64,000 bases of DNA from an uncultured Kineosporiaceae bacterium (GCA_964583765.1 CAZOWW010000003.1:6552-70551), one strand, 5' to 3'; numbered from the stretch's first letter, positions 1 through 64,000 are shown. Notes: generated by a model from the sequence alone, not told the origin. Program-made: numbers and translations.

Positions 1-1253
1 TAGGGCGGGAAGTTGTAGTTGTGCATGTAACGCTTGCGGGTCTCCGGCGCCAGGGTGTCCAACTGCTGCTCCATGCGGAGCATGTTCAGCGTGGTCACGC
101 CCAGGATCTGGGTCTCGCCCCGCTCGAACAGGCCCGAACCGTGCACCCGCGGGACGACGTCCACCTCGGCCGAGAGCTGACGGATGTCCGCCAGGCCCCG
201 CCCGTCCATCCGGGTGCGGTCCCGCAGGATGCGCGCCCGCACCAGCTTCTTGGTCAGCGCGCGGTAGGCGGCGGGGAGTTCCTTCTCGCGACCGGCGAAG
301 GTCTCCGCCAGTTCGGTGACGACGCGTGCCTTGACCTCGTCGAGGCGCGTCTCGCGCTCCTGCTTGTTCCCGATGGTCAGCGCGGCGGTGAGGTCGTCGC
401 TGACCAGCGCGGTGACGGCGTCGAGGGCGTCGGGCTGGAAGTCCGGGAAGATCGGGAACTCGGCGGTCGGTTTCGCCGCCTTCGCCGCGACCTTCTCCTG
501 GGCGTGCACCAGAGCCGCGATGAACGGCTTCGCCGCATCGAGCCCCTGCGCCACGACCTCCTCGGTCGGGGCCTGGACACCCTCGGACTTGACCAGGTTC
601 CAGGTCGCGGCGGTCGCCTCGGCCTCGACCATCATGATCGCGACGTCCTCGGTGCCGTCCGCCCCGGTGACGACCCGGCCGGCCACGACGATGTCGAAGA
701 CCGCGCGCTCCAGCTCACTGTGCCGGGGGAAGGCCACCCACTGGCCGTCCACCAGGGCCACCCGCACGCCACCGATCGGGCCGCTGAAGGGCAGGCCCGC
801 CAGTTGGGTCGAGAGCGAGGCCCCGTTGATCGCCACGACGTCGTACAGGTCGTCGGGGTTCAGGGCGAGGACCGTGACGACGACCTGGACCTCGTTGCGC
901 AGGCCCTTGACGAACGAGGGGCGCAGCGGACGGTCGATCAGACGGCAGGTCAGGATCGCGTCCGTGCTGGGGCGACCCTCCCGGCGGAAGAACGAGCCGG
1001 GGATCCGGCCCGCCGCGTACATCCGCTCCTCGACGTCCACGGTGAGCGGGAAGAAGTCGAACTGCTCCCGGGGGTGCTTGCCCGCGGTCGTCGTCGACAG
1101 CAGCATCGACTCGCCGTCGAGGTAGACCGTGGCCGAGCCGGCCGCCTGACGGGCCAGACGGCCCGTCTCGAACCGGATGGTGCGCTTGCCGAACTGCCCG
1201 TTGTCGAGGACGACCTCAGCGGCAGTGATCTCCGGACCCTCCACTCGGGTCAC
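1..1253 (-). CDS. pnp: polyribonucleotide nucleotidyltransferase (PNPase), N-terminal part; the 3' end runs off the left edge of the window
   Basis: It is absent from the ORF track because there is no stop inside the window. My reverse translation from the GTG at 1253 reads [114 protein letters not shown]..., which is the conserved first RNase-PH domain of PNPase. An AGGAGA Shine-Dalgarno lies directly upstream, and the gene sits downstream of rpsO as usual. Confidence 0.93.
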
Positions 1254-1534
1254 TCTCCTGTTCTCTCCGGCCGCCGACGGCGGATCCGGGAGTTCGCGGA
1301 GCCAGGGGCACACCCGGCGTGAAATCCGGTCTTCGATCGAGATCTTCGGCATCGGATGTTCCACCACCCGTTCCGGAGATCACTACCGAGGACCGGCGCC
1401 GCGGGCGCGGCGCGGGCTCCTGTGATCTTGTGTTGTCTGGTGCGACCGGCCCAGGGCCGGCATCGTGGGCCGGGCGTCTGGGCACCCGGCCCCCGCAGGC
1501 GCCGCGGACCACCGGTGCGGTCCGCGGCGGCAGG
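1254..1534 (-). promoter_or_regulatory. structured rpsO-pnp intergenic leader
   Basis: This 281-nt spacer holds several GC-rich hairpins, for example GGGCCGGG(1467-1474)/CCCGGCCC(1485-1492) and the hairpin at 1501-1528. In E. coli and Streptomyces the equivalent rpsO-pnp leader is an RNase III / PNPase autoregulatory target. Confidence 0.5.
1501..1528 (-). terminator. hairpin 6 nt downstream of the rpsO stop (terminator or processing site)
   Basis: GCCGCGGACC-ACCGGTGC-GGTCCGCGGC forms a 10-bp perfect stem. There is no U-tract, which is common in high-GC actinobacteria. Confidence 0.55.
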
Positions 1535-1804
1535 TCATCGACGCAGGCCGAGCCGCTCGATCAGCGAGCGGTAGCGCGTGATGTCCGTGCGCTGCAGGTA
1601 CTGCAGCAGGCGACGACGACGACCGACGAGGAGCAGCAGGCCACGACGGCTGTGGTGGTCGTGCTTGTGCTCCTTCAGGTGCTGCGTCAGGTCCTTGATC
1701 CGCTGCGTCAGCATCGCGACCTGGACCTCGGGAGAACCGGTGTCACCCTCAACGGTCGCGTACTCGGACATGATCTTCTGCTTGGTGGCAAGCTCGAGCG
1801 GCAC
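1535..1804 (-). CDS. rpsO: 30S ribosomal protein S15
   Basis: The 89-aa product ...[63 protein letters not shown]... is the canonical S15 sequence. The start is GTG. Confidence 0.97.
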
Positions 1805-1942
1805 GTGCTCCTCCTCAGGGTCGTTGCGCGGCGCACCGGGGCACGTTCACCCGTGCACTCTCAGTCCGCGGCCGTCTCACGGCGTCAGTCACGTTACCAG
1901 CGCCGCCCTCTTGCGCCGAATCGACCCGGCCGCAGGGCTGTC

Positions 1943-2980
1943 TCAGGCCCGGTCGGTGGCCGGTTCCGGGACGCCGAGCACCGTCCGGGCCACCCGCACG
2001 TCCTCGTGCATCTGCGCGAGCAACTCGGCCACCCCGGAGAAGCGCACCATCGGCCGCAGCCGGCGCACGAACTCCACGACCACGGTCTCGCCGTACAGGT
2101 CCAGGTCGTCGCGGTCCAGTACGTGGGCCTCCACCCGCCGCCCCGTGCCGGCGAAGGTCGGGTTGGTGCCCACCGAGACAGCGGCCGGCAGACGGGTGCG
2201 GTCCGGGCCGTCGCACCCCTGCTGACGCACGAGCCAGCCGGCGTACACGCCGTCCGCCGGCACCACGCCCACGGCGTCTGGCGCGAGGTTCGCGGTGGGA
2301 AAGCCGAGCTGGCGTCCCCGGTGGTCGCCGTGCACGACGAGCCCGGTCATCCGGTGCGGCCGCCCGAGCACCTCGGCGGCTTCGTCCACCGACCCCTCGG
2401 CAACCCGCTCCCGGACCCAGGTCGAGGACCAGCGGCGCGCCGGCGCCCTCCCGAACGCCTCCGGCGAGCCGTCGGACACCGCCGGTCTCCCGAGATCGGC
2501 CACCTGTCCCCCCAGGTCGGCCACGACGTCCACCTCGAACCCGAACTCGCGGCCGAGCTCGGCCAAGGTGCTCGTGTCCCCGCTGTTGCGGTGCCCGAAC
2601 CGCATGTCCTGTCCCACGACGACCAGGCGCGCGTCGAGGGAGGCCGCGAACACCTCGGCGACGAAGCGCTTGGGCGACCAGGCGGCCAGCTCCGTGGTGA
2701 ACTCCATGACCAGCGTCGCGTCCACCCCGGCCGCCCCGAGCAGCCGCAGCCGGTGCGCGAGGGTCGCCAGTGCCGCATGCGCCCGGTGAGGCTGCACCAC
2801 GGCGACGGGGTGCGGATCGAAGGTCACCGCCACACAGCGCAGGCCACGCGCCCGCGCCTGTGCGGTCAGCCGTTCCAGGACCGCCTGGTGGCCACGGTGC
2901 ACCCCGTCGAAATTGCCCAGGGTCACCGCTGAGGGTCCCCACCCCTGCGGGACGTCGCCGATCCGGTACCACCGCTGCAC
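1943..2980 (-). CDS. ribF: bifunctional riboflavin kinase / FMN adenylyltransferase
   Basis: The product contains TLGNFDGVHRGHQAVL (the FAD synthetase nucleotidyltransferase motif) and GFPTANL ... the C-terminal riboflavin kinase domain. I trimmed the tracked ORF (to 3118) to the in-frame GTG at 2980 (VQRWYRIGD...); the GTG at 2989 is an alternative. Confidence 0.9.
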   Translation of the reverse strand: MQRWYRIGDVPQGWGPSAVTLGNFDGVHRGHQAVLERLTAQARARGLRCVAVTFDPHPVAVVQPHRAHAALATLAHRLRLLGAAGVDATLVMEFTTELAAWSPKRFVAEVFAASLDARLVVVGQDMRFGHRNSGDTSTLAELGREFGFEVDVVADLGGQVADLGRPAVSDGSPEAFGRAPARRWSSTWVRERVAEGSVDEAAEVLGRPHRMTGLVVHGDHRGRQLGFPTANLAPDAVGVVPADGVYAGWLVRQQGCDGPDRTRLPAAVSVGTNPTFAGTGRRVEAHVLDRDDLDLYGETVVVEFVRRLRPMVRFSGVAELLAQMHEDVRVARTVLGVPEPATDRA

Positions 2981-3155
2981 GGGTCCCACTCTGCCAGCCC
3001 GGCCCCGGCCCCCGCCGCCCGGGGACACCGCGGGACGACGTACCCCAGGACGACGTCCCGCAGGACGGCATGCGCCAGCGAACCACCGGCCAGGGGACGG
3101 CGCACGCCAGCGAACCATGCCCTCAGCGAATCACGGGCCGAGCGAGCCACGGGCC

Positions 3156-4064
3156 TCAGAAGACGACGAGGGACCGGGCCTGTTCCGCCGACTCGTCGAG
3201 CAGGGCCACGAGCCGCCCGTCCGGTGCGAACGCGGCCACCGGGCCGGTGCCGTCCGTGCCCGAGACCGGGATCCGCTGGCCGTGCCCCACCCGTCGTACC
3301 TGGTCCTCGTCGAGCTGCCGGCAGCGGAAGGCCGCGCGGGCGGCCGAGGCCAGGGGCAGCACCGTGAACTCCTCGGCCAACTCGTCGAGCGTGCGCGCGA
3401 CGTCCAGGCCGTAGGCACCGACGCAGGTGCGGCGCAGCGCGGTCAGGTGCCCGCCCACGCCCAGGGCGGCCCCGAGATCCCGGGCCAGGGCACGCACATA
3501 GGTGCCCGAGGAGCACTCCACCTCGACGTCCAGGTCGAGCACCGGTGATCCGGCGTCCTCGGCGGCCCGCCGATCACGTACGTCGAACCGGTACACGGTG
3601 ACCGGTCGCGCGGCCAGCTCGACCTCTTCGCCGGCCCGGACCCGGGCATAGGCCCGCTGCCCGTCGACCTTCACGGCACTCACCGCGCTGGGTACCTGCA
3701 GGATCTGTCCCCGCAGCCGGGCCAACTGCTCCGCCACCTGTTCCTCGTCGACCTCCGCCGCGGACCGGCGCTCCAACACCTCGCCCTGGGCGTCGTCGCT
3801 GCGGGTACGCACACCCAGCCGGATCGTCGCGGAATACGCCTTGCGGGCCCCGATCAGGTAGGTGAGGAGTTTCGTCGCCCGCTCGATGCCCAGGACCAGC
3901 ACCCCGGTCGCCATCGGGTCCAGCGTGCCGGCATGCCCCACCCGACGGGTGTGCGCGAGCCGACGCACGCGGGCGACGACGTCGTGGGAGGTGCAGCCCG
4001 CGGGCTTGTCCACCACGACCAGGGCGCCCACGCCGACGCCGGAGGAACCGGTCACGGCGCCCAC
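3156..4064 (-). CDS. truB: tRNA pseudouridine(55) synthase TruB
   Basis: LVVVDKPAGCTSHDVVARVRRL...GHAGTLDPMATGVLVLG contains the catalytic Asp motif. An alternative GTG at 4055 would form a GTGA overlap with the rbfA stop. Confidence 0.93.
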   Translation of the reverse strand: MGAVTGSSGVGVGALVVVDKPAGCTSHDVVARVRRLAHTRRVGHAGTLDPMATGVLVLGIERATKLLTYLIGARKAYSATIRLGVRTRSDDAQGEVLERRSAAEVDEEQVAEQLARLRGQILQVPSAVSAVKVDGQRAYARVRAGEEVELAARPVTVYRFDVRDRRAAEDAGSPVLDLDVEVECSSGTYVRALARDLGAALGVGGHLTALRRTCVGAYGLDVARTLDELAEEFTVLPLASAARAAFRCRQLDEDQVRRVGHGQRIPVSGTDGTGPVAAFAPDGRLVALLDESAEQARSLVVF

Positions 4065-4579
4065 GCGTGACCACCCGGGTGGTCCGCGACCCGGTCACCG
4101 TCCCCGGCCGGGGACGACCGCGGAAGGGTCTCCCCCTCCCCCTCGTCCTCGTCCTCGTCGACGGCCGGGTGCCGGTAGGGATCGGAGTCGCCCGCGTAGC
4201 TCGCGCCAGCGGCCTGCGCGGCGACATCCGCGTCCCGGGCCGCTGCCGTGCGCAGCAGGTCGTTGATGTGTGCGGCGGTCTCCGGCACCGCGTCCGCGAT
4301 GAACTCCAGGGTGGGCGTCAACCGGATGCCGGTACGCCGCCCGACCTCCGAGCGCAGGACCCCCTTGGCGCTCTCGAGGGCGGCCGCCGAGGAGGCGCGG
4401 TCATGGCTGTCGCCGAGCACCGTGTAGAAGACGGTCGCGTGCTGCAGGTCGTTGGTCACCCGGGCGTCCGTGACCGTCACGAACCCCAGGCGCGGATCCT
4501 TCACCCGCTTCTCCAAGGCCTCCGCGACCACCTCACGGATCCGGTCGGCGAGCTTGCGGGCCCGGGCGGTGCCGGTCAT
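4052..4579 (-). CDS. rbfA: ribosome-binding factor A
   Basis: MTGTARARKLADRIREVVAEALEKRVKDPRLGFVTVTDARVTNDLQHATVFYTVLG is typical of RbfA. I chose the ATG at 4579 because GGGAGGAG precedes it. The acidic C-terminal tail is a common actinobacterial feature. Confidence 0.92.
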   Translation of the reverse strand: MTGTARARKLADRIREVVAEALEKRVKDPRLGFVTVTDARVTNDLQHATVFYTVLGDSHDRASSAAALESAKGVLRSEVGRRTGIRLTPTLEFIADAVPETAAHINDLLRTAAARDADVAAQAAGASYAGDSDPYRHPAVDEDEDEGEGETLPRSSPAGDGDRVADHPGGHAWAP

Positions 4580-4667
4580 GGTCTCCTCCCGGAGAGTGTG
4601 TCGGAACTGCTGTCGGAAAGTTTGTGCCATCTCCCCGCCGCCGCGGGACCGGTCCCATCGTCGTGAA

Positions 4668-4708
4668 CCGGGTCTCGTCACCACCGAGCCGGTCTCGTCA
4701 CCACCGGG
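4668..4708. repeat. 2 x 20-bp tandem direct repeat between the DUF503 gene and rbfA
   Basis: GGTCTCGTCACCACCG occurs at 4671-4686 and 4691-4706. In the sense of the operon (minus strand) each unit reads CGGTGGTGACGAGACC and contains TGA. Confidence 0.85.
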
Positions 4709-4763
4709 CCGGGCCGGTTTCCCTGTCTCGGGGCTGGTCCGGCTGCCACGGGGCCGGGAGCGC

Positions 4764-5060
4764 TCAGTCGTCCTCGTCGTCCCAGATGCGGATCCGGGTA
4801 CCGAGCACCTCCGCCTCCGGTCGGTCCGCGACGAGGCGCTCGCAGGACTCCAGCACCCGGCGCAGGAAGGCGGCGTCCCCGGAGACCAGCGCGACGCCGA
4901 TCTCGGACCGGCGGTGCAGGTCCTGGTGACCCGTCTCGGCCGCGCTCACCTCGAACCGGCGCCGGAGTTCGGCCACGATGGGGCGCACCACGGACCGCTT
5001 CTCCTTGAGCGAGTGCACGTCGCCCAGGAGCAGGTCGATGCTCAACGTCCCGATCTGCAC
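4764..5060 (-). CDS. DUF503 (YlxP-like) family protein
   Basis: The 98-aa product MQIGTLSIDLLLGDVHSLKEKRSVVRPIV... sits in the conserved position between infB and rbfA. The start is GTG, preceded by AAGGTGGGGA. Confidence 0.88.
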   Translation of the reverse strand: MQIGTLSIDLLLGDVHSLKEKRSVVRPIVAELRRRFEVSAAETGHQDLHRRSEIGVALVSGDAAFLRRVLESCERLVADRPEAEVLGTRIRIWDDEDD

Positions 5061-5176
5061 GATGTCCCCACCTTGACGACGACCCCGGACCCGGTGCCCA
5101 CGGCACAGCGACGCTCCCGATCCGGGCCCCGACCCAGGCTCGGGTCGAGGCCCGGGTACGGAGCCAGGAGAACGGC

Positions 5177-5205
5177 GGGTGGGGCCGGTCGGACCGGCCC
5201 CACCC
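5177..5205 (-). terminator. hairpin just downstream of the infB stop (attenuator or terminator)
   Basis: GGGTGGGGCCGGTC-G-GACCGGCCCCACCC is a near-perfect palindrome with 14-nt arms, 8 nt after the infB stop codon. Confidence 0.5.
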
Positions 5206-5213
5206 CTGCTCGT

Positions 5214-8200
5214 TCAGGCCCGGGGCTTCTCACGGATCTCGAACGTCTCGATCATGTCGCCCGTTCGGATGTCGTTGTACGAGCCGAGTCCGATACCGCA
5301 CTCGTACCCGTCGCGGACCTCGGTGATGTCGTCCTTGAACCGGCGCAGGGACTCGATCGCCAGACTCTCGGACACCACGACGCCGTCGCGGACCAGCCGT
5401 GCCTTGGCGTTGCGTCGGATCTCGCCCGTACGCACCAGACAGCCCGCGATGTTGCCGAAGCGGCTCGACCGGAACACCTCGCGCACCTCGGCCGAACCGA
5501 GCTGCACCTCCTCGAACTCCGGCTTGAGCATGCCCTTGAGGGCCGCCTCGATCTCCTCGATCGCCTGGTAGATGACCGAGTAGTGCCGGATGTCGATGCC
5601 CTCGCGCTCGGCCAGGTCGCCGACCTTCTCCGCCGGACGGACGTTGAAGCCGACGATGATCGCGCTCGAGGCCACGGCCAGGTTCACGTTGTTCATCGTG
5701 ATGGCACCCACGCCGCGGTCGATGACCTGCAGCTCGACCTCTTCGCCCACGTCGATCTGGAGCAGGGCGTCCTCGAGGGCCTCGACCGAACCGGCCACGT
5801 CGCCCTTGAGGATGAGGTTGAGGGTCTGCACCTTGCCCATTTCGAGGGCCTTGGTGAAGTCCTCCAGGCTGATGCGCTTGCGGCGCTTGGCGAGCACGGC
5901 GGCCCGCTCCACGGCCTCGCGCTTCTCGGCGATCTGCCGCGCGGTCCGGTCGTCCGGTGCCACGAGGAAGGTGTCGCCGGCCCTCGGCACCGAGGTCAGA
6001 CCGAGCACCTGCACCGGGCGGGACGGTTCGGCCTGGTTGACCAGGTCGCCGTTCTCGTCGAGCATCGCCCGCACCCGGCCGTAGGCGGTGCCGGCCACGA
6101 TCGCGTCCCCGACGTGCAGGGTTCCGGACTGCACCAGCACCGTGGCCACGGGGCCGCGGCCGCGGTCGAGGTTGGCCTCGATCGCCACTCCGCGGGCGTC
6201 CTTGTCCGGGTTCGCCGTGAGCTCCAGCGCGGCGTCGGCGGTCAACAGCACCGCCTCCAGGACGGCGTCGATGTTGATCCGCTGCTTGGCCGAGATGTCC
6301 ACGAACATCGTGTCGCCGCCGTACTCCTCGGCGACCAGGTTGTACTCGGTCAGCTGCTGACGGATCTTGGCAGGGTTCGCACCCTCCTTGTCGATCTTGT
6401 TCACTGCCACGACCACCGGCACTCCGGCCGCCTGGGCGTGGTTCAGTGCCTCGATCGTCTGCGGCATCACGCCGTCGTCGGCCGCGACCACCAGCACCGC
6501 GATGTCGGTCACCCGGGCACCACGAGCACGCATGGCGGTGAACGCCTCGTGACCCGGGGTGTCGATGAAGGTGATCGCGCGGTCGATGCCCTCGTGCTCG
6601 AAGTGCACCTGGTAGGCACCGATGTGCTGGGTGATGCCACCGGCCTCGCCGGCCACCACGTTCGCGTGCCGGACCGCGTCCAGCAGCTTGGTCTTGCCGT
6701 GGTCGACGTGACCCATGACGGTGACCACGGGCGGACGGGCCTGGAGGAACTCGACGTCCCCCTCGACCTCCCCGCCCAGGTCGATGTCGAAGGACTCCAG
6801 CAGCTCGCGGTCCTCGTCCTCGGGCGAGACCACCTGGATGTCGTAGCCGAGCTCGGCGCCCAGCAGGCGGAAGGTGTCCTCGTCGAGGGACTGCGTCGCC
6901 GTGGCCATCTCGCCCAGGTGGAAGAGCACCGTGACGAGGCTGGCCGGGTTGGCATTGATCTTGTCGGCGAAGTCCGTCAGCGAGGAACCCCGGCGCAGGC
7001 GGACGACGGTGCGCCCGTCCCCGCGGGGGACCTGCACACCCCCCGCCATGGGGGCCTGCATGTTGTCGAACTCCTGGCGCCGCTGCTTCTTCGACTTCCG
7101 ACCGCGCACCGGGCGGCCACCGGCGCGACCGAACGCGCCCTGCGTACCGCCACGGCCACCGCCGCCCTTGCCGAAGCCGCGACCCGCCGCGGGTGCACCG
7201 GGACCGCCGCCGGGCGCGCCGCCGCCGGGACGACCCGCACCGAATCCGGGACGACCGCCGCCGCCGGGACGACCGGGACCACCCGTGCCACCGCCGGGAC
7301 GACCGGGACCACCCGTGCCGCCACCGGGACGACCGACCGAGGTACGACCGGGCATGAGACCGGGGTTGGGCCGCGGCGGCATCGAGCCGGGGCTCGGACG
7401 GGGACCGCCGGGGCGATCGCCGCCGGCCGGGCGGGCGCCGCCCTGCGGACGGGGCATGCCCTGCGACGGGGCGAACGGGTTGTTGCCCGGACGGGAAGCG
7501 CCACCGCCACCACCGCCGGGACGGGGCATGCCCTGCGACGAGGCGAACGGATTGTTGCCCGGACGGGGAGCACCGCCACCGGGGCGGGGCCCGCGGGACG
7601 CGCCCTGGGGACCGCGACCGCCGCCGGACTCAGCCGGGCGGCCGCCCTGACCCTGCGGACGTCCGCCGGGGCCCGGGCGCGGACCGCCCTGACCACCACG
7701 CGCGGACGGCCCGGCAGGTCGCTGCGAACCGGGGGCCGCGGGCCGCGGCGCGCCGGGACCGGGCCGGGCGCCGGACGGCGCCGACCGGGCGGGGATCGAG
7801 GGAAGACCTGCGGGCGAGGCCGGGCGCGGGCCCGGGCGCTGTCCCGTCCCTGGACGGGTGGACGGCGCCGCCGGGGCGGATGCTGCCGGGGCCGGCGCGG
7901 TCGGGGCCGATGCGGCGGGGGCCACCGGTGCCACGGGGGCAACCGGGATCTCCGGCACGGACGGGGCCGGCGCGGTCGGGGCCGATGCGGCGGGGGCCAC
8001 CGGGGCCACCGGGGCCGACGCCGGGCCGGGACGTGTGCCCGGCCGGGCACTCGGACGGATCCCGGGCTTCGCACCGGGCACCGCACTCGGGCCGGAACGG
8101 GTCGGGGCCGACGGAGCCTGGGCTGTCGGTGCGGAGACCGGCGCCTGGGCGGAGGCTGCGGGAACCGCGGGCGTCGTCGCGGCAGGTCGAGCCGGAGCCG

Positions 8201-8441
8201 GCTTGGCCGATACGGGGGCGGAGGGGCTTCCCGGCGCGGCCGGGGAGGGGGAACCTCCACCACGGCGCCCGGAACGGGCCAGCTCGCCGGGGAGGTTCTC
8301 ACGGAGCCGACGCACAACGGGCGGCTCGACAGTGGACGATGCAGAACGGACGAACTCGCCCATCTCTTGCAGCTTGGCCATCACGACCTTGCTCTCGATT
8401 CCGAGCTCTTTCGCGAGCTCGTAGACCCGGACCTTTGCCAC
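5214..8441 (-). CDS. infB: translation initiation factor IF-2
   Basis: The product is 1075 aa. The N-terminus [31 protein letters not shown] is followed by a long Pro/Ala/Gly-rich linker, then the GTPase core [17 protein letters not shown]...DTPGHEAF...NKIDK. The start is GTG with AGGAGA upstream. Confidence 0.97.
7261..8003 (-). repeat. in-frame tandem duplications inside the IF-2 N-terminal linker
   Basis: There are three sets of direct repeats. Period 30 bp at 7261-7320 encodes [10 protein letters not shown] twice. Period 72 bp starting at 7447 and 7519 encodes [18 protein letters not shown] twice. Period 75 bp starting at 7888 and 7963 encodes [12 protein letters not shown] twice. Confidence 0.85.
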
Positions 8442-8521
8442 TTCTCTCCTGTCTCGGTCCGGGCCGGGGTTACACAGGCGCGGACCGTCGTTACGGCTGG
8501 GGGGCGTTCATTGCTGCGCGC

Positions 8522-9106
8522 TCATCGGGTGCTCATCAGCTTCTGACCCGCTTCCGGCTCGGACGGATGGTGCTGTTCCTGTCTGATGGTCGTGCCGTAC
8601 CCCACGGTGGTCCGTGTCTCAACCACCGTGGTCCGTACTTCGGCCACCGTGGTCCGTGCTTCATCCCCCGAGGTCACTGCATCCCGGGAGGCACGCGCCC
8701 TGGTGGGGGGTGCCGTACGAGGCCAGTCCTGCGCGACGGCTCGCAGCCCGGCCAGGTCGAGCGATCCGCTCCGGCGTAGCGCCCGAGGGAACGCCCGGCG
8801 TCGGTCGGCCAGGTCGAGACAACCCAGGTCACGGTGCACCCAGGCCCCTCGCCCCGGAAGCCTGTGCCCCGGGTCGGGGACGACGGACCAGACACCGTCG
8901 ACCTCGGCCAGAACCACTCGCAGCAGGACGGACTGATCATCGCGGCTGCGGCATCCCACGCACGTGCGCTCATGACGAGTGCGGTGCTGACACGTGCTGG
9001 GTTCACACGCGCACTGCCGACACGTACAGGGTTCACACGTACGGGGATAACGAACCACTCGACCGGTCAACCTCAGTCTATCCCCACCCGGAACCGGTGA
9101 ACTCAC
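8522..9106 (-). CDS. YlxR/DUF448 family RNA-binding protein; the start and the C-terminal tail are uncertain
   Basis: The core [19 protein letters not shown]...RGAWVH... is the YlxR signature, and the gene sits in the conserved nusA-ylxR-infB position. The GTG at 9106 forms a GTGA overlap with the nusA stop. The N-terminal and C-terminal parts have poor third-position GC. Confidence 0.75.
8602..8664. repeat. 3 x 21-bp tandem repeat in the ylxR 3' region
   Basis: The units are CCACGGTGGTCCGTGTCTCAA / CCACCGTGGTCCGTACTTCGG / CCACCGTGGTCCGTGCTTCAT. In the ylxR frame they read (A/V)E(V/T)RTTV heptads. Confidence 0.85.
8989..9040. repeat. 2 x 30-bp direct repeat in the ylxR 5' region
   Basis: GACACGTGCTGGGTTCACACG (8989-9009) and GACACGTACAGGGTTCACACG (9019-9039). 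They encode the Cys-rich [18 protein letters not shown] segment if translated. Confidence 0.8.
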
Positions 9107-10206
9107 CGGTGCGGGTCGGCGGTCGTGTCACGATCGCGTCTCAGGTCGATCGCCGACCTGGCCCCGGACGCAGGTCGCGGTACTCCTCCGGGCTGCCGGG
9201 CGGACGCCGGGACCGGTTGACGTGCGGTGCCGGCGGCCTCGGGATCCGTGTCCGAGCGGATGTCGATCCGCCACCCGGTCAACTTCGCCGCGAGACGCGC
9301 GTTCTGGCCCTCCTTGCCGATCGCCAGCGAGAGCTGGTAGTCGGGGACGATCACGCGCACGGACTTGCTCGCCTCGTCCGTGATCTGGGCGGAGACCACC
9401 TTGGCCGGCGAGAGCGCGCTGGCCACGAAGGCCGCGGGGTCGTCGCTGTAGTCGATGATGTCGATCTTCTCGCCGTGCAGTTCGTTGACCACCGCGCGCA
9501 CCCGCTGGCCCATCGGCCCGATGCAGGCACCCTTGGCGTTGAGTCCCTGGACGCGTGCCCGCACCGCGACCTTCGACCGGTGTCCGGCCTCCCGGGCGAC
9601 GGTGACGATCTCCACACTCGAGTCGGCGATCTCGGGGACCTCCAGCGCGAACAGCTTGCGCACGAGGTTGGGGTGGGTCCGGGACAGGGTGATCGACGGG
9701 CCCTTGAGCCCCTTGCGCACCCCGACCACGAAGCACCTCAGCCGCTGCCCGTGCCGGTAGTCCTCGCCGGGGACCTGCTCGGCCGGGGGCAGCACACCCT
9801 CGACGGCGCCCAGATCGACGTGGACCATCCTCGGGTCGGAGCTCTGCTGGATCACCCCGGCGACGATGTCACCCTCACGGCCCCGGAACTCCCCGAGCAC
9901 GTGCTCGTCCTCGACGTCCCGCAGCCGCTGAAGGATCGTCTGCCGGGCGGTCGTCGCGGCGATCCGGCCGAAGCCCTCCGGGGTGTCGTCCCACTCCCGC
10001 ACCAGGGCACCGGCGTCGTCCAGTTCCTGCGCCCAGACCACGACCTGCCCACTGGCCCGGTCCAGTTCCACGCGAGCCGTGGCACGAGCACCGTCCGTGC
10101 GGTGGTAGGCCAACAGCAGCGCCTGCTCAATGGTGCGGACGAGCACCTCGAACGGGATTTCCTTCTCCCGCTCCAGGACCCGCAACGCGGCCATGTCGAT
10201 GTTCAT
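9103..10206 (-). CDS. nusA: transcription termination/antitermination factor NusA
   Basis: [23 protein letters not shown]... is followed by S1 and KH domains (...[22 protein letters not shown]). I prefer the ATG at 10206, which shares one nucleotide with the rimP TGA, over the tracked TTG at 10209. Confidence 0.95.
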
Positions 10207-10775
10207 CAACCCTCCCGACCGGCGTCGTCGCCGATGTCGGAGCCGGCGACGGGCCCTGGCGCGCCGTCCCCTGCCTCGTCGTCCCCCATGTCCTGGTCCG
10301 GGGCGTCGTCCACGTTCAGTCGGCCGAACTCCACCTCAACCCGGCCCCGGACCACCTCGGCCCAGGGCAGTCGCCGGCCCTCAGCCACCACGATCCCCTC
10401 GTCGTCCACCGCGATCAGGCGGGCCTCGAGGCCTTCCCCCGACCGGGTGACCACGTGCACCAGGCGCCCTCGCGCCCGCATCCAGTGCCGCCGCTGGGTC
10501 AGCGGACGGTCCGCGCCGGGAGAACTGACCTCCAGCACGTATGGAGTGCCGCCCATCACATCGCCCTCGTCGAGCGCGGCGGACACGTCCTGCGCCGCAC
10601 GGGCGACCGTGTCCATCGCCACGCCCCCGACCTCGGTCTCCGGCAGGTCCACGGTCACCCGCAGCACGCGCCGCCGGCCGGCCGGAGTGATCGTCACGTC
10701 CTCGACCACGAGGCCGGACCGGGCCACCACAGGCTCCACGAGAGCGCGCACGGCCTGCGCAGACGTCGTTGCCAC
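10206..10775 (-). CDS. rimP: ribosome maturation factor RimP
   Basis: ...[31 protein letters not shown]...[14 protein letters not shown]... is typical of RimP. I trimmed to the GTG at 10775, which is preceded by AGGAGGA. Confidence 0.9.
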
Positions 10776-10963
10776 CGGTTTCCTCCTGCCCGCAGCGACC
10801 TGGCCGAGTCGCTGATGTCCCTGGCCGTGGATGTGCCCGACACCACGTGCGGCCGCGGGCCGCCTGCTCCAGAGTACCCACCGGCGGGCCCCCTGGCGTC
10901 GCCCGCGACGGCAGCAGCCCGTGGGACGATCGCTTCGTGCCGTTCGTCGCCCACCCTCGACCG

Positions 10964-12313
10964 ATGATCGCGCCGGGCCGCGCTCACGCACCCGGCACCC
11001 AGCCGTTCGTCAGGGCCCAGCCGCCCGCGAAGACCCACCCGGTCGTCAGAGCCCAGCCGCCCGCCGAGCTCGGCCCGGGACAGCGCCCCGGTGGAGCGCC
11101 ACGGCGGTCGCGGCGACTCGTGGCCGGACTCCTCGCGGGTCTCACCCTCGTCGCGGGCGGGTTGGGCGGCTGTGGCGATGCGGGTGGCGAGGGCGCAGCC
11201 CCCGGTGCGCAGGTGCGCGGAGCCCAGGTGGCCACCCCGGTCGCCGGGGACGTCGCGATGTCTCCGGACGATCTGCGGGCCTGGCGGACGGCGGTCACCG
11301 ACACCCGGGGCCTCCTCGCCGGAGCCCAGGTTCTCGCGGTGGACACCAGCAGGCTCAGCGCCACGGCCCGCGCCCTCGCCACCGACGACCTGGCACATCT
11401 GCAGGCCCTCGGCGCCCCCGTGCGACCGCCCGGCGGCGCACAGGCCACCTCCACCCCGGCCGGTTCGTCCACCACCACCGCAGGCTCCACCCGGACGCCC
11501 CAGAGCAGGGCCGCACGCAAGGCGGCCGCACATGCCCTGATCGACGCCGAGAACAGCGCCGCGCGGGCCGCGGCCACCGCCTCTCTGAGCTGTTCCCCCG
11601 CACTGGCCACCCTGCTCGCCCGGATCGCCGCGTCCCGGGCCGTGCACGCCCGGCAGGTCGCCGAGGCCGCCGGGCTGCCCGCGCCCGTGCTCGCGCCCAC
11701 CCTTGCCGAGGCCGTGGCCGGGAGCCCGGCCGTTCCGGGGAGCGCCGGAGCGGACGCCGCAGGGCTCGTGTCCGGCAGCGGGGAGGCCTGGCGCGGTCTC
11801 GGGGCAGGCGAGGAGTCCGCCGCCGAGGTGTCCCCGCCGCCGCTGACCGACACGGATCTCGTCGCGGTCGGTCAACTGCTCGACGCGGAGCACGCCGCGA
11901 CCTATGCCTACGGCCTGGTCACCGCCCGGATCGATGCCGCGGGCCGGGCGCAGGCCGCAAGCTCGTGGACCGCGCACCGGCACGAGCGGGACCTGCTGGC
12001 GTCCCTGGTCGACGATCAGGGGTACGAGGCCCCGGCCTCCCTTCCCGGCTACCGGGTGGGGCTGCCCCCCGCGGCCGGGTCCCGGGCCACGGCCTTCGCG
12101 GCCGCGCTCGAGACCCAGCTGGCCGCCGTCGCCGCCTCGGCGACGGCCACCCCCACGCCGGCCGGTCGCCGGATCGCGGTCGCGGTCCTGCTCGCCGCGG
12201 TGTCCCGGGCCGCGTCCTGGGGGGCCCGGACGCCCGCGCTGCCCGGTGCGCCGCTGCCGGGCACCCGTCTCCCCCGGACGTCCGGGGTGGTCGACGGTCG
12301 GCAGGCCCGCTGA
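10964..12313 (+). CDS. ferritin-like DUF4439 domain lipoprotein (start uncertain)
   Basis: There is a Tat/lipobox-like signal RRSRRLVAGLLAGLTLVAGGLGGCG. The C-terminal LLDAEHAATYAYGLV...RHERD segment is typical of DUF4439 proteins, which are found between rimP and proS in actinobacteria. The ATG at 10964 or the GTG at 10937 are possible starts. Confidence 0.7.
   Translation: MIAPGRAHAPGTQPFVRAQPPAKTHPVVRAQPPAELGPGQRPGGAPRRSRRLVAGLLAGLTLVAGGLGGCGDAGGEGAAPGAQVRGAQVATPVAGDVAMSPDDLRAWRTAVTDTRGLLAGAQVLAVDTSRLSATARALATDDLAHLQALGAPVRPPGGAQATSTPAGSSTTTAGSTRTPQSRAARKAAAHALIDAENSAARAAATASLSCSPALATLLARIAASRAVHARQVAEAAGLPAPVLAPTLAEAVAGSPAVPGSAGADAAGLVSGSGEAWRGLGAGEESAAEVSPPPLTDTDLVAVGQLLDAEHAATYAYGLVTARIDAAGRAQAASSWTAHRHERDLLASLVDDQGYEAPASLPGYRVGLPPAAGSRATAFAAALETQLAAVAASATATPTPAGRRIAVAVLLAAVSRAASWGARTPALPGAPLPGTRLPRTSGVVDGRQAR
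11005..11064 (+). repeat. 2 copies of a 24-bp core with a 36-bp period near the 5' end of the DUF4439 gene
   Basis: GTTCGTCAGGGCCCAGCCGCCCGC (11005-11028) and GGTCGTCAGAGCCCAGCCGCCCGC (11041-11064). They encode (F/V)VRAQPPA twice if translated. Confidence 0.8.
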
Positions 12314-12410
12314 GCGGACGCCCTCGACCGCGGCTCCCGCTCAGCACCCGGTGGTACCCGTCGAGCAGTGGTACCTGCCGACCCGATCCTGCAGCGACGT
12401 CGGCGGGACC

Positions 12411-14171
12411 TCAGCCCCGCAGCAGCGCGGCCACCCGGCCGGTCAGCTCGGCCACCGGGATCTCCTCGCGCTCCCCGGTCGCCCGGTCCCGCAACTCCAC
12501 GGTGCCCGTGGCCAGGCCCTTGCCCACGATCACGATCGTCGGCACCCCCAGCAGCTCGGCGTCCTTGAACTTCACGCCAGGCGCGACCTTGGGCCGGTCG
12601 TCGTACAGCACCCGGGCCCCCGCGCTCTCCAGCTCGGCGGCCAGGGCGTCGGCGGCCTCGAACACCGCGGCGTCCTTGCCGGTGGCGACCAGGTGGACGT
12701 CGGCGGGTGCCACCTCGCGGGGCCAGCAGAGGCCCAGCTCGTCGTGGCTCGACTCGGCGATCGCGGCCACCGCGCGCGAGACGCCGATCCCGTAGGAACC
12801 CATGGTCACCGTGACCAGGCGCCCGTTCTGGTCGAGCACCTGCAGGCCGAGGGCCTCGGCGTACTTGCGACCCAGCTGGAAGATGTGCCCGATCTCGATG
12901 CCCCGGGCGATGTCCAGGCGATCCGCGCACCGCGGGCAGGCGTCCCCCGGGCGCACCTCGGCCGCCTCCACGGTCCCGTCCGCCTCGAAGTCACGCCCGG
13001 CCACCAGCTCGAAGACGTGCCGGCCGGGCTCGTTGGCCCCGGTGATCCAGGAGGTCCCGGTGACCACGCGCGGGTCGACGAGGTAGCGGATGCCGGTAGG
13101 CGACTCCTCCCCCAGCACGGCCGGACCGATGTACCCCTTGACCAGGCGGGGGTGCGCGGCGAAGTCGGCCTCGCCGAAGGGCTCGGCCTCGGCCGGGGCC
13201 AACGCCGCCTCCAGCCGCTTGAGATCCACCTCGCGGTCGCCGGGCACCCCGACCACCAGCGGGGAGCGGGTGCCGTCGGGTGCGACCAGCATCAGCACGA
13301 CGTTCTTGAGCGTGTCCGCCGCGGTCCAGGCGCGGTCCGCCCGGGGGTACTTGGCGTTCGCCAGCTCCACCAGGGACTCGATGGTCGGGGTGTCGGGAGT
13401 GTCCTCGACGTGGGGCGCGGGCAGCCCCTCCAGCGGGCGGGCCGGGGGCGCGGCGGTGGTCACGGCCTCGGTGTTGGCCGCGTAACCGCACGAGGTGCAC
13501 CGGACGAAGGTGTCCTCACCGACCTCGATCGGGGCGAGGAACTCCTCGCTCGCCGACCCGCCCATGGCACCGGACATCGCCGAGACGATGACGTAGGGCA
13601 GGTGGAGCCGGTCGAAGGTGCGGATGTAGGCGTCCCGGTGCGCCCGGTAGGAGCGTTCGAGCCCGGCGTCGTCGACGTCGAACGAGTAGGAGTCCTTCAT
13701 CACGAACTCCCGCCCGCGCAGCAGGCCCGCCCGCGGCCGGGCCTCGTCGCGGTACTTGGTCTGGATCTGGTAGATCGAGACCGGCAGATCCTTGTACGAC
13801 GAGAAGAGATCCTTCACCAGCAGGGTGAACATCTCCTCGTGCGTGGGGCCGAGGAGCAGGTCGTTGCCCCGGCGGTCCTTCAGGCGGAAGAGGTTGTCGC
13901 CGTACTCGGTCCAGCGGTGGGTCGCCTCGTAGGGCTCGCGCGGCAGGAGCGCAGGGAAGTGCACCTCCTGGAAGCCCGCGGCGTCCATCTCCGCGCGCAC
14001 GATGCGCTCGACATTGCGGTAGACCAGGTAACCCAACGGCAACCAGGTGTAGATCCCCGGCGCAGCCCGGCGCACGTAGCCTGCCCGCACGAGCAGGCGG
14101 TGGCTGGGCACCTCGGCGTCCGCGGGATCCTCACGCAGGGTGCGCAGGAACAACGACGACATCCGCAACAC
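12411..14171 (-). CDS. proS: proline--tRNA ligase
   Basis: [47 protein letters not shown] is the canonical bacterial ProRS N-terminus. The GTG at 14171 lies 7 nt after AGGAGG. Confidence 0.96.
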
Positions 14172-14280
14172 GAGCCGGCCTCCTGATTGTCACCACCCCG
14201 ACCCGCGGGGCACCCCGAAAGGCTATCGACCCGGCACGGATCCGCCCCACCGGGATTCCCCGCGCCCGCCGCCCCCCATC

Positions 14281-14401
14281 CGCGACGGCGAGGTCAACCG
14301 GCTCGCGACGGCGAGGTCAGCACGGGGAGATCAGACGGCGAGGTCCGGGCGGCAACGCCGAGGACCACCCTCAGAAGAGCCGAGGCCCGCCCTCAGAACA
14401 G
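14281..14401. repeat. composite tandem repeats at the GNAT gene 3' end, upstream of proS
   Basis: GACGGCGAGGTC occurs three times (14284, 14307, 14334). CCGAGG(A/C)CC(A/G)CCCTCAGAA(G/C)AG occurs twice (14358-14379 and 14380-14401); the second copy contains the GNAT stop codon. Confidence 0.85.
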
Positions 14402-15241
14402 CACGGTGGCGTAGCTGCCCACCTCGCGGAAACCCACCCGCCGGTAGGCCCGTACCGCGCGCACGTTGAAGTCGTTGACGTAGAGGGACACCACCGGGGC
14501 GACCTCCCGCCGGGTGATCTCGACGACCGCGGCCATGCCCGGGGCGGCCAGTCCCTCACCGCGGCGGTAGGGGCTCACCCACACGCCCTGCACCTGCACG
14601 GCCTCGGGGGTCACCGAGCCGAGCTCCGCCTTGAACGTGACCTCCGGTCCGCGCGGTCCGGCGTCCATGCGGACGAAGGAGCGGCCGCCGGCCACCAGTC
14701 CCGTGACCTGTCCGTGGTACACGGCCCCGCCGTCCGTGGCGACCGGCGAGTAGCCGACCTCCTCGATGAACATCGCGACACAGGCCGGAATGATCAGGTC
14801 GAGTTCCTCCGTCCTCCCCCGTCGCACCGCGGGGTCCGGGACGACGAGCGGCGGCCCGTCCAGGCTCATCAAGGGCTGGTGGGCCCGCACCTGCCGGGCC
14901 GGACCCCAGTAACGTCCCAACCGGTTCCACAGGGAGAGCACCGCCGGGGCGGGCCCGACCAATGACGAACACTGCCGGCCCAGGTGTCGCGCCCGGGCCG
15001 CGAATGCCTCCAGCGCGTCCTCGGTGGCCTCGACCGGGACGAGGTTGGCCCCCGACCAGCACAGGGACCGCAGAGTGCCCCTCTCGTACCAGCCCCAGAG
15101 CTCTCCACCACGGTGCTGACCACGCGCGACACGACGATGCAGTCGCGCGGCCACGAAGAGGTTCGCCACGAGATCCCGTCGGCAGACCTCGAGCGCCTCT
15201 TCGGTGTCCCGCCGATCGAGGATCCGCAAACCCGAACGCAC
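14393..15241 (-). CDS. GNAT family N-acetyltransferase (DUF4081 N-terminal domain plus acetyltransferase domain)
   Basis: The 282-aa product ends ...VQGVWVSPYRRGEGLAAPGMAAVVEITRREVAPVVSLYVNDFNVRAVRAYRRVGF..., which is the GNAT acetyl-CoA motif. It has the conserved ispG-adjacent position. The start is GTG. Confidence 0.85.
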   Translation of the reverse strand: MRSGLRILDRRDTEEALEVCRRDLVANLFVAARLHRRVARGQHRGGELWGWYERGTLRSLCWSGANLVPVEATEDALEAFAARARHLGRQCSSLVGPAPAVLSLWNRLGRYWGPARQVRAHQPLMSLDGPPLVVPDPAVRRGRTEELDLIIPACVAMFIEEVGYSPVATDGGAVYHGQVTGLVAGGRSFVRMDAGPRGPEVTFKAELGSVTPEAVQVQGVWVSPYRRGEGLAAPGMAAVVEITRREVAPVVSLYVNDFNVRAVRAYRRVGFREVGSYATVLF

Positions 15242-15364
15242 CCCCGCATCCTCGCCGAGGACGGCCCGGAAGCGAAATACACCACTCCGGCGACCGGCTC
15301 CACAGGCCCCCGACCTGGCTCGGAAAGGCCTCCGATCCGGCTCCGACCGGCCGCGGGACTCGGG

Positions 15365-16525
15365 TCAGCCGGCGACGGAGACGATCGGGGCGCCGGTCAC
15401 GGCGTCGTCCTCCCGGCCCATCTCCTCGGCCAGCATCGACGCCTCCTCGATGAGGGTGGCCACGATCTCCGATTCCGAGACGGTCTTCACGACCTGCCCC
15501 CGCACGAAGATCTGGCCCTTGCCGTTGCCGGACGCGACGCCGAGGTCGGCCTCCCGCGCCTCGCCGGGGCCGTTCACGACGCAGCCCATCACCGCCACCC
15601 GCAGGGGCACGGTGAGATCCGCCAACCCCTCGGTGACCTCCTCGGCCAACCGGTACACGTCCACCTGGGCCCGACCGCAGGAAGGGCAGGAGACGATCTC
15701 CAGGCGGCGGGGCCGCAGGTTGAGCGCCTGCAGGATCTGCACTCCCACCTTGACCTCCTCGACCGGAGGTGCGGAGAGCGAGACCCGGATGGTGTCCCCG
15801 ATCCCCCGGGCGAGCAGGGTCCCGAAGGCCACCGCCGACTTGACCGTGCCCTGCAGGGCCGGCCCCGCCTCGGTGACGCCCAGGTGCAGCGGCCAGTCCC
15901 CCCGCTCGGCGAGCAGTTCGTAGGCACGCACCATCACCACGGGGTCGTTGTGCTTGACCGAGATCTTGAAGTCGTGGAAGTCGTGCTCCTCGAACAGGGA
16001 CGCCTCCCACACCGCGGACTCCACGAGAGCCTCGGGGGTCGCCTTGCCGTACTTGGCGAGCAGGCGGGGATCCAGGGACCCTGCGTTGACGCCGATCCGC
16101 AGCGAGACGCCGGCCTCCTTGGCGGCCTGGGCGATCTGCTTGACCTGGTCGTCGAAGGCGCGGATGTTGCCCGGGTTCACGCGCACCGCAGCACAGCCGG
16201 CCTCGATGGCCGCGAACACGTACCGGGGCTGGAAGTGGATGTCCGCGATGACCGGGATCTGGGACTTCGCCGCGATGATCGCCAGGACGTCCGCGTCGTC
16301 CTGGCTGGGGCAGGCCACCCGGACGATGTCGCACCCGGCCGCGGTGAGCTCGGCGATCTGCTGCAAGGTCGCGTTGATGTCGGTGGTCGGGGTCGTCGTC
16401 ATGGACTGCACCGAGACCGGCGCACCTCCGCCGACGAGCACCTTGCCCACTCGGATCTGCCGGGAGGCCCGTCGCGGGCTCAGAACGGGTGGGGGCAGGG
16501 CCGGCAGGCCGAGCGCGACGGACAT
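15365..16525 (-). CDS. ispG: 4-hydroxy-3-methylbut-2-en-1-yl diphosphate synthase (flavodoxin)
   Basis: ...[24 protein letters not shown]...VRVNPGNI...[15 protein letters not shown]...[13 protein letters not shown] is the IspG/GcpE sequence with its Cys ligands. I trimmed to the ATG at 16525, which is preceded by GGAGG. Confidence 0.95.
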
Positions 16526-16784
16526 GGACGCCTCCGCGGTTCGCAACGGTGTGCCGCGCCAGTACGGCAGGCACCGGCTCCCAGTATCGCCCGTGTCCGG
16601 CGCCGCCACCCCCGCGAGGGGTCCTGCCCGCGCGCGACCCCGGTCACGCCGTCGCTCGTTCACCGACCGGGTCCTGCCCGGCAACCCTCGCGCCGGTCCC
16701 CCTCCGTCATGCCGGTCCCGCCGCCGTCACGTGGATCCGGTGACCGTCACCCGGCGTCGGTTCGTCCGCCGGGCGGGTCCCGGA

Positions 16785-18131
16785 TCAGCCGCCGAGGTGG
16801 ATCGGCGTGACGATGTCGGCGTAGATCAGCAGCGCCGACATGCCGATGAGCAGACTCGCCACGCCGTAGGTGAGTGGCAGGGCGCGCACCGTGTCCACGG
16901 GCCCCGGGTCCACGCGCGAGCGCAGCCGGGCGACGCGCCGTCGCAGGCTCTCCCAGAGCACCCCGGCCATGTGGCCGCCGTCCAGGGGCAGCAAGGGCAC
17001 CATGTTGAGCACGAACAGCATCACGTTCAGCGAGGCGAGGATCGTCAGCAGATCCGCGAAACGGTCGGTCACGGACTCGTCCTGGGCGGAGGCGATCTCG
17101 CCGGCGAAGCGGCCGACCCCCACGATGCTCACCGGACCGTTGGGGTCGCGGTGACCGTGGCCGAAGGCGGCCGACGTCGTGGAGGCGATCCGGCGGGGCA
17201 GGTCCACGGTCACCGTCGCGGTCTTCCAGAGCACCTGCCCCATCTGCCCCGGCACCACGAGCAGGGACTCGCGCCGTCGCTCGGTCGCAGGGCTCACCCC
17301 GAGGAATCCTGCCTGGATCGTCTTGATCGAGCCGTCCGCGTTCCGCTGGGGCGTCACCCCGTCCGCCTTCATCACCGCGACCGGGGTGGTCGCCGGGGTC
17401 ACCGGCACCGTCAGGAGTTGGCCACCGCGACGGACCTGGAGCGTGATGCGGCGGTTGCCGTTGGCCCGGATGAGGTCACGCACCCTGTCCCAGTCGTCCA
17501 CCGGGGCGCCGTTCACCGCGGTGATCCGGTCGCCCGGCCGCAGTCCGGCCCCGGCCGCCGGGGCGAGGGGGTCGGTCGCGGTGCAGGTGCGGTCCTTCGG
17601 CGCGTTGACCGGCAGGATGCACTGGCTCACCACGTCGATCCGGGTCGACGGACGAGGAAGACCGAAACCGCAGAGGATGATGACGAACAGGACGAGGGCC
17701 ACGACCAGGTTCATCGCGGGACCGGAGAGCATGATCACGAAGCGCTGCCACGGGCGCTTCGTGTAGAAGTACTGGTCCCTCGGGGTGTCCCCGGCCTCCC
17801 GCAACGACTGGGCGCGAGCCTGCTCGATCAGCGCCGACCACCGGCCGGTCCCCCGCCCCTCGGGGTCCGTGCGGCCGATCCGCACCGCGGACCGGGGCGC
17901 GAACATGCCGATCATGCGGACGTAGCCGCCGAGCGGGATCGCCTTCACGCCGTACTCGGTGTCCCCGCGCCGCCGGGAGAACAGCGTGGGACCGAATCCG
18001 ATCATGTACTGGGTGCAACGCACCCCGAACCTCTTGGCCGGTAGCAGGTGCCCCAGCTCGTGGAGCGCGATGGACAGCATGATCCCGATCGCGAAGATCA
18101 CGACCCCGACCAGGTAGGTGAGACCGGACAT
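16785..18131 (-). CDS. M50 family site-2 metalloprotease (RseP/Rip1-like)
   Basis: [37 protein letters not shown] contains the HExxH motif, followed by a PDZ-like middle region and the C-terminal ...NMVPLLPLDGGH motif. The ATG at 18131 overlaps the dxr TGA (ATGA). The tracked 699-aa ORF is an upstream off-frame extension. Confidence 0.93.
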   Translation of the reverse strand: MSGLTYLVGVVIFAIGIMLSIALHELGHLLPAKRFGVRCTQYMIGFGPTLFSRRRGDTEYGVKAIPLGGYVRMIGMFAPRSAVRIGRTDPEGRGTGRWSALIEQARAQSLREAGDTPRDQYFYTKRPWQRFVIMLSGPAMNLVVALVLFVIILCGFGLPRPSTRIDVVSQCILPVNAPKDRTCTATDPLAPAAGAGLRPGDRITAVNGAPVDDWDRVRDLIRANGNRRITLQVRRGGQLLTVPVTPATTPVAVMKADGVTPQRNADGSIKTIQAGFLGVSPATERRRESLLVVPGQMGQVLWKTATVTVDLPRRIASTTSAAFGHGHRDPNGPVSIVGVGRFAGEIASAQDESVTDRFADLLTILASLNVMLFVLNMVPLLPLDGGHMAGVLWESLRRRVARLRSRVDPGPVDTVRALPLTYGVASLLIGMSALLIYADIVTPIHLGG

Positions 18132-19363
18132 CAGCGCTCCTCTCCCCCGGAGCCCATGGCTCCGGTGCCGACCGCCGTCGCGGACACCGTCCGCCGGCCG
18201 GAACCGATCATTGCATCGGCCTCGGCACGCGCCCAGCGGTCGGCGTCGAGGACCTCCGCCACCGTGAGGTCGCCGTCCGCCGCCGTGTGCGCCTCCACCA
18301 CGGCCGCGACCGTTCCCACAATGTCGGTGAACCGGATCCGGCCCTTGAGGAAGGCATCCACGCACACCTCGTTGGCCGCGTTGTACACAGCAGGATACGT
18401 GCGGCCTCGCCGCCCGCACTCGCGTGCGAGCGAGACCGCGGGGAACGCCTGCTCGTCGAGGGGGAAGAACTCCCAGCGGGCCGCCTGCGTGAAGTCGCAG
18501 CCGGGGACGGCCCCGGGCACCCGGTCGGGCCAGGCCAGGCCGAGCGCGATCGGCAGGCGCATGTCCGGGGGCGAGCACTGGGCCAGGGTGGAGCCGTCGG
18601 TGAACTCGACCATGGAGTGCACCACGGACTGCGGGTGCACGACGACCTCGATCCGCTCGAACGGGATACCGAAGAGCAGGTGCGCCTCGATCACCTCCAG
18701 GCCCTTGTTCACCAGGGTCGCCGAGTTGACGGTGATCACCGGCCCCATGGACCAGGTGGGGTGGGCCAAGGCCTGCTCGGGGGTCACCGCACGCAGTTCC
18801 TCGGCACCCCGGCCCCGGAACGGGCCGCCGCTGGCCGTGACCAGCAACCGCCGCACCTCCCCGTGCGCGCCGCCCCGCAGGCACTGCGCGAGCGCGGAGT
18901 GCTCGGAGTCCACCGGGACGAGCTGTCCCGGCCCGGCGAGTGCGGTGACCAGCGGACCGCCCATGATGAGCGATTCCTTGTTGGCCAGGGCGAGCGTGCG
19001 CCCGGCGGTCAGGGCCGCCACCGTGGCGCCGAGCCCCACCGCGCCGGTGATCCCGTTGAGGACGACGTCACAAGCGCTCGCGGCCACCTGTGCGGGGGCT
19101 TCCTCGCCGGCGAGCAGGTTCTCGACCTGCGCCCCGCGCCGCGCCAGGGCTGCCCGTACCGCGTCGACGGCTCGGAGATCGGCCACCGCGACCGTCCGTA
19201 CCCTCAGCCGGGCGACCTGGTCGGCGAGCAGCTCTGGCCGGGAGCCCGAGGCGGCCAGGGCCACCACCCGGAAGCGGCCGGGATTGCGCAGGACGACGTC
19301 GACCGCCTGGGTACCGATGGAACCGGTCGACCCCAGCAGGACGATCTCTCGCAGACGGGTCAC
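18131..19363 (-). CDS. dxr: 1-deoxy-D-xylulose-5-phosphate reductoisomerase
   Basis: [24 protein letters not shown]...LANKESL...PVDSEHSAL... are the canonical Dxr motifs. The start is GTG. Confidence 0.96.
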
Positions 19364-19456
19364 CGGCTGATTGTCCCGTCCGCGCCCGCGTGTCCGCCGC
19401 CGCCCTCCGCCTGGTCGCCGGCGCCGAGCCTTCCAGGACAGGCCCGCCGACCCCCC

Positions 19457-20047
19457 TCAGTCGTGCGGGCAGTCCTGCGGCCGGCCGGGACGCCGCAACG
19501 CAGCAGCCGACTCGGCGAGGAGCGGCGCCGCGGCCTGCAGGAACCGCTGCACCGCGGCCAGGTCCTCCGCCGGCATGGACTCGGTGAGCGTGGCGAGGTG
19601 CCGCGCCAGGGGGCCGATGAGGTGCCGTACCGCGTCCGGCCCCGGCGCACGCTCGACGATCACCCGCCTGCGGTCCCGGAGGTCGTGGCGGCGCCGCGCC
19701 ACCCCCACCGCCTCAAGCCGGTCGATGAGCCGGGTCACGGCACCGGTGGTCAACCCGGTCAGTTCGGCCATCTGGCCGGCAGTCTGCGGACCCGTCACGG
19801 CCAGCAGGTTCCAGCATCGCAGATCGCTCGCGCCGATGCCCATGCGGTCGGCCACCGTGTGGGAGTAGGTGATCGCGCTCGCGAAGAACTCCACGAGCAG
19901 GCGCCGGAACTCCTCGTCGATCCCCGCAGAGCCGGAACTGATCCCCGGAGAACCGGGCTCGAACACCTCGTCACCGGGGCGCGGAGAGGGCCGATGGGTG
20001 TCCGGCGTCGCGTGCATCGCGGGTCCCCCCTCCGTACGGCGGGTCAT
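19457..20047 (-). CDS. MarR family transcriptional regulator
   Basis: ...LRCWNLLAVTGPQTAGQMAELTGLTTGAVTRLIDRLEAVGVARRRHDLRDRRRVIVE is a winged-helix MarR domain. I trimmed to the ATG at 20047. The gene is divergent from the MMPL gene. Confidence 0.85.
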   Translation of the reverse strand: MTRRTEGGPAMHATPDTHRPSPRPGDEVFEPGSPGISSGSAGIDEEFRRLLVEFFASAITYSHTVADRMGIGASDLRCWNLLAVTGPQTAGQMAELTGLTTGAVTRLIDRLEAVGVARRRHDLRDRRRVIVERAPGPDAVRHLIGPLARHLATLTESMPAEDLAAVQRFLQAAAPLLAESAAALRRPGRPQDCPHD

Positions 20048-20070
20048 TCGCGTTGACACCTCCCTACCCG

Positions 20071-20128
20071 TCGATAGAATCTGCAACCATCGATTATCTG
20101 CATCAGATCAGCTAATGATGTCATGCAG
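20071..20128. promoter_or_regulatory. candidate MarR operator / divergent promoter region
   Basis: This is a locally AT-rich stretch. It has the direct repeat TCGATAGAATCTGCA (20071-20085) / TCGATTATCTGCA (20090-20102) and the inverted pair CTGCAT (20098-20103) ... ATGCAG (20123-20128). Confidence 0.35.
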
Positions 20129-20268
20129 GTTTTCGTGGTTCACGCCCGAAGGTCCCGAGCCGCGCCAGTGGGGGGCACCGAGGCCCGGCGACTCGTCGAG
20201 GATCGTCGCGCGGTGAGAGTCGAGGACCGACGCCCGGCCCAGGTCACCGATCACCCTGGAGTTACCCG

Positions 20269-22440
20269 ATGCAGGTACTGACCCGATTCGTGCTTCGACA
20301 CCGCTGGTGGGTACTCGCCTTCTGGGTCGTGACCCCGTTCGCAGGCGGGGCGGCGGCCGGGCAGCTCGGCTCCCGGCTCAGCTTCGACTTCTCCCTGCCA
20401 GGACAGCAGGGTTACGAGACCCAGCGGGCCCTGATCGCCTCCTACGGCGCCACCGCGGACGCCGCCTACATCCCGGTGATCACCCTGCCGCCCGGGCAGA
20501 ACGTGCTCTCCCGGCAGGCGGACATCACCGCGACCTTCGACGCCCTGCGGCGGGTGCCCGGGGTGCGCGTCGTCGACTACCCGACCACCCACGACCGCGG
20601 CTTCATCACCGACGACGGGCGCAGCACCTTCGCCGTGGTCTACGCCCCGCAGCCGAAGGGCTTCGTCAATCCGCTCGACCAGCAGGTGACCACCGCCCTC
20701 GACACCGCCCGGGCGCACGGCCTGACCGTGACGCTGACCGGTTACCAGCAACTCTCCGCCGGGAGCCAGAAGTCGGGTGGGCCGAGCGTGCTCGCCGAGA
20801 CCCTGGTCGGCGGGCTGCTCGCCCTGGCCGTGCTCGCGTTCGTCTTCGCGTCGTTCCTGGCGTTCCTCCCCCTGCTCATCGCGATGGTCTCGATCCTCGC
20901 GACCTTCCTGATCGTCCTGGGCCTCACCGCGCTCACGGACGTGAGCTTCGTCGTGCAGTTCCTGATCTCCCTGGTCGGGCTCGGGGTGGCGATCGACTAC
21001 TCGCTCATCGTCGTCTCCCGCTGGCGGGAGGAACGGGCCCACGGCGCGGACAACCACACCGCCGTCGTCACCGCCGCGGACACCGCCGGTCGGGCCGTGG
21101 TCGCGTCGGGCGGCACCGTGGCGATCAGCCTGCTCGCCCTGGTGATGATCCCGGTGCCGTTGCTGCGCAGCATGGGCATCGGCGGGATGCTGATCCCCCT
21201 GGTGAGCGTGGCCGTGGTGCTGACCCTGCTGCCGGTGCTCCTGGCCTCGGTGGGACCGCGGATCGACGTCCCGCGCCTGCGCCAGGAGGGATCGGCGTCC
21301 CGGGCGTGGACCGCCTGGGCCCGGCTGGTGGTCCGGCGCCGCTGGATCGCGGCCGGAGTTGCCCTTCTCGCGCTCGGCACGGCCATGGGGCCGGTCCTGC
21401 ACTCCCAGTTCGGGGTCGCGGACACCCGATCGCTCGCCGCGAACGGACCCGCGGTGGACGCCCTCACCACGCTGCAACGCGGCGGAGTCGGGGACGGAGT
21501 GGTCACCCCGGTCGTCGTCCTCACCCGTGGTGACGCCGGGGAACTGGCCCGCGTGGCGGCCGGGGTTCCCGGGGTGCACCTCGCGACGGCAGCCTCCCCC
21601 GGCGGTCAGGGTCTCACCGCCGTCGACGTGTTCCCCGTCCGCGAGACCGTCGACTCGAACAGCGTCGCCGTGGTCGACCGGGTGCGGGCCGCCGTCCGGC
21701 ACCTTCCGGGGTTCGTCGGGATCACGGGCACCGGCGCGACCATCGTGGACTACCGGCACGCGGTGTACGACAACTTCCCCCTGGTGATCGGCATCATCGC
21801 GCTGATCACGTTCTTCCTGCTCGTGCGGACCTTCCGCTCGGTGCTCCTGCCGGCCAAGGCCGTGGCGCTCAACCTGCTCAGTCTGGGCGCGGTCTTCGGC
21901 GCGGCGACCTGGTTCTGGCAGGAGGGCCACGGTTCGCGGGCGGTCTTCGGGATCGCCCCGACGGGCGCGATGACCTTCTGGATCCCTCCGCTGATCTTCG
22001 CGTTCCTGTTCGGGCTCTCCATGGACTACGAGGTGTTCATCCTCGCCCGGATGCGTGAGGAGTACGACGCGACCGGATCCACCACCCAGGCGGTGGTCCG
22101 CGGCCTGGGACGCACCGGCCGCCTCGTCACCTCCGCCGCGCTCATCCTCTTCTTCGCCTTCGCCGCGCTCGGTGCGGCTCCCGGCACCGACATCAAGGTG
22201 TTCGCGAGCGCGCTCGGTGCGGGCATCCTGCTCGACGCCACCGTGGTGCGGGCCGTCCTCGTCCCCGCGCTGGTCGCGATCCTCGACCGGTGGAACTGGT
22301 GGCTCCCGGCCTGGCTCGCCCGCCTGCTGCGGGTCGCGCCGTCCCCGCTGACCCCGCGTCCGGACGCACCGGAGGACGGCGACCCGCGGTCGGGGCGCCC
22401 GGCGGAGCGGCTTCCCGACCGGCTGCCCGACCCCGTGTGA
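20269..22440 (+). CDS. MMPL family (RND superfamily) transporter
   Basis: The 723-aa product has two hydrophobic modules of about six TM helices each separated by soluble loops, with typical MMPL strings ...LLVRTFRSVLLPAKAVALNLLSLGA... and ...FGLSMDYEVFILARMREEY... Confidence 0.92.
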   Translation: MQVLTRFVLRHRWWVLAFWVVTPFAGGAAAGQLGSRLSFDFSLPGQQGYETQRALIASYGATADAAYIPVITLPPGQNVLSRQADITATFDALRRVPGVRVVDYPTTHDRGFITDDGRSTFAVVYAPQPKGFVNPLDQQVTTALDTARAHGLTVTLTGYQQLSAGSQKSGGPSVLAETLVGGLLALAVLAFVFASFLAFLPLLIAMVSILATFLIVLGLTALTDVSFVVQFLISLVGLGVAIDYSLIVVSRWREERAHGADNHTAVVTAADTAGRAVVASGGTVAISLLALVMIPVPLLRSMGIGGMLIPLVSVAVVLTLLPVLLASVGPRIDVPRLRQEGSASRAWTAWARLVVRRRWIAAGVALLALGTAMGPVLHSQFGVADTRSLAANGPAVDALTTLQRGGVGDGVVTPVVVLTRGDAGELARVAAGVPGVHLATAASPGGQGLTAVDVFPVRETVDSNSVAVVDRVRAAVRHLPGFVGITGTGATIVDYRHAVYDNFPLVIGIIALITFFLLVRTFRSVLLPAKAVALNLLSLGAVFGAATWFWQEGHGSRAVFGIAPTGAMTFWIPPLIFAFLFGLSMDYEVFILARMREEYDATGSTTQAVVRGLGRTGRLVTSAALILFFAFAALGAAPGTDIKVFASALGAGILLDATVVRAVLVPALVAILDRWNWWLPAWLARLLRVAPSPLTPRPDAPEDGDPRSGRPAERLPDRLPDPV

Positions 22441-22441
22441 A

Positions 22442-22489
22442 CCTGATCCCCGATGAGCCTGATCCCCGATGAGCCTGATCCCCGATGAG
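22442..22489 (+). repeat. 3 x 16-bp perfect tandem repeat immediately after the MMPL stop
   Basis: CCTGATCCCCGATGAG occurs three times. It contains six TGA triplets, two in each reading frame (positions 22444, 22454, 22460, 22470, 22476, 22486). Confidence 0.95.
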
Positions 22490-22514
22490 GCGGACGGCCC
22501 CGGGGCCGTCCGCC
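22489..22514. terminator. perfect 26-nt palindrome between the convergent MMPL and gabD genes
   Basis: GGCGGACGGCCCC|GGGGCCGTCCGCC is a likely bidirectional terminator hairpin. Confidence 0.6.
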
Positions 22515-22561
22515 GTCCCTGTGCTCCCGTGCCGGTCGAGTACCGCGGAGTCGGCCGGGTT

Positions 22562-24049
22562 CTACAGGGCGATCCCGACGTACTTGGTCTCCAGGTACTC
22601 CTCGATCCCCTCCGCCCCGCCCTCCCGGCCGAGACCCGAGTGCTTGACCCCGCCGAACGGCGCGGCCGGGTTGGAGACGATTCCCTGGTTGATGCCGACC
22701 ATGCCGGTCTCGAGGGCTTCGGCCACCCGCAGGGCCCGGGACACGTCCCGGGTGTAGGCGTAGGCGACGAGCCCGTACTCGGTCGCGTTCGCGAGCGCGA
22801 TCCCCTCCTCGTCGCCGGCGAAGGTGGTCACCGGTGCGACGGGCCCGAAAATCTCCTCCGTGAGCACGCGCGCGCCCAGCGGGACCCCGGCGAGCACCGT
22901 GGGGGCGTAGAAGTAACCGCGCTCACCGAGGCGCTCGCCGCCGACCAGCACCCGGGCACCACGATCGGCCGCGTCCTGCACCAGCTCGGCGGCCTTGTCC
23001 CGGGTCGCGGCGTCGATCAGTGGGCCGACGTCCACACCGGCCTCGGTGCCCCGGCCCACGCGCAGCGCGCCCATGCGCCCGGCGAGACGGGCGGCGAACT
23101 CCTCGGCCAAGGACTCGTGCACGAGGAACCGGTTGGCCGCGGTGCACGCCTCACCGCCGTTGCGCATCTTGGCGAGCATGGCGCCCGACACCGCGGCGTC
23201 CAGGTCGGCGTCGGCGAAGACGAGGAAGGGCGCGTTGCCACCCAGTTCCATGGACACGCGCAGCAGCTGGTCCGCGGAGCGTGCCACGAGACCCTTGCCG
23301 ATCTCGGTCGAGCCGGTGAAGGAGAGCTTGCGCAGGCGCGGGTCGGCGAGCAGGGCCGCGCTCAGGGCACTGCTGCTCGAGGTCGTGACGATGTTGACCA
23401 CACCGTCCGGCACGCCGGCCTCGGTGAGCACGCCGGCGAGGGCGAGCATGCTGAGCGGCGTCTGGCGGGCCGGCTTGACCACCACGGTGCAGCCGGCCGC
23501 CAGGGCGGGACCGATCTTGCGCGTGCCCATGGCCAGGGGGAAGTTCCACGGCGTGATGAACAGGCAGGGCCCGACCGGCTGCTTCATGGTCAGCAGCCGG
23601 GTCGCCCCGTTGGGTGACACGGACCAACGTCCGGAGATCCGGACCGTCTCCTCGGAGAACCACCGGAAGAACTCGGCCGCGTAGGCGATCTCGCCGCGGG
23701 ACTCCGCGACGGTCTTGCCCATCTCCAGGGTCATGAGCAGGGCGAGGTCCTCGGTCCGCGCGACCAGGATCTCGTAGGCGCGGCGCAGGATCTCCGCGCG
23801 GTCGCGGGGGGCGGTGGCCGCCCAGGACGCCTGCGCGGCGACCGCCGCGTCGAGGGCACGTACCCCGTCCTCCGGGGTCGCGTCGGCGACCTCGGCGAGA
23901 ACCTCCTCGGTGGCCGGGTCGGTCACGGGCAGGGTGCCGGCACCGCCGGGCTCCCAGCGCCCGCCGATGAACAGGCCGGTGGGCACGGCCTGCACCACTG
24001 CGGCCTCCCGCTCGGCCCCGCTCTGTCCGACCTCTGCGGTTGCGCTCAT
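22562..24049 (-). CDS. gabD: NAD(P)-dependent succinate-semialdehyde dehydrogenase
   Basis: ...FITPWNFPLAMGTRKIGPALAAGCTVVVKP...MELGGNAP...MRNGGEACTAANR... gives the aldehyde dehydrogenase catalytic Glu/Cys with an SSADH-type context. I trimmed to the ATG at 24049 (MSATAEVGQ...). Confidence 0.9.
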   Translation of the reverse strand: MSATAEVGQSGAEREAAVVQAVPTGLFIGGRWEPGGAGTLPVTDPATEEVLAEVADATPEDGVRALDAAVAAQASWAATAPRDRAEILRRAYEILVARTEDLALLMTLEMGKTVAESRGEIAYAAEFFRWFSEETVRISGRWSVSPNGATRLLTMKQPVGPCLFITPWNFPLAMGTRKIGPALAAGCTVVVKPARQTPLSMLALAGVLTEAGVPDGVVNIVTTSSSSALSAALLADPRLRKLSFTGSTEIGKGLVARSADQLLRVSMELGGNAPFLVFADADLDAAVSGAMLAKMRNGGEACTAANRFLVHESLAEEFAARLAGRMGALRVGRGTEAGVDVGPLIDAATRDKAAELVQDAADRGARVLVGGERLGERGYFYAPTVLAGVPLGARVLTEEIFGPVAPVTTFAGDEEGIALANATEYGLVAYAYTRDVSRALRVAEALETGMVGINQGIVSNPAAPFGGVKHSGLGREGGAEGIEEYLETKYVGIAL

Positions 24050-24574
24050 GCGCGTCCTCACGACCTCTCGCTGTGTGGGGTCGGCCCGCCGGAATCGGTG
24101 GTCCCTGTGACCCCAGACGACGGAAACAGCAGGCAAGCGGCTCTGACAGTGTGCCGTTGCCCTGCTCACGCTCGACGCCCATGCTCGCATCCGGCCGGAC
24201 GGGGCACCAGAGCACCGAAGCGCCGCGATCGGTGTCCGCCACCACACCGACCGCGACGGCGCGCGACCGACCGGGCGGATCCGCCGGCTCCGTCCGGGCG
24301 AGCAGGATCCGGTCACCGACTGGTGCTGCCCGGACCCCGACACGGCCATCCGGGTGCCCCCTGCTCGCCCACAGTGACGACCGAGCCACCAGATGCCCCC
24401 ACTCCGGGGCCACAGAACGGCCTTCGACGCCCGATTCGGCTACGGTGCGCAGTCGAGTGAGAGCATCAGGACAAACCTCTCCGATCGGGGGGACTCCGTA
24501 GCGCGACTGTGCCATCCTGTGCGCCGGAGGGCGGCCCGCGCCCGTCCGGCATTTCTGTCTGCCCGGGGAGAAGC

Positions 24575-25945
24575 ATGACCAGCGCCCGACCACCTCGGCG
24601 CTTGCATCCCGTCGGTGAGGCACCTCCCGTGGGCCCGAGCGGACGTGTGCCCCGGACCACGCCGGGACGACCGCTTCGCCATGCCGATGTCCGCCGGGTG
24701 CTCCACGCGGGCGGCCCCGCGATCGCCTTCCAACCGCAGTTGTCGCTGTCCCGGCTCGAGGTCGCCGGCTACGAGGCGCTGGCCCGGTTCCCCGGTGAGG
24801 CCGTGAGCTGCCCGGAGCACTGGTTCGCCCAGGCGCACCAGGTGGGTCTCGGCGCCGCGCTCGAGGCTGCGGCGGTCTCCAACGCGCTGGCCGAGGGGGG
24901 CAAGCGACCGGCGGGGACCACTCTGGCGATCAACCTCTCCCCGAGTCTGCTGCCCGCGGCGGCCCTGCGGGCAGCCCTGCCACCGGACCTCGACGGGATC
25001 GAGATCGAGCTCACCGAGCACGAGGTGGTGCTCGACCCGGACGGCCTGCGTCGCCAGGTCGATCTGCTGCGCCGGCGCGGGGCTCGACTGGCCATCGACG
25101 ACGTCGGCGCGGGGCACTCGGGCCTGCGCCGCGTGATGGATCTGGCGCCGGACACGCTGAAGCTCGACCGCCACCTGGTGGACGGGGTCGCGGGCAACTC
25201 CGCGAAGGCAGCCCTGATCCGCGCCGTGGTGGACTTCGCGGACCACATCGGCGCAACGGTCTGCGCCGAGGGCGTGGAGACCATGGACGACCTGCTGGCG
25301 CTGGCCGACCTCGACGTCACCAGCGCCCAGGGCTGGATCGTGGGCATGCCCGACAGCACCTGCGACCGGGTCGACCCGGTGGTGCGGACGGCCTGTGAGC
25401 GGTCGCTGCAGCGGGTGCTCTCGACGCCCGACTTCCCGGATCTGAGCGAGGGCAGCACGGCGGCCCACGGGATGAGCCTGGAGGACCTGCTCGGCGCGCT
25501 CGCCGATGTGCGGGACCTCGACGGTCTGGCCCACCTCGCCCGGGCCGGGGCACTGGTCCTCGGCTGCGACCACACCGAACTCAGTGCCCTGCGCGCGGAC
25601 GGGACGGCGGTCCAGGCCGTGGTCGCCGAGAACTGGCGGGGCCAGGGCGAGATCTTCCACCTGGGCGACTACCCGAGCACCGCCCGGTGCCTGAGCGACC
25701 GCGTGGTGATCCCGGTCTACGCCGCCTCCACGACCGACGCCGGAGAGTTGCGGGTGCTGCGCCACCTGCACTACCAGAGCGTGCTGCTCGTCCCGGTGAC
25801 CAGTCGCGGCCACGCGGTGGGCCTCTTCGAGTGCTTCTTCGTGGACGACACCCCGTGGTCCCGCCGGCAGATCCGTTCCGCCCGGTTGCTGGCGTCGGTA
25901 CTGGGCCCTGTGCTGGACGGGCTGATGCGCCGTCCCCTGCGCTGA
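24575..25945 (+). CDS. EAL domain (c-di-GMP phosphodiesterase) protein with a C-terminal GAF-like domain
   Basis: The EAL signature residues are all present: YEALARF, AINLSP, IELTEHE, AIDDVGAG, LKLDRHLV, AEGVET, AQGW. The C-terminal 150 aa or so resemble a GAF fold (…VLLVPVTSRGHAVGLFECF…). The ATG at 24575 follows GGGGAGAAGC. Confidence 0.85.
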   Translation: MTSARPPRRLHPVGEAPPVGPSGRVPRTTPGRPLRHADVRRVLHAGGPAIAFQPQLSLSRLEVAGYEALARFPGEAVSCPEHWFAQAHQVGLGAALEAAAVSNALAEGGKRPAGTTLAINLSPSLLPAAALRAALPPDLDGIEIELTEHEVVLDPDGLRRQVDLLRRRGARLAIDDVGAGHSGLRRVMDLAPDTLKLDRHLVDGVAGNSAKAALIRAVVDFADHIGATVCAEGVETMDDLLALADLDVTSAQGWIVGMPDSTCDRVDPVVRTACERSLQRVLSTPDFPDLSEGSTAAHGMSLEDLLGALADVRDLDGLAHLARAGALVLGCDHTELSALRADGTAVQAVVAENWRGQGEIFHLGDYPSTARCLSDRVVIPVYAASTTDAGELRVLRHLHYQSVLLVPVTSRGHAVGLFECFFVDDTPWSRRQIRSARLLASVLGPVLDGLMRRPLR

Positions 25946-26094
25946 ACGCAGCGCTTCTCGTCCTCCTCTCGCCCGCAGCGCCTGCCGTTCGTATCCCGCA
26001 GACAGCGCCTGATGTTCGCTTTCTGGTCCCCGGGATACCGCCGAACAGGCGCCGACCCCGCGACTTCCGGGGCCGGCGCCTGTCGTCCGGGGGG

Positions 26095-27327
26095 CTATCC
26101 CAGGGTCGGCGCCTGCTCGCGCATCCCCCACGGCGAGCCGAAGGCGGTGAGCCGGTCGAGGAACGGGACGGCGTCGAAGGCCTCCGGCCCGAGCACGCCG
26201 GCCCCCGACCAGGTGCCCTCCGCGAGCAGCTCGAGAGCGACGACCGGGTTGATCGCGGTCTGCCAGACGACGCACTGCGCGCCGTACTCCGCCATCGACC
26301 AGGCGTTGTCCACGACGTGGTACAGGTACACCTCGCGTGGGCGGCCGTCCTTGCCCGTCCCCCTGGCCCACAGTCCGGCGCAGGTCTTGCCGCGCATCCG
26401 GTCCCCGAGGGTGGCCGGATCCGGTAGGCAGGCCGCGACGACGTCCCGAGGGCTGACCTGGACCGGCCCGGCGGCGCTGGGCACCCGCACCGGGGTGGTG
26501 GCGTCCAGGCCGAGCAGGTGGAGCGTGCGCAGGACCCCGATGAACTCCTCACCGAGGCCGTACTTGAAGGTCACCCGCCGGGCAGGCAGCCAGCGCGGCA
26601 TGAGGAGAACCTCCTCGTGCTCGACGTTGACGCACTCCACCGGGCCGATGCCCTCGGGGAAGTCGAACACCTCCGGCTCGCTGAACGGCGGAGTGGTGAA
26701 CCAACCCCGGTCCTTCTCCCAGATCACGGGCGGGTTGAGGCACTCCTCGATCGTCGTCCAGATCGAGAAGGACGGCGCGAAGTCGTATCCGTCCACGGTC
26801 AGGTTGGCCCCGTCACGGGTGCCGAGTTCGTCGATCTCCCCGAACAGGTGGTCGACCGCGTACCGGGCGAACACGTCGGACAGGCCCGGCTCGACGCCGA
26901 TCCCCACCAGGGCGAGCCGCCCGGCCTCCTCCCAGCGGGCGGCCTGGGCGAACTGCTCGTCCCCGAGCTTCACGCCCGTCAGGGCGTAGGGCTGATCGGG
27001 GTGCGGGCGGGACAGGCTCATCGCCATGTCCAGGTAGTGCGCCCCGGCCTCGAAGGCGCCCTCGAAGACGGGCAGCACGAACCGGGGATCCACGGCGTTC
27101 AGCACGTGCGTGATCGCGTGCTCCCGGCAGAGTGCGGCCACCGCGGAGGCGTCCGAGGCGTCCACGTGCGCGGCACGGATCCGCGGGTCCTTCACCCGCT
27201 CCGCGGTGGTGGTCGCCCTCGCGAGGTCGTAGTCGGCGATGATCAGTGCCTCGAAGAAGTCCCGACGCGCGGCGATTGCCGCCGCGGCGGAACCCACTCC
27301 ACCGGCACCGACGACGAGGATGCGCAT
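26095..27327 (-). CDS. saccharopine dehydrogenase family (NAD(P)-binding) protein
   Basis: MRILVVGAGGVGSAAAAIAARR is a Rossmann motif. The 410-aa architecture is typical of Lys1/LYS9-like or carboxynorspermidine-dehydrogenase-like enzymes. The exact substrate cannot be determined from the sequence. Confidence 0.8.
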   Translation of the reverse strand: MRILVVGAGGVGSAAAAIAARRDFFEALIIADYDLARATTTAERVKDPRIRAAHVDASDASAVAALCREHAITHVLNAVDPRFVLPVFEGAFEAGAHYLDMAMSLSRPHPDQPYALTGVKLGDEQFAQAARWEEAGRLALVGIGVEPGLSDVFARYAVDHLFGEIDELGTRDGANLTVDGYDFAPSFSIWTTIEECLNPPVIWEKDRGWFTTPPFSEPEVFDFPEGIGPVECVNVEHEEVLLMPRWLPARRVTFKYGLGEEFIGVLRTLHLLGLDATTPVRVPSAAGPVQVSPRDVVAACLPDPATLGDRMRGKTCAGLWARGTGKDGRPREVYLYHVVDNAWSMAEYGAQCVVWQTAINPVVALELLAEGTWSGAGVLGPEAFDAVPFLDRLTAFGSPWGMREQAPTLG

Positions 27328-27813
27328 GGATATCGCGTCCGTTTCTGGGTCTCGACCGGCCCGGTCGCCTGGTATCGGTCCGTCCGGGGGTCCGGAACGG
27401 CCGGCGTCTCAACGCGGCAACCCGTAGATCCCGGACCCTATGCCATGTCCGGGCACACGGAACGAGGACGAGCGAATCTGCGACGACCATCACGCCACGA
27501 TCACGGAGAGTTCCGCGGCCGCTCGCGGGAACCGCCGGTCCCGACCGGCCACGACACCCGCACCACAACGACGGGCAGAATGCGAGGAATACTTGCTTGA
27601 CGGCTTTTCGGGCCCCTGAAACGTTCTCGCAACGACCGCCCGCCCGCCACCTCCGCGCGCGGTCACGGATGTTACCCCCACGTTTCCCGGGAACCGTTCA
27701 CCGCACCTCTCGTTACAGCTACCGCACACCCCTGCCCAGGACCTCCGCACCGAGGTAGCCTCCGCCGGACCGGATTGGTCCCGTCTGGTTTCCGCCCGCG
27801 GTCAGGAGGATTG

Positions 27814-29487
27814 ATGCGCACCGACACCGCACCAGAAGCGGCTCCTCTCGGATTTCCGGAGGCCACTCCCGACAAAGGTCTCAAGGGCGGTGCACTCGGG
27901 CTCGTCTCGAGCATAGTTGTCGGAATCGCCTCGACCGCCCCGGCGTACAGTCTCGCCGCCAGCCTGGGACTCGTCGTGGCGACCACCAGCGGGGCGGGCA
28001 TCGTCGGGGTCAAGGCTCCGTCGATCATGTTGCTGGCCTTCGTGCCCATGCTCCTGATCGCGATCGCCTACCAGGAACTCAACAAGGCCGAACCGGACTG
28101 TGGCACGACCTTCACCTGGGCCGCCCGGGCCTTCGGGCCCCGGATGGGCTGGATGGGTGGCTGGGGCATCATCGCGGCCGACGTGATCGTGATGGCCAAC
28201 CTGGCGGCGATCGCCGGGGAGTACTCCTTCCGGCTCGTCGGCCTGGACTCCCTGGCCGACAGCACGCTCTGGAGCACCCTCGCCGGGGTGGTCTGGATCG
28301 CGGCGATGAGCTGGATCTGTTATCGGGGGATCGAGGTCTCGGCCCGACTGCAGAGCATGCTCCTGGCGATCGAGATCGTCGTCCTGCTCGTCTTCTCCGT
28401 CGTCGCCCTGGTCAAGGTCTACAACGGTTCCGCTCCCGCCGGCGCCCTGCACCCGAGCCTGTCCTGGCTCGTGCCCAGCGGGATGTCCCTCGGCACCATG
28501 TCCACCGCCACCCTCGCCGCGGTGTTCATCTACTGGGGATGGGACACCGCGGTCTCGGTGAACGAGGAGACGAAGGACCCGCACACCACCCCCGGACGCG
28601 CCGCGGTCCTGTCCACACTGCTCCTGCTGGCCACCTACGCCCTGGTCAGTGTGGCGACCGTGGCCTTCGCCGGGGTCGGGGACAGCGGTATCGGCCTGGC
28701 GAACGCGGACAACTCCAGCGACGTGTTCAAGGTGCTCGGCGGGTCCGTCTTCGGCGGGTCGGCACTCGGACAGGCGATGGCCAAGCTCCTGATCATCTCG
28801 GTGCTCACCTCCTCGGCGGCCTCGACCCTGACCACGATCCTGCCGACGGCGCGCACCGGGCTGTCGATGGGCGCCTACCGCGCGCTGCCGCGAGCCTTCT
28901 CCCGCATCCACCGGGAATACCTCACCCCGACCGTCTCGACGGTCTGGATGGGAATCGTCTCCGTCGCCTTCTACGTGGGCATGACGCTGGTGAGCTCCAA
29001 CATCCTCACGGACACGATCGGTGCGGTCGGTCTGCTCATCGCCTTCTACTACGGCATGACCGGATTCGCCTGCGTCTGGTTCTACCGGAAGAGCCTGACC
29101 GATTCCCCGCGGAATCTCGTCCTGCGCGGCATCGTCCCCGGACTGGGCGGGCTCCTGCTGCTGGGGGCGTTCGTCAAGGCCTCGTTCGTCTACGCCGATC
29201 CCAACTACGGCTCGACGAAGTTCTTCGGGATCGGCGGCGTGTTCGTCACGGGCATCGGCTCACTGGCGCTGGGGGTGCTCCTGCTGCTGGTCTGGCAGCG
29301 CATCGCCCCGGAGTTCTTCCGCGGGCAGACGCTGCCCCGACGCGGCGCGCACGACCTGGTGCTCGCCGGCCTGCCGGCCGAGCCCGAGGACGGCCTGCGG
29401 CTGCCCGACTCGGGCCTGCCCGACATCGTCATCGCGCCGGACCTGTCCAACCTGCCTCCCGGCGCCACCGTCGAGCGGCTCGAGTGA
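27814..29487 (+). CDS. APC superfamily amino acid / polyamine permease
   Basis: There are twelve or more predicted TM segments, with ...GALGLVSSIVVGIASTAPAYSLAASLG... and ...FIYWGWDTAVSVNEETKDP... typical of APC permeases. The ATG at 27814 follows AGGAGG. Confidence 0.9.
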   Translation: MRTDTAPEAAPLGFPEATPDKGLKGGALGLVSSIVVGIASTAPAYSLAASLGLVVATTSGAGIVGVKAPSIMLLAFVPMLLIAIAYQELNKAEPDCGTTFTWAARAFGPRMGWMGGWGIIAADVIVMANLAAIAGEYSFRLVGLDSLADSTLWSTLAGVVWIAAMSWICYRGIEVSARLQSMLLAIEIVVLLVFSVVALVKVYNGSAPAGALHPSLSWLVPSGMSLGTMSTATLAAVFIYWGWDTAVSVNEETKDPHTTPGRAAVLSTLLLLATYALVSVATVAFAGVGDSGIGLANADNSSDVFKVLGGSVFGGSALGQAMAKLLIISVLTSSAASTLTTILPTARTGLSMGAYRALPRAFSRIHREYLTPTVSTVWMGIVSVAFYVGMTLVSSNILTDTIGAVGLLIAFYYGMTGFACVWFYRKSLTDSPRNLVLRGIVPGLGGLLLLGAFVKASFVYADPNYGSTKFFGIGGVFVTGIGSLALGVLLLLVWQRIAPEFFRGQTLPRRGAHDLVLAGLPAEPEDGLRLPDSGLPDIVIAPDLSNLPPGATVERLE

Positions 29488-29532
29488 GTCCGACCTGATC
29501 ACCGGAGCTGAGTCCCACCTGATCACCGGAGC
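29485..29532 (+). repeat. 2 x 24-bp tandem repeat starting at the permease stop codon
   Basis: TGAGTCCGACCTGATCACCGGAGC / TGAGTCCCACCTGATCACCGGAGC. The first TGA is the stop codon of the gene. Confidence 0.9.
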
Positions 29533-29543
29533 CAGGAGGCACC

Positions 29544-29580
29544 CGCCGGGCCCCGCAGGTGAGTGTGCGGGGGCCCGGCG
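29544..29580. terminator. hairpin between the convergent permease and mmsA genes
   Basis: CGCCGGGCCCCGCA-GGTGAGTG-TGCGGGGGCCCGGCG forms a 14-bp stem with one bulged G. Confidence 0.55.
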
Positions 29581-29656
29581 CCGTTCCGGTCGATCGTCGC
29601 CACGCGGTGCCCACTGCGCAGCCGTGCCGCTCAGTCCTGCCGAACGGTCCCGCCGC

Positions 29657-31174
29657 TCAGTCGTGCCGGGGGAATCCCAGGTTGATGCCGCCGTGGCTGG
29701 GATCGAGCCAACGCGAGGTGACGACCTTGCCCCGGGTGAAGAACTGGACCCCGTCCATGCCGTGCGCGTGCTGGTCCCCGAAGAGGGAGTTCTTCCAGCC
29801 GCCGAACGAGTAGTAGGCCATCGGGACGGGGATCGGCACGTTCACCCCGACCATGCCGACCTGCACCTCGTACTGGAAGCGCCGGGCCGCACCGCCGTCG
29901 TTGGTGAAGATCGCCGTCCCGTTGCCGTAGGGGTTGGCGTTCACCAGTTCCAGCGCCGCCTCGTAGCTGGGTACGCGCACCACGGAGAGGACGGGGCCGA
30001 AGATCTCGTCGCGGTAGGCCGGGTTGGCCACGTCGACGTGGTCGAGCAGGCTGGGGCCGAGCCAGAAGCCGTCCACCGCACCGTCCGGACGGATCTCGCG
30101 CCCGTCCACCACGAGCGTTGCCCCGGCGGCGACCCCGGCGTCGAGGTAGCCCGCCACCCGGTCCCGGTGCTCCCGGGTGATGAGCGGGCCCATGTCGCAG
30201 CCGCGCCGGCCGTCCCCCGTCCGCAGCCCGACGGCGCGCCTCGCGATGGCCTCGACGAGCCGGTCGCCGACCGGGTCCACCGCCACGACCACCGAGACCG
30301 CCATGCACCGCTCCCCCGCGGCCCCGAACCCGGCGTTGACGGCGGCATCCGCGGCGAGGTCGAGGTCGGCGTCCGGCAGCACCACCATGTGGTTCTTCGC
30401 CCCGCCGAGCGCCTGCACCCGCTTGCCGGCCGCGGTGCCCTTCTCGTACACGTGGCGGGCCACCGGGGTCGATCCCACGAAGGACACCGCCGCGATGTCC
30501 GGGTGGTCGAGCAGCCGGTCCACAGCCTCCTTGTCCCCGTGGACCACGTTGAGCACACCGGCGGGCAGACCCGCCTCGGCGAACAGTTCGGCCAGGAGCA
30601 CGGCCGCGGTGGGGGTCTTCTCGCTCGGCTTGAGCACCACCGCGTTACCGCAGGCGAGTGCGACGGGGACGAACCACAGCGGCACCATGGCGGGGAAGTT
30701 GAACGGGGAGATCACCGCGACCACGCCCAGCGGCTGGCGGATCGAGTACACGTCGACGCCGTTCGAGACGCCCTCGCTGAACCCGCCCTTGAGCAGGTGG
30801 GGAATCCCGCAGGCGAACTCCAGCACCTCCAGGCCCCGCTGCACCTCGCCGGCCGCGTCGTCGAGCACCTTGCCGTGCTCGGCGGTGATCGCCGCGGCGA
30901 ACTGCTCCCGACGCCCGTCCAGGAGCGCACGAGCCGTGAAGAGCACCCGTTGACGCGTTGCCAGCGACGAGGTGCGCCAGGACGTCCCGGCGGTGACCGC
31001 GGCCGCGACCGCGGCGTCCACGTCGGCCCGTGGCGCCAGGGGAACCCGCGCCCTCACCTCGCCGGTGGCCGGGTCGTGGACGGGCGCCCAGCGGGTGGCC
31101 GAGCCGGCGAAGGGCGCACCTCCCACGCGGTGGTCGATCGTCACCGGCTCGCTCGTGCTGCCCGGCTCTGTCAT
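29657..31174 (-). CDS. mmsA: CoA-acylating methylmalonate/malonate-semialdehyde dehydrogenase
   Basis: ...ISPFNFPAMVPLWFVPVALACGNAVVLKPSEK...LGGAKNHMVV...AGERCMA... The GERCMA context and the absence of the usual ELGG Glu are characteristic of MMSDH. I trimmed to the ATG at 31174. Confidence 0.9.
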   Translation of the reverse strand: MTEPGSTSEPVTIDHRVGGAPFAGSATRWAPVHDPATGEVRARVPLAPRADVDAAVAAAVTAGTSWRTSSLATRQRVLFTARALLDGRREQFAAAITAEHGKVLDDAAGEVQRGLEVLEFACGIPHLLKGGFSEGVSNGVDVYSIRQPLGVVAVISPFNFPAMVPLWFVPVALACGNAVVLKPSEKTPTAAVLLAELFAEAGLPAGVLNVVHGDKEAVDRLLDHPDIAAVSFVGSTPVARHVYEKGTAAGKRVQALGGAKNHMVVLPDADLDLAADAAVNAGFGAAGERCMAVSVVVAVDPVGDRLVEAIARRAVGLRTGDGRRGCDMGPLITREHRDRVAGYLDAGVAAGATLVVDGREIRPDGAVDGFWLGPSLLDHVDVANPAYRDEIFGPVLSVVRVPSYEAALELVNANPYGNGTAIFTNDGGAARRFQYEVQVGMVGVNVPIPVPMAYYSFGGWKNSLFGDQHAHGMDGVQFFTRGKVVTSRWLDPSHGGINLGFPRHD

Positions 31175-31280
31175 CAGGTCATCCTGCCTTTCTCGCCTGC
31201 ATTCGTGTTCTTCTCGGAGGTATCGGCATGCCCGCTGGGCCGGCACAGATCCGGTTGCGCACAGGCCTGTCGACGTCACC

Positions 31281-31397
31281 CAGGGCGCACCGGCGGGTCC
31301 AGGGCGCACCGGCGGGTCCAGGGTTCACCGGCAGACACAGGGCTCACCGGCGGTACAAGGCTCACCGGCAGGCATGGGGCTCACCAGGCAGGCCCGG
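31281..31397. repeat. six tandem copies of a 19-20-bp unit between the FAD oxidoreductase gene and mmsA
   Basis: The units are CAGGGCGCACCGGCGGGTC (two copies), CAGGGTTCACCGGCAGACA, CAGGGCTCACCGGCGGTACA, AGGCTCACCGGCAGGCATGG and GGCTCACCAGGCAGGCCCGG. In gene sense most units read CCGGTGA(G/A)CC. Confidence 0.85.
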
Positions 31398-31404
31398 GCC
31401 TGCC
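31387..31404 (-). terminator. 18-nt perfect palindrome at the end of the repeat array
   Basis: GGCAGGCCC|GGGCCTGCC lies about 90 nt downstream of the FAD oxidoreductase stop. A terminator role is uncertain. Confidence 0.3.
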
Positions 31405-31495
31405 GACGGCGCACGGATGTGGAGTCGTCGACCCGGTTCAGGATCTCCACGGCTCCGGACCGGTGACGGGGCTCAGGTGTCCCAGGAGCGGCAGC

Positions 31496-32929
31496 TCAGG
31501 AGTCGAAGCCCAGCCCCAACGCGTCCAGGGTGCGCAGCCACGGTCCGCGCCGGCCCTGGTTGCGGTCCGCCGTAGCACTGGCCCGGCGGGTCGCCTGGAT
31601 GGCGGCCCACCGCAGGGGCTCCGGGGGGAAGGGCACCGGCCTGGACCGCACGAGATCCAGCCGGGTACGCGCGGTCTCGCGGCCGTCCAGCAGATCGAGT
31701 GCGACGAGGGCTCCGAACCGGGAGGAGCCCACTCCCAGCCCGGTGTACCCCTGCACAGCCACTACCTTGCCCCCCATCGCGCGCTCCCAGAACGGCGCGA
31801 ATCGGGTGCTCGTGTCGATGGCCCCGGACCACACGTGGCTGAACTCCACCTGCGCCAGCCCGGGGAACGTCCGCCGCAGGTGCCGGGCGAGCCGGGCCTC
31901 GGTCACCGGGTGCCGGGAACGGCGTGCCCTCAGGTCCGAACCGAAGTAGTAGTGCGCGTCGTACCCGCCCCAGAGCAGGCGGTGATCGGCGGTGAGGCGA
32001 TAGTAGTGGAACCGGTTCCCGGCGTCCGCCACGCCCTCCTCGCCCGCCCACCCCAGGCCGGCGCGTTCCTGGCGCGTCAGCGGGCGGGTCGCGAGGACGT
32101 GGTCCCACACCGGGACGACGAAGGGCCGGACCCGGCGCAGGGGTGAGGGGAACACATTGGTGCCCACCACCACGCGGCGTGCTCGCAGCCGGCCCGAGCC
32201 CGTGACCAGCACCACGCGGTCTCCGTCGTCCTGGATCGCCTGGACCCGGGTGCCCTCGTGCACCCGCGCCCCGGCCCGCTCCGCAGCGGCGGCGAGTCCC
32301 CAGGTCAGCCGCGCCGGATTGACCAGGGCGGTCGACCGCGGTGCCCAGAGGCCGGCGAGGTACGTGGGCGAGTGCACCCGGGCCCGGACGCCCGCCTCGT
32401 CGAGGAACTGGACCTCCTCGCCGAGGCCTCGGGCCAGGGTGCACGTGCCCCGCAACGCCTCCACCTGCCACGGTTCCACGGCCACGGTGAGCTCGCCGGT
32501 GCGGCGGAAGTCGGCGTCGATGCCGAGCCGGGCGACGGTCTCCTCGATCTCGTCGAGGTTCTCCGCGCCCATGCGCAACAGGGTGGGCAGTTCCCGGGGC
32601 CAGCGTCGCTGCCCGTTCGCCAGGCCGTGGGTGAGACTGGCCGCGCAGAAGCCCCCGTTGCGCCCACTGGCTGCCCAGCCCAGCCGGGCCGCCTCGAGCA
32701 CCACCACGTCCCGGCCCGGATCGGTCTCCAGCGCCGACAATGCCGCCCACAGGCCGGTCAGGCCGCCCCCGACCACCACGAGATCGGCCTCGCCGTCCCC
32801 GTCGAGCGCCGGACGGGCCGCGGGGCGAGCCGGGTCGTCCAGCCACAGCGGCACCGTCCGACCACCGGACGGCCCGGTGGGAGGGAACCCCATGGCCAGG
32901 GGCCCTGTGGCCGGGAACTCCGGGCTCAT
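31496..32929 (-). CDS. FAD-dependent oxidoreductase (DAO family, PuuB-like)
   Basis: DLVVVGGGLTGLWAALS is the dinucleotide-binding motif, and ...AASGRNGGFC... follows. The ATG at 32929 overlaps the potC TGA (ATGA), so it is the fifth gene of the pot operon. Confidence 0.88.
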   Translation of the reverse strand: MSPEFPATGPLAMGFPPTGPSGGRTVPLWLDDPARPAARPALDGDGEADLVVVGGGLTGLWAALSALETDPGRDVVVLEAARLGWAASGRNGGFCAASLTHGLANGQRRWPRELPTLLRMGAENLDEIEETVARLGIDADFRRTGELTVAVEPWQVEALRGTCTLARGLGEEVQFLDEAGVRARVHSPTYLAGLWAPRSTALVNPARLTWGLAAAAERAGARVHEGTRVQAIQDDGDRVVLVTGSGRLRARRVVVGTNVFPSPLRRVRPFVVPVWDHVLATRPLTRQERAGLGWAGEEGVADAGNRFHYYRLTADHRLLWGGYDAHYYFGSDLRARRSRHPVTEARLARHLRRTFPGLAQVEFSHVWSGAIDTSTRFAPFWERAMGGKVVAVQGYTGLGVGSSRFGALVALDLLDGRETARTRLDLVRSRPVPFPPEPLRWAAIQATRRASATADRNQGRRGPWLRTLDALGLGFDS

Positions 32930-33801
32930 GCGCGGGCCCGCACCTGCCGCAGGACCTCGGCGAGGACCGCGAGGAGCAGCGCGAGATAGAACATCCCGGC
33001 GCCCACCACGTAGGCCTCGGGCGGGACACCACGCTTGGCCGCGACGTAGACGAACTTCGGGAAGGTGTTGACGTTGCCGGAGTTGAAGGTGGTCACGATG
33101 AAATCGTCGAAGGAGAGGCTGAACGCCAGGAGCGCCGCCCCCGCGATCCCGGGAGCCAGCAGGGGCAACGTCACCTTGCGGAACGCCTGCGCCTCATTGG
33201 CGTACAGATCCATCGCCGCCTGCTCCAGCCGCGGGTCCAGGCTCGCGATCCGGGCCTTCACCGCGACCACGACGAAGCTCACGCAGAACATCACGTGCGC
33301 GACCACGATCGTCGTGAACCCGAGGTTGACGCGCAGGTTCAGGAAGAGCGTGAGCAGCGAGGCGGCCATCACCACCTCGGGAGTGGCCATGGGCAGGAAG
33401 ATGAGCAGGTTGGTGATCGTGCGTCCGCGGAAACGGTACCGGCTCAACGCATAGGCGATCATCGTCCCGAGCAGGGTCGCCAGGAAGGTGGAGATCACCC
33501 CGATCTCCAGGCTGTTGCCGACCGCCGGGCACAGCTCCGGCGACCGGCAGGGGTTCGTCCAGTTCGACAGCGTGAAGCCCTGCCACACGATGTTGCTGCG
33601 GCCGCCGTCGTTGAACGAGAAGACCGTGATGTAGGCGATCGGTGTGAACAGGTAGGCGAACACCAGCACCACGAACAGGCGCAGCAGGTTCCGGCCGAAC
33701 CAGCGCTGCACCCGCCGGGGGAACGGCACCCCCCGGTCGATCGGCATGTGCCGGCCGGGACGCTCGATCCCGGACACCTCGGTCACGTGCGCGGCGTTCA
33801 C
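32926..33801 (-). CDS. potC: spermidine/putrescine ABC transporter permease (PotC-like)
   Basis: ...FLPMATPEVVMAASLLTLF...LDPRLEQAAMDLYANEAQAFRKVTLPLLAPGI... contains the EAA loop. The GTG at 33801 forms a GTGA overlap with the potB stop; the ATG at about 33747 (MPIDRG...) is an alternative. Confidence 0.88.
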   Translation of the reverse strand: MNAAHVTEVSGIERPGRHMPIDRGVPFPRRVQRWFGRNLLRLFVVLVFAYLFTPIAYITVFSFNDGGRSNIVWQGFTLSNWTNPCRSPELCPAVGNSLEIGVISTFLATLLGTMIAYALSRYRFRGRTITNLLIFLPMATPEVVMAASLLTLFLNLRVNLGFTTIVVAHVMFCVSFVVVAVKARIASLDPRLEQAAMDLYANEAQAFRKVTLPLLAPGIAGAALLAFSLSFDDFIVTTFNSGNVNTFPKFVYVAAKRGVPPEAYVVGAGMFYLALLLAVLAEVLRQVRARA

Positions 33802-34715
33802 ACCAGTTCCTCCGTCCCGGCCCGGCGAATGTAGACCATGACGATCACCAGGATCGTGGCCATGAGGATGAAGGACAGGACCGCCGCGGTCGGGTAGTCG
33901 ACCAGGGTGAAGAACCGCGACTGGATCACGTTCCCGATCATCGTCGTGGATCGCGGCCGTCCCAACAGGGCCGCGTTCACGTAGTCGCCGGCGGCCGGGA
34001 TGAACGTGAGCAACGTGCCCGAGACCACGCCCGGCATCGACAGCGGGACGGTGACCTTGCGGAAGGTCGTGAGGGGTCCGGCGTACAGATCGGCGCCGGC
34101 CTCGATGAGGCGCGGGTCGATCCGCTCCAGGCTCGCGTACAGGGGCAGGGTCATGAAGGGCAGGAAGTTGTACGTGATGCCGAGCACGACCGCCTGGGGA
34201 CTCGCGGTGAGCGTCGACCCGTCGGGCAGCAGGTGCAGCCACCGCACGGCATGCACGATCCAGCCCTCCTCGCCCAGCAACTGTCCCCAGGCGATGGTGC
34301 GCAGCACGAAGCTGGCGAAGAACGGGGCGATCACCAGCACGAGCAGGATGTTGCGCCACCGGCCGGCCCGGTGCGCGATGTAGTAGGCGACGGGGTACGA
34401 GATGGCCAGGGCGAGCACCGTGGCCAGACCGGCGTACCAGAATGAGCGCAGGAGCTGGTTGCTGTACTCACGCACCGCGTCGGAGTAGTTGGCGAACCGG
34501 AAGGTCTGCTGGAACTGGTTCGCCTCCCCTCCGGGCACCCGGGTCTGCAACGAGGTACCGAACAACGCGAGGATGGGCGCCGCGAAGAAGGCGACCAGCC
34601 AGGCGATGCCCGGCAGGAGGAGCAGGTACGGCACGACCCCGCGCGAGCGGCGGGCGGCGGGCTCCGCGGCGTCCCCGTCCACGGGGGCACCGTGGGAGGC
34701 GAGGGAGAGGGACAC
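33798..34715 (-). CDS. potB: spermidine/putrescine ABC transporter permease (PotB-like)
   Basis: ...ERIDPRLIEAGADLYAGPLTTFRKVTVPLSMPGV... contains the EAA loop, and there are six TM segments. The start is GTG. Confidence 0.9.
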   Translation of the reverse strand: MSLSLASHGAPVDGDAAEPAARRSRGVVPYLLLLPGIAWLVAFFAAPILALFGTSLQTRVPGGEANQFQQTFRFANYSDAVREYSNQLLRSFWYAGLATVLALAISYPVAYYIAHRAGRWRNILLVLVIAPFFASFVLRTIAWGQLLGEEGWIVHAVRWLHLLPDGSTLTASPQAVVLGITYNFLPFMTLPLYASLERIDPRLIEAGADLYAGPLTTFRKVTVPLSMPGVVSGTLLTFIPAAGDYVNAALLGRPRSTTMIGNVIQSRFFTLVDYPTAAVLSFILMATILVIVMVYIRRAGTEELV

Positions 34716-34721
34716 CCGCGC

Positions 34722-35867
34722 CTACCCTGCCTGCACCGCGACCGGCTGGTCGCGGGAGATGCCCGCCGCGGCGTCCCCGGCCATCCCGAACGTGTGCTCG
34801 GGTTCCCAGCCCAGGGTGACGGACGCCCCGGCCGCGAACGGACGGGCGGTGCCCGAGTTCTGGAGGAAGACGCTCAGATCCTGGCCCCAGGGCATGCGCA
34901 CCAGGTACTGCGTGGACACCCCGGTGTAGCTGACGTCGCGCACCACGCCGCCGACGAGGCAGTTGTGTCCCGGCGGGAGGCTGGCGTCGGCCGGCAGCAG
35001 CCGTACCTTCTCGGGGCGCACCCCCACCAGCAGGTGGTCCTGGGTGGTCAGGCAGCGCCGGCTCGGCACGATCACGGTCTGGCCGTGGCAGTCCACCGGC
35101 ATCTCGGCGCCCAGGGAGGGCCCGCGCAGCCCGGTGAGCAGGTTGGACTGCCCGACGAAGTTGGCCACGAAGGTGGTCCGGGGGGACTCGTACAGATCGG
35201 CCGGCGGCCCCAGCTGCTCGATCCGCCCGTGGTTCATCACGGCCACGGTGTCGGCCATGGTCATGGCCTCCTCCTGGTCGTGCGTGACATGGACGAAGGT
35301 GATCCCGACCTCGGTCTGGATCCGCTTGAGCTCGATCTGCATCTGCCGGCGCAGCTTCAGGTCGAGCGCGCCCAGCGGCTCGTCGAGCAGGAGCACCCGC
35401 GGCTTGTTCACCACGGCGCGTGCCAGGGCGATGCGCTGCTGCTGTCCGCCGGACAGCTGGGTGGGCTTGCGGCGGGCGAGGTGACGCATCTGCACGAGGT
35501 CGAGTGCGGCGTCGACCTCCGCGCGCACCTTGCGGATGCCCCGTCGGCGCAACCCGAAGGCCACGTTCTCGAAGACGTCCAGGTGCGGGAACAGCGCGTA
35601 GCTCTGGAAGACCGTGTTCACCGGACGGCGGTAGGGCCGCTCGTGGGTGATGTCGAGCTCACCGAGTTGGATCGTGCCCGCGGTGGGCTCGTCCAGACCG
35701 GCGATCATGCGCAGGGTCGTGGTCTTGCCGCAGCCCGAGGGACCGAGCAGGGCGAAGAAAGATCCCTCGGGAATGGCGAGGGATACGTCGTCGACGGCCG
35801 TGAAGGCGCCGAACCTCTTGACGAGCCCGTGAAGACGGACCTCTCCGGAGGCGGTCGAGACAGCCAT
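34722..35867 (-). CDS. potA: spermidine/putrescine ABC transporter ATP-binding protein (PotA-like)
   Basis: LLGPSGCGKTT is Walker A, LSGGQQQRIALARA is the ABC signature, and LLLDEPLGALD is Walker B. The ATG at 35867 overlaps the potD TGA (ATGA). The tracked 482-aa ORF is over-extended. Confidence 0.93.
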   Translation of the reverse strand: MAVSTASGEVRLHGLVKRFGAFTAVDDVSLAIPEGSFFALLGPSGCGKTTTLRMIAGLDEPTAGTIQLGELDITHERPYRRPVNTVFQSYALFPHLDVFENVAFGLRRRGIRKVRAEVDAALDLVQMRHLARRKPTQLSGGQQQRIALARAVVNKPRVLLLDEPLGALDLKLRRQMQIELKRIQTEVGITFVHVTHDQEEAMTMADTVAVMNHGRIEQLGPPADLYESPRTTFVANFVGQSNLLTGLRGPSLGAEMPVDCHGQTVIVPSRRCLTTQDHLLVGVRPEKVRLLPADASLPPGHNCLVGGVVRDVSYTGVSTQYLVRMPWGQDLSVFLQNSGTARPFAAGASVTLGWEPEHTFGMAGDAAAGISRDQPVAVQAG

Positions 35868-37135
35868 CACGCCCCCAGCACGGCCTGGTACTTGGTGGAC
35901 ACCAGGGTGTCCTCCTCGACGGTCAGGGTGCGGAAGACATGTGTCTTGGCCAGGTCCTCGGCCGTCGGGAAGATGAACCGGCTGTCGGCCAGATCGGCGT
36001 CGTCCGGGATCTCCGCCCGCAGCGCGGCAGCCGCGCCCTTCACCGGGCAGATGTACTCGACGTAGTCGGCAACCTTCGCGGCGACCTTCGGGTCGTAGTA
36101 GTAGTTGATCAGGATCTCGGCGTTCTTCTTGTGCGTGGCCCCGATCGGGACGAGCAGGTTGTCGCTCCACAGGAGCACCCCGCTGGGGGGGAACACGAAC
36201 ACGTAGGGGTCCTCCTGCAGGTTCGGATCAGCGTCACGCGCCTCGGCGTTCGCGGCGAAGATGTCGCCCGACCAACCCACCACGGCCAGGGCGTCCCCGG
36301 CCTTGAAGTCCTCGAGGTATTCGCCCCCCTTCACCTGACGGATCTGCCCGTTGGCCAGCTGCTTGCCGACGACCGCGATGGCGTCGTCGAACTTGGCGGT
36401 GGGGAAGGGCTTGGCCACGTCGACGCCCTGCTCGAGCAGGATCAGCCCGAGGGTGTCGCGGAAATCGGACTGCACCTCGACCCGCCCCTTGAGCTTCGGG
36501 TTCCACAGGTCCGAGATGGTGTTGACGGAGATCCCCTTGGCCTCCACTTCCTTGCGGCGGTAGGCGAGCCCGGTGTAACCCGACTGCCAGGCCAGGGAGT
36601 ACTTGCGACCGGGGTCGAAATCGACGTTCTTGAGATTGTCCAGCAGGTACTTCACGTTAGGGATGTTCGCCAGGTCGAGTTCCTGTGCGTAGCCCTGGCG
36701 GATCACCCGGCCCGCCATGTAGTCGGTGAGGACGATGAGGTCCTTGCCGATGTCCTGGCCGTTGGCCAGCTGCCCCTGGATCTTGGCGTAGTAGGTCTCG
36801 TTGTCGTCGATGTCCTCGGAGTACGTCGCCTGGATCCCGGTTTCCTTCTCGAACTGGGTGAGCGTCGGGTAGGTCTTGGTCTGCTCGTCGTAGTCGAGGT
36901 ATTGGGTCCAGTTGGCCCAGTTCACGACCCGGTCCGTGTCGGAGCGGTCGATCGCCGGGGAGGGCCGGGCCGCGGCCGTCTGGGCCACGGTCGACCCGCC
37001 CGTACTGCACGACGCGAGGAGGCCGCCCAGACCGAGGGCCCCCGTGCCGCCGAGCATCCTTCGGCGGGTCATCCCCCGGACGAGTGCCGGAGAAACGGGA
37101 ACGGGCGTCGCGGGAGGACGCGGGCGCATCGTCAT
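35867..37135 (-). CDS. potD: spermidine/putrescine ABC transporter substrate-binding lipoprotein (PotD-like)
   Basis: MTRRRMLGGTGALGLGGLLASCS is a Tat-type signal plus lipobox, followed by a PotD/PotF-like periplasmic binding fold. The ATG at 37135 follows GGAAGGA; the ATG at 37072 is an alternative. Confidence 0.88.
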   Translation of the reverse strand: MTMRPRPPATPVPVSPALVRGMTRRRMLGGTGALGLGGLLASCSTGGSTVAQTAAARPSPAIDRSDTDRVVNWANWTQYLDYDEQTKTYPTLTQFEKETGIQATYSEDIDDNETYYAKIQGQLANGQDIGKDLIVLTDYMAGRVIRQGYAQELDLANIPNVKYLLDNLKNVDFDPGRKYSLAWQSGYTGLAYRRKEVEAKGISVNTISDLWNPKLKGRVEVQSDFRDTLGLILLEQGVDVAKPFPTAKFDDAIAVVGKQLANGQIRQVKGGEYLEDFKAGDALAVVGWSGDIFAANAEARDADPNLQEDPYVFVFPPSGVLLWSDNLLVPIGATHKKNAEILINYYYDPKVAAKVADYVEYICPVKGAAAALRAEIPDDADLADSRFIFPTAEDLAKTHVFRTLTVEEDTLVSTKYQAVLGA

Positions 37136-37320
37136 CGAAGGGAATTCCTTCCTGTCGTGCCGCGACGTGGACGGGCGGGGGGACCCGGTCGTCGCGGGGC
37201 GGGCTCACGCGGACTTCGTGGCCCGAGCTGTCGGGGAGCGTGGCTGGTATCGGGGACGCGGGGAGTGCAAGGGCAAGGGCATTGCGCGGAGCACCTGGCC
37301 GAGGCGGTGGAACTCGGGGG

Positions 37321-37425
37321 GACAGGGGAGAACGGGTCTGCAGGACAGGAGAACGGGTCTACAGGACAGGAGAACGGGTCTACAGGACGGAAGGGCTGGG
37401 GAACGGGAGGGCTGGGGAACGGGAG
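37321..37425. repeat. tandem repeats about 190 nt upstream of potD
   Basis: CAGGACAGGAGAACGGGTCTA occurs twice perfectly (37341-37361 and 37362-37382), with a degenerate copy at 37321-37340. GGCTGGGGAACGGGAG then occurs twice. The core GAACGGG is present 5-6 times. Confidence 0.9.
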
Positions 37426-37550
37426 GAACGGATGTGGGACGGCGGGGTGGCGGAGCGGTCGAGAGGCCTCAGGAGAGGGCGTCGCAGCCTCGGGTGACCG
37501 AGTGACGACGCATTGTCCAGCACACCTTGGCCCAATCCGCGCGTCGCCGC

Positions 37551-39059
37551 TCAGGAATGCGCAAACACGGTGCGGTGCCAACCCTTCTGTGCAACTCCGG
37601 TCGTGTCGGACATCACATGTTTGATCGTCGTGTACTCCTCGAGCGCGTAACTGCTCAGGTCCTTGCCGAAGCCGGACGCCTTCGTCCCCCCGTGCGGCAT
37701 CTCACTGACGATCGGGATGTGGTCGTTGATCCAGACGCAGCCGGCCCGCAGCTCGCGTGTCGCACGCTGGGCACGGTGGACGTCGCGGGTCCACGCGGAG
37801 GCGGCCAATCCGTAGACCGTGTCGTTGGCCAGTCGGAACGCCTCGTCATCGGTGCGGAACGGCAGCACCACCAGCACCGGACCGAAGACCTCCTGGCGTG
37901 CGATCTCCGCATCCGGCCCGATGTCGGTGAGTAGCGTCGGCTCGTAGTAGGCCCCGCGGGCCAGCGCACCTCCCGGCGCCCGGCCTCCGGTGACCACCCG
38001 CGCCCCGGCAGCCCGGGCCCGGTCCACGAATCCGGCCACCCGGTCGCGATGACGCAAAGAGATAAGGGGCCCCTGGTCCGTGGCCTCGTCGAACGGATCC
38101 CCCAGCCGCACCCCGGACATCAGGTCCGCGACCCCGGCGACGAACTCCTCGACCAGGGACTCGTGCACGAGGGCCCGGGTGGCCGCCGTGCAGTCCTGGC
38201 CGGAGTTGATCAGCGACCCGGCGACCGCGCCGTGCACGGCCGCTTCGAGATCGGCGTCCTCGAACACCACGAACGGCGCCTTGCCCCCGAGCTCCAGGTG
38301 CACGCGGCGGGTGGTCACAGCGGCCGCGGTCATGACCGAACGGCCCACGGCCGAGGACCCGGTGAACGAGACCATGTCCACCCCCGGGTGTGCGACCAGG
38401 GCCGCACCGGTCGCCGGTCCGGTGCCGGTGACGACGTTGACGACGCCGTCGGGCAGTCCCGCACGACGAGCGGTCTCGGCGAGGGCGAGCGTGGTCCCGG
38501 GGGTCAGCTCACTGGGCTTGAGGACGACGGTGTTGCCCGCGGCGACGGCGGGAAGGATCTTCCACGCGGCCATCTGCAGCGGATAGTTCCAGGGGGCGAT
38601 CGATCCGACGACCCCCACCGGCTCGCGGCGGATCGAGGAGGTGTGGTCCGGGGAGTACTCGGCGCTCGCGCGCCCCTCCAGCAGTCGAGCGGCCCCGGCG
38701 AAGAAGGCGACGTTGTCGACGGTCCCCGGGACGTCGAACTGCCGTGACAGGCGGATCGGCTTGCCGGTCTGGCGGGTCTCGACCCGGGCCAGGTCCTCGG
38801 ACTGGGCTTCGAGCAGGACCGCGAGCCGGTTCAGCACGCCCGCGCGCTCCGCGGGGGTCGCCGTCGCCCACTCGCCCAGGGCCGTGCGCGCCGAGGCGAC
38901 CGCGGCGTCCAGCTCGGCCGGGCCGGCGAGTGCCACCGTCTCGAGCACCTCGGAGCTCGCCGGGTCCACGACGTCCCAGGTGTGGCCCGAGGTACCGGCC
39001 ACGAGACGACCCCCGATCCAGTTGTGGCCGCCCCCCGGCGCCTCAACAGTGCGGGCCAC
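37551..39059 (-). CDS. aminobutyraldehyde-type NAD-dependent aldehyde dehydrogenase (paralogue 1)
   Basis: ...IAPWNYPLQMAAWKILPAVAAGNTVVLKPSELTP...LELGGKAP...NSGQDCTAATR...HGGTKASGFG... are aldehyde dehydrogenase motifs. I trimmed to the GTG at 39059, which follows GGAGGGAGG. Confidence 0.9.
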   Translation of the reverse strand: MARTVEAPGGGHNWIGGRLVAGTSGHTWDVVDPASSEVLETVALAGPAELDAAVASARTALGEWATATPAERAGVLNRLAVLLEAQSEDLARVETRQTGKPIRLSRQFDVPGTVDNVAFFAGAARLLEGRASAEYSPDHTSSIRREPVGVVGSIAPWNYPLQMAAWKILPAVAAGNTVVLKPSELTPGTTLALAETARRAGLPDGVVNVVTGTGPATGAALVAHPGVDMVSFTGSSAVGRSVMTAAAVTTRRVHLELGGKAPFVVFEDADLEAAVHGAVAGSLINSGQDCTAATRALVHESLVEEFVAGVADLMSGVRLGDPFDEATDQGPLISLRHRDRVAGFVDRARAAGARVVTGGRAPGGALARGAYYEPTLLTDIGPDAEIARQEVFGPVLVVLPFRTDDEAFRLANDTVYGLAASAWTRDVHRAQRATRELRAGCVWINDHIPIVSEMPHGGTKASGFGKDLSSYALEEYTTIKHVMSDTTGVAQKGWHRTVFAHS

Positions 39060-39266
39060 CAGGCCTCCCTCCGATCGGACTGGCCGAGGGCTGCGCCACC
39101 CGGCTACGGCGTGTGTCCGGAACCCACGAATCCCCTGGCTCACCGATTCGCGTCAACACCACGGCACGAACGTCCTCGACGACGAAGCGTCACCGGCTCG
39201 GATCCTGACATGAATGTCCACAGTACTCAAGGTGCCCTCATGGATTTCGTCGCATCTGTCGGCCCA

Positions 39267-39284
39267 TGCAACGGATCCGTTACA
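39267..39284. promoter_or_regulatory. near-perfect 18-bp palindrome (candidate operator)
   Basis: TGCAACGGATCCGTTACA has a perfect 12-bp core, AACGGATCCGTT. It lies inside the AT-rich intergenic island upstream of aldehyde dehydrogenase paralogue 1. Confidence 0.4.
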
Positions 39285-39362
39285 CAACTAGGACATCGAC
39301 TGCGGGTCCCGACACCCTGCCGACATCACGATCAACCAGTTCAACATTGAGTAATTGTTCAT

Positions 39363-39409
39363 TTACTTCGAGTAATCGAGGAGCGCGGCCACGTGATTAC
39401 CGGAAGTAA
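39363..39409. promoter_or_regulatory. two TTAC-N5-GTAA inverted-repeat boxes (candidate operator pair)
   Basis: TTACttcgaGTAA (39363-39375) and TTACcggaaGTAA (39397-39409). A further GAGTAAT copy lies at 39350-39356. Confidence 0.35.
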
Positions 39410-39509
39410 TCCGTCCGGCGGGCCCACCCGGACCCAGCCGGAGCCGGACCCGCCCCCACCGAACAGGAGGCGAGCCCGGCTCCGGGGGACCCGACGCCCT
39501 GCCTCACCG

Positions 39510-41003
39510 TCAGCCGAAGGCCGCCATGACGTGCTTGACCCGCGTGTACTCCTCCATGCCGTACAGGGAGAGGTCCTTCCCGTGGCCGGAGTGCTTGAAT
39601 CCGCCGTGGGGCATCTCGGCCACCAGCGGGATGTGCGTGTTGATCCACACGCAACCGAAGTCCAGCCGGCGCGAAGCACGCAGCGCGCGGTTCACGTCTC
39701 GGGTCCACACGCTGGAGGCCAGGCCGTAGGGCACTCCGTTCGCCATCGCGAGCGCCTGGTCCTCGCCCTCGAACGCCTGCACGGTGATCACCGGGCCGAA
39801 GACCTCCTGCTGCACGATCTCGTCGTCCTGGCGCAGGCCGGCGACGACCGTGGGTTCCAGGAAGTAGCCGGTGTCGAACCCGGCCGGGCGCGAGCCACCG
39901 GCCACGACTCGGGCGTGCTCCGGCAACCGCTCGAGGAACCCGCGCACGCGGGAGAGCTGCGCGGCGTTGTTCAGCGGGCCGAACAGGGCGTCCTCGTCCG
40001 TGGGCAGGCCGACCCGGGCGGCTCCCGCCTGCTCGACCAGCGCCGCCACGAAGTCGTCGTGCACCTCCGCGGCCACCAGCACGCGGGTCGCCGCGGTGCA
40101 GTCCTGGCCCGCATTGAAGTAGCCGGCCACCGCGATGCCCTCCGCGGCCGCGGCCAGGTCGGCGTCCGCGAAGACGACCACGGGCGCCTTGCCGCCCAGT
40201 TCCAGATGCACGCGCTTGAGGTCCGGTGCGGCCGAGGCCGCGACCTGTGCGCCCGCACGCACCGAGCCGGTGATCGCCACGAGCTGCGGGACCGGATGCT
40301 CCACGACGGCACGCCCGGTCTCGCGGTCCCCGGTGACCACGTTCAGCACGCCGGGTGGCAGGAAATCCGCGGCCAGCTCCGCCAGCAGCAGACTGGTCTC
40401 GGGCGTCGTCTCGGCCGGCTTGAGCACCACGGTGTTCCCCGCGGCGATCGCCGGGGCGACCTTCCAGATCGCCATCATGAGCGGGTAGTTCCAGGGCGTC
40501 ACCTGGCCGACCACCCCGATCGGTTCCCGGCGGATCCACGAGGTGTGCCCGGCGAGGTACTCCCCCGCCGCGCGCCCCTCCAGCAGGCGGGCGGCGCCGG
40601 CGAAGAAGCGCAACTGGTCGACCGCGGGGGGCAGTTCCTCACTCGCGGTCAGGGCATTGATCTTGCCGGTGTTCCCCGCCTCGGCCAGGACGAACTCCTC
40701 GGCCCGCGCCTCCAGGGCATCGGCGATCCGCAGCAGCGCCCGCTGGCGCTCCGCGGGTGTGGTGTCCCGCCAGCTCTCGAAGGCCCTGGCCGCCGCCGTG
40801 TACGCGACGTCCACGTCGGCCGCCGAGGAGACGGGTGCGGTGGCGACCACCGCCTCGGTGACCGGGTCGACGACGTCGCTGCGTACGGACGCGAGCGGGT
40901 CCTGGTACCGGCCGTCGACGAAGTTGCGCAGTTCTCTGGGTGCAGTGGCTGCCACGGCGTCGATCTCCCTGCGTGTGGGCGGACGGGCACCGCCGACGGA
41001 CAC
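39510..41003 (-). CDS. aminobutyraldehyde-type NAD-dependent aldehyde dehydrogenase (paralogue 2)
   Basis: ...VTPWNYPLMMAIWKVAPAIAAGNTVVLKPAETTP...LELGGKAP...NAGQDCTAATR...HGGFKHSGHG... are aldehyde dehydrogenase motifs. The start is the GTG at 41003, or the GTG at 40955 which follows AGGGAG. Confidence 0.9.
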   Translation of the reverse strand: MSVGGARPPTRREIDAVAATAPRELRNFVDGRYQDPLASVRSDVVDPVTEAVVATAPVSSAADVDVAYTAAARAFESWRDTTPAERQRALLRIADALEARAEEFVLAEAGNTGKINALTASEELPPAVDQLRFFAGAARLLEGRAAGEYLAGHTSWIRREPIGVVGQVTPWNYPLMMAIWKVAPAIAAGNTVVLKPAETTPETSLLLAELAADFLPPGVLNVVTGDRETGRAVVEHPVPQLVAITGSVRAGAQVAASAAPDLKRVHLELGGKAPVVVFADADLAAAAEGIAVAGYFNAGQDCTAATRVLVAAEVHDDFVAALVEQAGAARVGLPTDEDALFGPLNNAAQLSRVRGFLERLPEHARVVAGGSRPAGFDTGYFLEPTVVAGLRQDDEIVQQEVFGPVITVQAFEGEDQALAMANGVPYGLASSVWTRDVNRALRASRRLDFGCVWINTHIPLVAEMPHGGFKHSGHGKDLSLYGMEEYTRVKHVMAAFG

Positions 41004-41234
41004 GGCGACCGCGCCGGGCCCGGCACCTCCCCCGACGGGCGGTGCCCAGGCCCCGCGCCTGGAGTGGTATATGTGTCCGCGGCGTGGGTCAGGCCGATGC
41101 TAGCCAGAGTTGAGGCCCCCGGGAATCCCGTTCTCGACACGCCGAGACCCTTCTGGGCACGAATCTGATTGTGAAACGTCCCCGAAACAACGGAATCCCT
41201 TGCCCAGCACCGTCCCACCCAGGAGGATGTGGCC

Positions 41235-41717
41235 GTGGCGATTCCTGCCGCGAGGCCCCGCGGTCTCGCCCAGCCGCTGGACGAGACGTCCAAGCGCATC
41301 ATCGAACAGCTCCAGGCCGACGGCCGGCGTCCCTACGCCTCCATCGGCAAGGCGGTCGGCCTGTCCGAGGCTGCCGTGCGCCAACGCGTACAGCGGCTCC
41401 TCGACTCGGGCGTCATGCAGATCGTGGCGGTCACCGACCCCCTCCAGGTCGGCTTCTCCCGCCAGGCGATGATCGGCGTGCGTGTCGCGGGCGACATCAC
41501 CGCCGTCGCCGACCGGCTGGCCGACCTCGACGAGGTCGACTACGTGGTGATCACCGCCGGTTCCTTCGACGTCCTCGCCGAGGTCGTCTGCGAGGACGAC
41601 GATCACCTGCTCGACGTCCTGACCAACCACATCCGCACCCTGCCTGGCGTGCTCAGTACCGAGACGTTCGTGTACCTGAGACTCCGGAAGCAGCTCTACG
41701 ACTGGGGCACCCGATGA
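41235..41717 (+). CDS. Lrp/AsnC family transcriptional regulator
   Basis: LDETSKRIIEQLQADGRRPYASIGKAVGLSEAAVRQRVQRLLDSGVMQIV is the HTH_AsnC motif, followed by a RAM/ACT-like domain. I prefer the GTG at 41235 (8 nt after AGGAGG) over the tracked 41229. Confidence 0.9.
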   Translation: MAIPAARPRGLAQPLDETSKRIIEQLQADGRRPYASIGKAVGLSEAAVRQRVQRLLDSGVMQIVAVTDPLQVGFSRQAMIGVRVAGDITAVADRLADLDEVDYVVITAGSFDVLAEVVCEDDDHLLDVLTNHIRTLPGVLSTETFVYLRLRKQLYDWGTR

Positions 41718-43111
41718 CGCAAGCGAACGAGGACCTCCGGCAGGACACCGAGAGGTCCTTGATCGCCCAGGCCCGCGACCACCTCTGGATGCACTTCACC
41801 CGGCACTCGAGTTTCGAGACCGGCGAGGTTCCCGTCATCGTCCGCGGTGAGGGTGCCTACGTCTACGACGCCGCCGGACGGCGCTACCTGGACGGCCTGT
41901 CCGGTCTCTTCGTGGTGCAGGTGGGTCACGGCCGGGCCGAGCTGGCCGAGGCCGCCGCAGCCCAGGCCCGCGAGCTGGCCTACTTCCCGCTCTGGTCCTA
42001 CGCCCATCCGCGGGCCGTGGAACTCGCCGAGCGGCTCGCCTCGTACGCACCCGGGGACCTCAACCGGGTCTTCTTCACCACCGGCGGCGGTGAGGCGGTG
42101 GAGACCGCCTGGAAGCTCGCCAAGCAGTACTGGAAGCTGATGGGACGCCCGCTCAAGCACAAGGTCGTCTCGCGTGCGGTGGCCTACCACGGCACCACGC
42201 ACGGTGCGCTCTCGATCACCGGCATCCCCGCGCTCAAGCACGACTTCGAGCCGCTGGTGCCCGGGGCGATCAAGGTGCCGAACACGAACATCTACCGCGC
42301 CGAGGAGCCACTTGCCGCGGACCCGGAGGCCTTCGGCCGGTGGGCGGCGGACCGCATCGCCGAGGCCATCGAGTTCGAGGGCCCGGACACGGTGGCCGCA
42401 GTGTTCCTGGAGCCGGTGCAGAACGCCGGCGGCTGCTTCCCGCCGCCGCCCGGCTACCTCAAGCGGGTCCGCGAGATCTGCGACCAGTACGACGTCCTGC
42501 TCGTCTCCGACGAGGTGATCTGCGCCTTCGGCCGGATCGGGCCGATGTTCGCCTGCGAGGCGTTCGACTTCGTCCCCGACATGATCACCTGCGCGAAGGG
42601 GATGACGAGCGGCTACGCCCCGATCGGCGCGATGATCGCCTCCGACCGGCTCTTCGAGCCGTTCCGCCACGGGCCGAGTTCGTTCCTGCACGGCTACACC
42701 TTCGGCGGCCATCCGGTCTCGGCCGCGGTCGCCCTCGCCAACCTCGACATCTTCGAGCGCGAGGGCCTCAACCAGCACGTCCAGGACCGTGCCCCGGCCT
42801 TCCGCGCCACCCTCGAGCGGCTGTACGACCTGCCGATCGTGGGCGACATCCGCGGCGAGGGGTTCTTCTACGGCATCGAGCTCGTCAAGGACCGCACGAC
42901 CAAGGAGACCTTCACCGACGCGGAGTGCGAGCGGCTGTTGCGGGGCTTCCTGTCCAAGGCCCTGTTCGAGGCAGGGCTCTACTGTCGCGCCGACGACCGG
43001 GGGGACCCCGTGGTCCAGCTCGCGCCCCCGCTGATCATTGACCAGGCGGAGTTCGACCAGATCGAGGCCGTCCTGCGCGACGTCCTCACCCGGGCCTGGG
43101 ATCTCCTGTGA
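41714..43111 (+). CDS. class-III (omega) aminotransferase, PLP-dependent (putrescine/GABA/beta-alanine type)
   Basis: ...GLFVVQVGHGR...VFFTTGGGEAVETAWK...LLVSDEVICAFGRIG...ITCAKGMTSGYAPIG... includes the PLP lysine. The ATG at 41714 overlaps the Lrp TGA (ATGA). The tracked 646-aa ORF is over-extended. Confidence 0.92.
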   Translation: MTQANEDLRQDTERSLIAQARDHLWMHFTRHSSFETGEVPVIVRGEGAYVYDAAGRRYLDGLSGLFVVQVGHGRAELAEAAAAQARELAYFPLWSYAHPRAVELAERLASYAPGDLNRVFFTTGGGEAVETAWKLAKQYWKLMGRPLKHKVVSRAVAYHGTTHGALSITGIPALKHDFEPLVPGAIKVPNTNIYRAEEPLAADPEAFGRWAADRIAEAIEFEGPDTVAAVFLEPVQNAGGCFPPPPGYLKRVREICDQYDVLLVSDEVICAFGRIGPMFACEAFDFVPDMITCAKGMTSGYAPIGAMIASDRLFEPFRHGPSSFLHGYTFGGHPVSAAVALANLDIFEREGLNQHVQDRAPAFRATLERLYDLPIVGDIRGEGFFYGIELVKDRTTKETFTDAECERLLRGFLSKALFEAGLYCRADDRGDPVVQLAPPLIIDQAEFDQIEAVLRDVLTRAWDLL

Positions 43112-43177
43112 GTACCTGGGACCTCCGGCGAGCGCCCTGGCACCTCCGGTGAGCCTCTGGGATCAGCGGTGAGCAGG
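43095..43177 (+). repeat. four tandem copies of a 20-21-bp unit bridging the aminotransferase stop and the next gene's start
   Basis: The copies are CCTGGGATCTCCTGTGAGTA, CCTGGGACCTCCGGCGAGCGC, CCTGGCACCTCCGGTGAGCCT and CTGGGATCAGCGGTGAGCAGG. Copy 1 contains the TGA at 43109-43111. Copy 4 contains the GTG start at 43169, at the homologous position. Confidence 0.9.
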
Positions 43178-44626
43178 GAACTGCCGTCAGCGGGGACCCG
43201 CCCCGGCTCCGGTGGGGAGCCCGGCGCGGAGTACCGGGCGCTCTCGCTCTGGCACGACGAACTGCTGCGCTCGGGGACCGACGACCTGCGGCCCCGCCCC
43301 GCGCTGGACGGCGACACCGAGGTCGACGTGTGCGTGGTCGGGGCCGGGTTCACCGGCCTGTGGACGGCGTACTACCTGCTGCTGGCCGATCCTGCGCTGC
43401 GCGTGCTCGTGGTCGAGCGGGACATCGCGGGCTTCGGGGCGAGCGGACGCAACGGCGGGTGGTGCTCGGCGCTGTTCCCGGCGTCCGCCGCTGCCGTGGA
43501 ACGCGAGCACGGCCGTGCCGCGGCCCTGGCCCTGCGCGGCGCGATGAACGCGACGGTCGCCGAGGTGGGCCGGGTGGCCGCCGAGGAGGGCATCGACTGC
43601 CACTGGGCGCACGCCGGAAGTCTGTGGCTGGCACGTACCCGGGTGCAGTTGGCCCGGCAGCAGGACGAGTTGGCCGAGGACCGGCGGTTCGGTGAGGTGG
43701 ACGGCCTGGTCGCCCTCGGCGCCCGCGAGGCGACCGGGCGCCTGGGAGCCACACGCGTGCTCGGTGCCCTGTGGACCCCCCACTGCGCCCGGGTGCACCC
43801 GGCCAGACTGGTCCGGGGCCTGGCACGGGCGGTCGAACGCCGCGGCGGCCGCATCGTCGAGGGCACCACGGTGCGCCGGCTCGACGAAGGGGCACCCGGG
43901 AGCGGACCGCGCGTGGTGACCGACCGTGGGGTGGTGCGCGCGCGGTACCTCGTCCGGGCCACGGAGGCCTGGACGACGACCCTCCCCGAGACCCCACGGG
44001 CGGTCGTGCCCGTGTACTCGCTCATGGTCGCGACCGAACCCCTGCCCGCCGAATTCTGGGACGGCGCGGGTCTGGCCCGCGGGGAGACCTTCTCGGACGG
44101 CCGCCATCTGATCATCTACGGTCAGCGCACCGCCGACGACCGGATCGCCTTCGGCGGCCGGGGCGCCCCGTACCACTGGGGCAGCCGGATCGAACCGCGC
44201 TTCGACCGGGACGAGCGCGTCCTCGCCGCCCTGCGCGCGAGCCTGACCGAGCTGTTCCCGGCGCTGCGTCGGCACACCTTCACGCACGGCTGGGGCGGAC
44301 CGCTCGGGATCCCCCGCGACTGGCACGCGAGCGTGGGCCTGGATGCCGGGACGGGGTTGGCCTGGGCGGGCGGGTACGTGGGCGACGGCGTCGGCACCGC
44401 GAACCTGGCCGGACGGACGCTGGCCGACCTCCTCCTGGGCCGGGACACCGAGCTGACCCGGTTGCCCTGGGTGGGACACCGCTCGCCCCGTTGGGCGCCG
44501 GAACCGGTCCGATGGCTGGAGGTCAACGCCGGCCTGTGGACCATGACCGCGGCCGATCTCGAGGAACGACTCACCCGGCGGCGGAGTGTCCTGGCGCGAG
44601 GGATGGGACGCCTGCTGGGACACTGA
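43169..44626 (+). CDS. FAD-dependent oxidoreductase (DAO family), paralogue of 31496-32929
   Basis: VDVCVVGAGFTGLWTAYYL is the dinucleotide motif, and ...GASGRNGGWC... follows. The start is GTG. Confidence 0.88.
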   Translation: MSRELPSAGTRPGSGGEPGAEYRALSLWHDELLRSGTDDLRPRPALDGDTEVDVCVVGAGFTGLWTAYYLLLADPALRVLVVERDIAGFGASGRNGGWCSALFPASAAAVEREHGRAAALALRGAMNATVAEVGRVAAEEGIDCHWAHAGSLWLARTRVQLARQQDELAEDRRFGEVDGLVALGAREATGRLGATRVLGALWTPHCARVHPARLVRGLARAVERRGGRIVEGTTVRRLDEGAPGSGPRVVTDRGVVRARYLVRATEAWTTTLPETPRAVVPVYSLMVATEPLPAEFWDGAGLARGETFSDGRHLIIYGQRTADDRIAFGGRGAPYHWGSRIEPRFDRDERVLAALRASLTELFPALRRHTFTHGWGGPLGIPRDWHASVGLDAGTGLAWAGGYVGDGVGTANLAGRTLADLLLGRDTELTRLPWVGHRSPRWAPEPVRWLEVNAGLWTMTAADLEERLTRRRSVLARGMGRLLGH

Positions 44627-44632
44627 TCGGCT

Positions 44633-45973
44633 GTGAGCGAGACGCCTGCCCCGACCGATCCGTCCGACGCGTCCCCGGCCCCGAGCGTGCCGTCCGCCTC
44701 CGGCCAGGCTCCGGGGAGACCACCGGCAGCGGGGAAGGCAGCGGCAGGGAAGGCACGGGAGGCCGGGACAGCACCGGCGCCCCCGACGCGGGCACGAGGA
44801 TCGGTCAGCCGACGGGACAAGCGTCTGTTCGCGCTCTGCCTGCTGTCCACGGCGGCCGCCGGCGTGGCCGGTCACCTGCCGCTCGGCTCGATCGTCCCCT
44901 TCCTGATCGCCGCGATCGCCCTGGCCCTGCTCGCGAGCCTCGTCGGCCGGGCGGTGGACGCGTTGGGTGACCGTCTGGGCGCCGGTGCGACGGGCGTCGT
45001 CCAGTCCGCACTGGGCAATCTGCCGGAGCTGTTCGTCTGCCTCTTCGCCCTGCACGACGGGCTGCTGGACGTCGTGCGCGCAGCCCTCGTCGGATCCGTG
45101 CTGGCCAACGTGCTCCTCGTCCTGGGAATGGCGTTCGTGGTGGGCGGCCTCCGGCACGGCACGCAGCGCTTCGCCGCCGAACGGGCACGGCTGATCTCCC
45201 TGATGCTGGTGCTCTCGGTGATGGCACTGCTGCTGCCCTCGCTCGCCCACGTGCTGCACACCCCGGCGGACCATCACGCCTGGGGTCTGTCCATCGTCAC
45301 GTCGGTGCTGCTCCTGGTGCTCTTCGCGCTCTCCCTGCCCGCCGCGATGGCCCGGGAGCCCGGCGCGAAGACCTCGCCGGCCACGGGCGAGACCACCCAC
45401 GGCCCGGCCACGGGCGAGACCTCGGACGGCCCTTCCACGGGCGAGACCTCGGAGGACGGGTCCCCCGCGACGACCGAGGACGGCGACGAGGGCTCCGCCA
45501 CGCGGTCCGACCGGGAATGGCCCCTGGCCCTGGCGCTGACCGTGCTCACCCTGGCCGGGGTGGGTGCCGCACTGGTCTCGGACTGGTTCGTGGCGGCCCT
45601 GCAACCCGCGATCGAGGCCGCCGGCATCTCCCAGGCCTTCGCCGGCCTCGTCGTGGTGGCGATCGCCGGCAATGCGGTCGAGAACGTCGTGGGGATCCAG
45701 CTCGCGGCGCGCAACCAGGCCGACTACGCGCTCTCGGTGATCCTGCAGTCGCCCCTGCAGATCACGCTCGTCGTCGCGCCCGTCCTCGTGCTGGCGGCAC
45801 CGCTCGTCGGCGCGACCTTCACCCTGGTGCTGTCGCCGTTCCTGGTCGCCACCCTGCTCGTGGCCGCGCTGGTGGCGGTCATCGTGGTCGTCGACGGCGA
45901 GTCCACCTGGTTCGAGGGAGCCGCCCTGCTCGTGCTCTACCTGCTCGTGGCGACGGCGTTCTGGTGGGGCTGA
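44633..45973 (+). CDS. calcium/proton exchanger (CaCA family, Cax/ChaA-like)
   Basis: There are two alpha-repeat motifs, ...SALGNLPELFV... and ...IAGNAVENVVG... About 11 TM segments are predicted, with an acidic central loop. The start is GTG. Confidence 0.85.
   Translation: MSETPAPTDPSDASPAPSVPSASGQAPGRPPAAGKAAAGKAREAGTAPAPPTRARGSVSRRDKRLFALCLLSTAAAGVAGHLPLGSIVPFLIAAIALALLASLVGRAVDALGDRLGAGATGVVQSALGNLPELFVCLFALHDGLLDVVRAALVGSVLANVLLVLGMAFVVGGLRHGTQRFAAERARLISLMLVLSVMALLLPSLAHVLHTPADHHAWGLSIVTSVLLLVLFALSLPAAMAREPGAKTSPATGETTHGPATGETSDGPSTGETSEDGSPATTEDGDEGSATRSDREWPLALALTVLTLAGVGAALVSDWFVAALQPAIEAAGISQAFAGLVVVAIAGNAVENVVGIQLAARNQADYALSVILQSPLQITLVVAPVLVLAAPLVGATFTLVLSPFLVATLLVAALVAVIVVVDGESTWFEGAALLVLYLLVATAFWWG
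45377..45457 (+). repeat. 3 x 27-bp in-frame tandem repeat in the exchanger's central loop
   Basis: It encodes PATGETTHG / PATGETSDG / PSTGETSED. Confidence 0.85.
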
Positions 45974-46146
45974 GCACGTAGGCCTGTCGCCCATCTCCGC
46001 GGGCACCGCCCGCAGCCCGTTGCCGCGGCGCCCGGGCGGCCCGACACGGGGAAACCACGGGGAAACCGAGTTGGCCCGGCCCGGGAAATCGGCTATGCAG
46101 GCACTGCGCACTTCATGCCGGGGCCCGCCGCCAGAACGGACGCATC

Positions 46147-47106
46147 GTGATCCATGCCCAGCAACTCACCCGAACCTTCCGCACCAGGACCGGCACCGTG
46201 GAGGCCGTCCGCGGCGTCGACCTGGCCGTCGAGGCGGGTGAGATCGTCGGCTTCCTGGGACCCAACGGAGCCGGCAAGACGACCACCCTGCGGATTCTGA
46301 CCACCCTGCTGCGCCCCACCTCCGGTACGGCACGGGTCGCCGGGCACGATCTGCGGGACGACCCGGTCGGGGTGCGTCGGCGGATCGGGTACGTGGCCCA
46401 GGGCGGGGTGAACCAGTCCGAGGCCCGGGCCGGTGAGGAGATCGTCGACCAGGCGCGGCTCTACGGCGTGTCCACGGCCGAAGCGGTGGAGCGCGGACAG
46501 CGGCTCTTCGCCGAACTCGACCTGGGCGGTCTCTGGGGCCGCACCTGCGGTTCGCTCTCCGGCGGCCAACGGCGCCGTCTCGACATCGCGATGGGCCTTG
46601 TCCACGCCCCGGCGTTGATCTTCCTCGACGAACCGACGACCGGGCTCGACCCCCAGTCCCGGGCCAACCTCTGGGAGCACATCCGCCGCCTGCGCGGCGA
46701 CGAGAAGACGACGATCTTCCTCACCACGCACTACCTCGACGAGGCCGACGCGCTCTGCGACCGGATCATGGTCATCGACCACGGCCTCATCGTCGCTTCG
46801 GGAACCCCGGACGAACTCAAACGCCAGGTCTCCGGCGACACCCTCACCGTGGTGCTCCGGGACCGGCGGCAGGCCGACGCCGCGCTTCCCGTGCTCGCAG
46901 CCCTCGACGGCGCCGTGCAGGCCACGGTGAGCGGTGAGCGTGGCACGGTGCTCGTCCCGCACGGGGGCGCCGCCCTCCCCGGGCTGCTGCGCGAACTCGA
47001 CGCCCGCGACATCGCCCTGGAGTCCGTCGAGGTGCACCGACCCACGCTGGACGACGTCTTCCTCTCACTGACCGGCCGCTCGCTGCGGGACGAGCCCGCC
47101 CACTGA
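46147..47106 (+). CDS. ABC transporter ATP-binding protein (DrrA/ABC-2 type)
   Basis: FLGPNGAGKTTT is Walker A, LSGGQRRRLDIAMGL is the signature and IFLDEPTTGLD is Walker B. The start is GTG. Confidence 0.92.
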   Translation: MIHAQQLTRTFRTRTGTVEAVRGVDLAVEAGEIVGFLGPNGAGKTTTLRILTTLLRPTSGTARVAGHDLRDDPVGVRRRIGYVAQGGVNQSEARAGEEIVDQARLYGVSTAEAVERGQRLFAELDLGGLWGRTCGSLSGGQRRRLDIAMGLVHAPALIFLDEPTTGLDPQSRANLWEHIRRLRGDEKTTIFLTTHYLDEADALCDRIMVIDHGLIVASGTPDELKRQVSGDTLTVVLRDRRQADAALPVLAALDGAVQATVSGERGTVLVPHGGAALPGLLRELDARDIALESVEVHRPTLDDVFLSLTGRSLRDEPAH

Positions 47107-47131
47107 GCCCCGCCGGCTCCGGCCCGTTCCG

Positions 47132-47246
47132 CCAACCCGCAGGACAGGCTCCGCACCGGCAGCACGCACCCTGAACCCGCAGCACGTACCCGACCCGTAG
47201 CGCGCCCCGAACCCGCAGCACGGGCCCCGAACCCGCAGCACAGGAG
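47132..47246 (+). repeat. about six tandem copies of an 18-21-bp unit filling the ATPase-permease spacer
   Basis: The core (C/G)AACCCGCAG(C/G)AC(A/G) is seen in CCAACCCGCAGGACAGG..., GAACCCGCAGCACGTACC, CGACCCGTAGCGCGCCCC, GAACCCGCAGCACGGGCCCC and GAACCCGCAGCACAGGAG. The last copy supplies the AGGAG Shine-Dalgarno of the permease gene. Confidence 0.85.
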
Positions 47247-47251
47247 TGGAC

Positions 47252-48016
47252 ATGACCTTCGCCCGGGAGACGTGGATCGTCTTCGCCCGCGCCATGCGAC
47301 TGAGCCTGCGCAATCCCGTGTGGGTGGTCCTCGGGCTCATCCAGCCGGTGCTCTACCTGGCCCTCTTCGGACCGCTGCTGATCAAGGTGGTGCGTTCGAC
47401 GCCCGGCTTGCCGCCGGGTGACGCCTGGCAGATCTTCGTGCCGGGCCTGCTCGTGCAGCTGGGCATCTTCGGTGCGTCCTTCGTCGGGTTCGGCCTCATC
47501 GCCGAGTACCGCGCCGGAGTGATCGAGCGCATGCGGGTGACCCCGGCCCACCGAGTGGCGTTGCTGCTCGGCCGGGTGCTGCGGGACGTCGTCGTGCTCC
47601 TGGTCCAGGGCAGCCTGCTCATCCTCGTCGCGGTCCCGTTCGGGCTGCACGCCCCCGTGCTCGATCTGCTGCTCGGGTTGCTCGTGGTCGGCCTTCTGGC
47701 CGCGGCGTTCGCATCCCTCTCCTACGCCGCCGCGCTGCAGCTCAAGAGTGAGGACGCGCTCGCGCCGGTGCTCAACGGCGTCGCGCTGCCCCTGCTGCTG
47801 CTGTCGGGCATCCTGCTGCCCATGAGCCTGGCCCCGGCCTGGCTGCGCAACCTGTCCGACGTCAACCCGCTCAAGCACGTCGTGGACGGCGTGCGCGCGT
47901 GCTTCCGTGGCGACACGTTCTCGGCCTCGGCCGGGTGGGGGCTGGTCTCGGCCGTGGGTCTGGTGGCACTCGGCCTGTACGTCGGCACGCGCACCTTCCG
48001 GCGCGAGTCCTCCTGA
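47252..48016 (+). CDS. ABC-2 type transporter permease
   Basis: There are six TM segments. ...RVTPAHRVALLLGRVLRDVVVLLVQG... is typical of ABC-2 permeases. The ATG at 47252 lies 5 nt after AGGAG, whereas the tracked GTG at 47246 overlaps the Shine-Dalgarno. Confidence 0.88.
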   Translation: MTFARETWIVFARAMRLSLRNPVWVVLGLIQPVLYLALFGPLLIKVVRSTPGLPPGDAWQIFVPGLLVQLGIFGASFVGFGLIAEYRAGVIERMRVTPAHRVALLLGRVLRDVVVLLVQGSLLILVAVPFGLHAPVLDLLLGLLVVGLLAAAFASLSYAAALQLKSEDALAPVLNGVALPLLLLSGILLPMSLAPAWLRNLSDVNPLKHVVDGVRACFRGDTFSASAGWGLVSAVGLVALGLYVGTRTFRRESS

Positions 48017-48214
48017 GCGCCGCAGGCGCCTCCCCGGCCCGGAGCGGCGACCTTGGGAGCCCGGAGAGCAGCGCTCCCGGAGCCCGGGCCCAAGGCGACC
48101 CAGAGGCCCGGGACGGCGGGCTCCCCAGGCGGTGAGGCACGATCACAGGACGCACCGGCCGATCGGCGAGGACATCGCGGATCGGCCGGAACGGACCGGG
48201 GACGGGCAGAGGGA

Positions 48215-48772
48215 TCAGACGGTCTGGACGACCAGCAACTCGACGACGCGGTCCAGGAAGGCGTCCACCGAGGACTCCCGGTAACCACGGCTGCCGCGCT
48301 TGCTCTTGAAGACCGCCAATCGCACGGCGTCCGGGGGCAGTGCCCGTCCCGCCGCGAACGACTCCTCGATCTTGCGGCAGAGCTCGTCGACCCCGTAGGT
48401 GTCGTAGGTCAGCTCCATGCCGCTGCCCCGGGGGAAGCGCTCGCCGTCCGGCCGGGCCAACTGGGCGCGCAGGGACTGCTCCTGCGTGCGCAACTGCGTC
48501 TGCCACGCCGAGCGGCCGCTGCGCTCCTCCCCCCGCTGCTTCTCGCGCCGGGCGAAGGCGTCCTCGATCCGGTCGAGGGCCGCGTCCACGGCGTCGACGT
48601 CGTAGCCACCGCGCACCAGATCGAAGCCGATCGTGCGGACGTGCCACGAGGTCATCGTGGGGCCCCGGCCGGACTCCTCGTAGGCAGCCCGCGCCCGGGA
48701 GAGAAACGCCTCTACCTGTTCGACGTCATAGCCCTTGGCCATACGCCCTACGCGGAGAAAGGTGTCGCTCAT
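48215..48772 (-). CDS. DivIVA domain-containing protein
   Basis: Three copies of the DivIVA N-terminal-type motif are present: KGYDVEQVEAFLSRA, GGYDVDAVDAALDRI and RGYRESSVDAFLDRV. I trimmed to the ATG at 48772. Confidence 0.8.
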   Translation of the reverse strand: MSDTFLRVGRMAKGYDVEQVEAFLSRARAAYEESGRGPTMTSWHVRTIGFDLVRGGYDVDAVDAALDRIEDAFARREKQRGEERSGRSAWQTQLRTQEQSLRAQLARPDGERFPRGSGMELTYDTYGVDELCRKIEESFAAGRALPPDAVRLAVFKSKRGSRGYRESSVDAFLDRVVELLVVQTV

Positions 48773-49029
48773 GGCGGCAATTCTGCCCGAGCCGTCAAGT
48801 CCCGTGACACCGCCATGGCGACACTGCGCGACATGGTGAATTCCGGACGCCACGAGCGTCGGTAGAAATGCTCCTTTCGTTCCGTTTGACCGGCCCGGCG
48901 GTGGCCTTGGCGGGTCGCGGCGGTCATCCCGCGTCCACGAAGAGCCTCCGCGGACCTTCCCCGCGCCTGCGCGAACCCCGCGAGTCACGACGGGCGGGCC
49001 CTCCAGAACCCCGTCCCGGCACCACCCGG

Positions 49030-49127
49030 GCGGCGGGGCGACCCGGGAGCGGTCCCACAAGGTGGCGCCACACGAGCGGGTACGACGCGACAGCGCAGGC
49101 GCGGCGGGGCGATCCGGGAGCGGCCCC
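49030..49127. repeat. two 27-bp direct repeats 71 bp apart in the rlmN-DivIVA spacer
   Basis: GCGGCGGGGCGACCCGGGAGCGGTCCC (49030-49056) and GCGGCGGGGCGATCCGGGAGCGGCCCC (49101-49127). Confidence 0.8.
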
Positions 49128-49186
49128 CGCGGCGCGGCGCCAGGGAGCAGGCTCGACCGGCTGCGGTACCGGAGGTGCGGCTCCCG

Positions 49187-50506
49187 TCAGGAGATGGTCG
49201 CGGCGAGTTGCCCGCAGGCGCCCGCGATCTCACGCCCCCGCGTGTCCCGCACGGTGACCGCCACGCCGTGTGCGGCGACCCTGGCCACGAAGGTCTCCTG
49301 CACCGCGGGCGCACTCGCCGTCCATCGGGAGCCGGGGGTCGGGTTCAGCGGGATCACGTTCACGTGCACCCAGCCGTCGCCCCGGGCCCGCAGCAGGCGG
49401 CCGAGCTGATCCCCACGCCAGGCCTGGTCGTTCACGTCGCGGATCAGGGCGTACTCGATGCTCACGCGCCGCCCCGTGGCCGTGTGGTAGCGCCGTGCCG
49501 CGTCGAGGGCGGCGGCCACGTTCCACCGCGTGTTCAGCGGCACCAGTTCGTCCCGCGCCGCGTCGTCCGGAGCGTGCAGGGAGAGCGCGAGGGTGACCGG
49601 TAGGCCCTCCCCCGCCAGGCGGTCCATCGCGGGGACCAGTCCCACGGTCGAGACGGTGATCCCGCGCGCGGAGAGTCCGAGGCCGCCCGGCGCCGGGGTG
49701 ATCAGCCGACGCACGGCACCGACCACGGCGCCGTAGTTGGCCAGCGGCTCGCCCATGCCCATGAAGACCACATTGCCGACCCGCGTGGGCCCCTTGCCGC
49801 CGTCGCCCATGCCCCCGGCGGCGGGCCTCCCGGGGCGAGCAGAGGTCCCGGAGCGCGCGGACGTCCCGGTGCGGGCAGAGGCCCCAGTTCCTCGGGCCAG
49901 TTCCCGGGCGGCAGCGACCACCTGCTCGACGATCTCCGCCGTGGACAGGTTGCGGGTCAGCCCCGCCTGCCCGGTCGCGCAGAACGGGCAGCCCATGCCG
50001 CAGCCCGCCTGGCTCGACACGCACACGGTGGCCCGGTCGGGGTAACACATCAACACGCTCTCCGTCAGCGCCCCGTCGAAGAGACGCCAGGCCCACTTCA
50101 CGGTCGTCCCGGCGTCGCACTCCGCCCGGCGCACGCAGGAGGCCAGGCGGGGCAGCAGAGCCTCCACCAGGCGCTCCCGCACCGGGTGCGGCAGGTCGGT
50201 CATCTCGTCCGGGTCGTCCACGAGACGCTGGAAGTAGTGCACCGACAGCTGGCGAGCCCGGAAACCGCGCTCCCCCAGTTCGTCGACGACCACGCGCGCC
50301 CGCTCGGCCTCCCCCAGGTCGGCCAGGTGCCGCGGCGGCCGGCGACGCCGCCCTCCCGCGCCGCCCTCCGGCTCCCCGCCGAGCGGGGTGACCACCGGCT
50401 CGAGAACCCCGGGATCGGCCACGGGGCGCACCGGCTCCGGCCCGCGCGGACCCCGGGAGTCGGCAGGGGCGTCCTGGGCGGCACGGGCGTCAGGGTGGGC
50501 GGACAT
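49187..50506 (-). CDS. rlmN: 23S rRNA (adenine2503-C2)-methyltransferase, radical SAM (RlmN)
   Basis: ...[36 protein letters not shown]...[13 protein letters not shown]...CGQL... includes the CxxxCxxC cluster. The ATG at 50506 is the start. The tracked 1315-aa ORF fuses it to the antisense of xfp. Confidence 0.93.
49835..49888 (-). repeat. 3 x 18-bp in-frame tandem repeat inside rlmN
   Basis: GCGAGCAGAGGTCCCGGA / GCGCGCGGACGTCCCGGT / GCGGGCAGAGGCCCCAGT encodes [18 protein letters not shown]. Confidence 0.85.
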
Positions 50507-50722
50507 GGCCCCGTCAGTCTGCCACGCAGGTGGCCGGCCCACTCGTTCGGCGAGGGTTTCCCGTGCCGATACCCGCCCGTGGCCAGCCGGACCCCACGAC
50601 ACGCCTGTCGCGGTGGCAGGGTAGACAGGCATCCACGGCTCGCACGCCGGCACGATCCGGCACCTTCGCTCGACTCGGCGCAGCGGCATGCGGGCACGAT
50701 CCGGCACAGTGGAGGGCACGCC

Positions 50723-53239
50723 ATGACCGCCCAGGGGAATCCCGCAGCACGCAACGGATCCGCATCTGCTCTCAGCACCACGACGATCCCGCTCGACGAG
50801 CACCAGGAGTCCCCCGAGCGGCACGTCGCCCACACCCCCTATCTGCGGGGCTCGGACGTCGCCTCGCTCAACGCGTGGTGGCGTGCGGCCAACTACCTGT
50901 CCGTGGGGCAGATCTACCTCATGGACAACCCACTGCTGCGGGAACCGCTCAAGTCGGACCACATCAAGCCCCGGCTGCTCGGCCACTGGGGCACCACCCC
51001 GGGCCTGAACTTCGTGCACGCCCACCTCAACCGCGTCATCATCGCCCGGGACCTGGACATGATCTACGTGTTCGGCCCGGGACACGGCGGTCCCGCCGCG
51101 GTGGCCGGAGCCTGGCTGGACGGGCGCTACTCGGAGATCTACCCGGAGGTCGCCCAGGACGAGCCCGGCATGCGCCGGCTGTTCACGCAGTTCTCGTTCC
51201 CCGGCGGCATCCCCTCGCACGTGGCGCCGGAGACACCGGGGTCCATCCACGAGGGGGGCGAGCTCGGCTACTCGCTCTCGCACGCCTTCGGTGCCGCCTT
51301 CGACAACCCCGACCTGATCGTGGCCTGCGTGGTGGGCGACGGCGAGGCCGAGACCGGCCCCCTGGCCGCCAGCTGGCACTCGACGAAGTTCCTCGACCCG
51401 ATCGGCGACGGCGCGGTGCTGCCGATCCTGCACCTGAACGGCTACAAGATCGCCAGCCCGACGGTGCTCGCGCGCATTCCCGAGCCCGAACTGGTCGCCC
51501 TCCTCACGGGCTGCGGCTGGGATCCGCTCATCGTGTCCGGCAGCGACCCGGAGGGCATGCACCACGCCTTCGCCCGGGCCCTGGACGCCTGCCTCGACCG
51601 CATCCAGGCCATCCAGGGCGACGCCCGGCGGAACGGGGTCCACGCCCGGGTGCGCTGGCCGATGCTCGTCCTGCGCTCCCCCAAGGGCTGGACCGGGCCG
51701 GTGGAGGTGGACGGCCTGCCGAGCGAGAACAGCTGGCGCTCGCACCAGGTGCCCCTCACCGACCCGCGGCACGACCCGGAGCACCTGTCGATCCTCGAGA
51801 GCTGGATGCGCTCCTACCGGCCTCAGGAGCTCTTCGACGACGCCGGCGCGCCCGTGCCGCTCGTGCGATCGCTGTCCCCGGACGGGGAACGCCGGATGAG
51901 CGCCAACCCGCAGACGAACGGCGGCGAGCTGCTGCGGGAGCTGCGGATGCCGGACTTCCGGGAGTTCGCGGTGCCGGTGTCCAGCCCGGGGACCGGCGCC
52001 GTCGAGGCGACCCGGGTGCTGGGGGACTTCCTCGGCGCGGTCGTGCAGGCGAATCTCGACCAGCGGAACTTCCGGATCTTCGCGCCGGACGAGAACAACT
52101 CCAACCGACTCCAGGCCGTGCTGGAGGTCACCGAACGGTCCTGGACGGCCGAACGGGTGCCCGGCGACGAGCACCTGGCCGTGGGCGGGCGGGTGATGGA
52201 GATCCTGTCCGAGACGACCTGTCAGGGCTGGCTGGAGGGCTACCTGCTGACCGGACGGCACGGCCTGTTCAACTGCTACGAGGCCTTCATCCACATCGTC
52301 GACTCGATGGTCAACCAGCACGCGAAGTGGCTCAAGACGATCCGCCGTCTGGCCTGGCGGCGTCCGATCGCGTCCCTGAACTACCTGCTCACCTCGCACG
52401 TGTGGCGCCAGGACCACAACGGGTTCAGCCACCAGGACCCCGGCTTCATCGACCACATGGTCAACAAGAAGGCGGACGTGGTGCGGGTGTACCTGCCGCC
52501 GGACGCGAACACCCTGCTCTCGGTGGCCGACCACTGCCTGCGCAGCCGCAACTACGTCAACGTCGTGGTGGCCGGCAAGCAGCCCGCACTGCAGTACCTG
52601 AGCATGGAGCAGGCGATCGTGCACTGCACCAAGGGCATCGGGATCTGGGAGTGGGCCAGCACGGACGCGGGCAAGGTGCCGGACGTGGTGATGGCCTGCG
52701 CCGGGGACGTACCCACCCAGGAGACCCTGGCCGCCGTGGACATCCTGCTCGGGTTCTTCCCCGACCTGCGCATCCGGGTGGTCAACGTGGTCGACCTCAT
52801 GCGCCTGCAGGACGAACGGGAGCACCCCCACGGCCTGTCCGACACCGCGTTCGACTCCCTGTTCACCCAGGACAAGCCGGTCATCTTCGCGTACCACGGC
52901 TATCCGTGGCTCATCCACCGCCTCACCTACCGGCGGACCAACCACCACAACATCCACGTGCGCGGCTACAAGGAGGAGGGCACCACCACCACGCCCTTCG
53001 ACATGTGCGTGATGAACCAGATCGACCGCTTCCACCTGGCGATGGACGCGATCGACCGGATCCCGCAGCTCGGGGACGACGCGGCGCACCACCGGCAGGC
53101 CCTCGAGGACATCCTGATCCTCCACCGCCAGCACACCCGCACCACCGGCGAGGATCTCCCCCAGGTGCGGACCTGGTCCTGGACGCGCCCGGCCCCGGAA
53201 TCGCCGAGCGCCGGCCCGGCTGAGCCTCGGATCCGCTGA
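50723..53239 (+). CDS. xfp: xylulose-5-phosphate / fructose-6-phosphate phosphoketolase
   Basis: ...[13 protein letters not shown]...[42 protein letters not shown]...[18 protein letters not shown]... is the canonical ThDP phosphoketolase sequence. The ATG at 50723 follows GGAGGG. Confidence 0.95.
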
Positions 53240-53290
53240 GCCCGGATCGGTCGGGATCAGCCCCGGATCGGCTGAGTCCCGGATCGGCCT
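53220..53290 (+). repeat. four tandem copies of a 16-19-bp unit spanning the xfp stop codon
   Basis: The copies are GCTGAGCCTCGGATCC, GCTGAGCCCGGATCGGTC, GGGATCAGCCCCGGATCG and GCTGAGTCCCGGATCGGCC. The xfp TGA (53237-53239) is the TGA of copy 2. Confidence 0.85.
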
Positions 53291-53303
53291 CCTACCTCCG
53301 GGC

Positions 53304-53417
53304 TCACTCGATGCGGTCGAGGTGCTGGTGCACGATGCCGCGGTGAGTGACGCGTACCGCGGCCGGACGTCGGGCCTCCTCGGCGGTTTGATGAAAGTGG
53401 TCGACCTTGTCCCGGCT
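53304..53417 (-). other. start-less 38-codon reading frame downstream of the antitoxin (possible gene relic)
   Basis: My translation is [37 protein letters not shown]. By hand count about 80% of third positions are G/C. There is no in-frame ATG, GTG or TTG after the preceding stop. Confidence 0.2.
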
Positions 53418-53419
53418 GC

Positions 53420-53695
53420 TCAGAGTCCGGACTCGGACATCAGGTCAGCCGAGGAGATCATCCGCGCCGTGCCCGTGACCGACTCGGCCAGACGCTCGTC
53501 CGCGATGCGGGCGTCCTCGCGATCCAGGAGCTCCTCGTAGGCCTCGACCAGTGAGGCCGGCACGATCGCGGCAGCACGCACGCCGGATCGTCCCAGGATC
53601 ACGTACGTGATCTCACCGTCGTGGACGGCCCGATTCACCGCCTCGCTGAACTTGTTGCGAGCGTCGGTGACGCTCGACTCCACTGCTTCGCCCAT
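53420..53695 (-). CDS. type II toxin-antitoxin system Phd/YefM family antitoxin (no cognate toxin seen)
   Basis: The 91-aa product ...VTDARNKFSEAVNRAVHDGEITYVILGRSGVRAAAIVPASLVEAYEELLDREDARIADE... has the Phd/YefM N-terminal fold pattern. Confidence 0.8.
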   Translation of the reverse strand: MGEAVESSVTDARNKFSEAVNRAVHDGEITYVILGRSGVRAAAIVPASLVEAYEELLDREDARIADERLAESVTGTARMISSADLMSESGL

Positions 53696-53961
53696 GCCCC
53701 CACGATGCGCCCAACACGCTGGAAACGCGATCTACTTCCTGTCTCACGGCACTCACCCGCACCCTCGTGCCGTTGCGCCCGGCGGTTTGCCCGGAACCGC
53801 GCACGGCACGTGGACCGGCGGGCGCTGGACCGGTTCGGGGATCGTGGACCCGGAACCGAACTCATCATCCCCGGACCGACCCGCGGCCGTTCGCCGTCGC
53901 CAACCTGTCCGCATCCTGGTCGTGGAGCCCGCTCCGCTCCCCCTGGACGCCCGGGTAGAGG

Positions 53962-54003
53962 CGATCGGCCTCGTCCTGCAGTGGTGCAGGACGAGGCCGA
54001 TCG
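53962..54003 (-). terminator. strong hairpin 70 nt downstream of cdsA
   Basis: CGATCGGCCTCGTCCTGCA-GTGG-TGCAGGACGAGGCCGATCG forms a 19-bp perfect stem with a 4-nt loop. Confidence 0.7.
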
Positions 54004-54072
54004 AGGCATCGAGACCATGAATCCGAGCGAGTGCTCAGCGGGTGGGCAGCGCGCCCAGGTGGAGCAGCACGC

Positions 54073-57051
54073 TCAGTGAAGGAGCACGTTCAGCAGGACG
54101 AAGACCACCGGGGCCGAGGGCAACAGGGAGTCGAGGCGGTCCATGACCCCCCCGTGGCCCGGCAGGATGCTGCTCATGTCCTTGATGCCCAGATCCCGCT
54201 TGAGCAGGGACTCGGCCAGGTCACCGAGCGTCGCCGAGACGACGACCGCGGCTCCGATCACCGCCCCCACCCAGAGCTGGCCGTGCAGCCAGTAGTGGAT
54301 GCTCGCCGACCCACTGGCCATGCAGGCCACGGTCGACCCGACGAAGCCTTCCCAGGACTTCTTGGGGCTCACCTTGGGCGCCATCGGGTGCTTGCCGAGC
54401 GTGGCGCCCACGGCGTACCCGCCGATGTCGCTGGAGATGGTCACCAGGACGAAGACGAGCACCCGCACCGGACCTTCGGAGCTCGCCAGCAGCAGGATCG
54501 CGAAGCCTGCGAGGAACGGTACGTAGGCCGCGGTGAACACCCCGGCCGCCACATCGCGGACTGCTCCCCCGATGCCGTCGATGAGCCGCCACAGCAGCAT
54601 GCCGAAGGCCGTCAGGGAGAACGAGACGAGCAGCCCCTCCTCACCCGCCACGTAGGCGGAGATGAGCATGCCGATCGACCCGACCGCGAGCGGGATCACC
54701 GGGATGGTGATGCCCTTGCTGGACACCGCGCCGGCGATCTCCCAGACGCCCACGACGACCGCGAAGCAGGCCAGACCGATGAAGACCTCCTTGCGGAAGG
54801 CAAGGCTGGCGTAGACCGCGCTGCCGAGCAGCAGGCCCACGCCGATGGCCGCGGGCACGTTGCGCCCGCCTCGGCGCCGCGTCGGCACGGGTGTGGGCGC
54901 GGTCACCGGGGGCGTGCGGTCCTTGGCAACCGCCTGCTTCTTGCCCGGCTTCTCCTTGGGCGCCTTGTCCTTCGCGCCGGAGCCGCGTCCGGACCGGCCG
55001 GTCGTCGCCCCGGCGCCGGCGATCGCCTCGTCGAGCGAGGCGAAGACCTCGTCGTCCACCGCCGGCGGCATCCGCAGCAGGTCCGTCTCCTCGAAGGGAT
55101 CCGGAGCCGCCGGTGACAGGCGCGAGGGTGGAGCCGGCGGAACGGGGACCCCTGCACGGGCGGACGCCGGGGCTCCGCGGCCCTGCTTCTGGCCACCCTT
55201 GCGCCCCCGGGCCGACTGGCCGGAGTGCGCGGGCGGGAAGACGTCGTCGACGGAGGCGATCTGGATCGTCTGCTCCCCGGTGTCCGGGGTCGCGCCACGG
55301 GCAAGAGAGCCGGTTCCGGCAGCGGCGGCCGAGGCGGCCCCGGGGACAGCGCCCGTGCTCGTGGCCGCCGTTGCGCCTGTGTGCCGACGCCAGGCGGCGG
55401 TGTCACCGAACTGATCCCCACCCAGCGGCCCGGTGGCCGGCGAACGGTCGGACCCCGCCCGGGGCTGGGACAGCCCGCTCGGAACGGACGGCGCGCTCCC
55501 CGTGGCACCGCCGCGGGCGATGCCGAGACCGCTGTCCAGGTCGATGAATCGATCAGGACCCGACTCCGACGCGGCTGCCGACGGTTCGGACCGCGAGAAC
55601 CGGGCGGCCACGTCGTCCAGGGCCAGCCAGGAGCCCGTGACCGGATCGACCCGTCCGAGCTGGCCGGTGTAGAGCCCCGGCGGCGTGGGGGTCGTTCCCT
55701 GGGCGTCGTACCGCACCGTGCCCGCGTCGTACCGACCAGGATCGTGCTCGACTCCCCGCCGGCTGCTTGGCACCTGGCTCGGTGACGACGGCGGGTACGA
55801 CGGGGTCCCCGGGTAGGACGAGCCGGCACCCCTGGGGTCCTGGTGGCCGGCGGGGTTCTGGTACCCACTGGGGTCTTGGTAACCACCGGGGCTCTGGTAG
55901 CCACCGGGGCTCTGGGACGACGCACCGGGGAGGGAACCGGTGGCGGGGTCCCACGGCGCGGTCGAGTCGCGGTACAGCGAGTCGCGGTACGAGGAGCCGC
56001 TGCCGGACGACGGGCGATAGGGCGCGGGCTCCGGCGCGGGCGGCCGGATCGGGGACGTGTCCAGCGCGTCCGGGTACACCGGGGCCGGAGGGGAGTAGCG
56101 AACCGGTCCTGCCGCCGTCGGCGGGTACTGCGAGTAACCCGCACCCGAGGGAGCGGAACCGCCGTAGCGGGACTCGGCCGCGTAGGGATCGCCGCCGGAC
56201 CGAGGGCCGGGGGCCGCTCCACCGGACTGCCCGTAGCCGCGGTTGACCGGATACGAGCCGGTGAAGGGATCGGCGTCGTACCCGAGACGACCGCCGGAGG
56301 TCATCGGGCCCGAGGAGGGAGGCGGGTAGGAGCCCGTGGCGGGCGACGCCGGCGGGTAGGAGCCGGAGTCCCGAGCGCTCGGCAGGTAGGGCTGTGACGG
56401 AGCGGCCGGGTAGGACTGGGAGGAAGACGGGTAGGGCTGCGACGGAGCGGCCGGGTAGGACTGCGACGGGTAGGAGCCCGTCCGGTAGGGATCCGGAGCA
56501 CCGGAGGTCTCGTACCCTCCGCCGGTCTCCCGGGCCCCGCCGGGCCGCGACTCGGCCCTGCGGCCCGTCTCACCCTGCACCGGCTGGGAGCCGGGGACCT
56601 GGGGCATGGAACCACTGCGCCCGGCGTCGAACAGTCCGGGACCACCCGGCGCCGGTCGCGCCGCGGGCGCCCCGAAAGCGCCGGTGTCCGGGGGCGCTGC
56701 GGGCGCGCCGAAGGCGGACCCTCCGGAGCCACCCCCGCGTCCTCGGGCCCACCAGGGCATCGCTCCCTCGGCCGGGGCATCGCCTCTGCCCGCGCCGGGA
56801 GCACCACCGCCCGGCCCCTGCCCCGAGGCCGGCCAGCTCGACTGCGCGGACCCCTGGGCGGGCGTCGGGTCGGGCCAGGATCCCCGCGACGGCGGGAGGT
56901 CCGAGCTCGGCCGGGAAGGCGTCGGCGACTGCACACCGACGATGTCGGCCCACGACTCGTCCCCGTCCGCGCCTGGCGCGGACGGGGGTTCGGCGCGATC
57001 CGGTCGACGGCGACGCAGTGGCTGTTCGCCCGGCCAGGGTCCTTGATCCAC
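54073..57051 (-). CDS. cdsA: phosphatidate cytidylyltransferase (CdsA) core fused in-frame to a low-complexity N-terminal region of about 660 aa; start uncertain (GTG 57051, or internal ATG 55071 for the core only)
   Basis: The C-terminal 270 aa or so are canonical CdsA (...KKSWEGFVGS..., ...ILPGHGGVMDRLDSLL...). The frame has no stop back to 57051, which is 1 nt after the frr TAA. See the findings for the coding evidence on the extension. Confidence 0.7.
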   Translation of the reverse strand: MDQGPWPGEQPLRRRRPDRAEPPSAPGADGDESWADIVGVQSPTPSRPSSDLPPSRGSWPDPTPAQGSAQSSWPASGQGPGGGAPGAGRGDAPAEGAMPWWARGRGGGSGGSAFGAPAAPPDTGAFGAPAARPAPGGPGLFDAGRSGSMPQVPGSQPVQGETGRRAESRPGGARETGGGYETSGAPDPYRTGSYPSQSYPAAPSQPYPSSSQSYPAAPSQPYLPSARDSGSYPPASPATGSYPPPSSGPMTSGGRLGYDADPFTGSYPVNRGYGQSGGAAPGPRSGGDPYAAESRYGGSAPSGAGYSQYPPTAAGPVRYSPPAPVYPDALDTSPIRPPAPEPAPYRPSSGSGSSYRDSLYRDSTAPWDPATGSLPGASSQSPGGYQSPGGYQDPSGYQNPAGHQDPRGAGSSYPGTPSYPPSSPSQVPSSRRGVEHDPGRYDAGTVRYDAQGTTPTPPGLYTGQLGRVDPVTGSWLALDDVAARFSRSEPSAAASESGPDRFIDLDSGLGIARGGATGSAPSVPSGLSQPRAGSDRSPATGPLGGDQFGDTAAWRRHTGATAATSTGAVPGAASAAAAGTGSLARGATPDTGEQTIQIASVDDVFPPAHSGQSARGRKGGQKQGRGAPASARAGVPVPPAPPSRLSPAAPDPFEETDLLRMPPAVDDEVFASLDEAIAGAGATTGRSGRGSGAKDKAPKEKPGKKQAVAKDRTPPVTAPTPVPTRRRGGRNVPAAIGVGLLLGSAVYASLAFRKEVFIGLACFAVVVGVWEIAGAVSSKGITIPVIPLAVGSIGMLISAYVAGEEGLLVSFSLTAFGMLLWRLIDGIGGAVRDVAAGVFTAAYVPFLAGFAILLLASSEGPVRVLVFVLVTISSDIGGYAVGATLGKHPMAPKVSPKKSWEGFVGSTVACMASGSASIHYWLHGQLWVGAVIGAAVVVSATLGDLAESLLKRDLGIKDMSSILPGHGGVMDRLDSLLPSAPVVFVLLNVLLH

Positions 57052-57052
57052 G

Positions 57053-57610
57053 TTATACCTCGAGCAGTTCTGTCTCCTTGTGGCGCAGCAGATCGTCGAT
57101 GCTCTCGACGTACCGCTTCGTCACCTGCTCCAGCTCCTTCTCGGCCCGTCCGACCTCGTCCTCGCCGGCCTCGCCGTCCCGCATGATGCGGTCGAGTTCT
57201 TCCTTGGCACGCCGGCGCACGTTGCGCACGGAGACCCGTGCGTCCTCCGCCTTGTGCTTGGCAATCTTGATGTACTCGCGCCGACGTTCCTGGGTGAGTT
57301 CAGGCAGGACCACCCGGATGATGGAGCCGTCGTTGCTGGGGTTCACCCCGAGGTCGGAGTCCCGAAGGGCCCGCTCGATGGCTCCCATCGCGCTGCGGTC
57401 ATAGGGAGTGATCACCACGACGCGTGCCTCCGGCGTGGCGAACGACGCCAGCTGCTGCAGAGGAGTCGGTGAACCGTAGTAGTCCACGTGAATCTTGGTG
57501 AAGAGGGATGGGTTGGCCCGTCCCGTACGGATCGCCGCGAAGTCATCCTTGGCCACGTCGACCGCCTTGCTCATCTTCTCCTCCGCTTCGAGGAGAGTGT
57601 CGTCGATCAC
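57053..57610 (-). CDS. frr: ribosome recycling factor
   Basis: The 185-aa product ...[34 protein letters not shown]...ITPYD... is the canonical Frr sequence. The start is GTG, preceded by GAAGGAG. Confidence 0.97.
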
Positions 57611-57695
57611 CGTCGCTCCTTCATCCGGCCTTCATGCGGCCCTCGTTGGCACTGCTCGCCTGCGCACGGCCCGCCCGGCGCAGCGGGTGGTTCGA

Positions 57696-58499
57696 TCAGC
57701 CGGCGGTGACGAGCGTGCCGATCCTCTCACCTCGGACCGCCCTGGCCACGTTTCCCTCACCCTCCATGCCGAACACAATCATGGGCAACCTGTTGTCCAT
57801 GCACAGGCTGAACGCGGTCGCGTCCACCACCCGGAGTCGCCGGCGCAGCGCCTCCACGTAGGTGACCTCGTCCAGCTTGACGGCCGTGCTGTCCACGCGA
57901 GGATCGGCAGTGTAGACGCCGTCGACCCCACTCTTGCTCATCAAGACGACGTCCGCACGGATCTCCAGCGCGCGCTGGGCGGCGGTCGTGTCCGTGGAGA
58001 AGTACGGCGCGCCCAGACCGGCCCCGAAGATCACGACCCGGCCCTTCTCGAGGTGGCGGATCGCGCGTCGCGGGATGTACGGCTCGGCGACCTGCCCCAT
58101 GGTGATGGCGGTCTGCACGCGTGTGTCCACACCGCGCTGTTCGAGGAAGTCCTGCAGGGCGAGGCAGTTCATAACCGTACCGAGCATGCCCATGTAGTCG
58201 GCCCGGGACCGGTCGAAGCCACGCTGGGACAGCTGGGCCCCCCGGAAGAAGTTGCCACCACCCACGACGACCGAGACCTGCACGCCCTCGCCCACCACGG
58301 TGGCCAGCTGGCCGGCCAGCACGCTCAGCACATCGGGGTCGATGCCCAGCCGCCCGTTACCGAACACCTCGCCGGACAGCTTGAGCACGACGCGACCGTA
58401 CCGCGAGTCCCGGGAGTCGGCGGCAGGCTCCTGCCACGGTTCACCGATCGGTTCGGCCGTCCCGGTCCCGCTCCCCTGCTGCGCCACGCTCGTGGGCAC
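57696..58499 (-). CDS. pyrH: UMP kinase
   Basis: [12 protein letters not shown]...[11 protein letters not shown]...[13 protein letters not shown]...[18 protein letters not shown]... are the UMP kinase motifs. I prefer the GTG at 58499 (7 nt after GAGGAG). The GTG at 58505 and the tracked 58544 are alternatives. Confidence 0.93.
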
Positions 58500-58713
58500 G
58501 GTCACTCTCCTCTGCTCAGGGGGCCCCGGATGCCCGGAGCCCACGCGTCGACCGGCCCCGACGGCCGGCCCGTCCCCCAGAAGTCTGCACCACGGACGGA
58601 CCGTCAGCGCACGGACACCTTCAGCACTGGTTTTCCCGCAGGCTCCCCGTGCGCCCGCCGCCGGTCGGCTGCCCGTGGTGGGACGGTCGAGCTCAGGCCC
58701 GGGCGGGAAGACG

Positions 58714-58756
58714 GACGACGGCTCCCCACCCGCGGAGCGGGTGGGGAGCCGTCGTC
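58714..58756 (-). terminator. strong hairpin 20 nt downstream of the tsf stop
   Basis: GACGACGGCTCCCCACCCGC-GGA-GCGGGTGGGGAGCCGTCGTC forms a 20-bp perfect stem. Confidence 0.7.
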
Positions 58757-58776
58757 ACTTCGTGCGGGGTACCTGC

Positions 58777-59604
58777 TCAGGCACCGACCCGGAACCGGGC
58801 GAAGCCGGTGGCGTTCACGCCGGCCTCGGCGAGAACCTGCGAGACCACCTTGCTCTGGTCCTTGGCGAACTTCTGCTCGACCAGCACGTTCTCCTTGAAG
58901 AAACCGGACAGCCGACCCTCGACGATCTTGGGGAGCGCGCCCGCGGGCTTGCCCTCCTCGCGAGCGGTCTCCTCCGCGATGCGCCGCTCGTTGGCCACCA
59001 CGTCCGCCGGCACGTCCTCGCGGCTCAGGTACTTGGGCGGCAGCGCCGCGATGTGCAGCGCGACGTCCCGGACCACGTCCGCGGCGCCGTCCGCACCGAG
59101 CAGGACGCCGACCTGCGGGGGCAGGTCCTTGCTCGTCTTGTGCAGGTAGCTGACCACGTAGGGAGCCTCGAGACGGGCGACCCGACGAACCTCGATCTTC
59201 TCGCCGATCATGGCGCTGGAGTCCTTCACGAGCTCGGCCAGGGTCCGTCCGGGCTCGACCTCGCTCGCGAGGAGGGAGGCGGCGTCCTCGGCCTTGACGG
59301 CCACGGCCTGCGCCAGCACCTGGTCGGCCAACTCCTGGAACTTGCCGCCCTTGGCGACGAAGTCGGTCTCGCAGTTCACCTCGACCAGCACACCCACGCC
59401 GTCGCCGACGTAGGTGGCGACCAGGCCGTTGGAGGCCGTCCGGCTCTCCCGCTTGGCCACACCGGCCTGGCCCTTGATGCGAAGGTGCTCCACGGCTTTG
59501 TCGAAGTCGCCCTCGTTGCTCACGAGAGCGTTCTTGCAGTCGAGCATTCCGGCGCCGGTGAGCTCACGCAGCCGCTTCACGTCGGCGGCGCTGATGTTCG
59601 CCAT
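58777..59604 (-). CDS. tsf: translation elongation factor Ts
   Basis: [45 protein letters not shown] is the canonical EF-Ts N-terminal UBA-like domain. Confidence 0.97.
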
Positions 59605-59660
59605 GACTTCCTGGCTCCTGTCTGATCAGTCTGAAGGGGGTTTCGCGGGCGGCGCGCGCC

Positions 59661-60572
59661 TCAGGCCGAGGGGGCCTCGGGCGCTGCCTCGGCGGCGGCC
59701 TCGGGCTCGGCGGCGACCTCAGCCTCTGCAACAACCTCGGGCTCGACGGCGACCTCGGGCTGGGCGGCAGCCTCGGCCTGAGCAGCGGCCTCGGCCTGGC
59801 CGGCGAGCAGCTCGCGCTCCCACTCGGCCAACGGCTCGTCGGTGGCCACGGCACCGCGCTCGGGCGCGGGCTCATTGCCCCGCGAGCGGGTGAGCAGACC
59901 GTCGGCCACGGCGTCGGCGATCACCCGGGTGAGCAGGGTGACCGACCGGATCGCGTCGTCGTTGCCGGGGATCTTGTAGTCGACCTCGTCGGGATCGCAG
60001 TTGGTATCGAGGATGGCCACGACGGGGATCCGCAGCTTGCGGGCCTCGTCCACCGCGAGGTGTTCCTTCTTGGTGTCGACGATCCACAGCGCGCTCGGGA
60101 CACGCGACATGTCGCGGATACCGCCCAGGGTGCGCACGAGCTTGTCCTTCTCGCGGCGCAGCACCAGCAGTTCCTTCTTCGTCATGCCGCTGTTCGCGAC
60201 GTCGTCGAAGTCGATCTCCTCGAGCTCCTTAAGGCGCTGGAGGCGCTTGTGCACCGTGCTGAAGTTGGTCAGCATGCCGCCCAGCCAGCGCTCGTTCACG
60301 TAGGGCATCCCGACCCGGGAGGCCTGCTCGGCGATCGGCTCCTGCGCCTGCTTCTTGGTGCCGACGAACATCACGGAACCGCCGTGGGCGACGGTCTCCT
60401 TGACGAACTCGTAGGCGCGGTCGATGAACGACAGCGACTGCTGCAGGTCGATGATGTAGATGCCGTTGCGCTCGGTGAAGATGAACCTCTTCATCTTCGG
60501 GTTCCAGCGACGGGTCTGGTGCCCGAAGTGAACCCCGCTCTCCAACAGTTGGCGCATCGTGACGACTGCCAT
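59661..60572 (-). CDS. rpsB: 30S ribosomal protein S2 (with an Ala/Glu/Pro-rich C-terminal tail)
   Basis: [43 protein letters not shown] is the canonical S2 N-terminus. The ATG at 60572 follows GAGGGGTG. The tail [37 protein letters not shown] is repetitive. Confidence 0.96.
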
Positions 60573-60876
60573 TGCGAACACCCCTCAACGCGCCGTGCCA
60601 CCGGCTCGACGCCTCGGTTCCTCACCTCCCCCAGGTGGGGGTGGTGCCTGGCGCCCGTGACCCCCCGCACCGCCACTGTTCCTGCCGGGGCGGGTCTTCC
60701 TGCCGGGCAGATCCTCGTGACGGACCGAGCGGGGTGGCCCTTCACCGCAAGGGCGACGAACGGGCGCGCGAAGTGGCCGGCTACACCGGCCTGCAGGCAT
60801 CGTAGGCCTGCCTCGTACGGCCACCAAAACCGGAATCGCCGTCCGCGCCGGAACCGCCCGGGCAGATGTCTGTCGT
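60573..60876 (-). promoter_or_regulatory. long (about 300 nt) rpsB upstream region / 5' leader
   Basis: The region is non-coding in all frames. In gene sense it contains small hairpins (GCCCTT-CACCGC-AAGGGC at about 60738-60755; CCCCCA-CC-TGGGGG near 60627-60640) and a duplicated CCCGGCAGGAA. Confidence 0.35.
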
Positions 60877-62046
60877 TCACCGGGTCGGACGGTCGCTCCC
60901 GCGGTTCTCGGAGGCCGAGCGGGAAGGCTCAGCTGCCGGACCTGGTGGCGGTGCGGTCGAGGAGCGCACCACCAGGGAAGGCGTGAACATGCGTTCCTGG
61001 TGCACGTGACCGGGCCCTCTCCGGCCGCCGGACCGGTCCCCCTGGCCCTGGGCCACCTCGTCGCCGCGGCCCGCCTGCACCTCCACGATCAGGAGATCCG
61101 CGGCCGCACGACCGAGCTCGTAGATCGGTCGGCGGACGGTCGTCAGCGCGGGCGTGACGGCTGCCGCCGCCGTGATGTCGTCGTAGCCGATCACGGACAG
61201 CCGCTCGGGCACGGCGATCCCGAGCCGGTGCGCGGCGCCCAGCACCTGGACCGCGGTGTCGTCGTTGAGGCAGGCCAACGCGGTGGGCGCCTCGGACATC
61301 GACAGCACCTCGCGCAGCAGTGCCTCCGCCGACTCCCAGGACGGTGCCGCGGGCAAGGTGCGGACGACCAGCTGAGCGGCGGGATCGAGCCCGGCGGACC
61401 GCAGGCCCCGGTGGATCCCCTCCAGGCGGTCCCGCACCGGTTGCACGTCCGCCGTGCCCCGCCGCACGAAGGCAAGTCTGCGGTGCCCCAGCGAGAGGAG
61501 ATGGGTGACGACCAGTTCCCCGCCCCGGACGTGATCGACCGCAGCCGCGCACAGGTCGACGTCCCCGCGACGGTGGTCGACGAGGACGACGGGCGTCCCG
61601 CCGGCGTGCACCTGCACCAGCTCGTCCAGCTCCGGACCCATCGGACTGACCACGATGCCCAACACGCCCTGCTCGCGCAGCATGTGCAGGTAGCGCACCT
61701 CCCGCGCAGTGTTCGTGTCGGTGTTGCAGACCAGCAGCATGCGCCCGTCCTCCACCAGACGGTCCTCCACGCCGCGGGCCAGTTCGGCGAAGAACGGGTT
61801 GCGGGAGTCCATCAGCACGCAGGCCGCGACCGGGCTCCCGACCCCGCGGAGTTGCCGGGCGATCCCGTTGCGGACGTACCCCACCTCGCGGACGGCGGCC
61901 TCGACCCGCTCGCGGGTGGCGGCGGCCACGACCTCGGGATGGTTGAGCACATTGCTGACCGTCGACATCGACACCCCGGCCCGCGCGGCGACCGCACGCA
62001 ACCCGGGCTGCCCCGTGGACCTGCTCGACCGCGTGGGCACCGTCAC
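60877..62046 (-). CDS. LacI family transcriptional regulator
   Basis: LRAVAARAGVSMSTVSNVLNHPEVVAAATRERVEAAVREVGYVRNGIARQL is the HTH_LacI motif, followed by a periplasmic-binding-protein-like effector domain. The start is GTG. Confidence 0.9.
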   Translation of the reverse strand: MTVPTRSSRSTGQPGLRAVAARAGVSMSTVSNVLNHPEVVAAATRERVEAAVREVGYVRNGIARQLRGVGSPVAACVLMDSRNPFFAELARGVEDRLVEDGRMLLVCNTDTNTAREVRYLHMLREQGVLGIVVSPMGPELDELVQVHAGGTPVVLVDHRRGDVDLCAAAVDHVRGGELVVTHLLSLGHRRLAFVRRGTADVQPVRDRLEGIHRGLRSAGLDPAAQLVVRTLPAAPSWESAEALLREVLSMSEAPTALACLNDDTAVQVLGAAHRLGIAVPERLSVIGYDDITAAAAVTPALTTVRRPIYELGRAAADLLIVEVQAGRGDEVAQGQGDRSGGRRGPGHVHQERMFTPSLVVRSSTAPPPGPAAEPSRSASENRGSDRPTR

Positions 62047-62117
62047 CCCCCTCTGCTGCCGCGAACGATAGTCGACACCCGGACGCGTCCGCCTGATCCG
62101 GCCCGCTCTGCGACCCC

Positions 62118-62244
62118 CCGTCCACGGTCACCGTGCCCCAGGCCCTGCACACAGGCCGCCGGACCGCAGCACCGTCCACAGCTCAGCGAGGCGCAGGCAC
62201 CGTCCTCCGTCCACAGGCCGTCCGACCGCCGGCTCCGTCCACTG
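62118..62244 (+). promoter_or_regulatory. four CCGTCCAC boxes in the LacI / M23 peptidase divergent region
   Basis: CCGTCCACGG (62118-62127), CCGTCCACAG (62172-62181), CCGTCCACAG (62217-62226) and CCGTCCACTG (62235-62244), all in the same orientation, lie 50-175 nt upstream of the M23 peptidase start. Confidence 0.35.
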
Positions 62245-62293
62245 CCCGAGATGACGACGCCCCCGGAACCGACGCGGCGAGAAGGCTGCGGCC

Positions 62294-63028
62294 ATGCCCG
62301 ACCGCACCGACCCAAGGCTGCCTGCCGGCCTGCTCGCACTGACCTGCGCCCTCGTGGCCCTCGTGGTCGCCGGTGGCCGCGTGATCGCTGTCGGCGATCC
62401 GTTCCCTGGCCGCGGCCAGGGCTCCAAGGTCCATTCGGCACCCTCCGGGGCAGAGCGGGTGACGGCCGGAAGCCAGGCGGCCCAGCTCCTGCCGGATGCC
62501 CTGCCCGCAGCCATCCAGACGTCCCCGGCCGGAGCGTCGGACCTCGCCTCCCCGCAATCGCCGGCTCCGAGTACCGGGACCGCAGGCCCAGCCCCCGGGA
62601 GCTCCCCCGGAGGCTGGGCCTGGCCGTTGGTCCCCGTCCCCGCCGTGTTGCGGGAGTTCATCACCGGTCCGGAGCCCTGGTCACCCGGGCATCGAGGAGT
62701 CGATCTCGCGGCCGTCCCTGGCCGGCCGGTGCGGGCGGCGTCGGCGGGAGTCGTCAGATTCGCCGGCGCGGTCGCCGGCCACCACGTGCTGGTGCTCGCC
62801 CACGACGGCGGGATCCTGACGAGCTACGAACCGGTACGGTCCGAGCTCCCTGTGGGCACCAGCGTTCCGGCGGGAGCGGTCATCGGGGTGTTGGACGGCA
62901 GCTGGCCCACGCACTGCGCCGATCGTTGCCTGCACTGGGGCGCCCGTCTCGACGGACGTTACCTGGACCCGTTGACGCTGCTGGGTCTGCACCCGCCTGC
63001 CCCCGTGCTCCTGCCCCTCGGGGGTTGA
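62294..63028 (+). CDS. M23 family metallopeptidase (secreted peptidoglycan endopeptidase-like)
   Basis: There is an N-terminal signal/TM segment LPAGLLALTCALVALVVAG. The C-terminal ...WSPGHRGVDLAAVPGRPVRAASAGVVRFAG...HVLVLAH... is the HxxxD / HxH LytM-type motif. Confidence 0.88.
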   Translation: MPDRTDPRLPAGLLALTCALVALVVAGGRVIAVGDPFPGRGQGSKVHSAPSGAERVTAGSQAAQLLPDALPAAIQTSPAGASDLASPQSPAPSTGTAGPAPGSSPGGWAWPLVPVPAVLREFITGPEPWSPGHRGVDLAAVPGRPVRAASAGVVRFAGAVAGHHVLVLAHDGGILTSYEPVRSELPVGTSVPAGAVIGVLDGSWPTHCADRCLHWGARLDGRYLDPLTLLGLHPPAPVLLPLGG

Positions 63029-63083
63029 GGGTGCTCGGGGACCGGTTCTGAGCGACCCAGAGTCGGCCACCGATGCCGGGGCG

Positions 63084-63128
63084 ACCCCGGGAACCCCGGG
63101 AACCCCGGGAAACCACAGGAACCCGAGA
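63084..63128 (+). repeat. 9-bp tandem repeat (three perfect and about two degenerate copies) downstream of the M23 gene
   Basis: ACCCCGGGA occurs three times (63084-63110), followed by AACCACAGGA and ACCCGAGA. Confidence 0.8.
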
Positions 63129-63292
63129 CGATCACCGAGCCCCGAGGCGGCCGCCCGCGGAGGAGCACGTCGGACCGCCGACCACGGAAGACCACGTCGG
63201 ACGACCGCCTGAGGGCCGGCCGTCCTTCTCGCGTGCCGATCGTGCGGACGGACACGACCCGGCCGGTCGACGGTCCCAGCTCTGCTGAGGGC

Positions 63293-64000
63293 TCAGCTCA
63301 CCTCGGCGAGCTTGGCCCTCAACTGCAGCACGGCCTTGGTGTGCATCTGGCAGATGCGCGACTCCGTCACCCCGAGCACTCTGCCGATCTCGGCCAGGGT
63401 CAGCCCCTCGTAGTAGTAGAGGGTCACGACGATCTTCTCCCGTTCGGGAAGCTGGTTGATCGCCCTCGCCAGGATGAACTTGGTCTCCTCGGTCTCGAAC
63501 GCGGCCACCGGGTCTTCTGCCCGCGTGTCGACCAGGGTGTCCACGAGGGAGAGCTTGTCCCCCTTCTCGCCCCCGATGGTCAACAGTTCGTCGAGCGCGA
63601 CCACGTTCACATAGGACACCTGCGAGAAGATCTGGTGCAGATCCTCCAGGGCGATGCCCAACCGGCTGGCGACCTCGGCCTCGGTGGGTGTCCGGTGCAG
63701 CTCCCCCTCGAGCGCCGCGTAGGCCCGCTCGACCTCCCGGGCCTTGTAGCGCACGGACCGGGGGATCCAGTCAATCGCCCGCAGCTCGTCGATGATCGCC
63801 CCACGGATGCGGGAGATCGCGTAGGTCTCGAACTTGATCGACCGGTCCACGTCGAACTTCTCGATCGCGTCGATCAAACCGAAGATCCCGTAGGAGACCA
63901 GGTCGGCCTGTTCGATGTTGGGTGGCAGACCGACGCCCACCCGTCCGGCGACGTACTTCACCAGGGGTGAGTAGTGCAGGATCAGCCGCTCTCGGATCGC
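63293..64000 (-). CDS. whiG: RNA polymerase sigma factor, WhiG/FliA (sigma-28) family; the 5' end runs off the right edge of the window
   Basis: ...[45 protein letters not shown]...IDWIPRSVR...[39 protein letters not shown] is very close to the Streptomyces WhiG sequence as I remember it. The frame continues beyond 63961 to the window end. Confidence 0.93.

Follow-up and report, generated by a model that had tools for sequence, protein, structure and literature searches.

Short tandem arrays at gene ends of an uncultured actinomycete: probable slippage duplications surviving where they are harmless

The window analyzed here, a stretch of 64,000 nt from the genome of an uncultured Kineosporiaceae bacterium, carries short tandem arrays in spacers between its genes, which were located with TRF, while the gene ends were checked against Pfam. 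TRF recovered every one of the twelve arrays listed in a preliminary description, which had placed them flush against stop and start codons; this holds for the six that contain or abut a stop codon and the one that abuts a start codon, but not for the other five, for which the nearest gene end is 50 nt or more away. In the spacer between the GNAT and proS genes two arrays are found on the minus strand, one at 14307-14342 (14 bp × 2.7) and one at 14357-14402 (22 bp × 2.1), the latter with the GNAT stop codon (14393-14395) in its first copy. The array at the 3′ end of the MMPL gene (22438-22489, plus strand; 16 bp × 3.2, 97% matches) and the duplication at the 3′ end of the amino-acid permease gene (29485-29532, plus strand; 24 bp × 2.0) begin exactly with the respective TGA stop (22438-22440 and 29485-29487). 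A weak array of 13 bp × 3.4 with only 70% matches (29625-29668, minus strand) runs across the stop of the aldehyde dehydrogenase gene (29657-29659, minus strand), and one of 16 bp × 5.8 (53192-53288, plus strand) across that of the phosphoketolase gene (53237-53239). The entire spacer between the aminotransferase and DAO genes is occupied by four degenerate copies of a unit of about 20-21 bp (43095-43177, plus strand; TRF core 43115-43154, 21 bp × 1.9), with the aminotransferase stop (43109-43111) in copy 1 and the GTG start of the DAO gene (43169) in copy 4, and this is the one array of the six touching a stop that also carries the start of the next gene. The array of 20 bp × 4.8 at 47151-47241 (plus strand) takes up most of the DNA that separates the ABC ATPase gene from the ABC-2 permease gene and ends just short of the start codon of the latter (47246 or 47252).

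The five remaining arrays, beginning at 4671, 31281, 37327, 46045 and 63084, lie 50-125 nt away from the nearest stop or start. The DUF503 and rbfA reading frames given previously were wrong, and according to Pfam they extend from 4764 to 5060 and from 4052 to about 4579, both on the minus strand; the array between them (4671-4712, minus strand; 20 bp × 2.1) is located 51 nt past the DUF503 stop (4764-4766) and about 92 nt ahead of the rbfA start (about 4579) and is thus flush with neither. Similarly, the array at 31281-31393 (19 bp × 5.9) is found in mid-spacer, 103 nt past the stop of a DAO oxidoreductase gene (31496) and about 107 nt ahead of the aldehyde dehydrogenase start (about 31174), and the perfect duplication at 46045-46067 (11 bp × 2.1) 72 nt past the exchanger stop and 80 nt ahead of the ABC ATPase start. 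Two adjoining arrays, at 37327-37388 (21 bp × 3.0) and 37387-37426 (16 bp × 2.5), lie upstream of a solute-binding-protein operon within a 415-nt spacer, the nearest stop being 125 nt away. The M23 peptidase and sigma factor genes converge on a spacer with a pair of arrays (63084-63202), one with a period of 9 or 19 bp and 4.4 copies (63084-63124) and a second one of 27 bp × 2.0; the pair begins 56 nt past the M23 peptidase stop. An array of the same kind, absent from the earlier list, is present at 15294-15352 (22 bp × 2.7), flanked by the GNAT start on one side and the ispG stop on the other. The repeats that had been noticed inside coding regions were found as well, and every one of them has a period that is a multiple of three (3n): those of 15-72 bp in the N-terminal region of infB (7204-8167, minus strand), 21 bp × 3.5 in the tail of the ylxR ORF (8602-8675, minus strand), 27 bp × 2.9 in the Na/Ca exchanger gene (45377-45453, plus strand) and 18 bp × 3.2 in rlmN (49828-49885, minus strand).

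The arrays are real sequence, since an independent 2899-bp metagenome contig (L049) is 100% identical to the window including two arrays, one of them that at 15294-15352. Comparison with relatives, the nearest of which share 73-74% amino-acid identity, showed that the extra copies are derived: they are missing at the orthologous GNAT/proS, aminotransferase/DAO and phosphoketolase junctions. In the alignment of the GNAT gene, four relatives end at the identical TCAGAACAG without a second copy following, and the GNAT-proS spacer measures 221 bp here as compared to 51-195 bp in the relatives. In the relative G008, the aminotransferase and DAO genes meet in just one stop/start overlap, GTGA, with the same C-terminus and without extra copies, and the phosphoketolase ORF runs 16 codons into its array, past the end of the relatives' proteins (...WTR*). 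The relatives carry arrays of their own, about 6-10 with a period that is not a multiple of three (non-3n) in the syntenic 65 kb as compared to 12 here, at other places; in the relative G007, for instance, the ATGA junction of rbfA and truB was duplicated as 17 bp × 4.3. Hence, the earlier suggestion of a mutational signature of this replicon is supported as regards the signature but not its restriction to the replicon, as relatives from other genera bear comparable arrays at other loci.

In the genome as a whole (5.9 Mb, 71% GC), TRF detected 2217 tandem arrays. The median unit is 20 bp (interquartile range 17-24) and the median copy number 2.4. Codon- and base-shuffled genomes, on which TRF was likewise run, served as the null model, and the comparison confirmed that the arrays between genes (838 vs about 31) and those straddling gene ends (200 vs about 2) are far beyond chance. 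Within coding sequences 3n periods are in 6.5-fold excess (1109 vs 170 in shuffles) while non-3n periods remain at chance level (70 vs 60), and between genes non-3n arrays are about 20-fold over chance. Coverage by arrays amounts to 1.3-2% within genes and rises to about 11.5% at +16 to +60 past stops, where two thirds of the coverage near the stop come from non-3n periods, as expected of neutral DNA. Density is highest in convergent spacers of 51-200 bp (12-13.6% covered, roughly evenly along the spacer), and short divergent spacers show 1-3%. Gene starts were taken from our own genome-wide caller (called coding density about 80%) and are approximate, so that the start-side figures are less certain than the stop-side ones: coverage is depleted over the 30 nt 5′ of starts, with 1.75% in the final 5 nt, and only 49 arrays contain a start, of which only 13 are non-3n. 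No spike of array 5′ edges was seen at stops genome-wide; between −20 and +40 their rate stays level at 2.0-2.6 per 1000 sites, and it falls inside the gene past approximately one unit length. Of the 169 stop-containing arrays, 153 reach no further than one unit into the gene, and it is their first copy that carries the real stop. Within 40 nt past stops, about twice as much of the DNA is covered as at greater distances, which we attribute to constraint near the start of the next gene and to uncalled genes in long spacers; a mutational hotspot at 3′ ends is a possible source as well.

Units had been said often to carry TGA, typically as CTGAGC or GGTGAGC. This is correct where the real stop is part of the array (84-86% vs a background of about 15%) and nowhere else: among 3′ arrays free of the real stop, 12-27% of the units contain TGA and 9-20% the reverse-strand counterpart TCA, without a sense-strand excess, and the values for control arrays in divergent spacers are 18% and 17%. 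Nor is there a preference for CTGAGC or TGAG, as G follows TGA in 37% of the genes with a stop-containing array and in 36% of those without. The TGA of a unit is nothing but a copy of the real stop. As described before, the TGAs of successive copies lie in differing frames in non-3n stop-spanning arrays such as 22438-22489 and 53192-53288, and they do so automatically when a stop is copied with such a period.

Taken together, the arrays are very probably young, locus-specific short tandem duplications generated by replication slippage and filtered by selection. Selective filtering, and the absence of any signal specific to stops or to TGA, are directly apparent from the counts; that slippage generates the arrays is inferred from general knowledge and from the excess of flanking homology, which in perfect two-copy duplications extends over a mean of 4.6 nt (about 0.8 nt by chance) and reaches at least 4 nt in 42% of them. 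Slipped-strand mispairing at short homologies would produce duplications throughout the genome, of which only those with a unit length divisible by three would survive within genes and few just 5′ of starts, because promoters and ribosome-binding sites would be disturbed there, while in 3′ non-coding DNA nearly every duplication would survive. A duplication spanning a stop would be as harmless as one in a spacer, as the first copy ends the protein unchanged and the later copies, each with its copied TGA, would fall in untranslated DNA, and this harmlessness would account for the TGA in the units and for the seemingly flush position of the arrays on stops. Among stop-containing arrays, periods of 2 mod 3 modestly outnumber those of 1 mod 3 (68 vs 40, uncorrected p about 0.009), which counts against pure neutrality, as no such excess is predicted by it. 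In a model of Achaz et al. from 2002, tandem duplication is reportedly the main origin of bacterial repeats. Across prokaryotes, intergenic DNA is over-represented as a site of close direct repeats, and the top scores for clustered direct repeats were found in Actinobacteria and Cyanobacteria (Huang and Mrazek, 2014; PMC4060949). The arrays resemble such slippage-derived repeats in their excess between genes rather than within them, locus-specific units, flanking microhomology and abundance in an actinobacterium, and no dedicated function is required; unlike in that survey, which did not resolve position relative to stops and starts, stop-spanning duplications emerge here as a distinct tolerated class affecting about 5% of genes. 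Single arrays, for example that at 37327-37426 by the transporter operon, could nevertheless have been co-opted as protein-binding repeats.

Functional readings of the arrays, among them the back-up stops, VNTR loci and re-initiation spacers raised in the preliminary description, were weighed against slippage and selection. Were the arrays selected as back-up stop cassettes, their all-frame TGAs would catch read-through or frameshifted ribosomes, and both the frame distribution in the non-3n stop-spanning arrays and the phosphoketolase ORF, which halts at the third unit of the array it enters, fit this role. However, the parity of TGA and TCA in arrays lacking a real stop means that past the real stop the sense strand holds no excess of stop triplets; moreover, array edges do not peak at stops, relatives possess the same C-terminus without extra copies, and 3n periods account for one third of the stop-proximal arrays, which is exactly the neutral share. 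We therefore regard this proposal as highly improbable. Hypervariable VNTR or contingency loci, the copy number of which tunes expression or C-terminal tails, are somewhat less improbable and still quite unlikely. Like the bacterial minisatellites used in MLVA typing, the arrays consist of slippage-generated tandem units, which in those loci measure about 10-100 bp and are often intergenic. Copies are at least 95% identical in 18% of the non-coding arrays and perfect in 10%, so that the process is recent and probably ongoing, the arrays differ among genera, and the phosphoketolase tail is encoded by one of them. On the other hand, mostly 2-3 copies with a median identity of 85% do not make long unstable tracts, promoters show no enrichment, and both arrays on the independent contig are unchanged; VNTR loci are defined by polymorphism between strains.

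MIRU units are 40-100 bp long and form one dispersed family. Mycobacterial MIRUs, invoked as a precedent in the preliminary description, are regarded as mobile elements with start codons as insertion sites, and their small ORFs share 4 nt with the stop on one side and the start on the other (PMC12548453). Intergenic location and, in a few cases (43108-43172 and rbfA/truB of G007), such 4-nt small-ORF overlaps are common to both, but the analogy fails as to unit size, the median period here being 20 bp, and as to a dispersed family. All-against-all comparison of the 1003 non-coding units left 957 without a similar unit elsewhere in the genome, the largest cluster having 3 members, which confirms that each locus has its own sequence; the units are copies of the local junction, including the last codons of the local gene, and Rfam gave no match. 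That a dispersed family of mobile, MIRU- or REP-like repeats targets gene junctions can consequently be given almost no credence, the resemblance being superficial. The TAACTGA repeats of marine Beggiatoaceae, for which a regulatory role was proposed, are likewise abundant intergenic direct repeats containing stop-codon triplets; they consist of one fixed heptamer genome-wide (PMC4679880), whereas no motif is common to the loci here. An improbable role, although the least so among these alternatives, is that of operon spacing or re-initiation elements, in which MIRU-like small ORFs couple upstream to downstream translation. It draws on the array at 43095-43177, where GTGA occurs at 43108, 43149 and 43169 and an unbroken chain (43108-43172) leads from the aminotransferase stop via a 14-codon ORF and a 7-codon ORF to the DAO start through three GTGA overlaps, and on G007, where three MTVSSA* mini-ORFs between rbfA and truB are linked by ATGA overlaps. 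Furthermore, in all six non-3n cases of duplicated GTGA or ATGA junctions (four elsewhere in the genome, one in the window and one in G007), the spacing is 2 mod 3 and the mini-ORF chain is kept in frame. As a general role it was not borne out: arrays are commonest in convergent spacers, where there is no downstream gene, and depleted just 5′ of starts, only about 7 of about 1000 arrays are concerned, 43108-43172 and about five other junctions being those where small ORFs overlap both the neighbouring stop and the neighbouring start, and stops after A or G, which are the potential start overlaps, show no concentration of the 2 mod 3 excess. Rather than as what the arrays are for, the chain is better viewed as a survivor of duplication at a junction.

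With slippage and purifying selection as the preferred explanation, the phenomenon is ordinary overall, namely slippage debris surviving where it is harmless. For the few coupled junctions we tentatively suggest, on the thin basis of the six cases and of the weak 2 mod 3 excess among stop-containing arrays genome-wide, and as a possibility that we hold to be rather unlikely, that a duplicated ATGA or GTGA overlap survives only at unit lengths preserving the chain, that is at 2 mod 3, or at 0 mod 3 as an in-frame N-terminal repeat. If this were true, ribosomes would still be passed on to the downstream gene and a frame filter would act on non-coding spacers, and junction duplication would offer a de novo route to MIRU-like small ORFs overlapping both neighbours.

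The preliminary description, which placed short tandem repeats (arrays) flush against stop and start codons at gene junctions in the window, was confirmed in part. All 12 of the listed arrays were recovered by Tandem Repeats Finder (TRF), and the positional claim holds for seven: six contain or start at a stop codon (those of GNAT, MMPL, permease, aminotransferase, phosphoketolase and an aldehyde dehydrogenase gene), the aminotransferase array including the start of the next gene too, and one ends just short of a start (ABC-2 permease gene). It fails for the other five, which lie at a distance of 50–125 nt from every gene end. For the DUF503/rbfA junction, the reading frames assigned in that description disagree with the Pfam-checked gene ends. 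Repeats that had been described as in-frame within coding regions are indeed present, with periods that are multiples of three (3n) throughout according to TRF.

By Pfam, the window carries the conserved actinobacterial nusA-infB-rbfA-truB, proS, ispG-dxr and rlmN-cdsA-frr-pyrH-tsf-rpsB region together with accessory aldehyde dehydrogenase, transporter and polyamine-type genes. Within cdsA (54073–57051, minus strand), the CTP_transf_1 domain is limited to residues 736–989 of a 992-codon open frame, about 895 codons of which are supported by the gene caller; the long N-terminal part contains in-frame repeats at 55828–55915 and 56385–56469 and, if real, would extend CdsA to an unusual degree. 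A Phd/YefM-type antitoxin gene (53420–53695, minus strand) has no recognized toxin partner adjoining, and the neighboring ORF at 53621–54079 (plus strand) has no Pfam match.

The draft genome of the uncultured Kineosporiaceae bacterium (G000; 5.91 Mb, 281 contigs, 71% GC) was annotated with a purpose-written gene caller using a 3-periodic fifth-order Markov model, the frames and stops of which were borne out by Pfam for 46 window genes; called starts are approximate and, therefore, our conclusions rest mainly on stop codons. Called genes cover only about 80% of the genome and spacers are long, due partly to start truncation by the caller and partly to repeat-expanded spacers. Genome-wide, 2217 non-redundant arrays were collected (TRF score ≥50, period ≥7) and compared with shuffled genomes in which codons were permuted within genes and bases within spacers. 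Intergenic arrays numbered 838 as compared to 31 after shuffling, arrays straddling a gene end 200 as compared to about 2, and 3n arrays in genes 1109 as compared to 170, whereas non-3n arrays in genes were found at 70 as compared to 60. These counts establish that the array-forming process is real and pervasive, and that it is frame-filtered inside genes.

Array coverage is 1.3–2% in gene interiors, climbs in the last 15 nt, peaks at 11.5% from +16 to +60 after stops and amounts to 5–7% further out; upstream of starts, a decrease from about 7% to 1.75% is seen. Convergent spacers of 51–200 bp are 12–13.6% covered, roughly evenly along their length, short divergent spacers are covered to 1–3%, and in co-directional spacers coverage declines steadily between the stop side (10%) and the start side (2.5%). 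Between -20 and +40 relative to the stop, arrays begin at an even rate of 2.0–2.6 per 1000 sites, the genome-wide profile having no peak at the stop itself; further into the gene than roughly one unit length, the rate declines. Stop-containing arrays (n = 169) affect about 5% of confident genes, and 153 of them have no more than one unit within the gene, so that there the real stop sits in the first copy. Arrays containing a called start number only 49, just 13 of which are non-3n. This positional pattern is expected if duplications arise uniformly, since one that takes in the stop does not alter the protein.

The TGA triplets of the units, for which a role as back-up stops had been suggested, can be accounted for by the same process. 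TGA occurs in 84–86% of the units of stop-containing arrays, and 87% of the stops in this genome are TGA; in the remaining 3′ arrays TGA is found in 12–27% of units and TCA in 9–20%, and in arrays of divergent spacers in 18% and 17%, respectively. The base following TGA is the same in genes with and without arrays, which rules out a TGAG or CTGAGC hotspot motif. Taken together, the rates by array class and the unchanged following base indicate that array TGAs are copied stops, and they fall in all three frames because the periods are non-3n. Downstream arrays show only a slight excess of TGAs in register with the real stop, within 20 nt (7 as compared to about 2 expected), which is consistent with degenerate first copies. 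A back-up function is thus unsupported, TGA being about as frequent as TCA in arrays without a real stop, and a general role as re-initiation spacers is likewise unsupported.

A dispersed repeat family was ruled out, as 957 of the 1003 non-coding units are unlike any other in the genome. None of the arrays matched an Rfam family; the only match was the Actino-pnp RNA leader upstream of pnp (1325–1397, minus strand; RF01688, 57.7 bits). Perfect two-copy duplications have on average 4.6 nt of extra flanking homology as compared to about 0.8 nt expected, which points to slipped-strand mispairing as their origin. Of the non-coding arrays, 10% are perfect, and copies share a median identity of 85%; birth and decay of arrays are therefore continuous. 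MutS (PF00488) had no match genome-wide, and NucS (PF01939) is encoded by one gene (contig C97, 8499–8861), as is usual for Actinobacteria; loops of 10–40 nt are not classical mismatch-repair substrates.

The closest genomes are uncultured Actinomycetota MAGs with 73–74% protein identity (none above 74% in the genome scan), and cultured genera such as Kitasatospora, Jiangella and Sphaerisporangium share about 55%. Four genera share the GNAT gene end CTGTTCTGA with G000 but are missing the second 22-bp copy, and the GNAT/proS spacer of 221 bp measures 51–195 bp in relatives, 51–100 bp in most. At the phosphoketolase gene, the relatives' protein ends in WTR, whereas here the ORF passes through the position of the ancestral stop and extends 16 codons into the array (53192–53239), where the TGA of the third unit closes it; the relative G012 has its own, different repeat 3′ of its stop. 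Between the aminotransferase gene and the downstream oxidoreductase gene (DAO), a single GTGA stop/start overlap in the relative G008 corresponds to four copies and a 57-nt spacer in G000. The arrays thus lengthen spacers, occasionally rewrite a C-terminal tail and can separate translationally coupled gene pairs. Repeat density in relatives was determined in nine TRF runs (about 130 kb in all): two other genera have about 6–10 non-3n arrays in the syntenic 65 kb, at other positions, as compared to 12 here. Judged from these genomes, the array-forming process is family-wide, with G000 at the upper end; of the earlier proposal of a replicon-specific mutational signature, the mutational signature is supported and the replicon specificity is not. 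A metagenome scan returned one contig 100% identical over 2899 bp, two arrays included (other matches ≤74% identity), and since this contig was assembled separately, the arrays are not assembly artefacts. A lower-GC 24-bp repeat of 2.5 copies, ATCGACGCGATCGATCAAGTTCGAC, is located at a syntenic place in two genera (locus L013, 14885–14944, of G007; locus L029, 14567–14626, of G005) and is therefore conserved, unlike the other arrays; a search of the window that tolerated up to 3 mismatches did not find it.

Duplicated stop/start junctions may additionally be subject to a frame filter, whereby duplicated ATGA or GTGA overlaps would survive only if the chain of mini-ORFs stays in frame. GTGA at 43108, 43149 and 43169 forms an unbroken chain from the aminotransferase stop via a 14-codon and a 7-codon ORF to the DAO start. 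In G007 (locus L016, 10776–10848), a 17-bp unit with the rbfA/truB ATGA overlap is present in 4.3 copies with 98% identity, giving three identical MTVSSA mini-ORFs before the truB start, each overlapping the next through ATGA. A targeted scan of G000 yielded four further non-3n junction duplications, and the spacing is 2 mod 3, the one that leaves the chain in frame, in all six. Genome-wide, stop-containing arrays have periods of 2 mod 3 in 68 cases as compared to 40 of 1 mod 3 (uncorrected p about 0.009), an excess absent from purely intergenic arrays (212 as compared to 201). However, this excess comes from stops that follow a C or T rather than an A or G, that is, not from stops able to overlap a start, so coupling is unsupported as its source. 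The frame pattern is a weak lead rather than a finding; if true, it would allow translational coupling to be tested simply by comparison between genomes and could explain how elements resembling mycobacterial interspersed repetitive units (MIRUs) originate.

MIRUs had been named as precedent, but the arrays differ from them in unit size and in not forming a dispersed family, and overlapping ORFs arranged as reported for MIRUs (PMC12548453) are present in only a few. They fit instead the established group of close direct repeats and minisatellites that arise by slippage; intergenic DNA in general is enriched in such repeats, the highest scores for clustered direct repeats being those of Actinobacteria and Cyanobacteria (PMC4060949). 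Repeats close to stop codons in high-GC actinomycetes require no function and call for caution in annotation, since they mislead ORF-based reading of gene ends, as happened with rbfA and DUF503 in the preliminary description. The genome presents a clean natural experiment on how selection acts on one mutational process, the products of which are lost in genes unless 3n, suppressed before starts and tolerated after or across stops.
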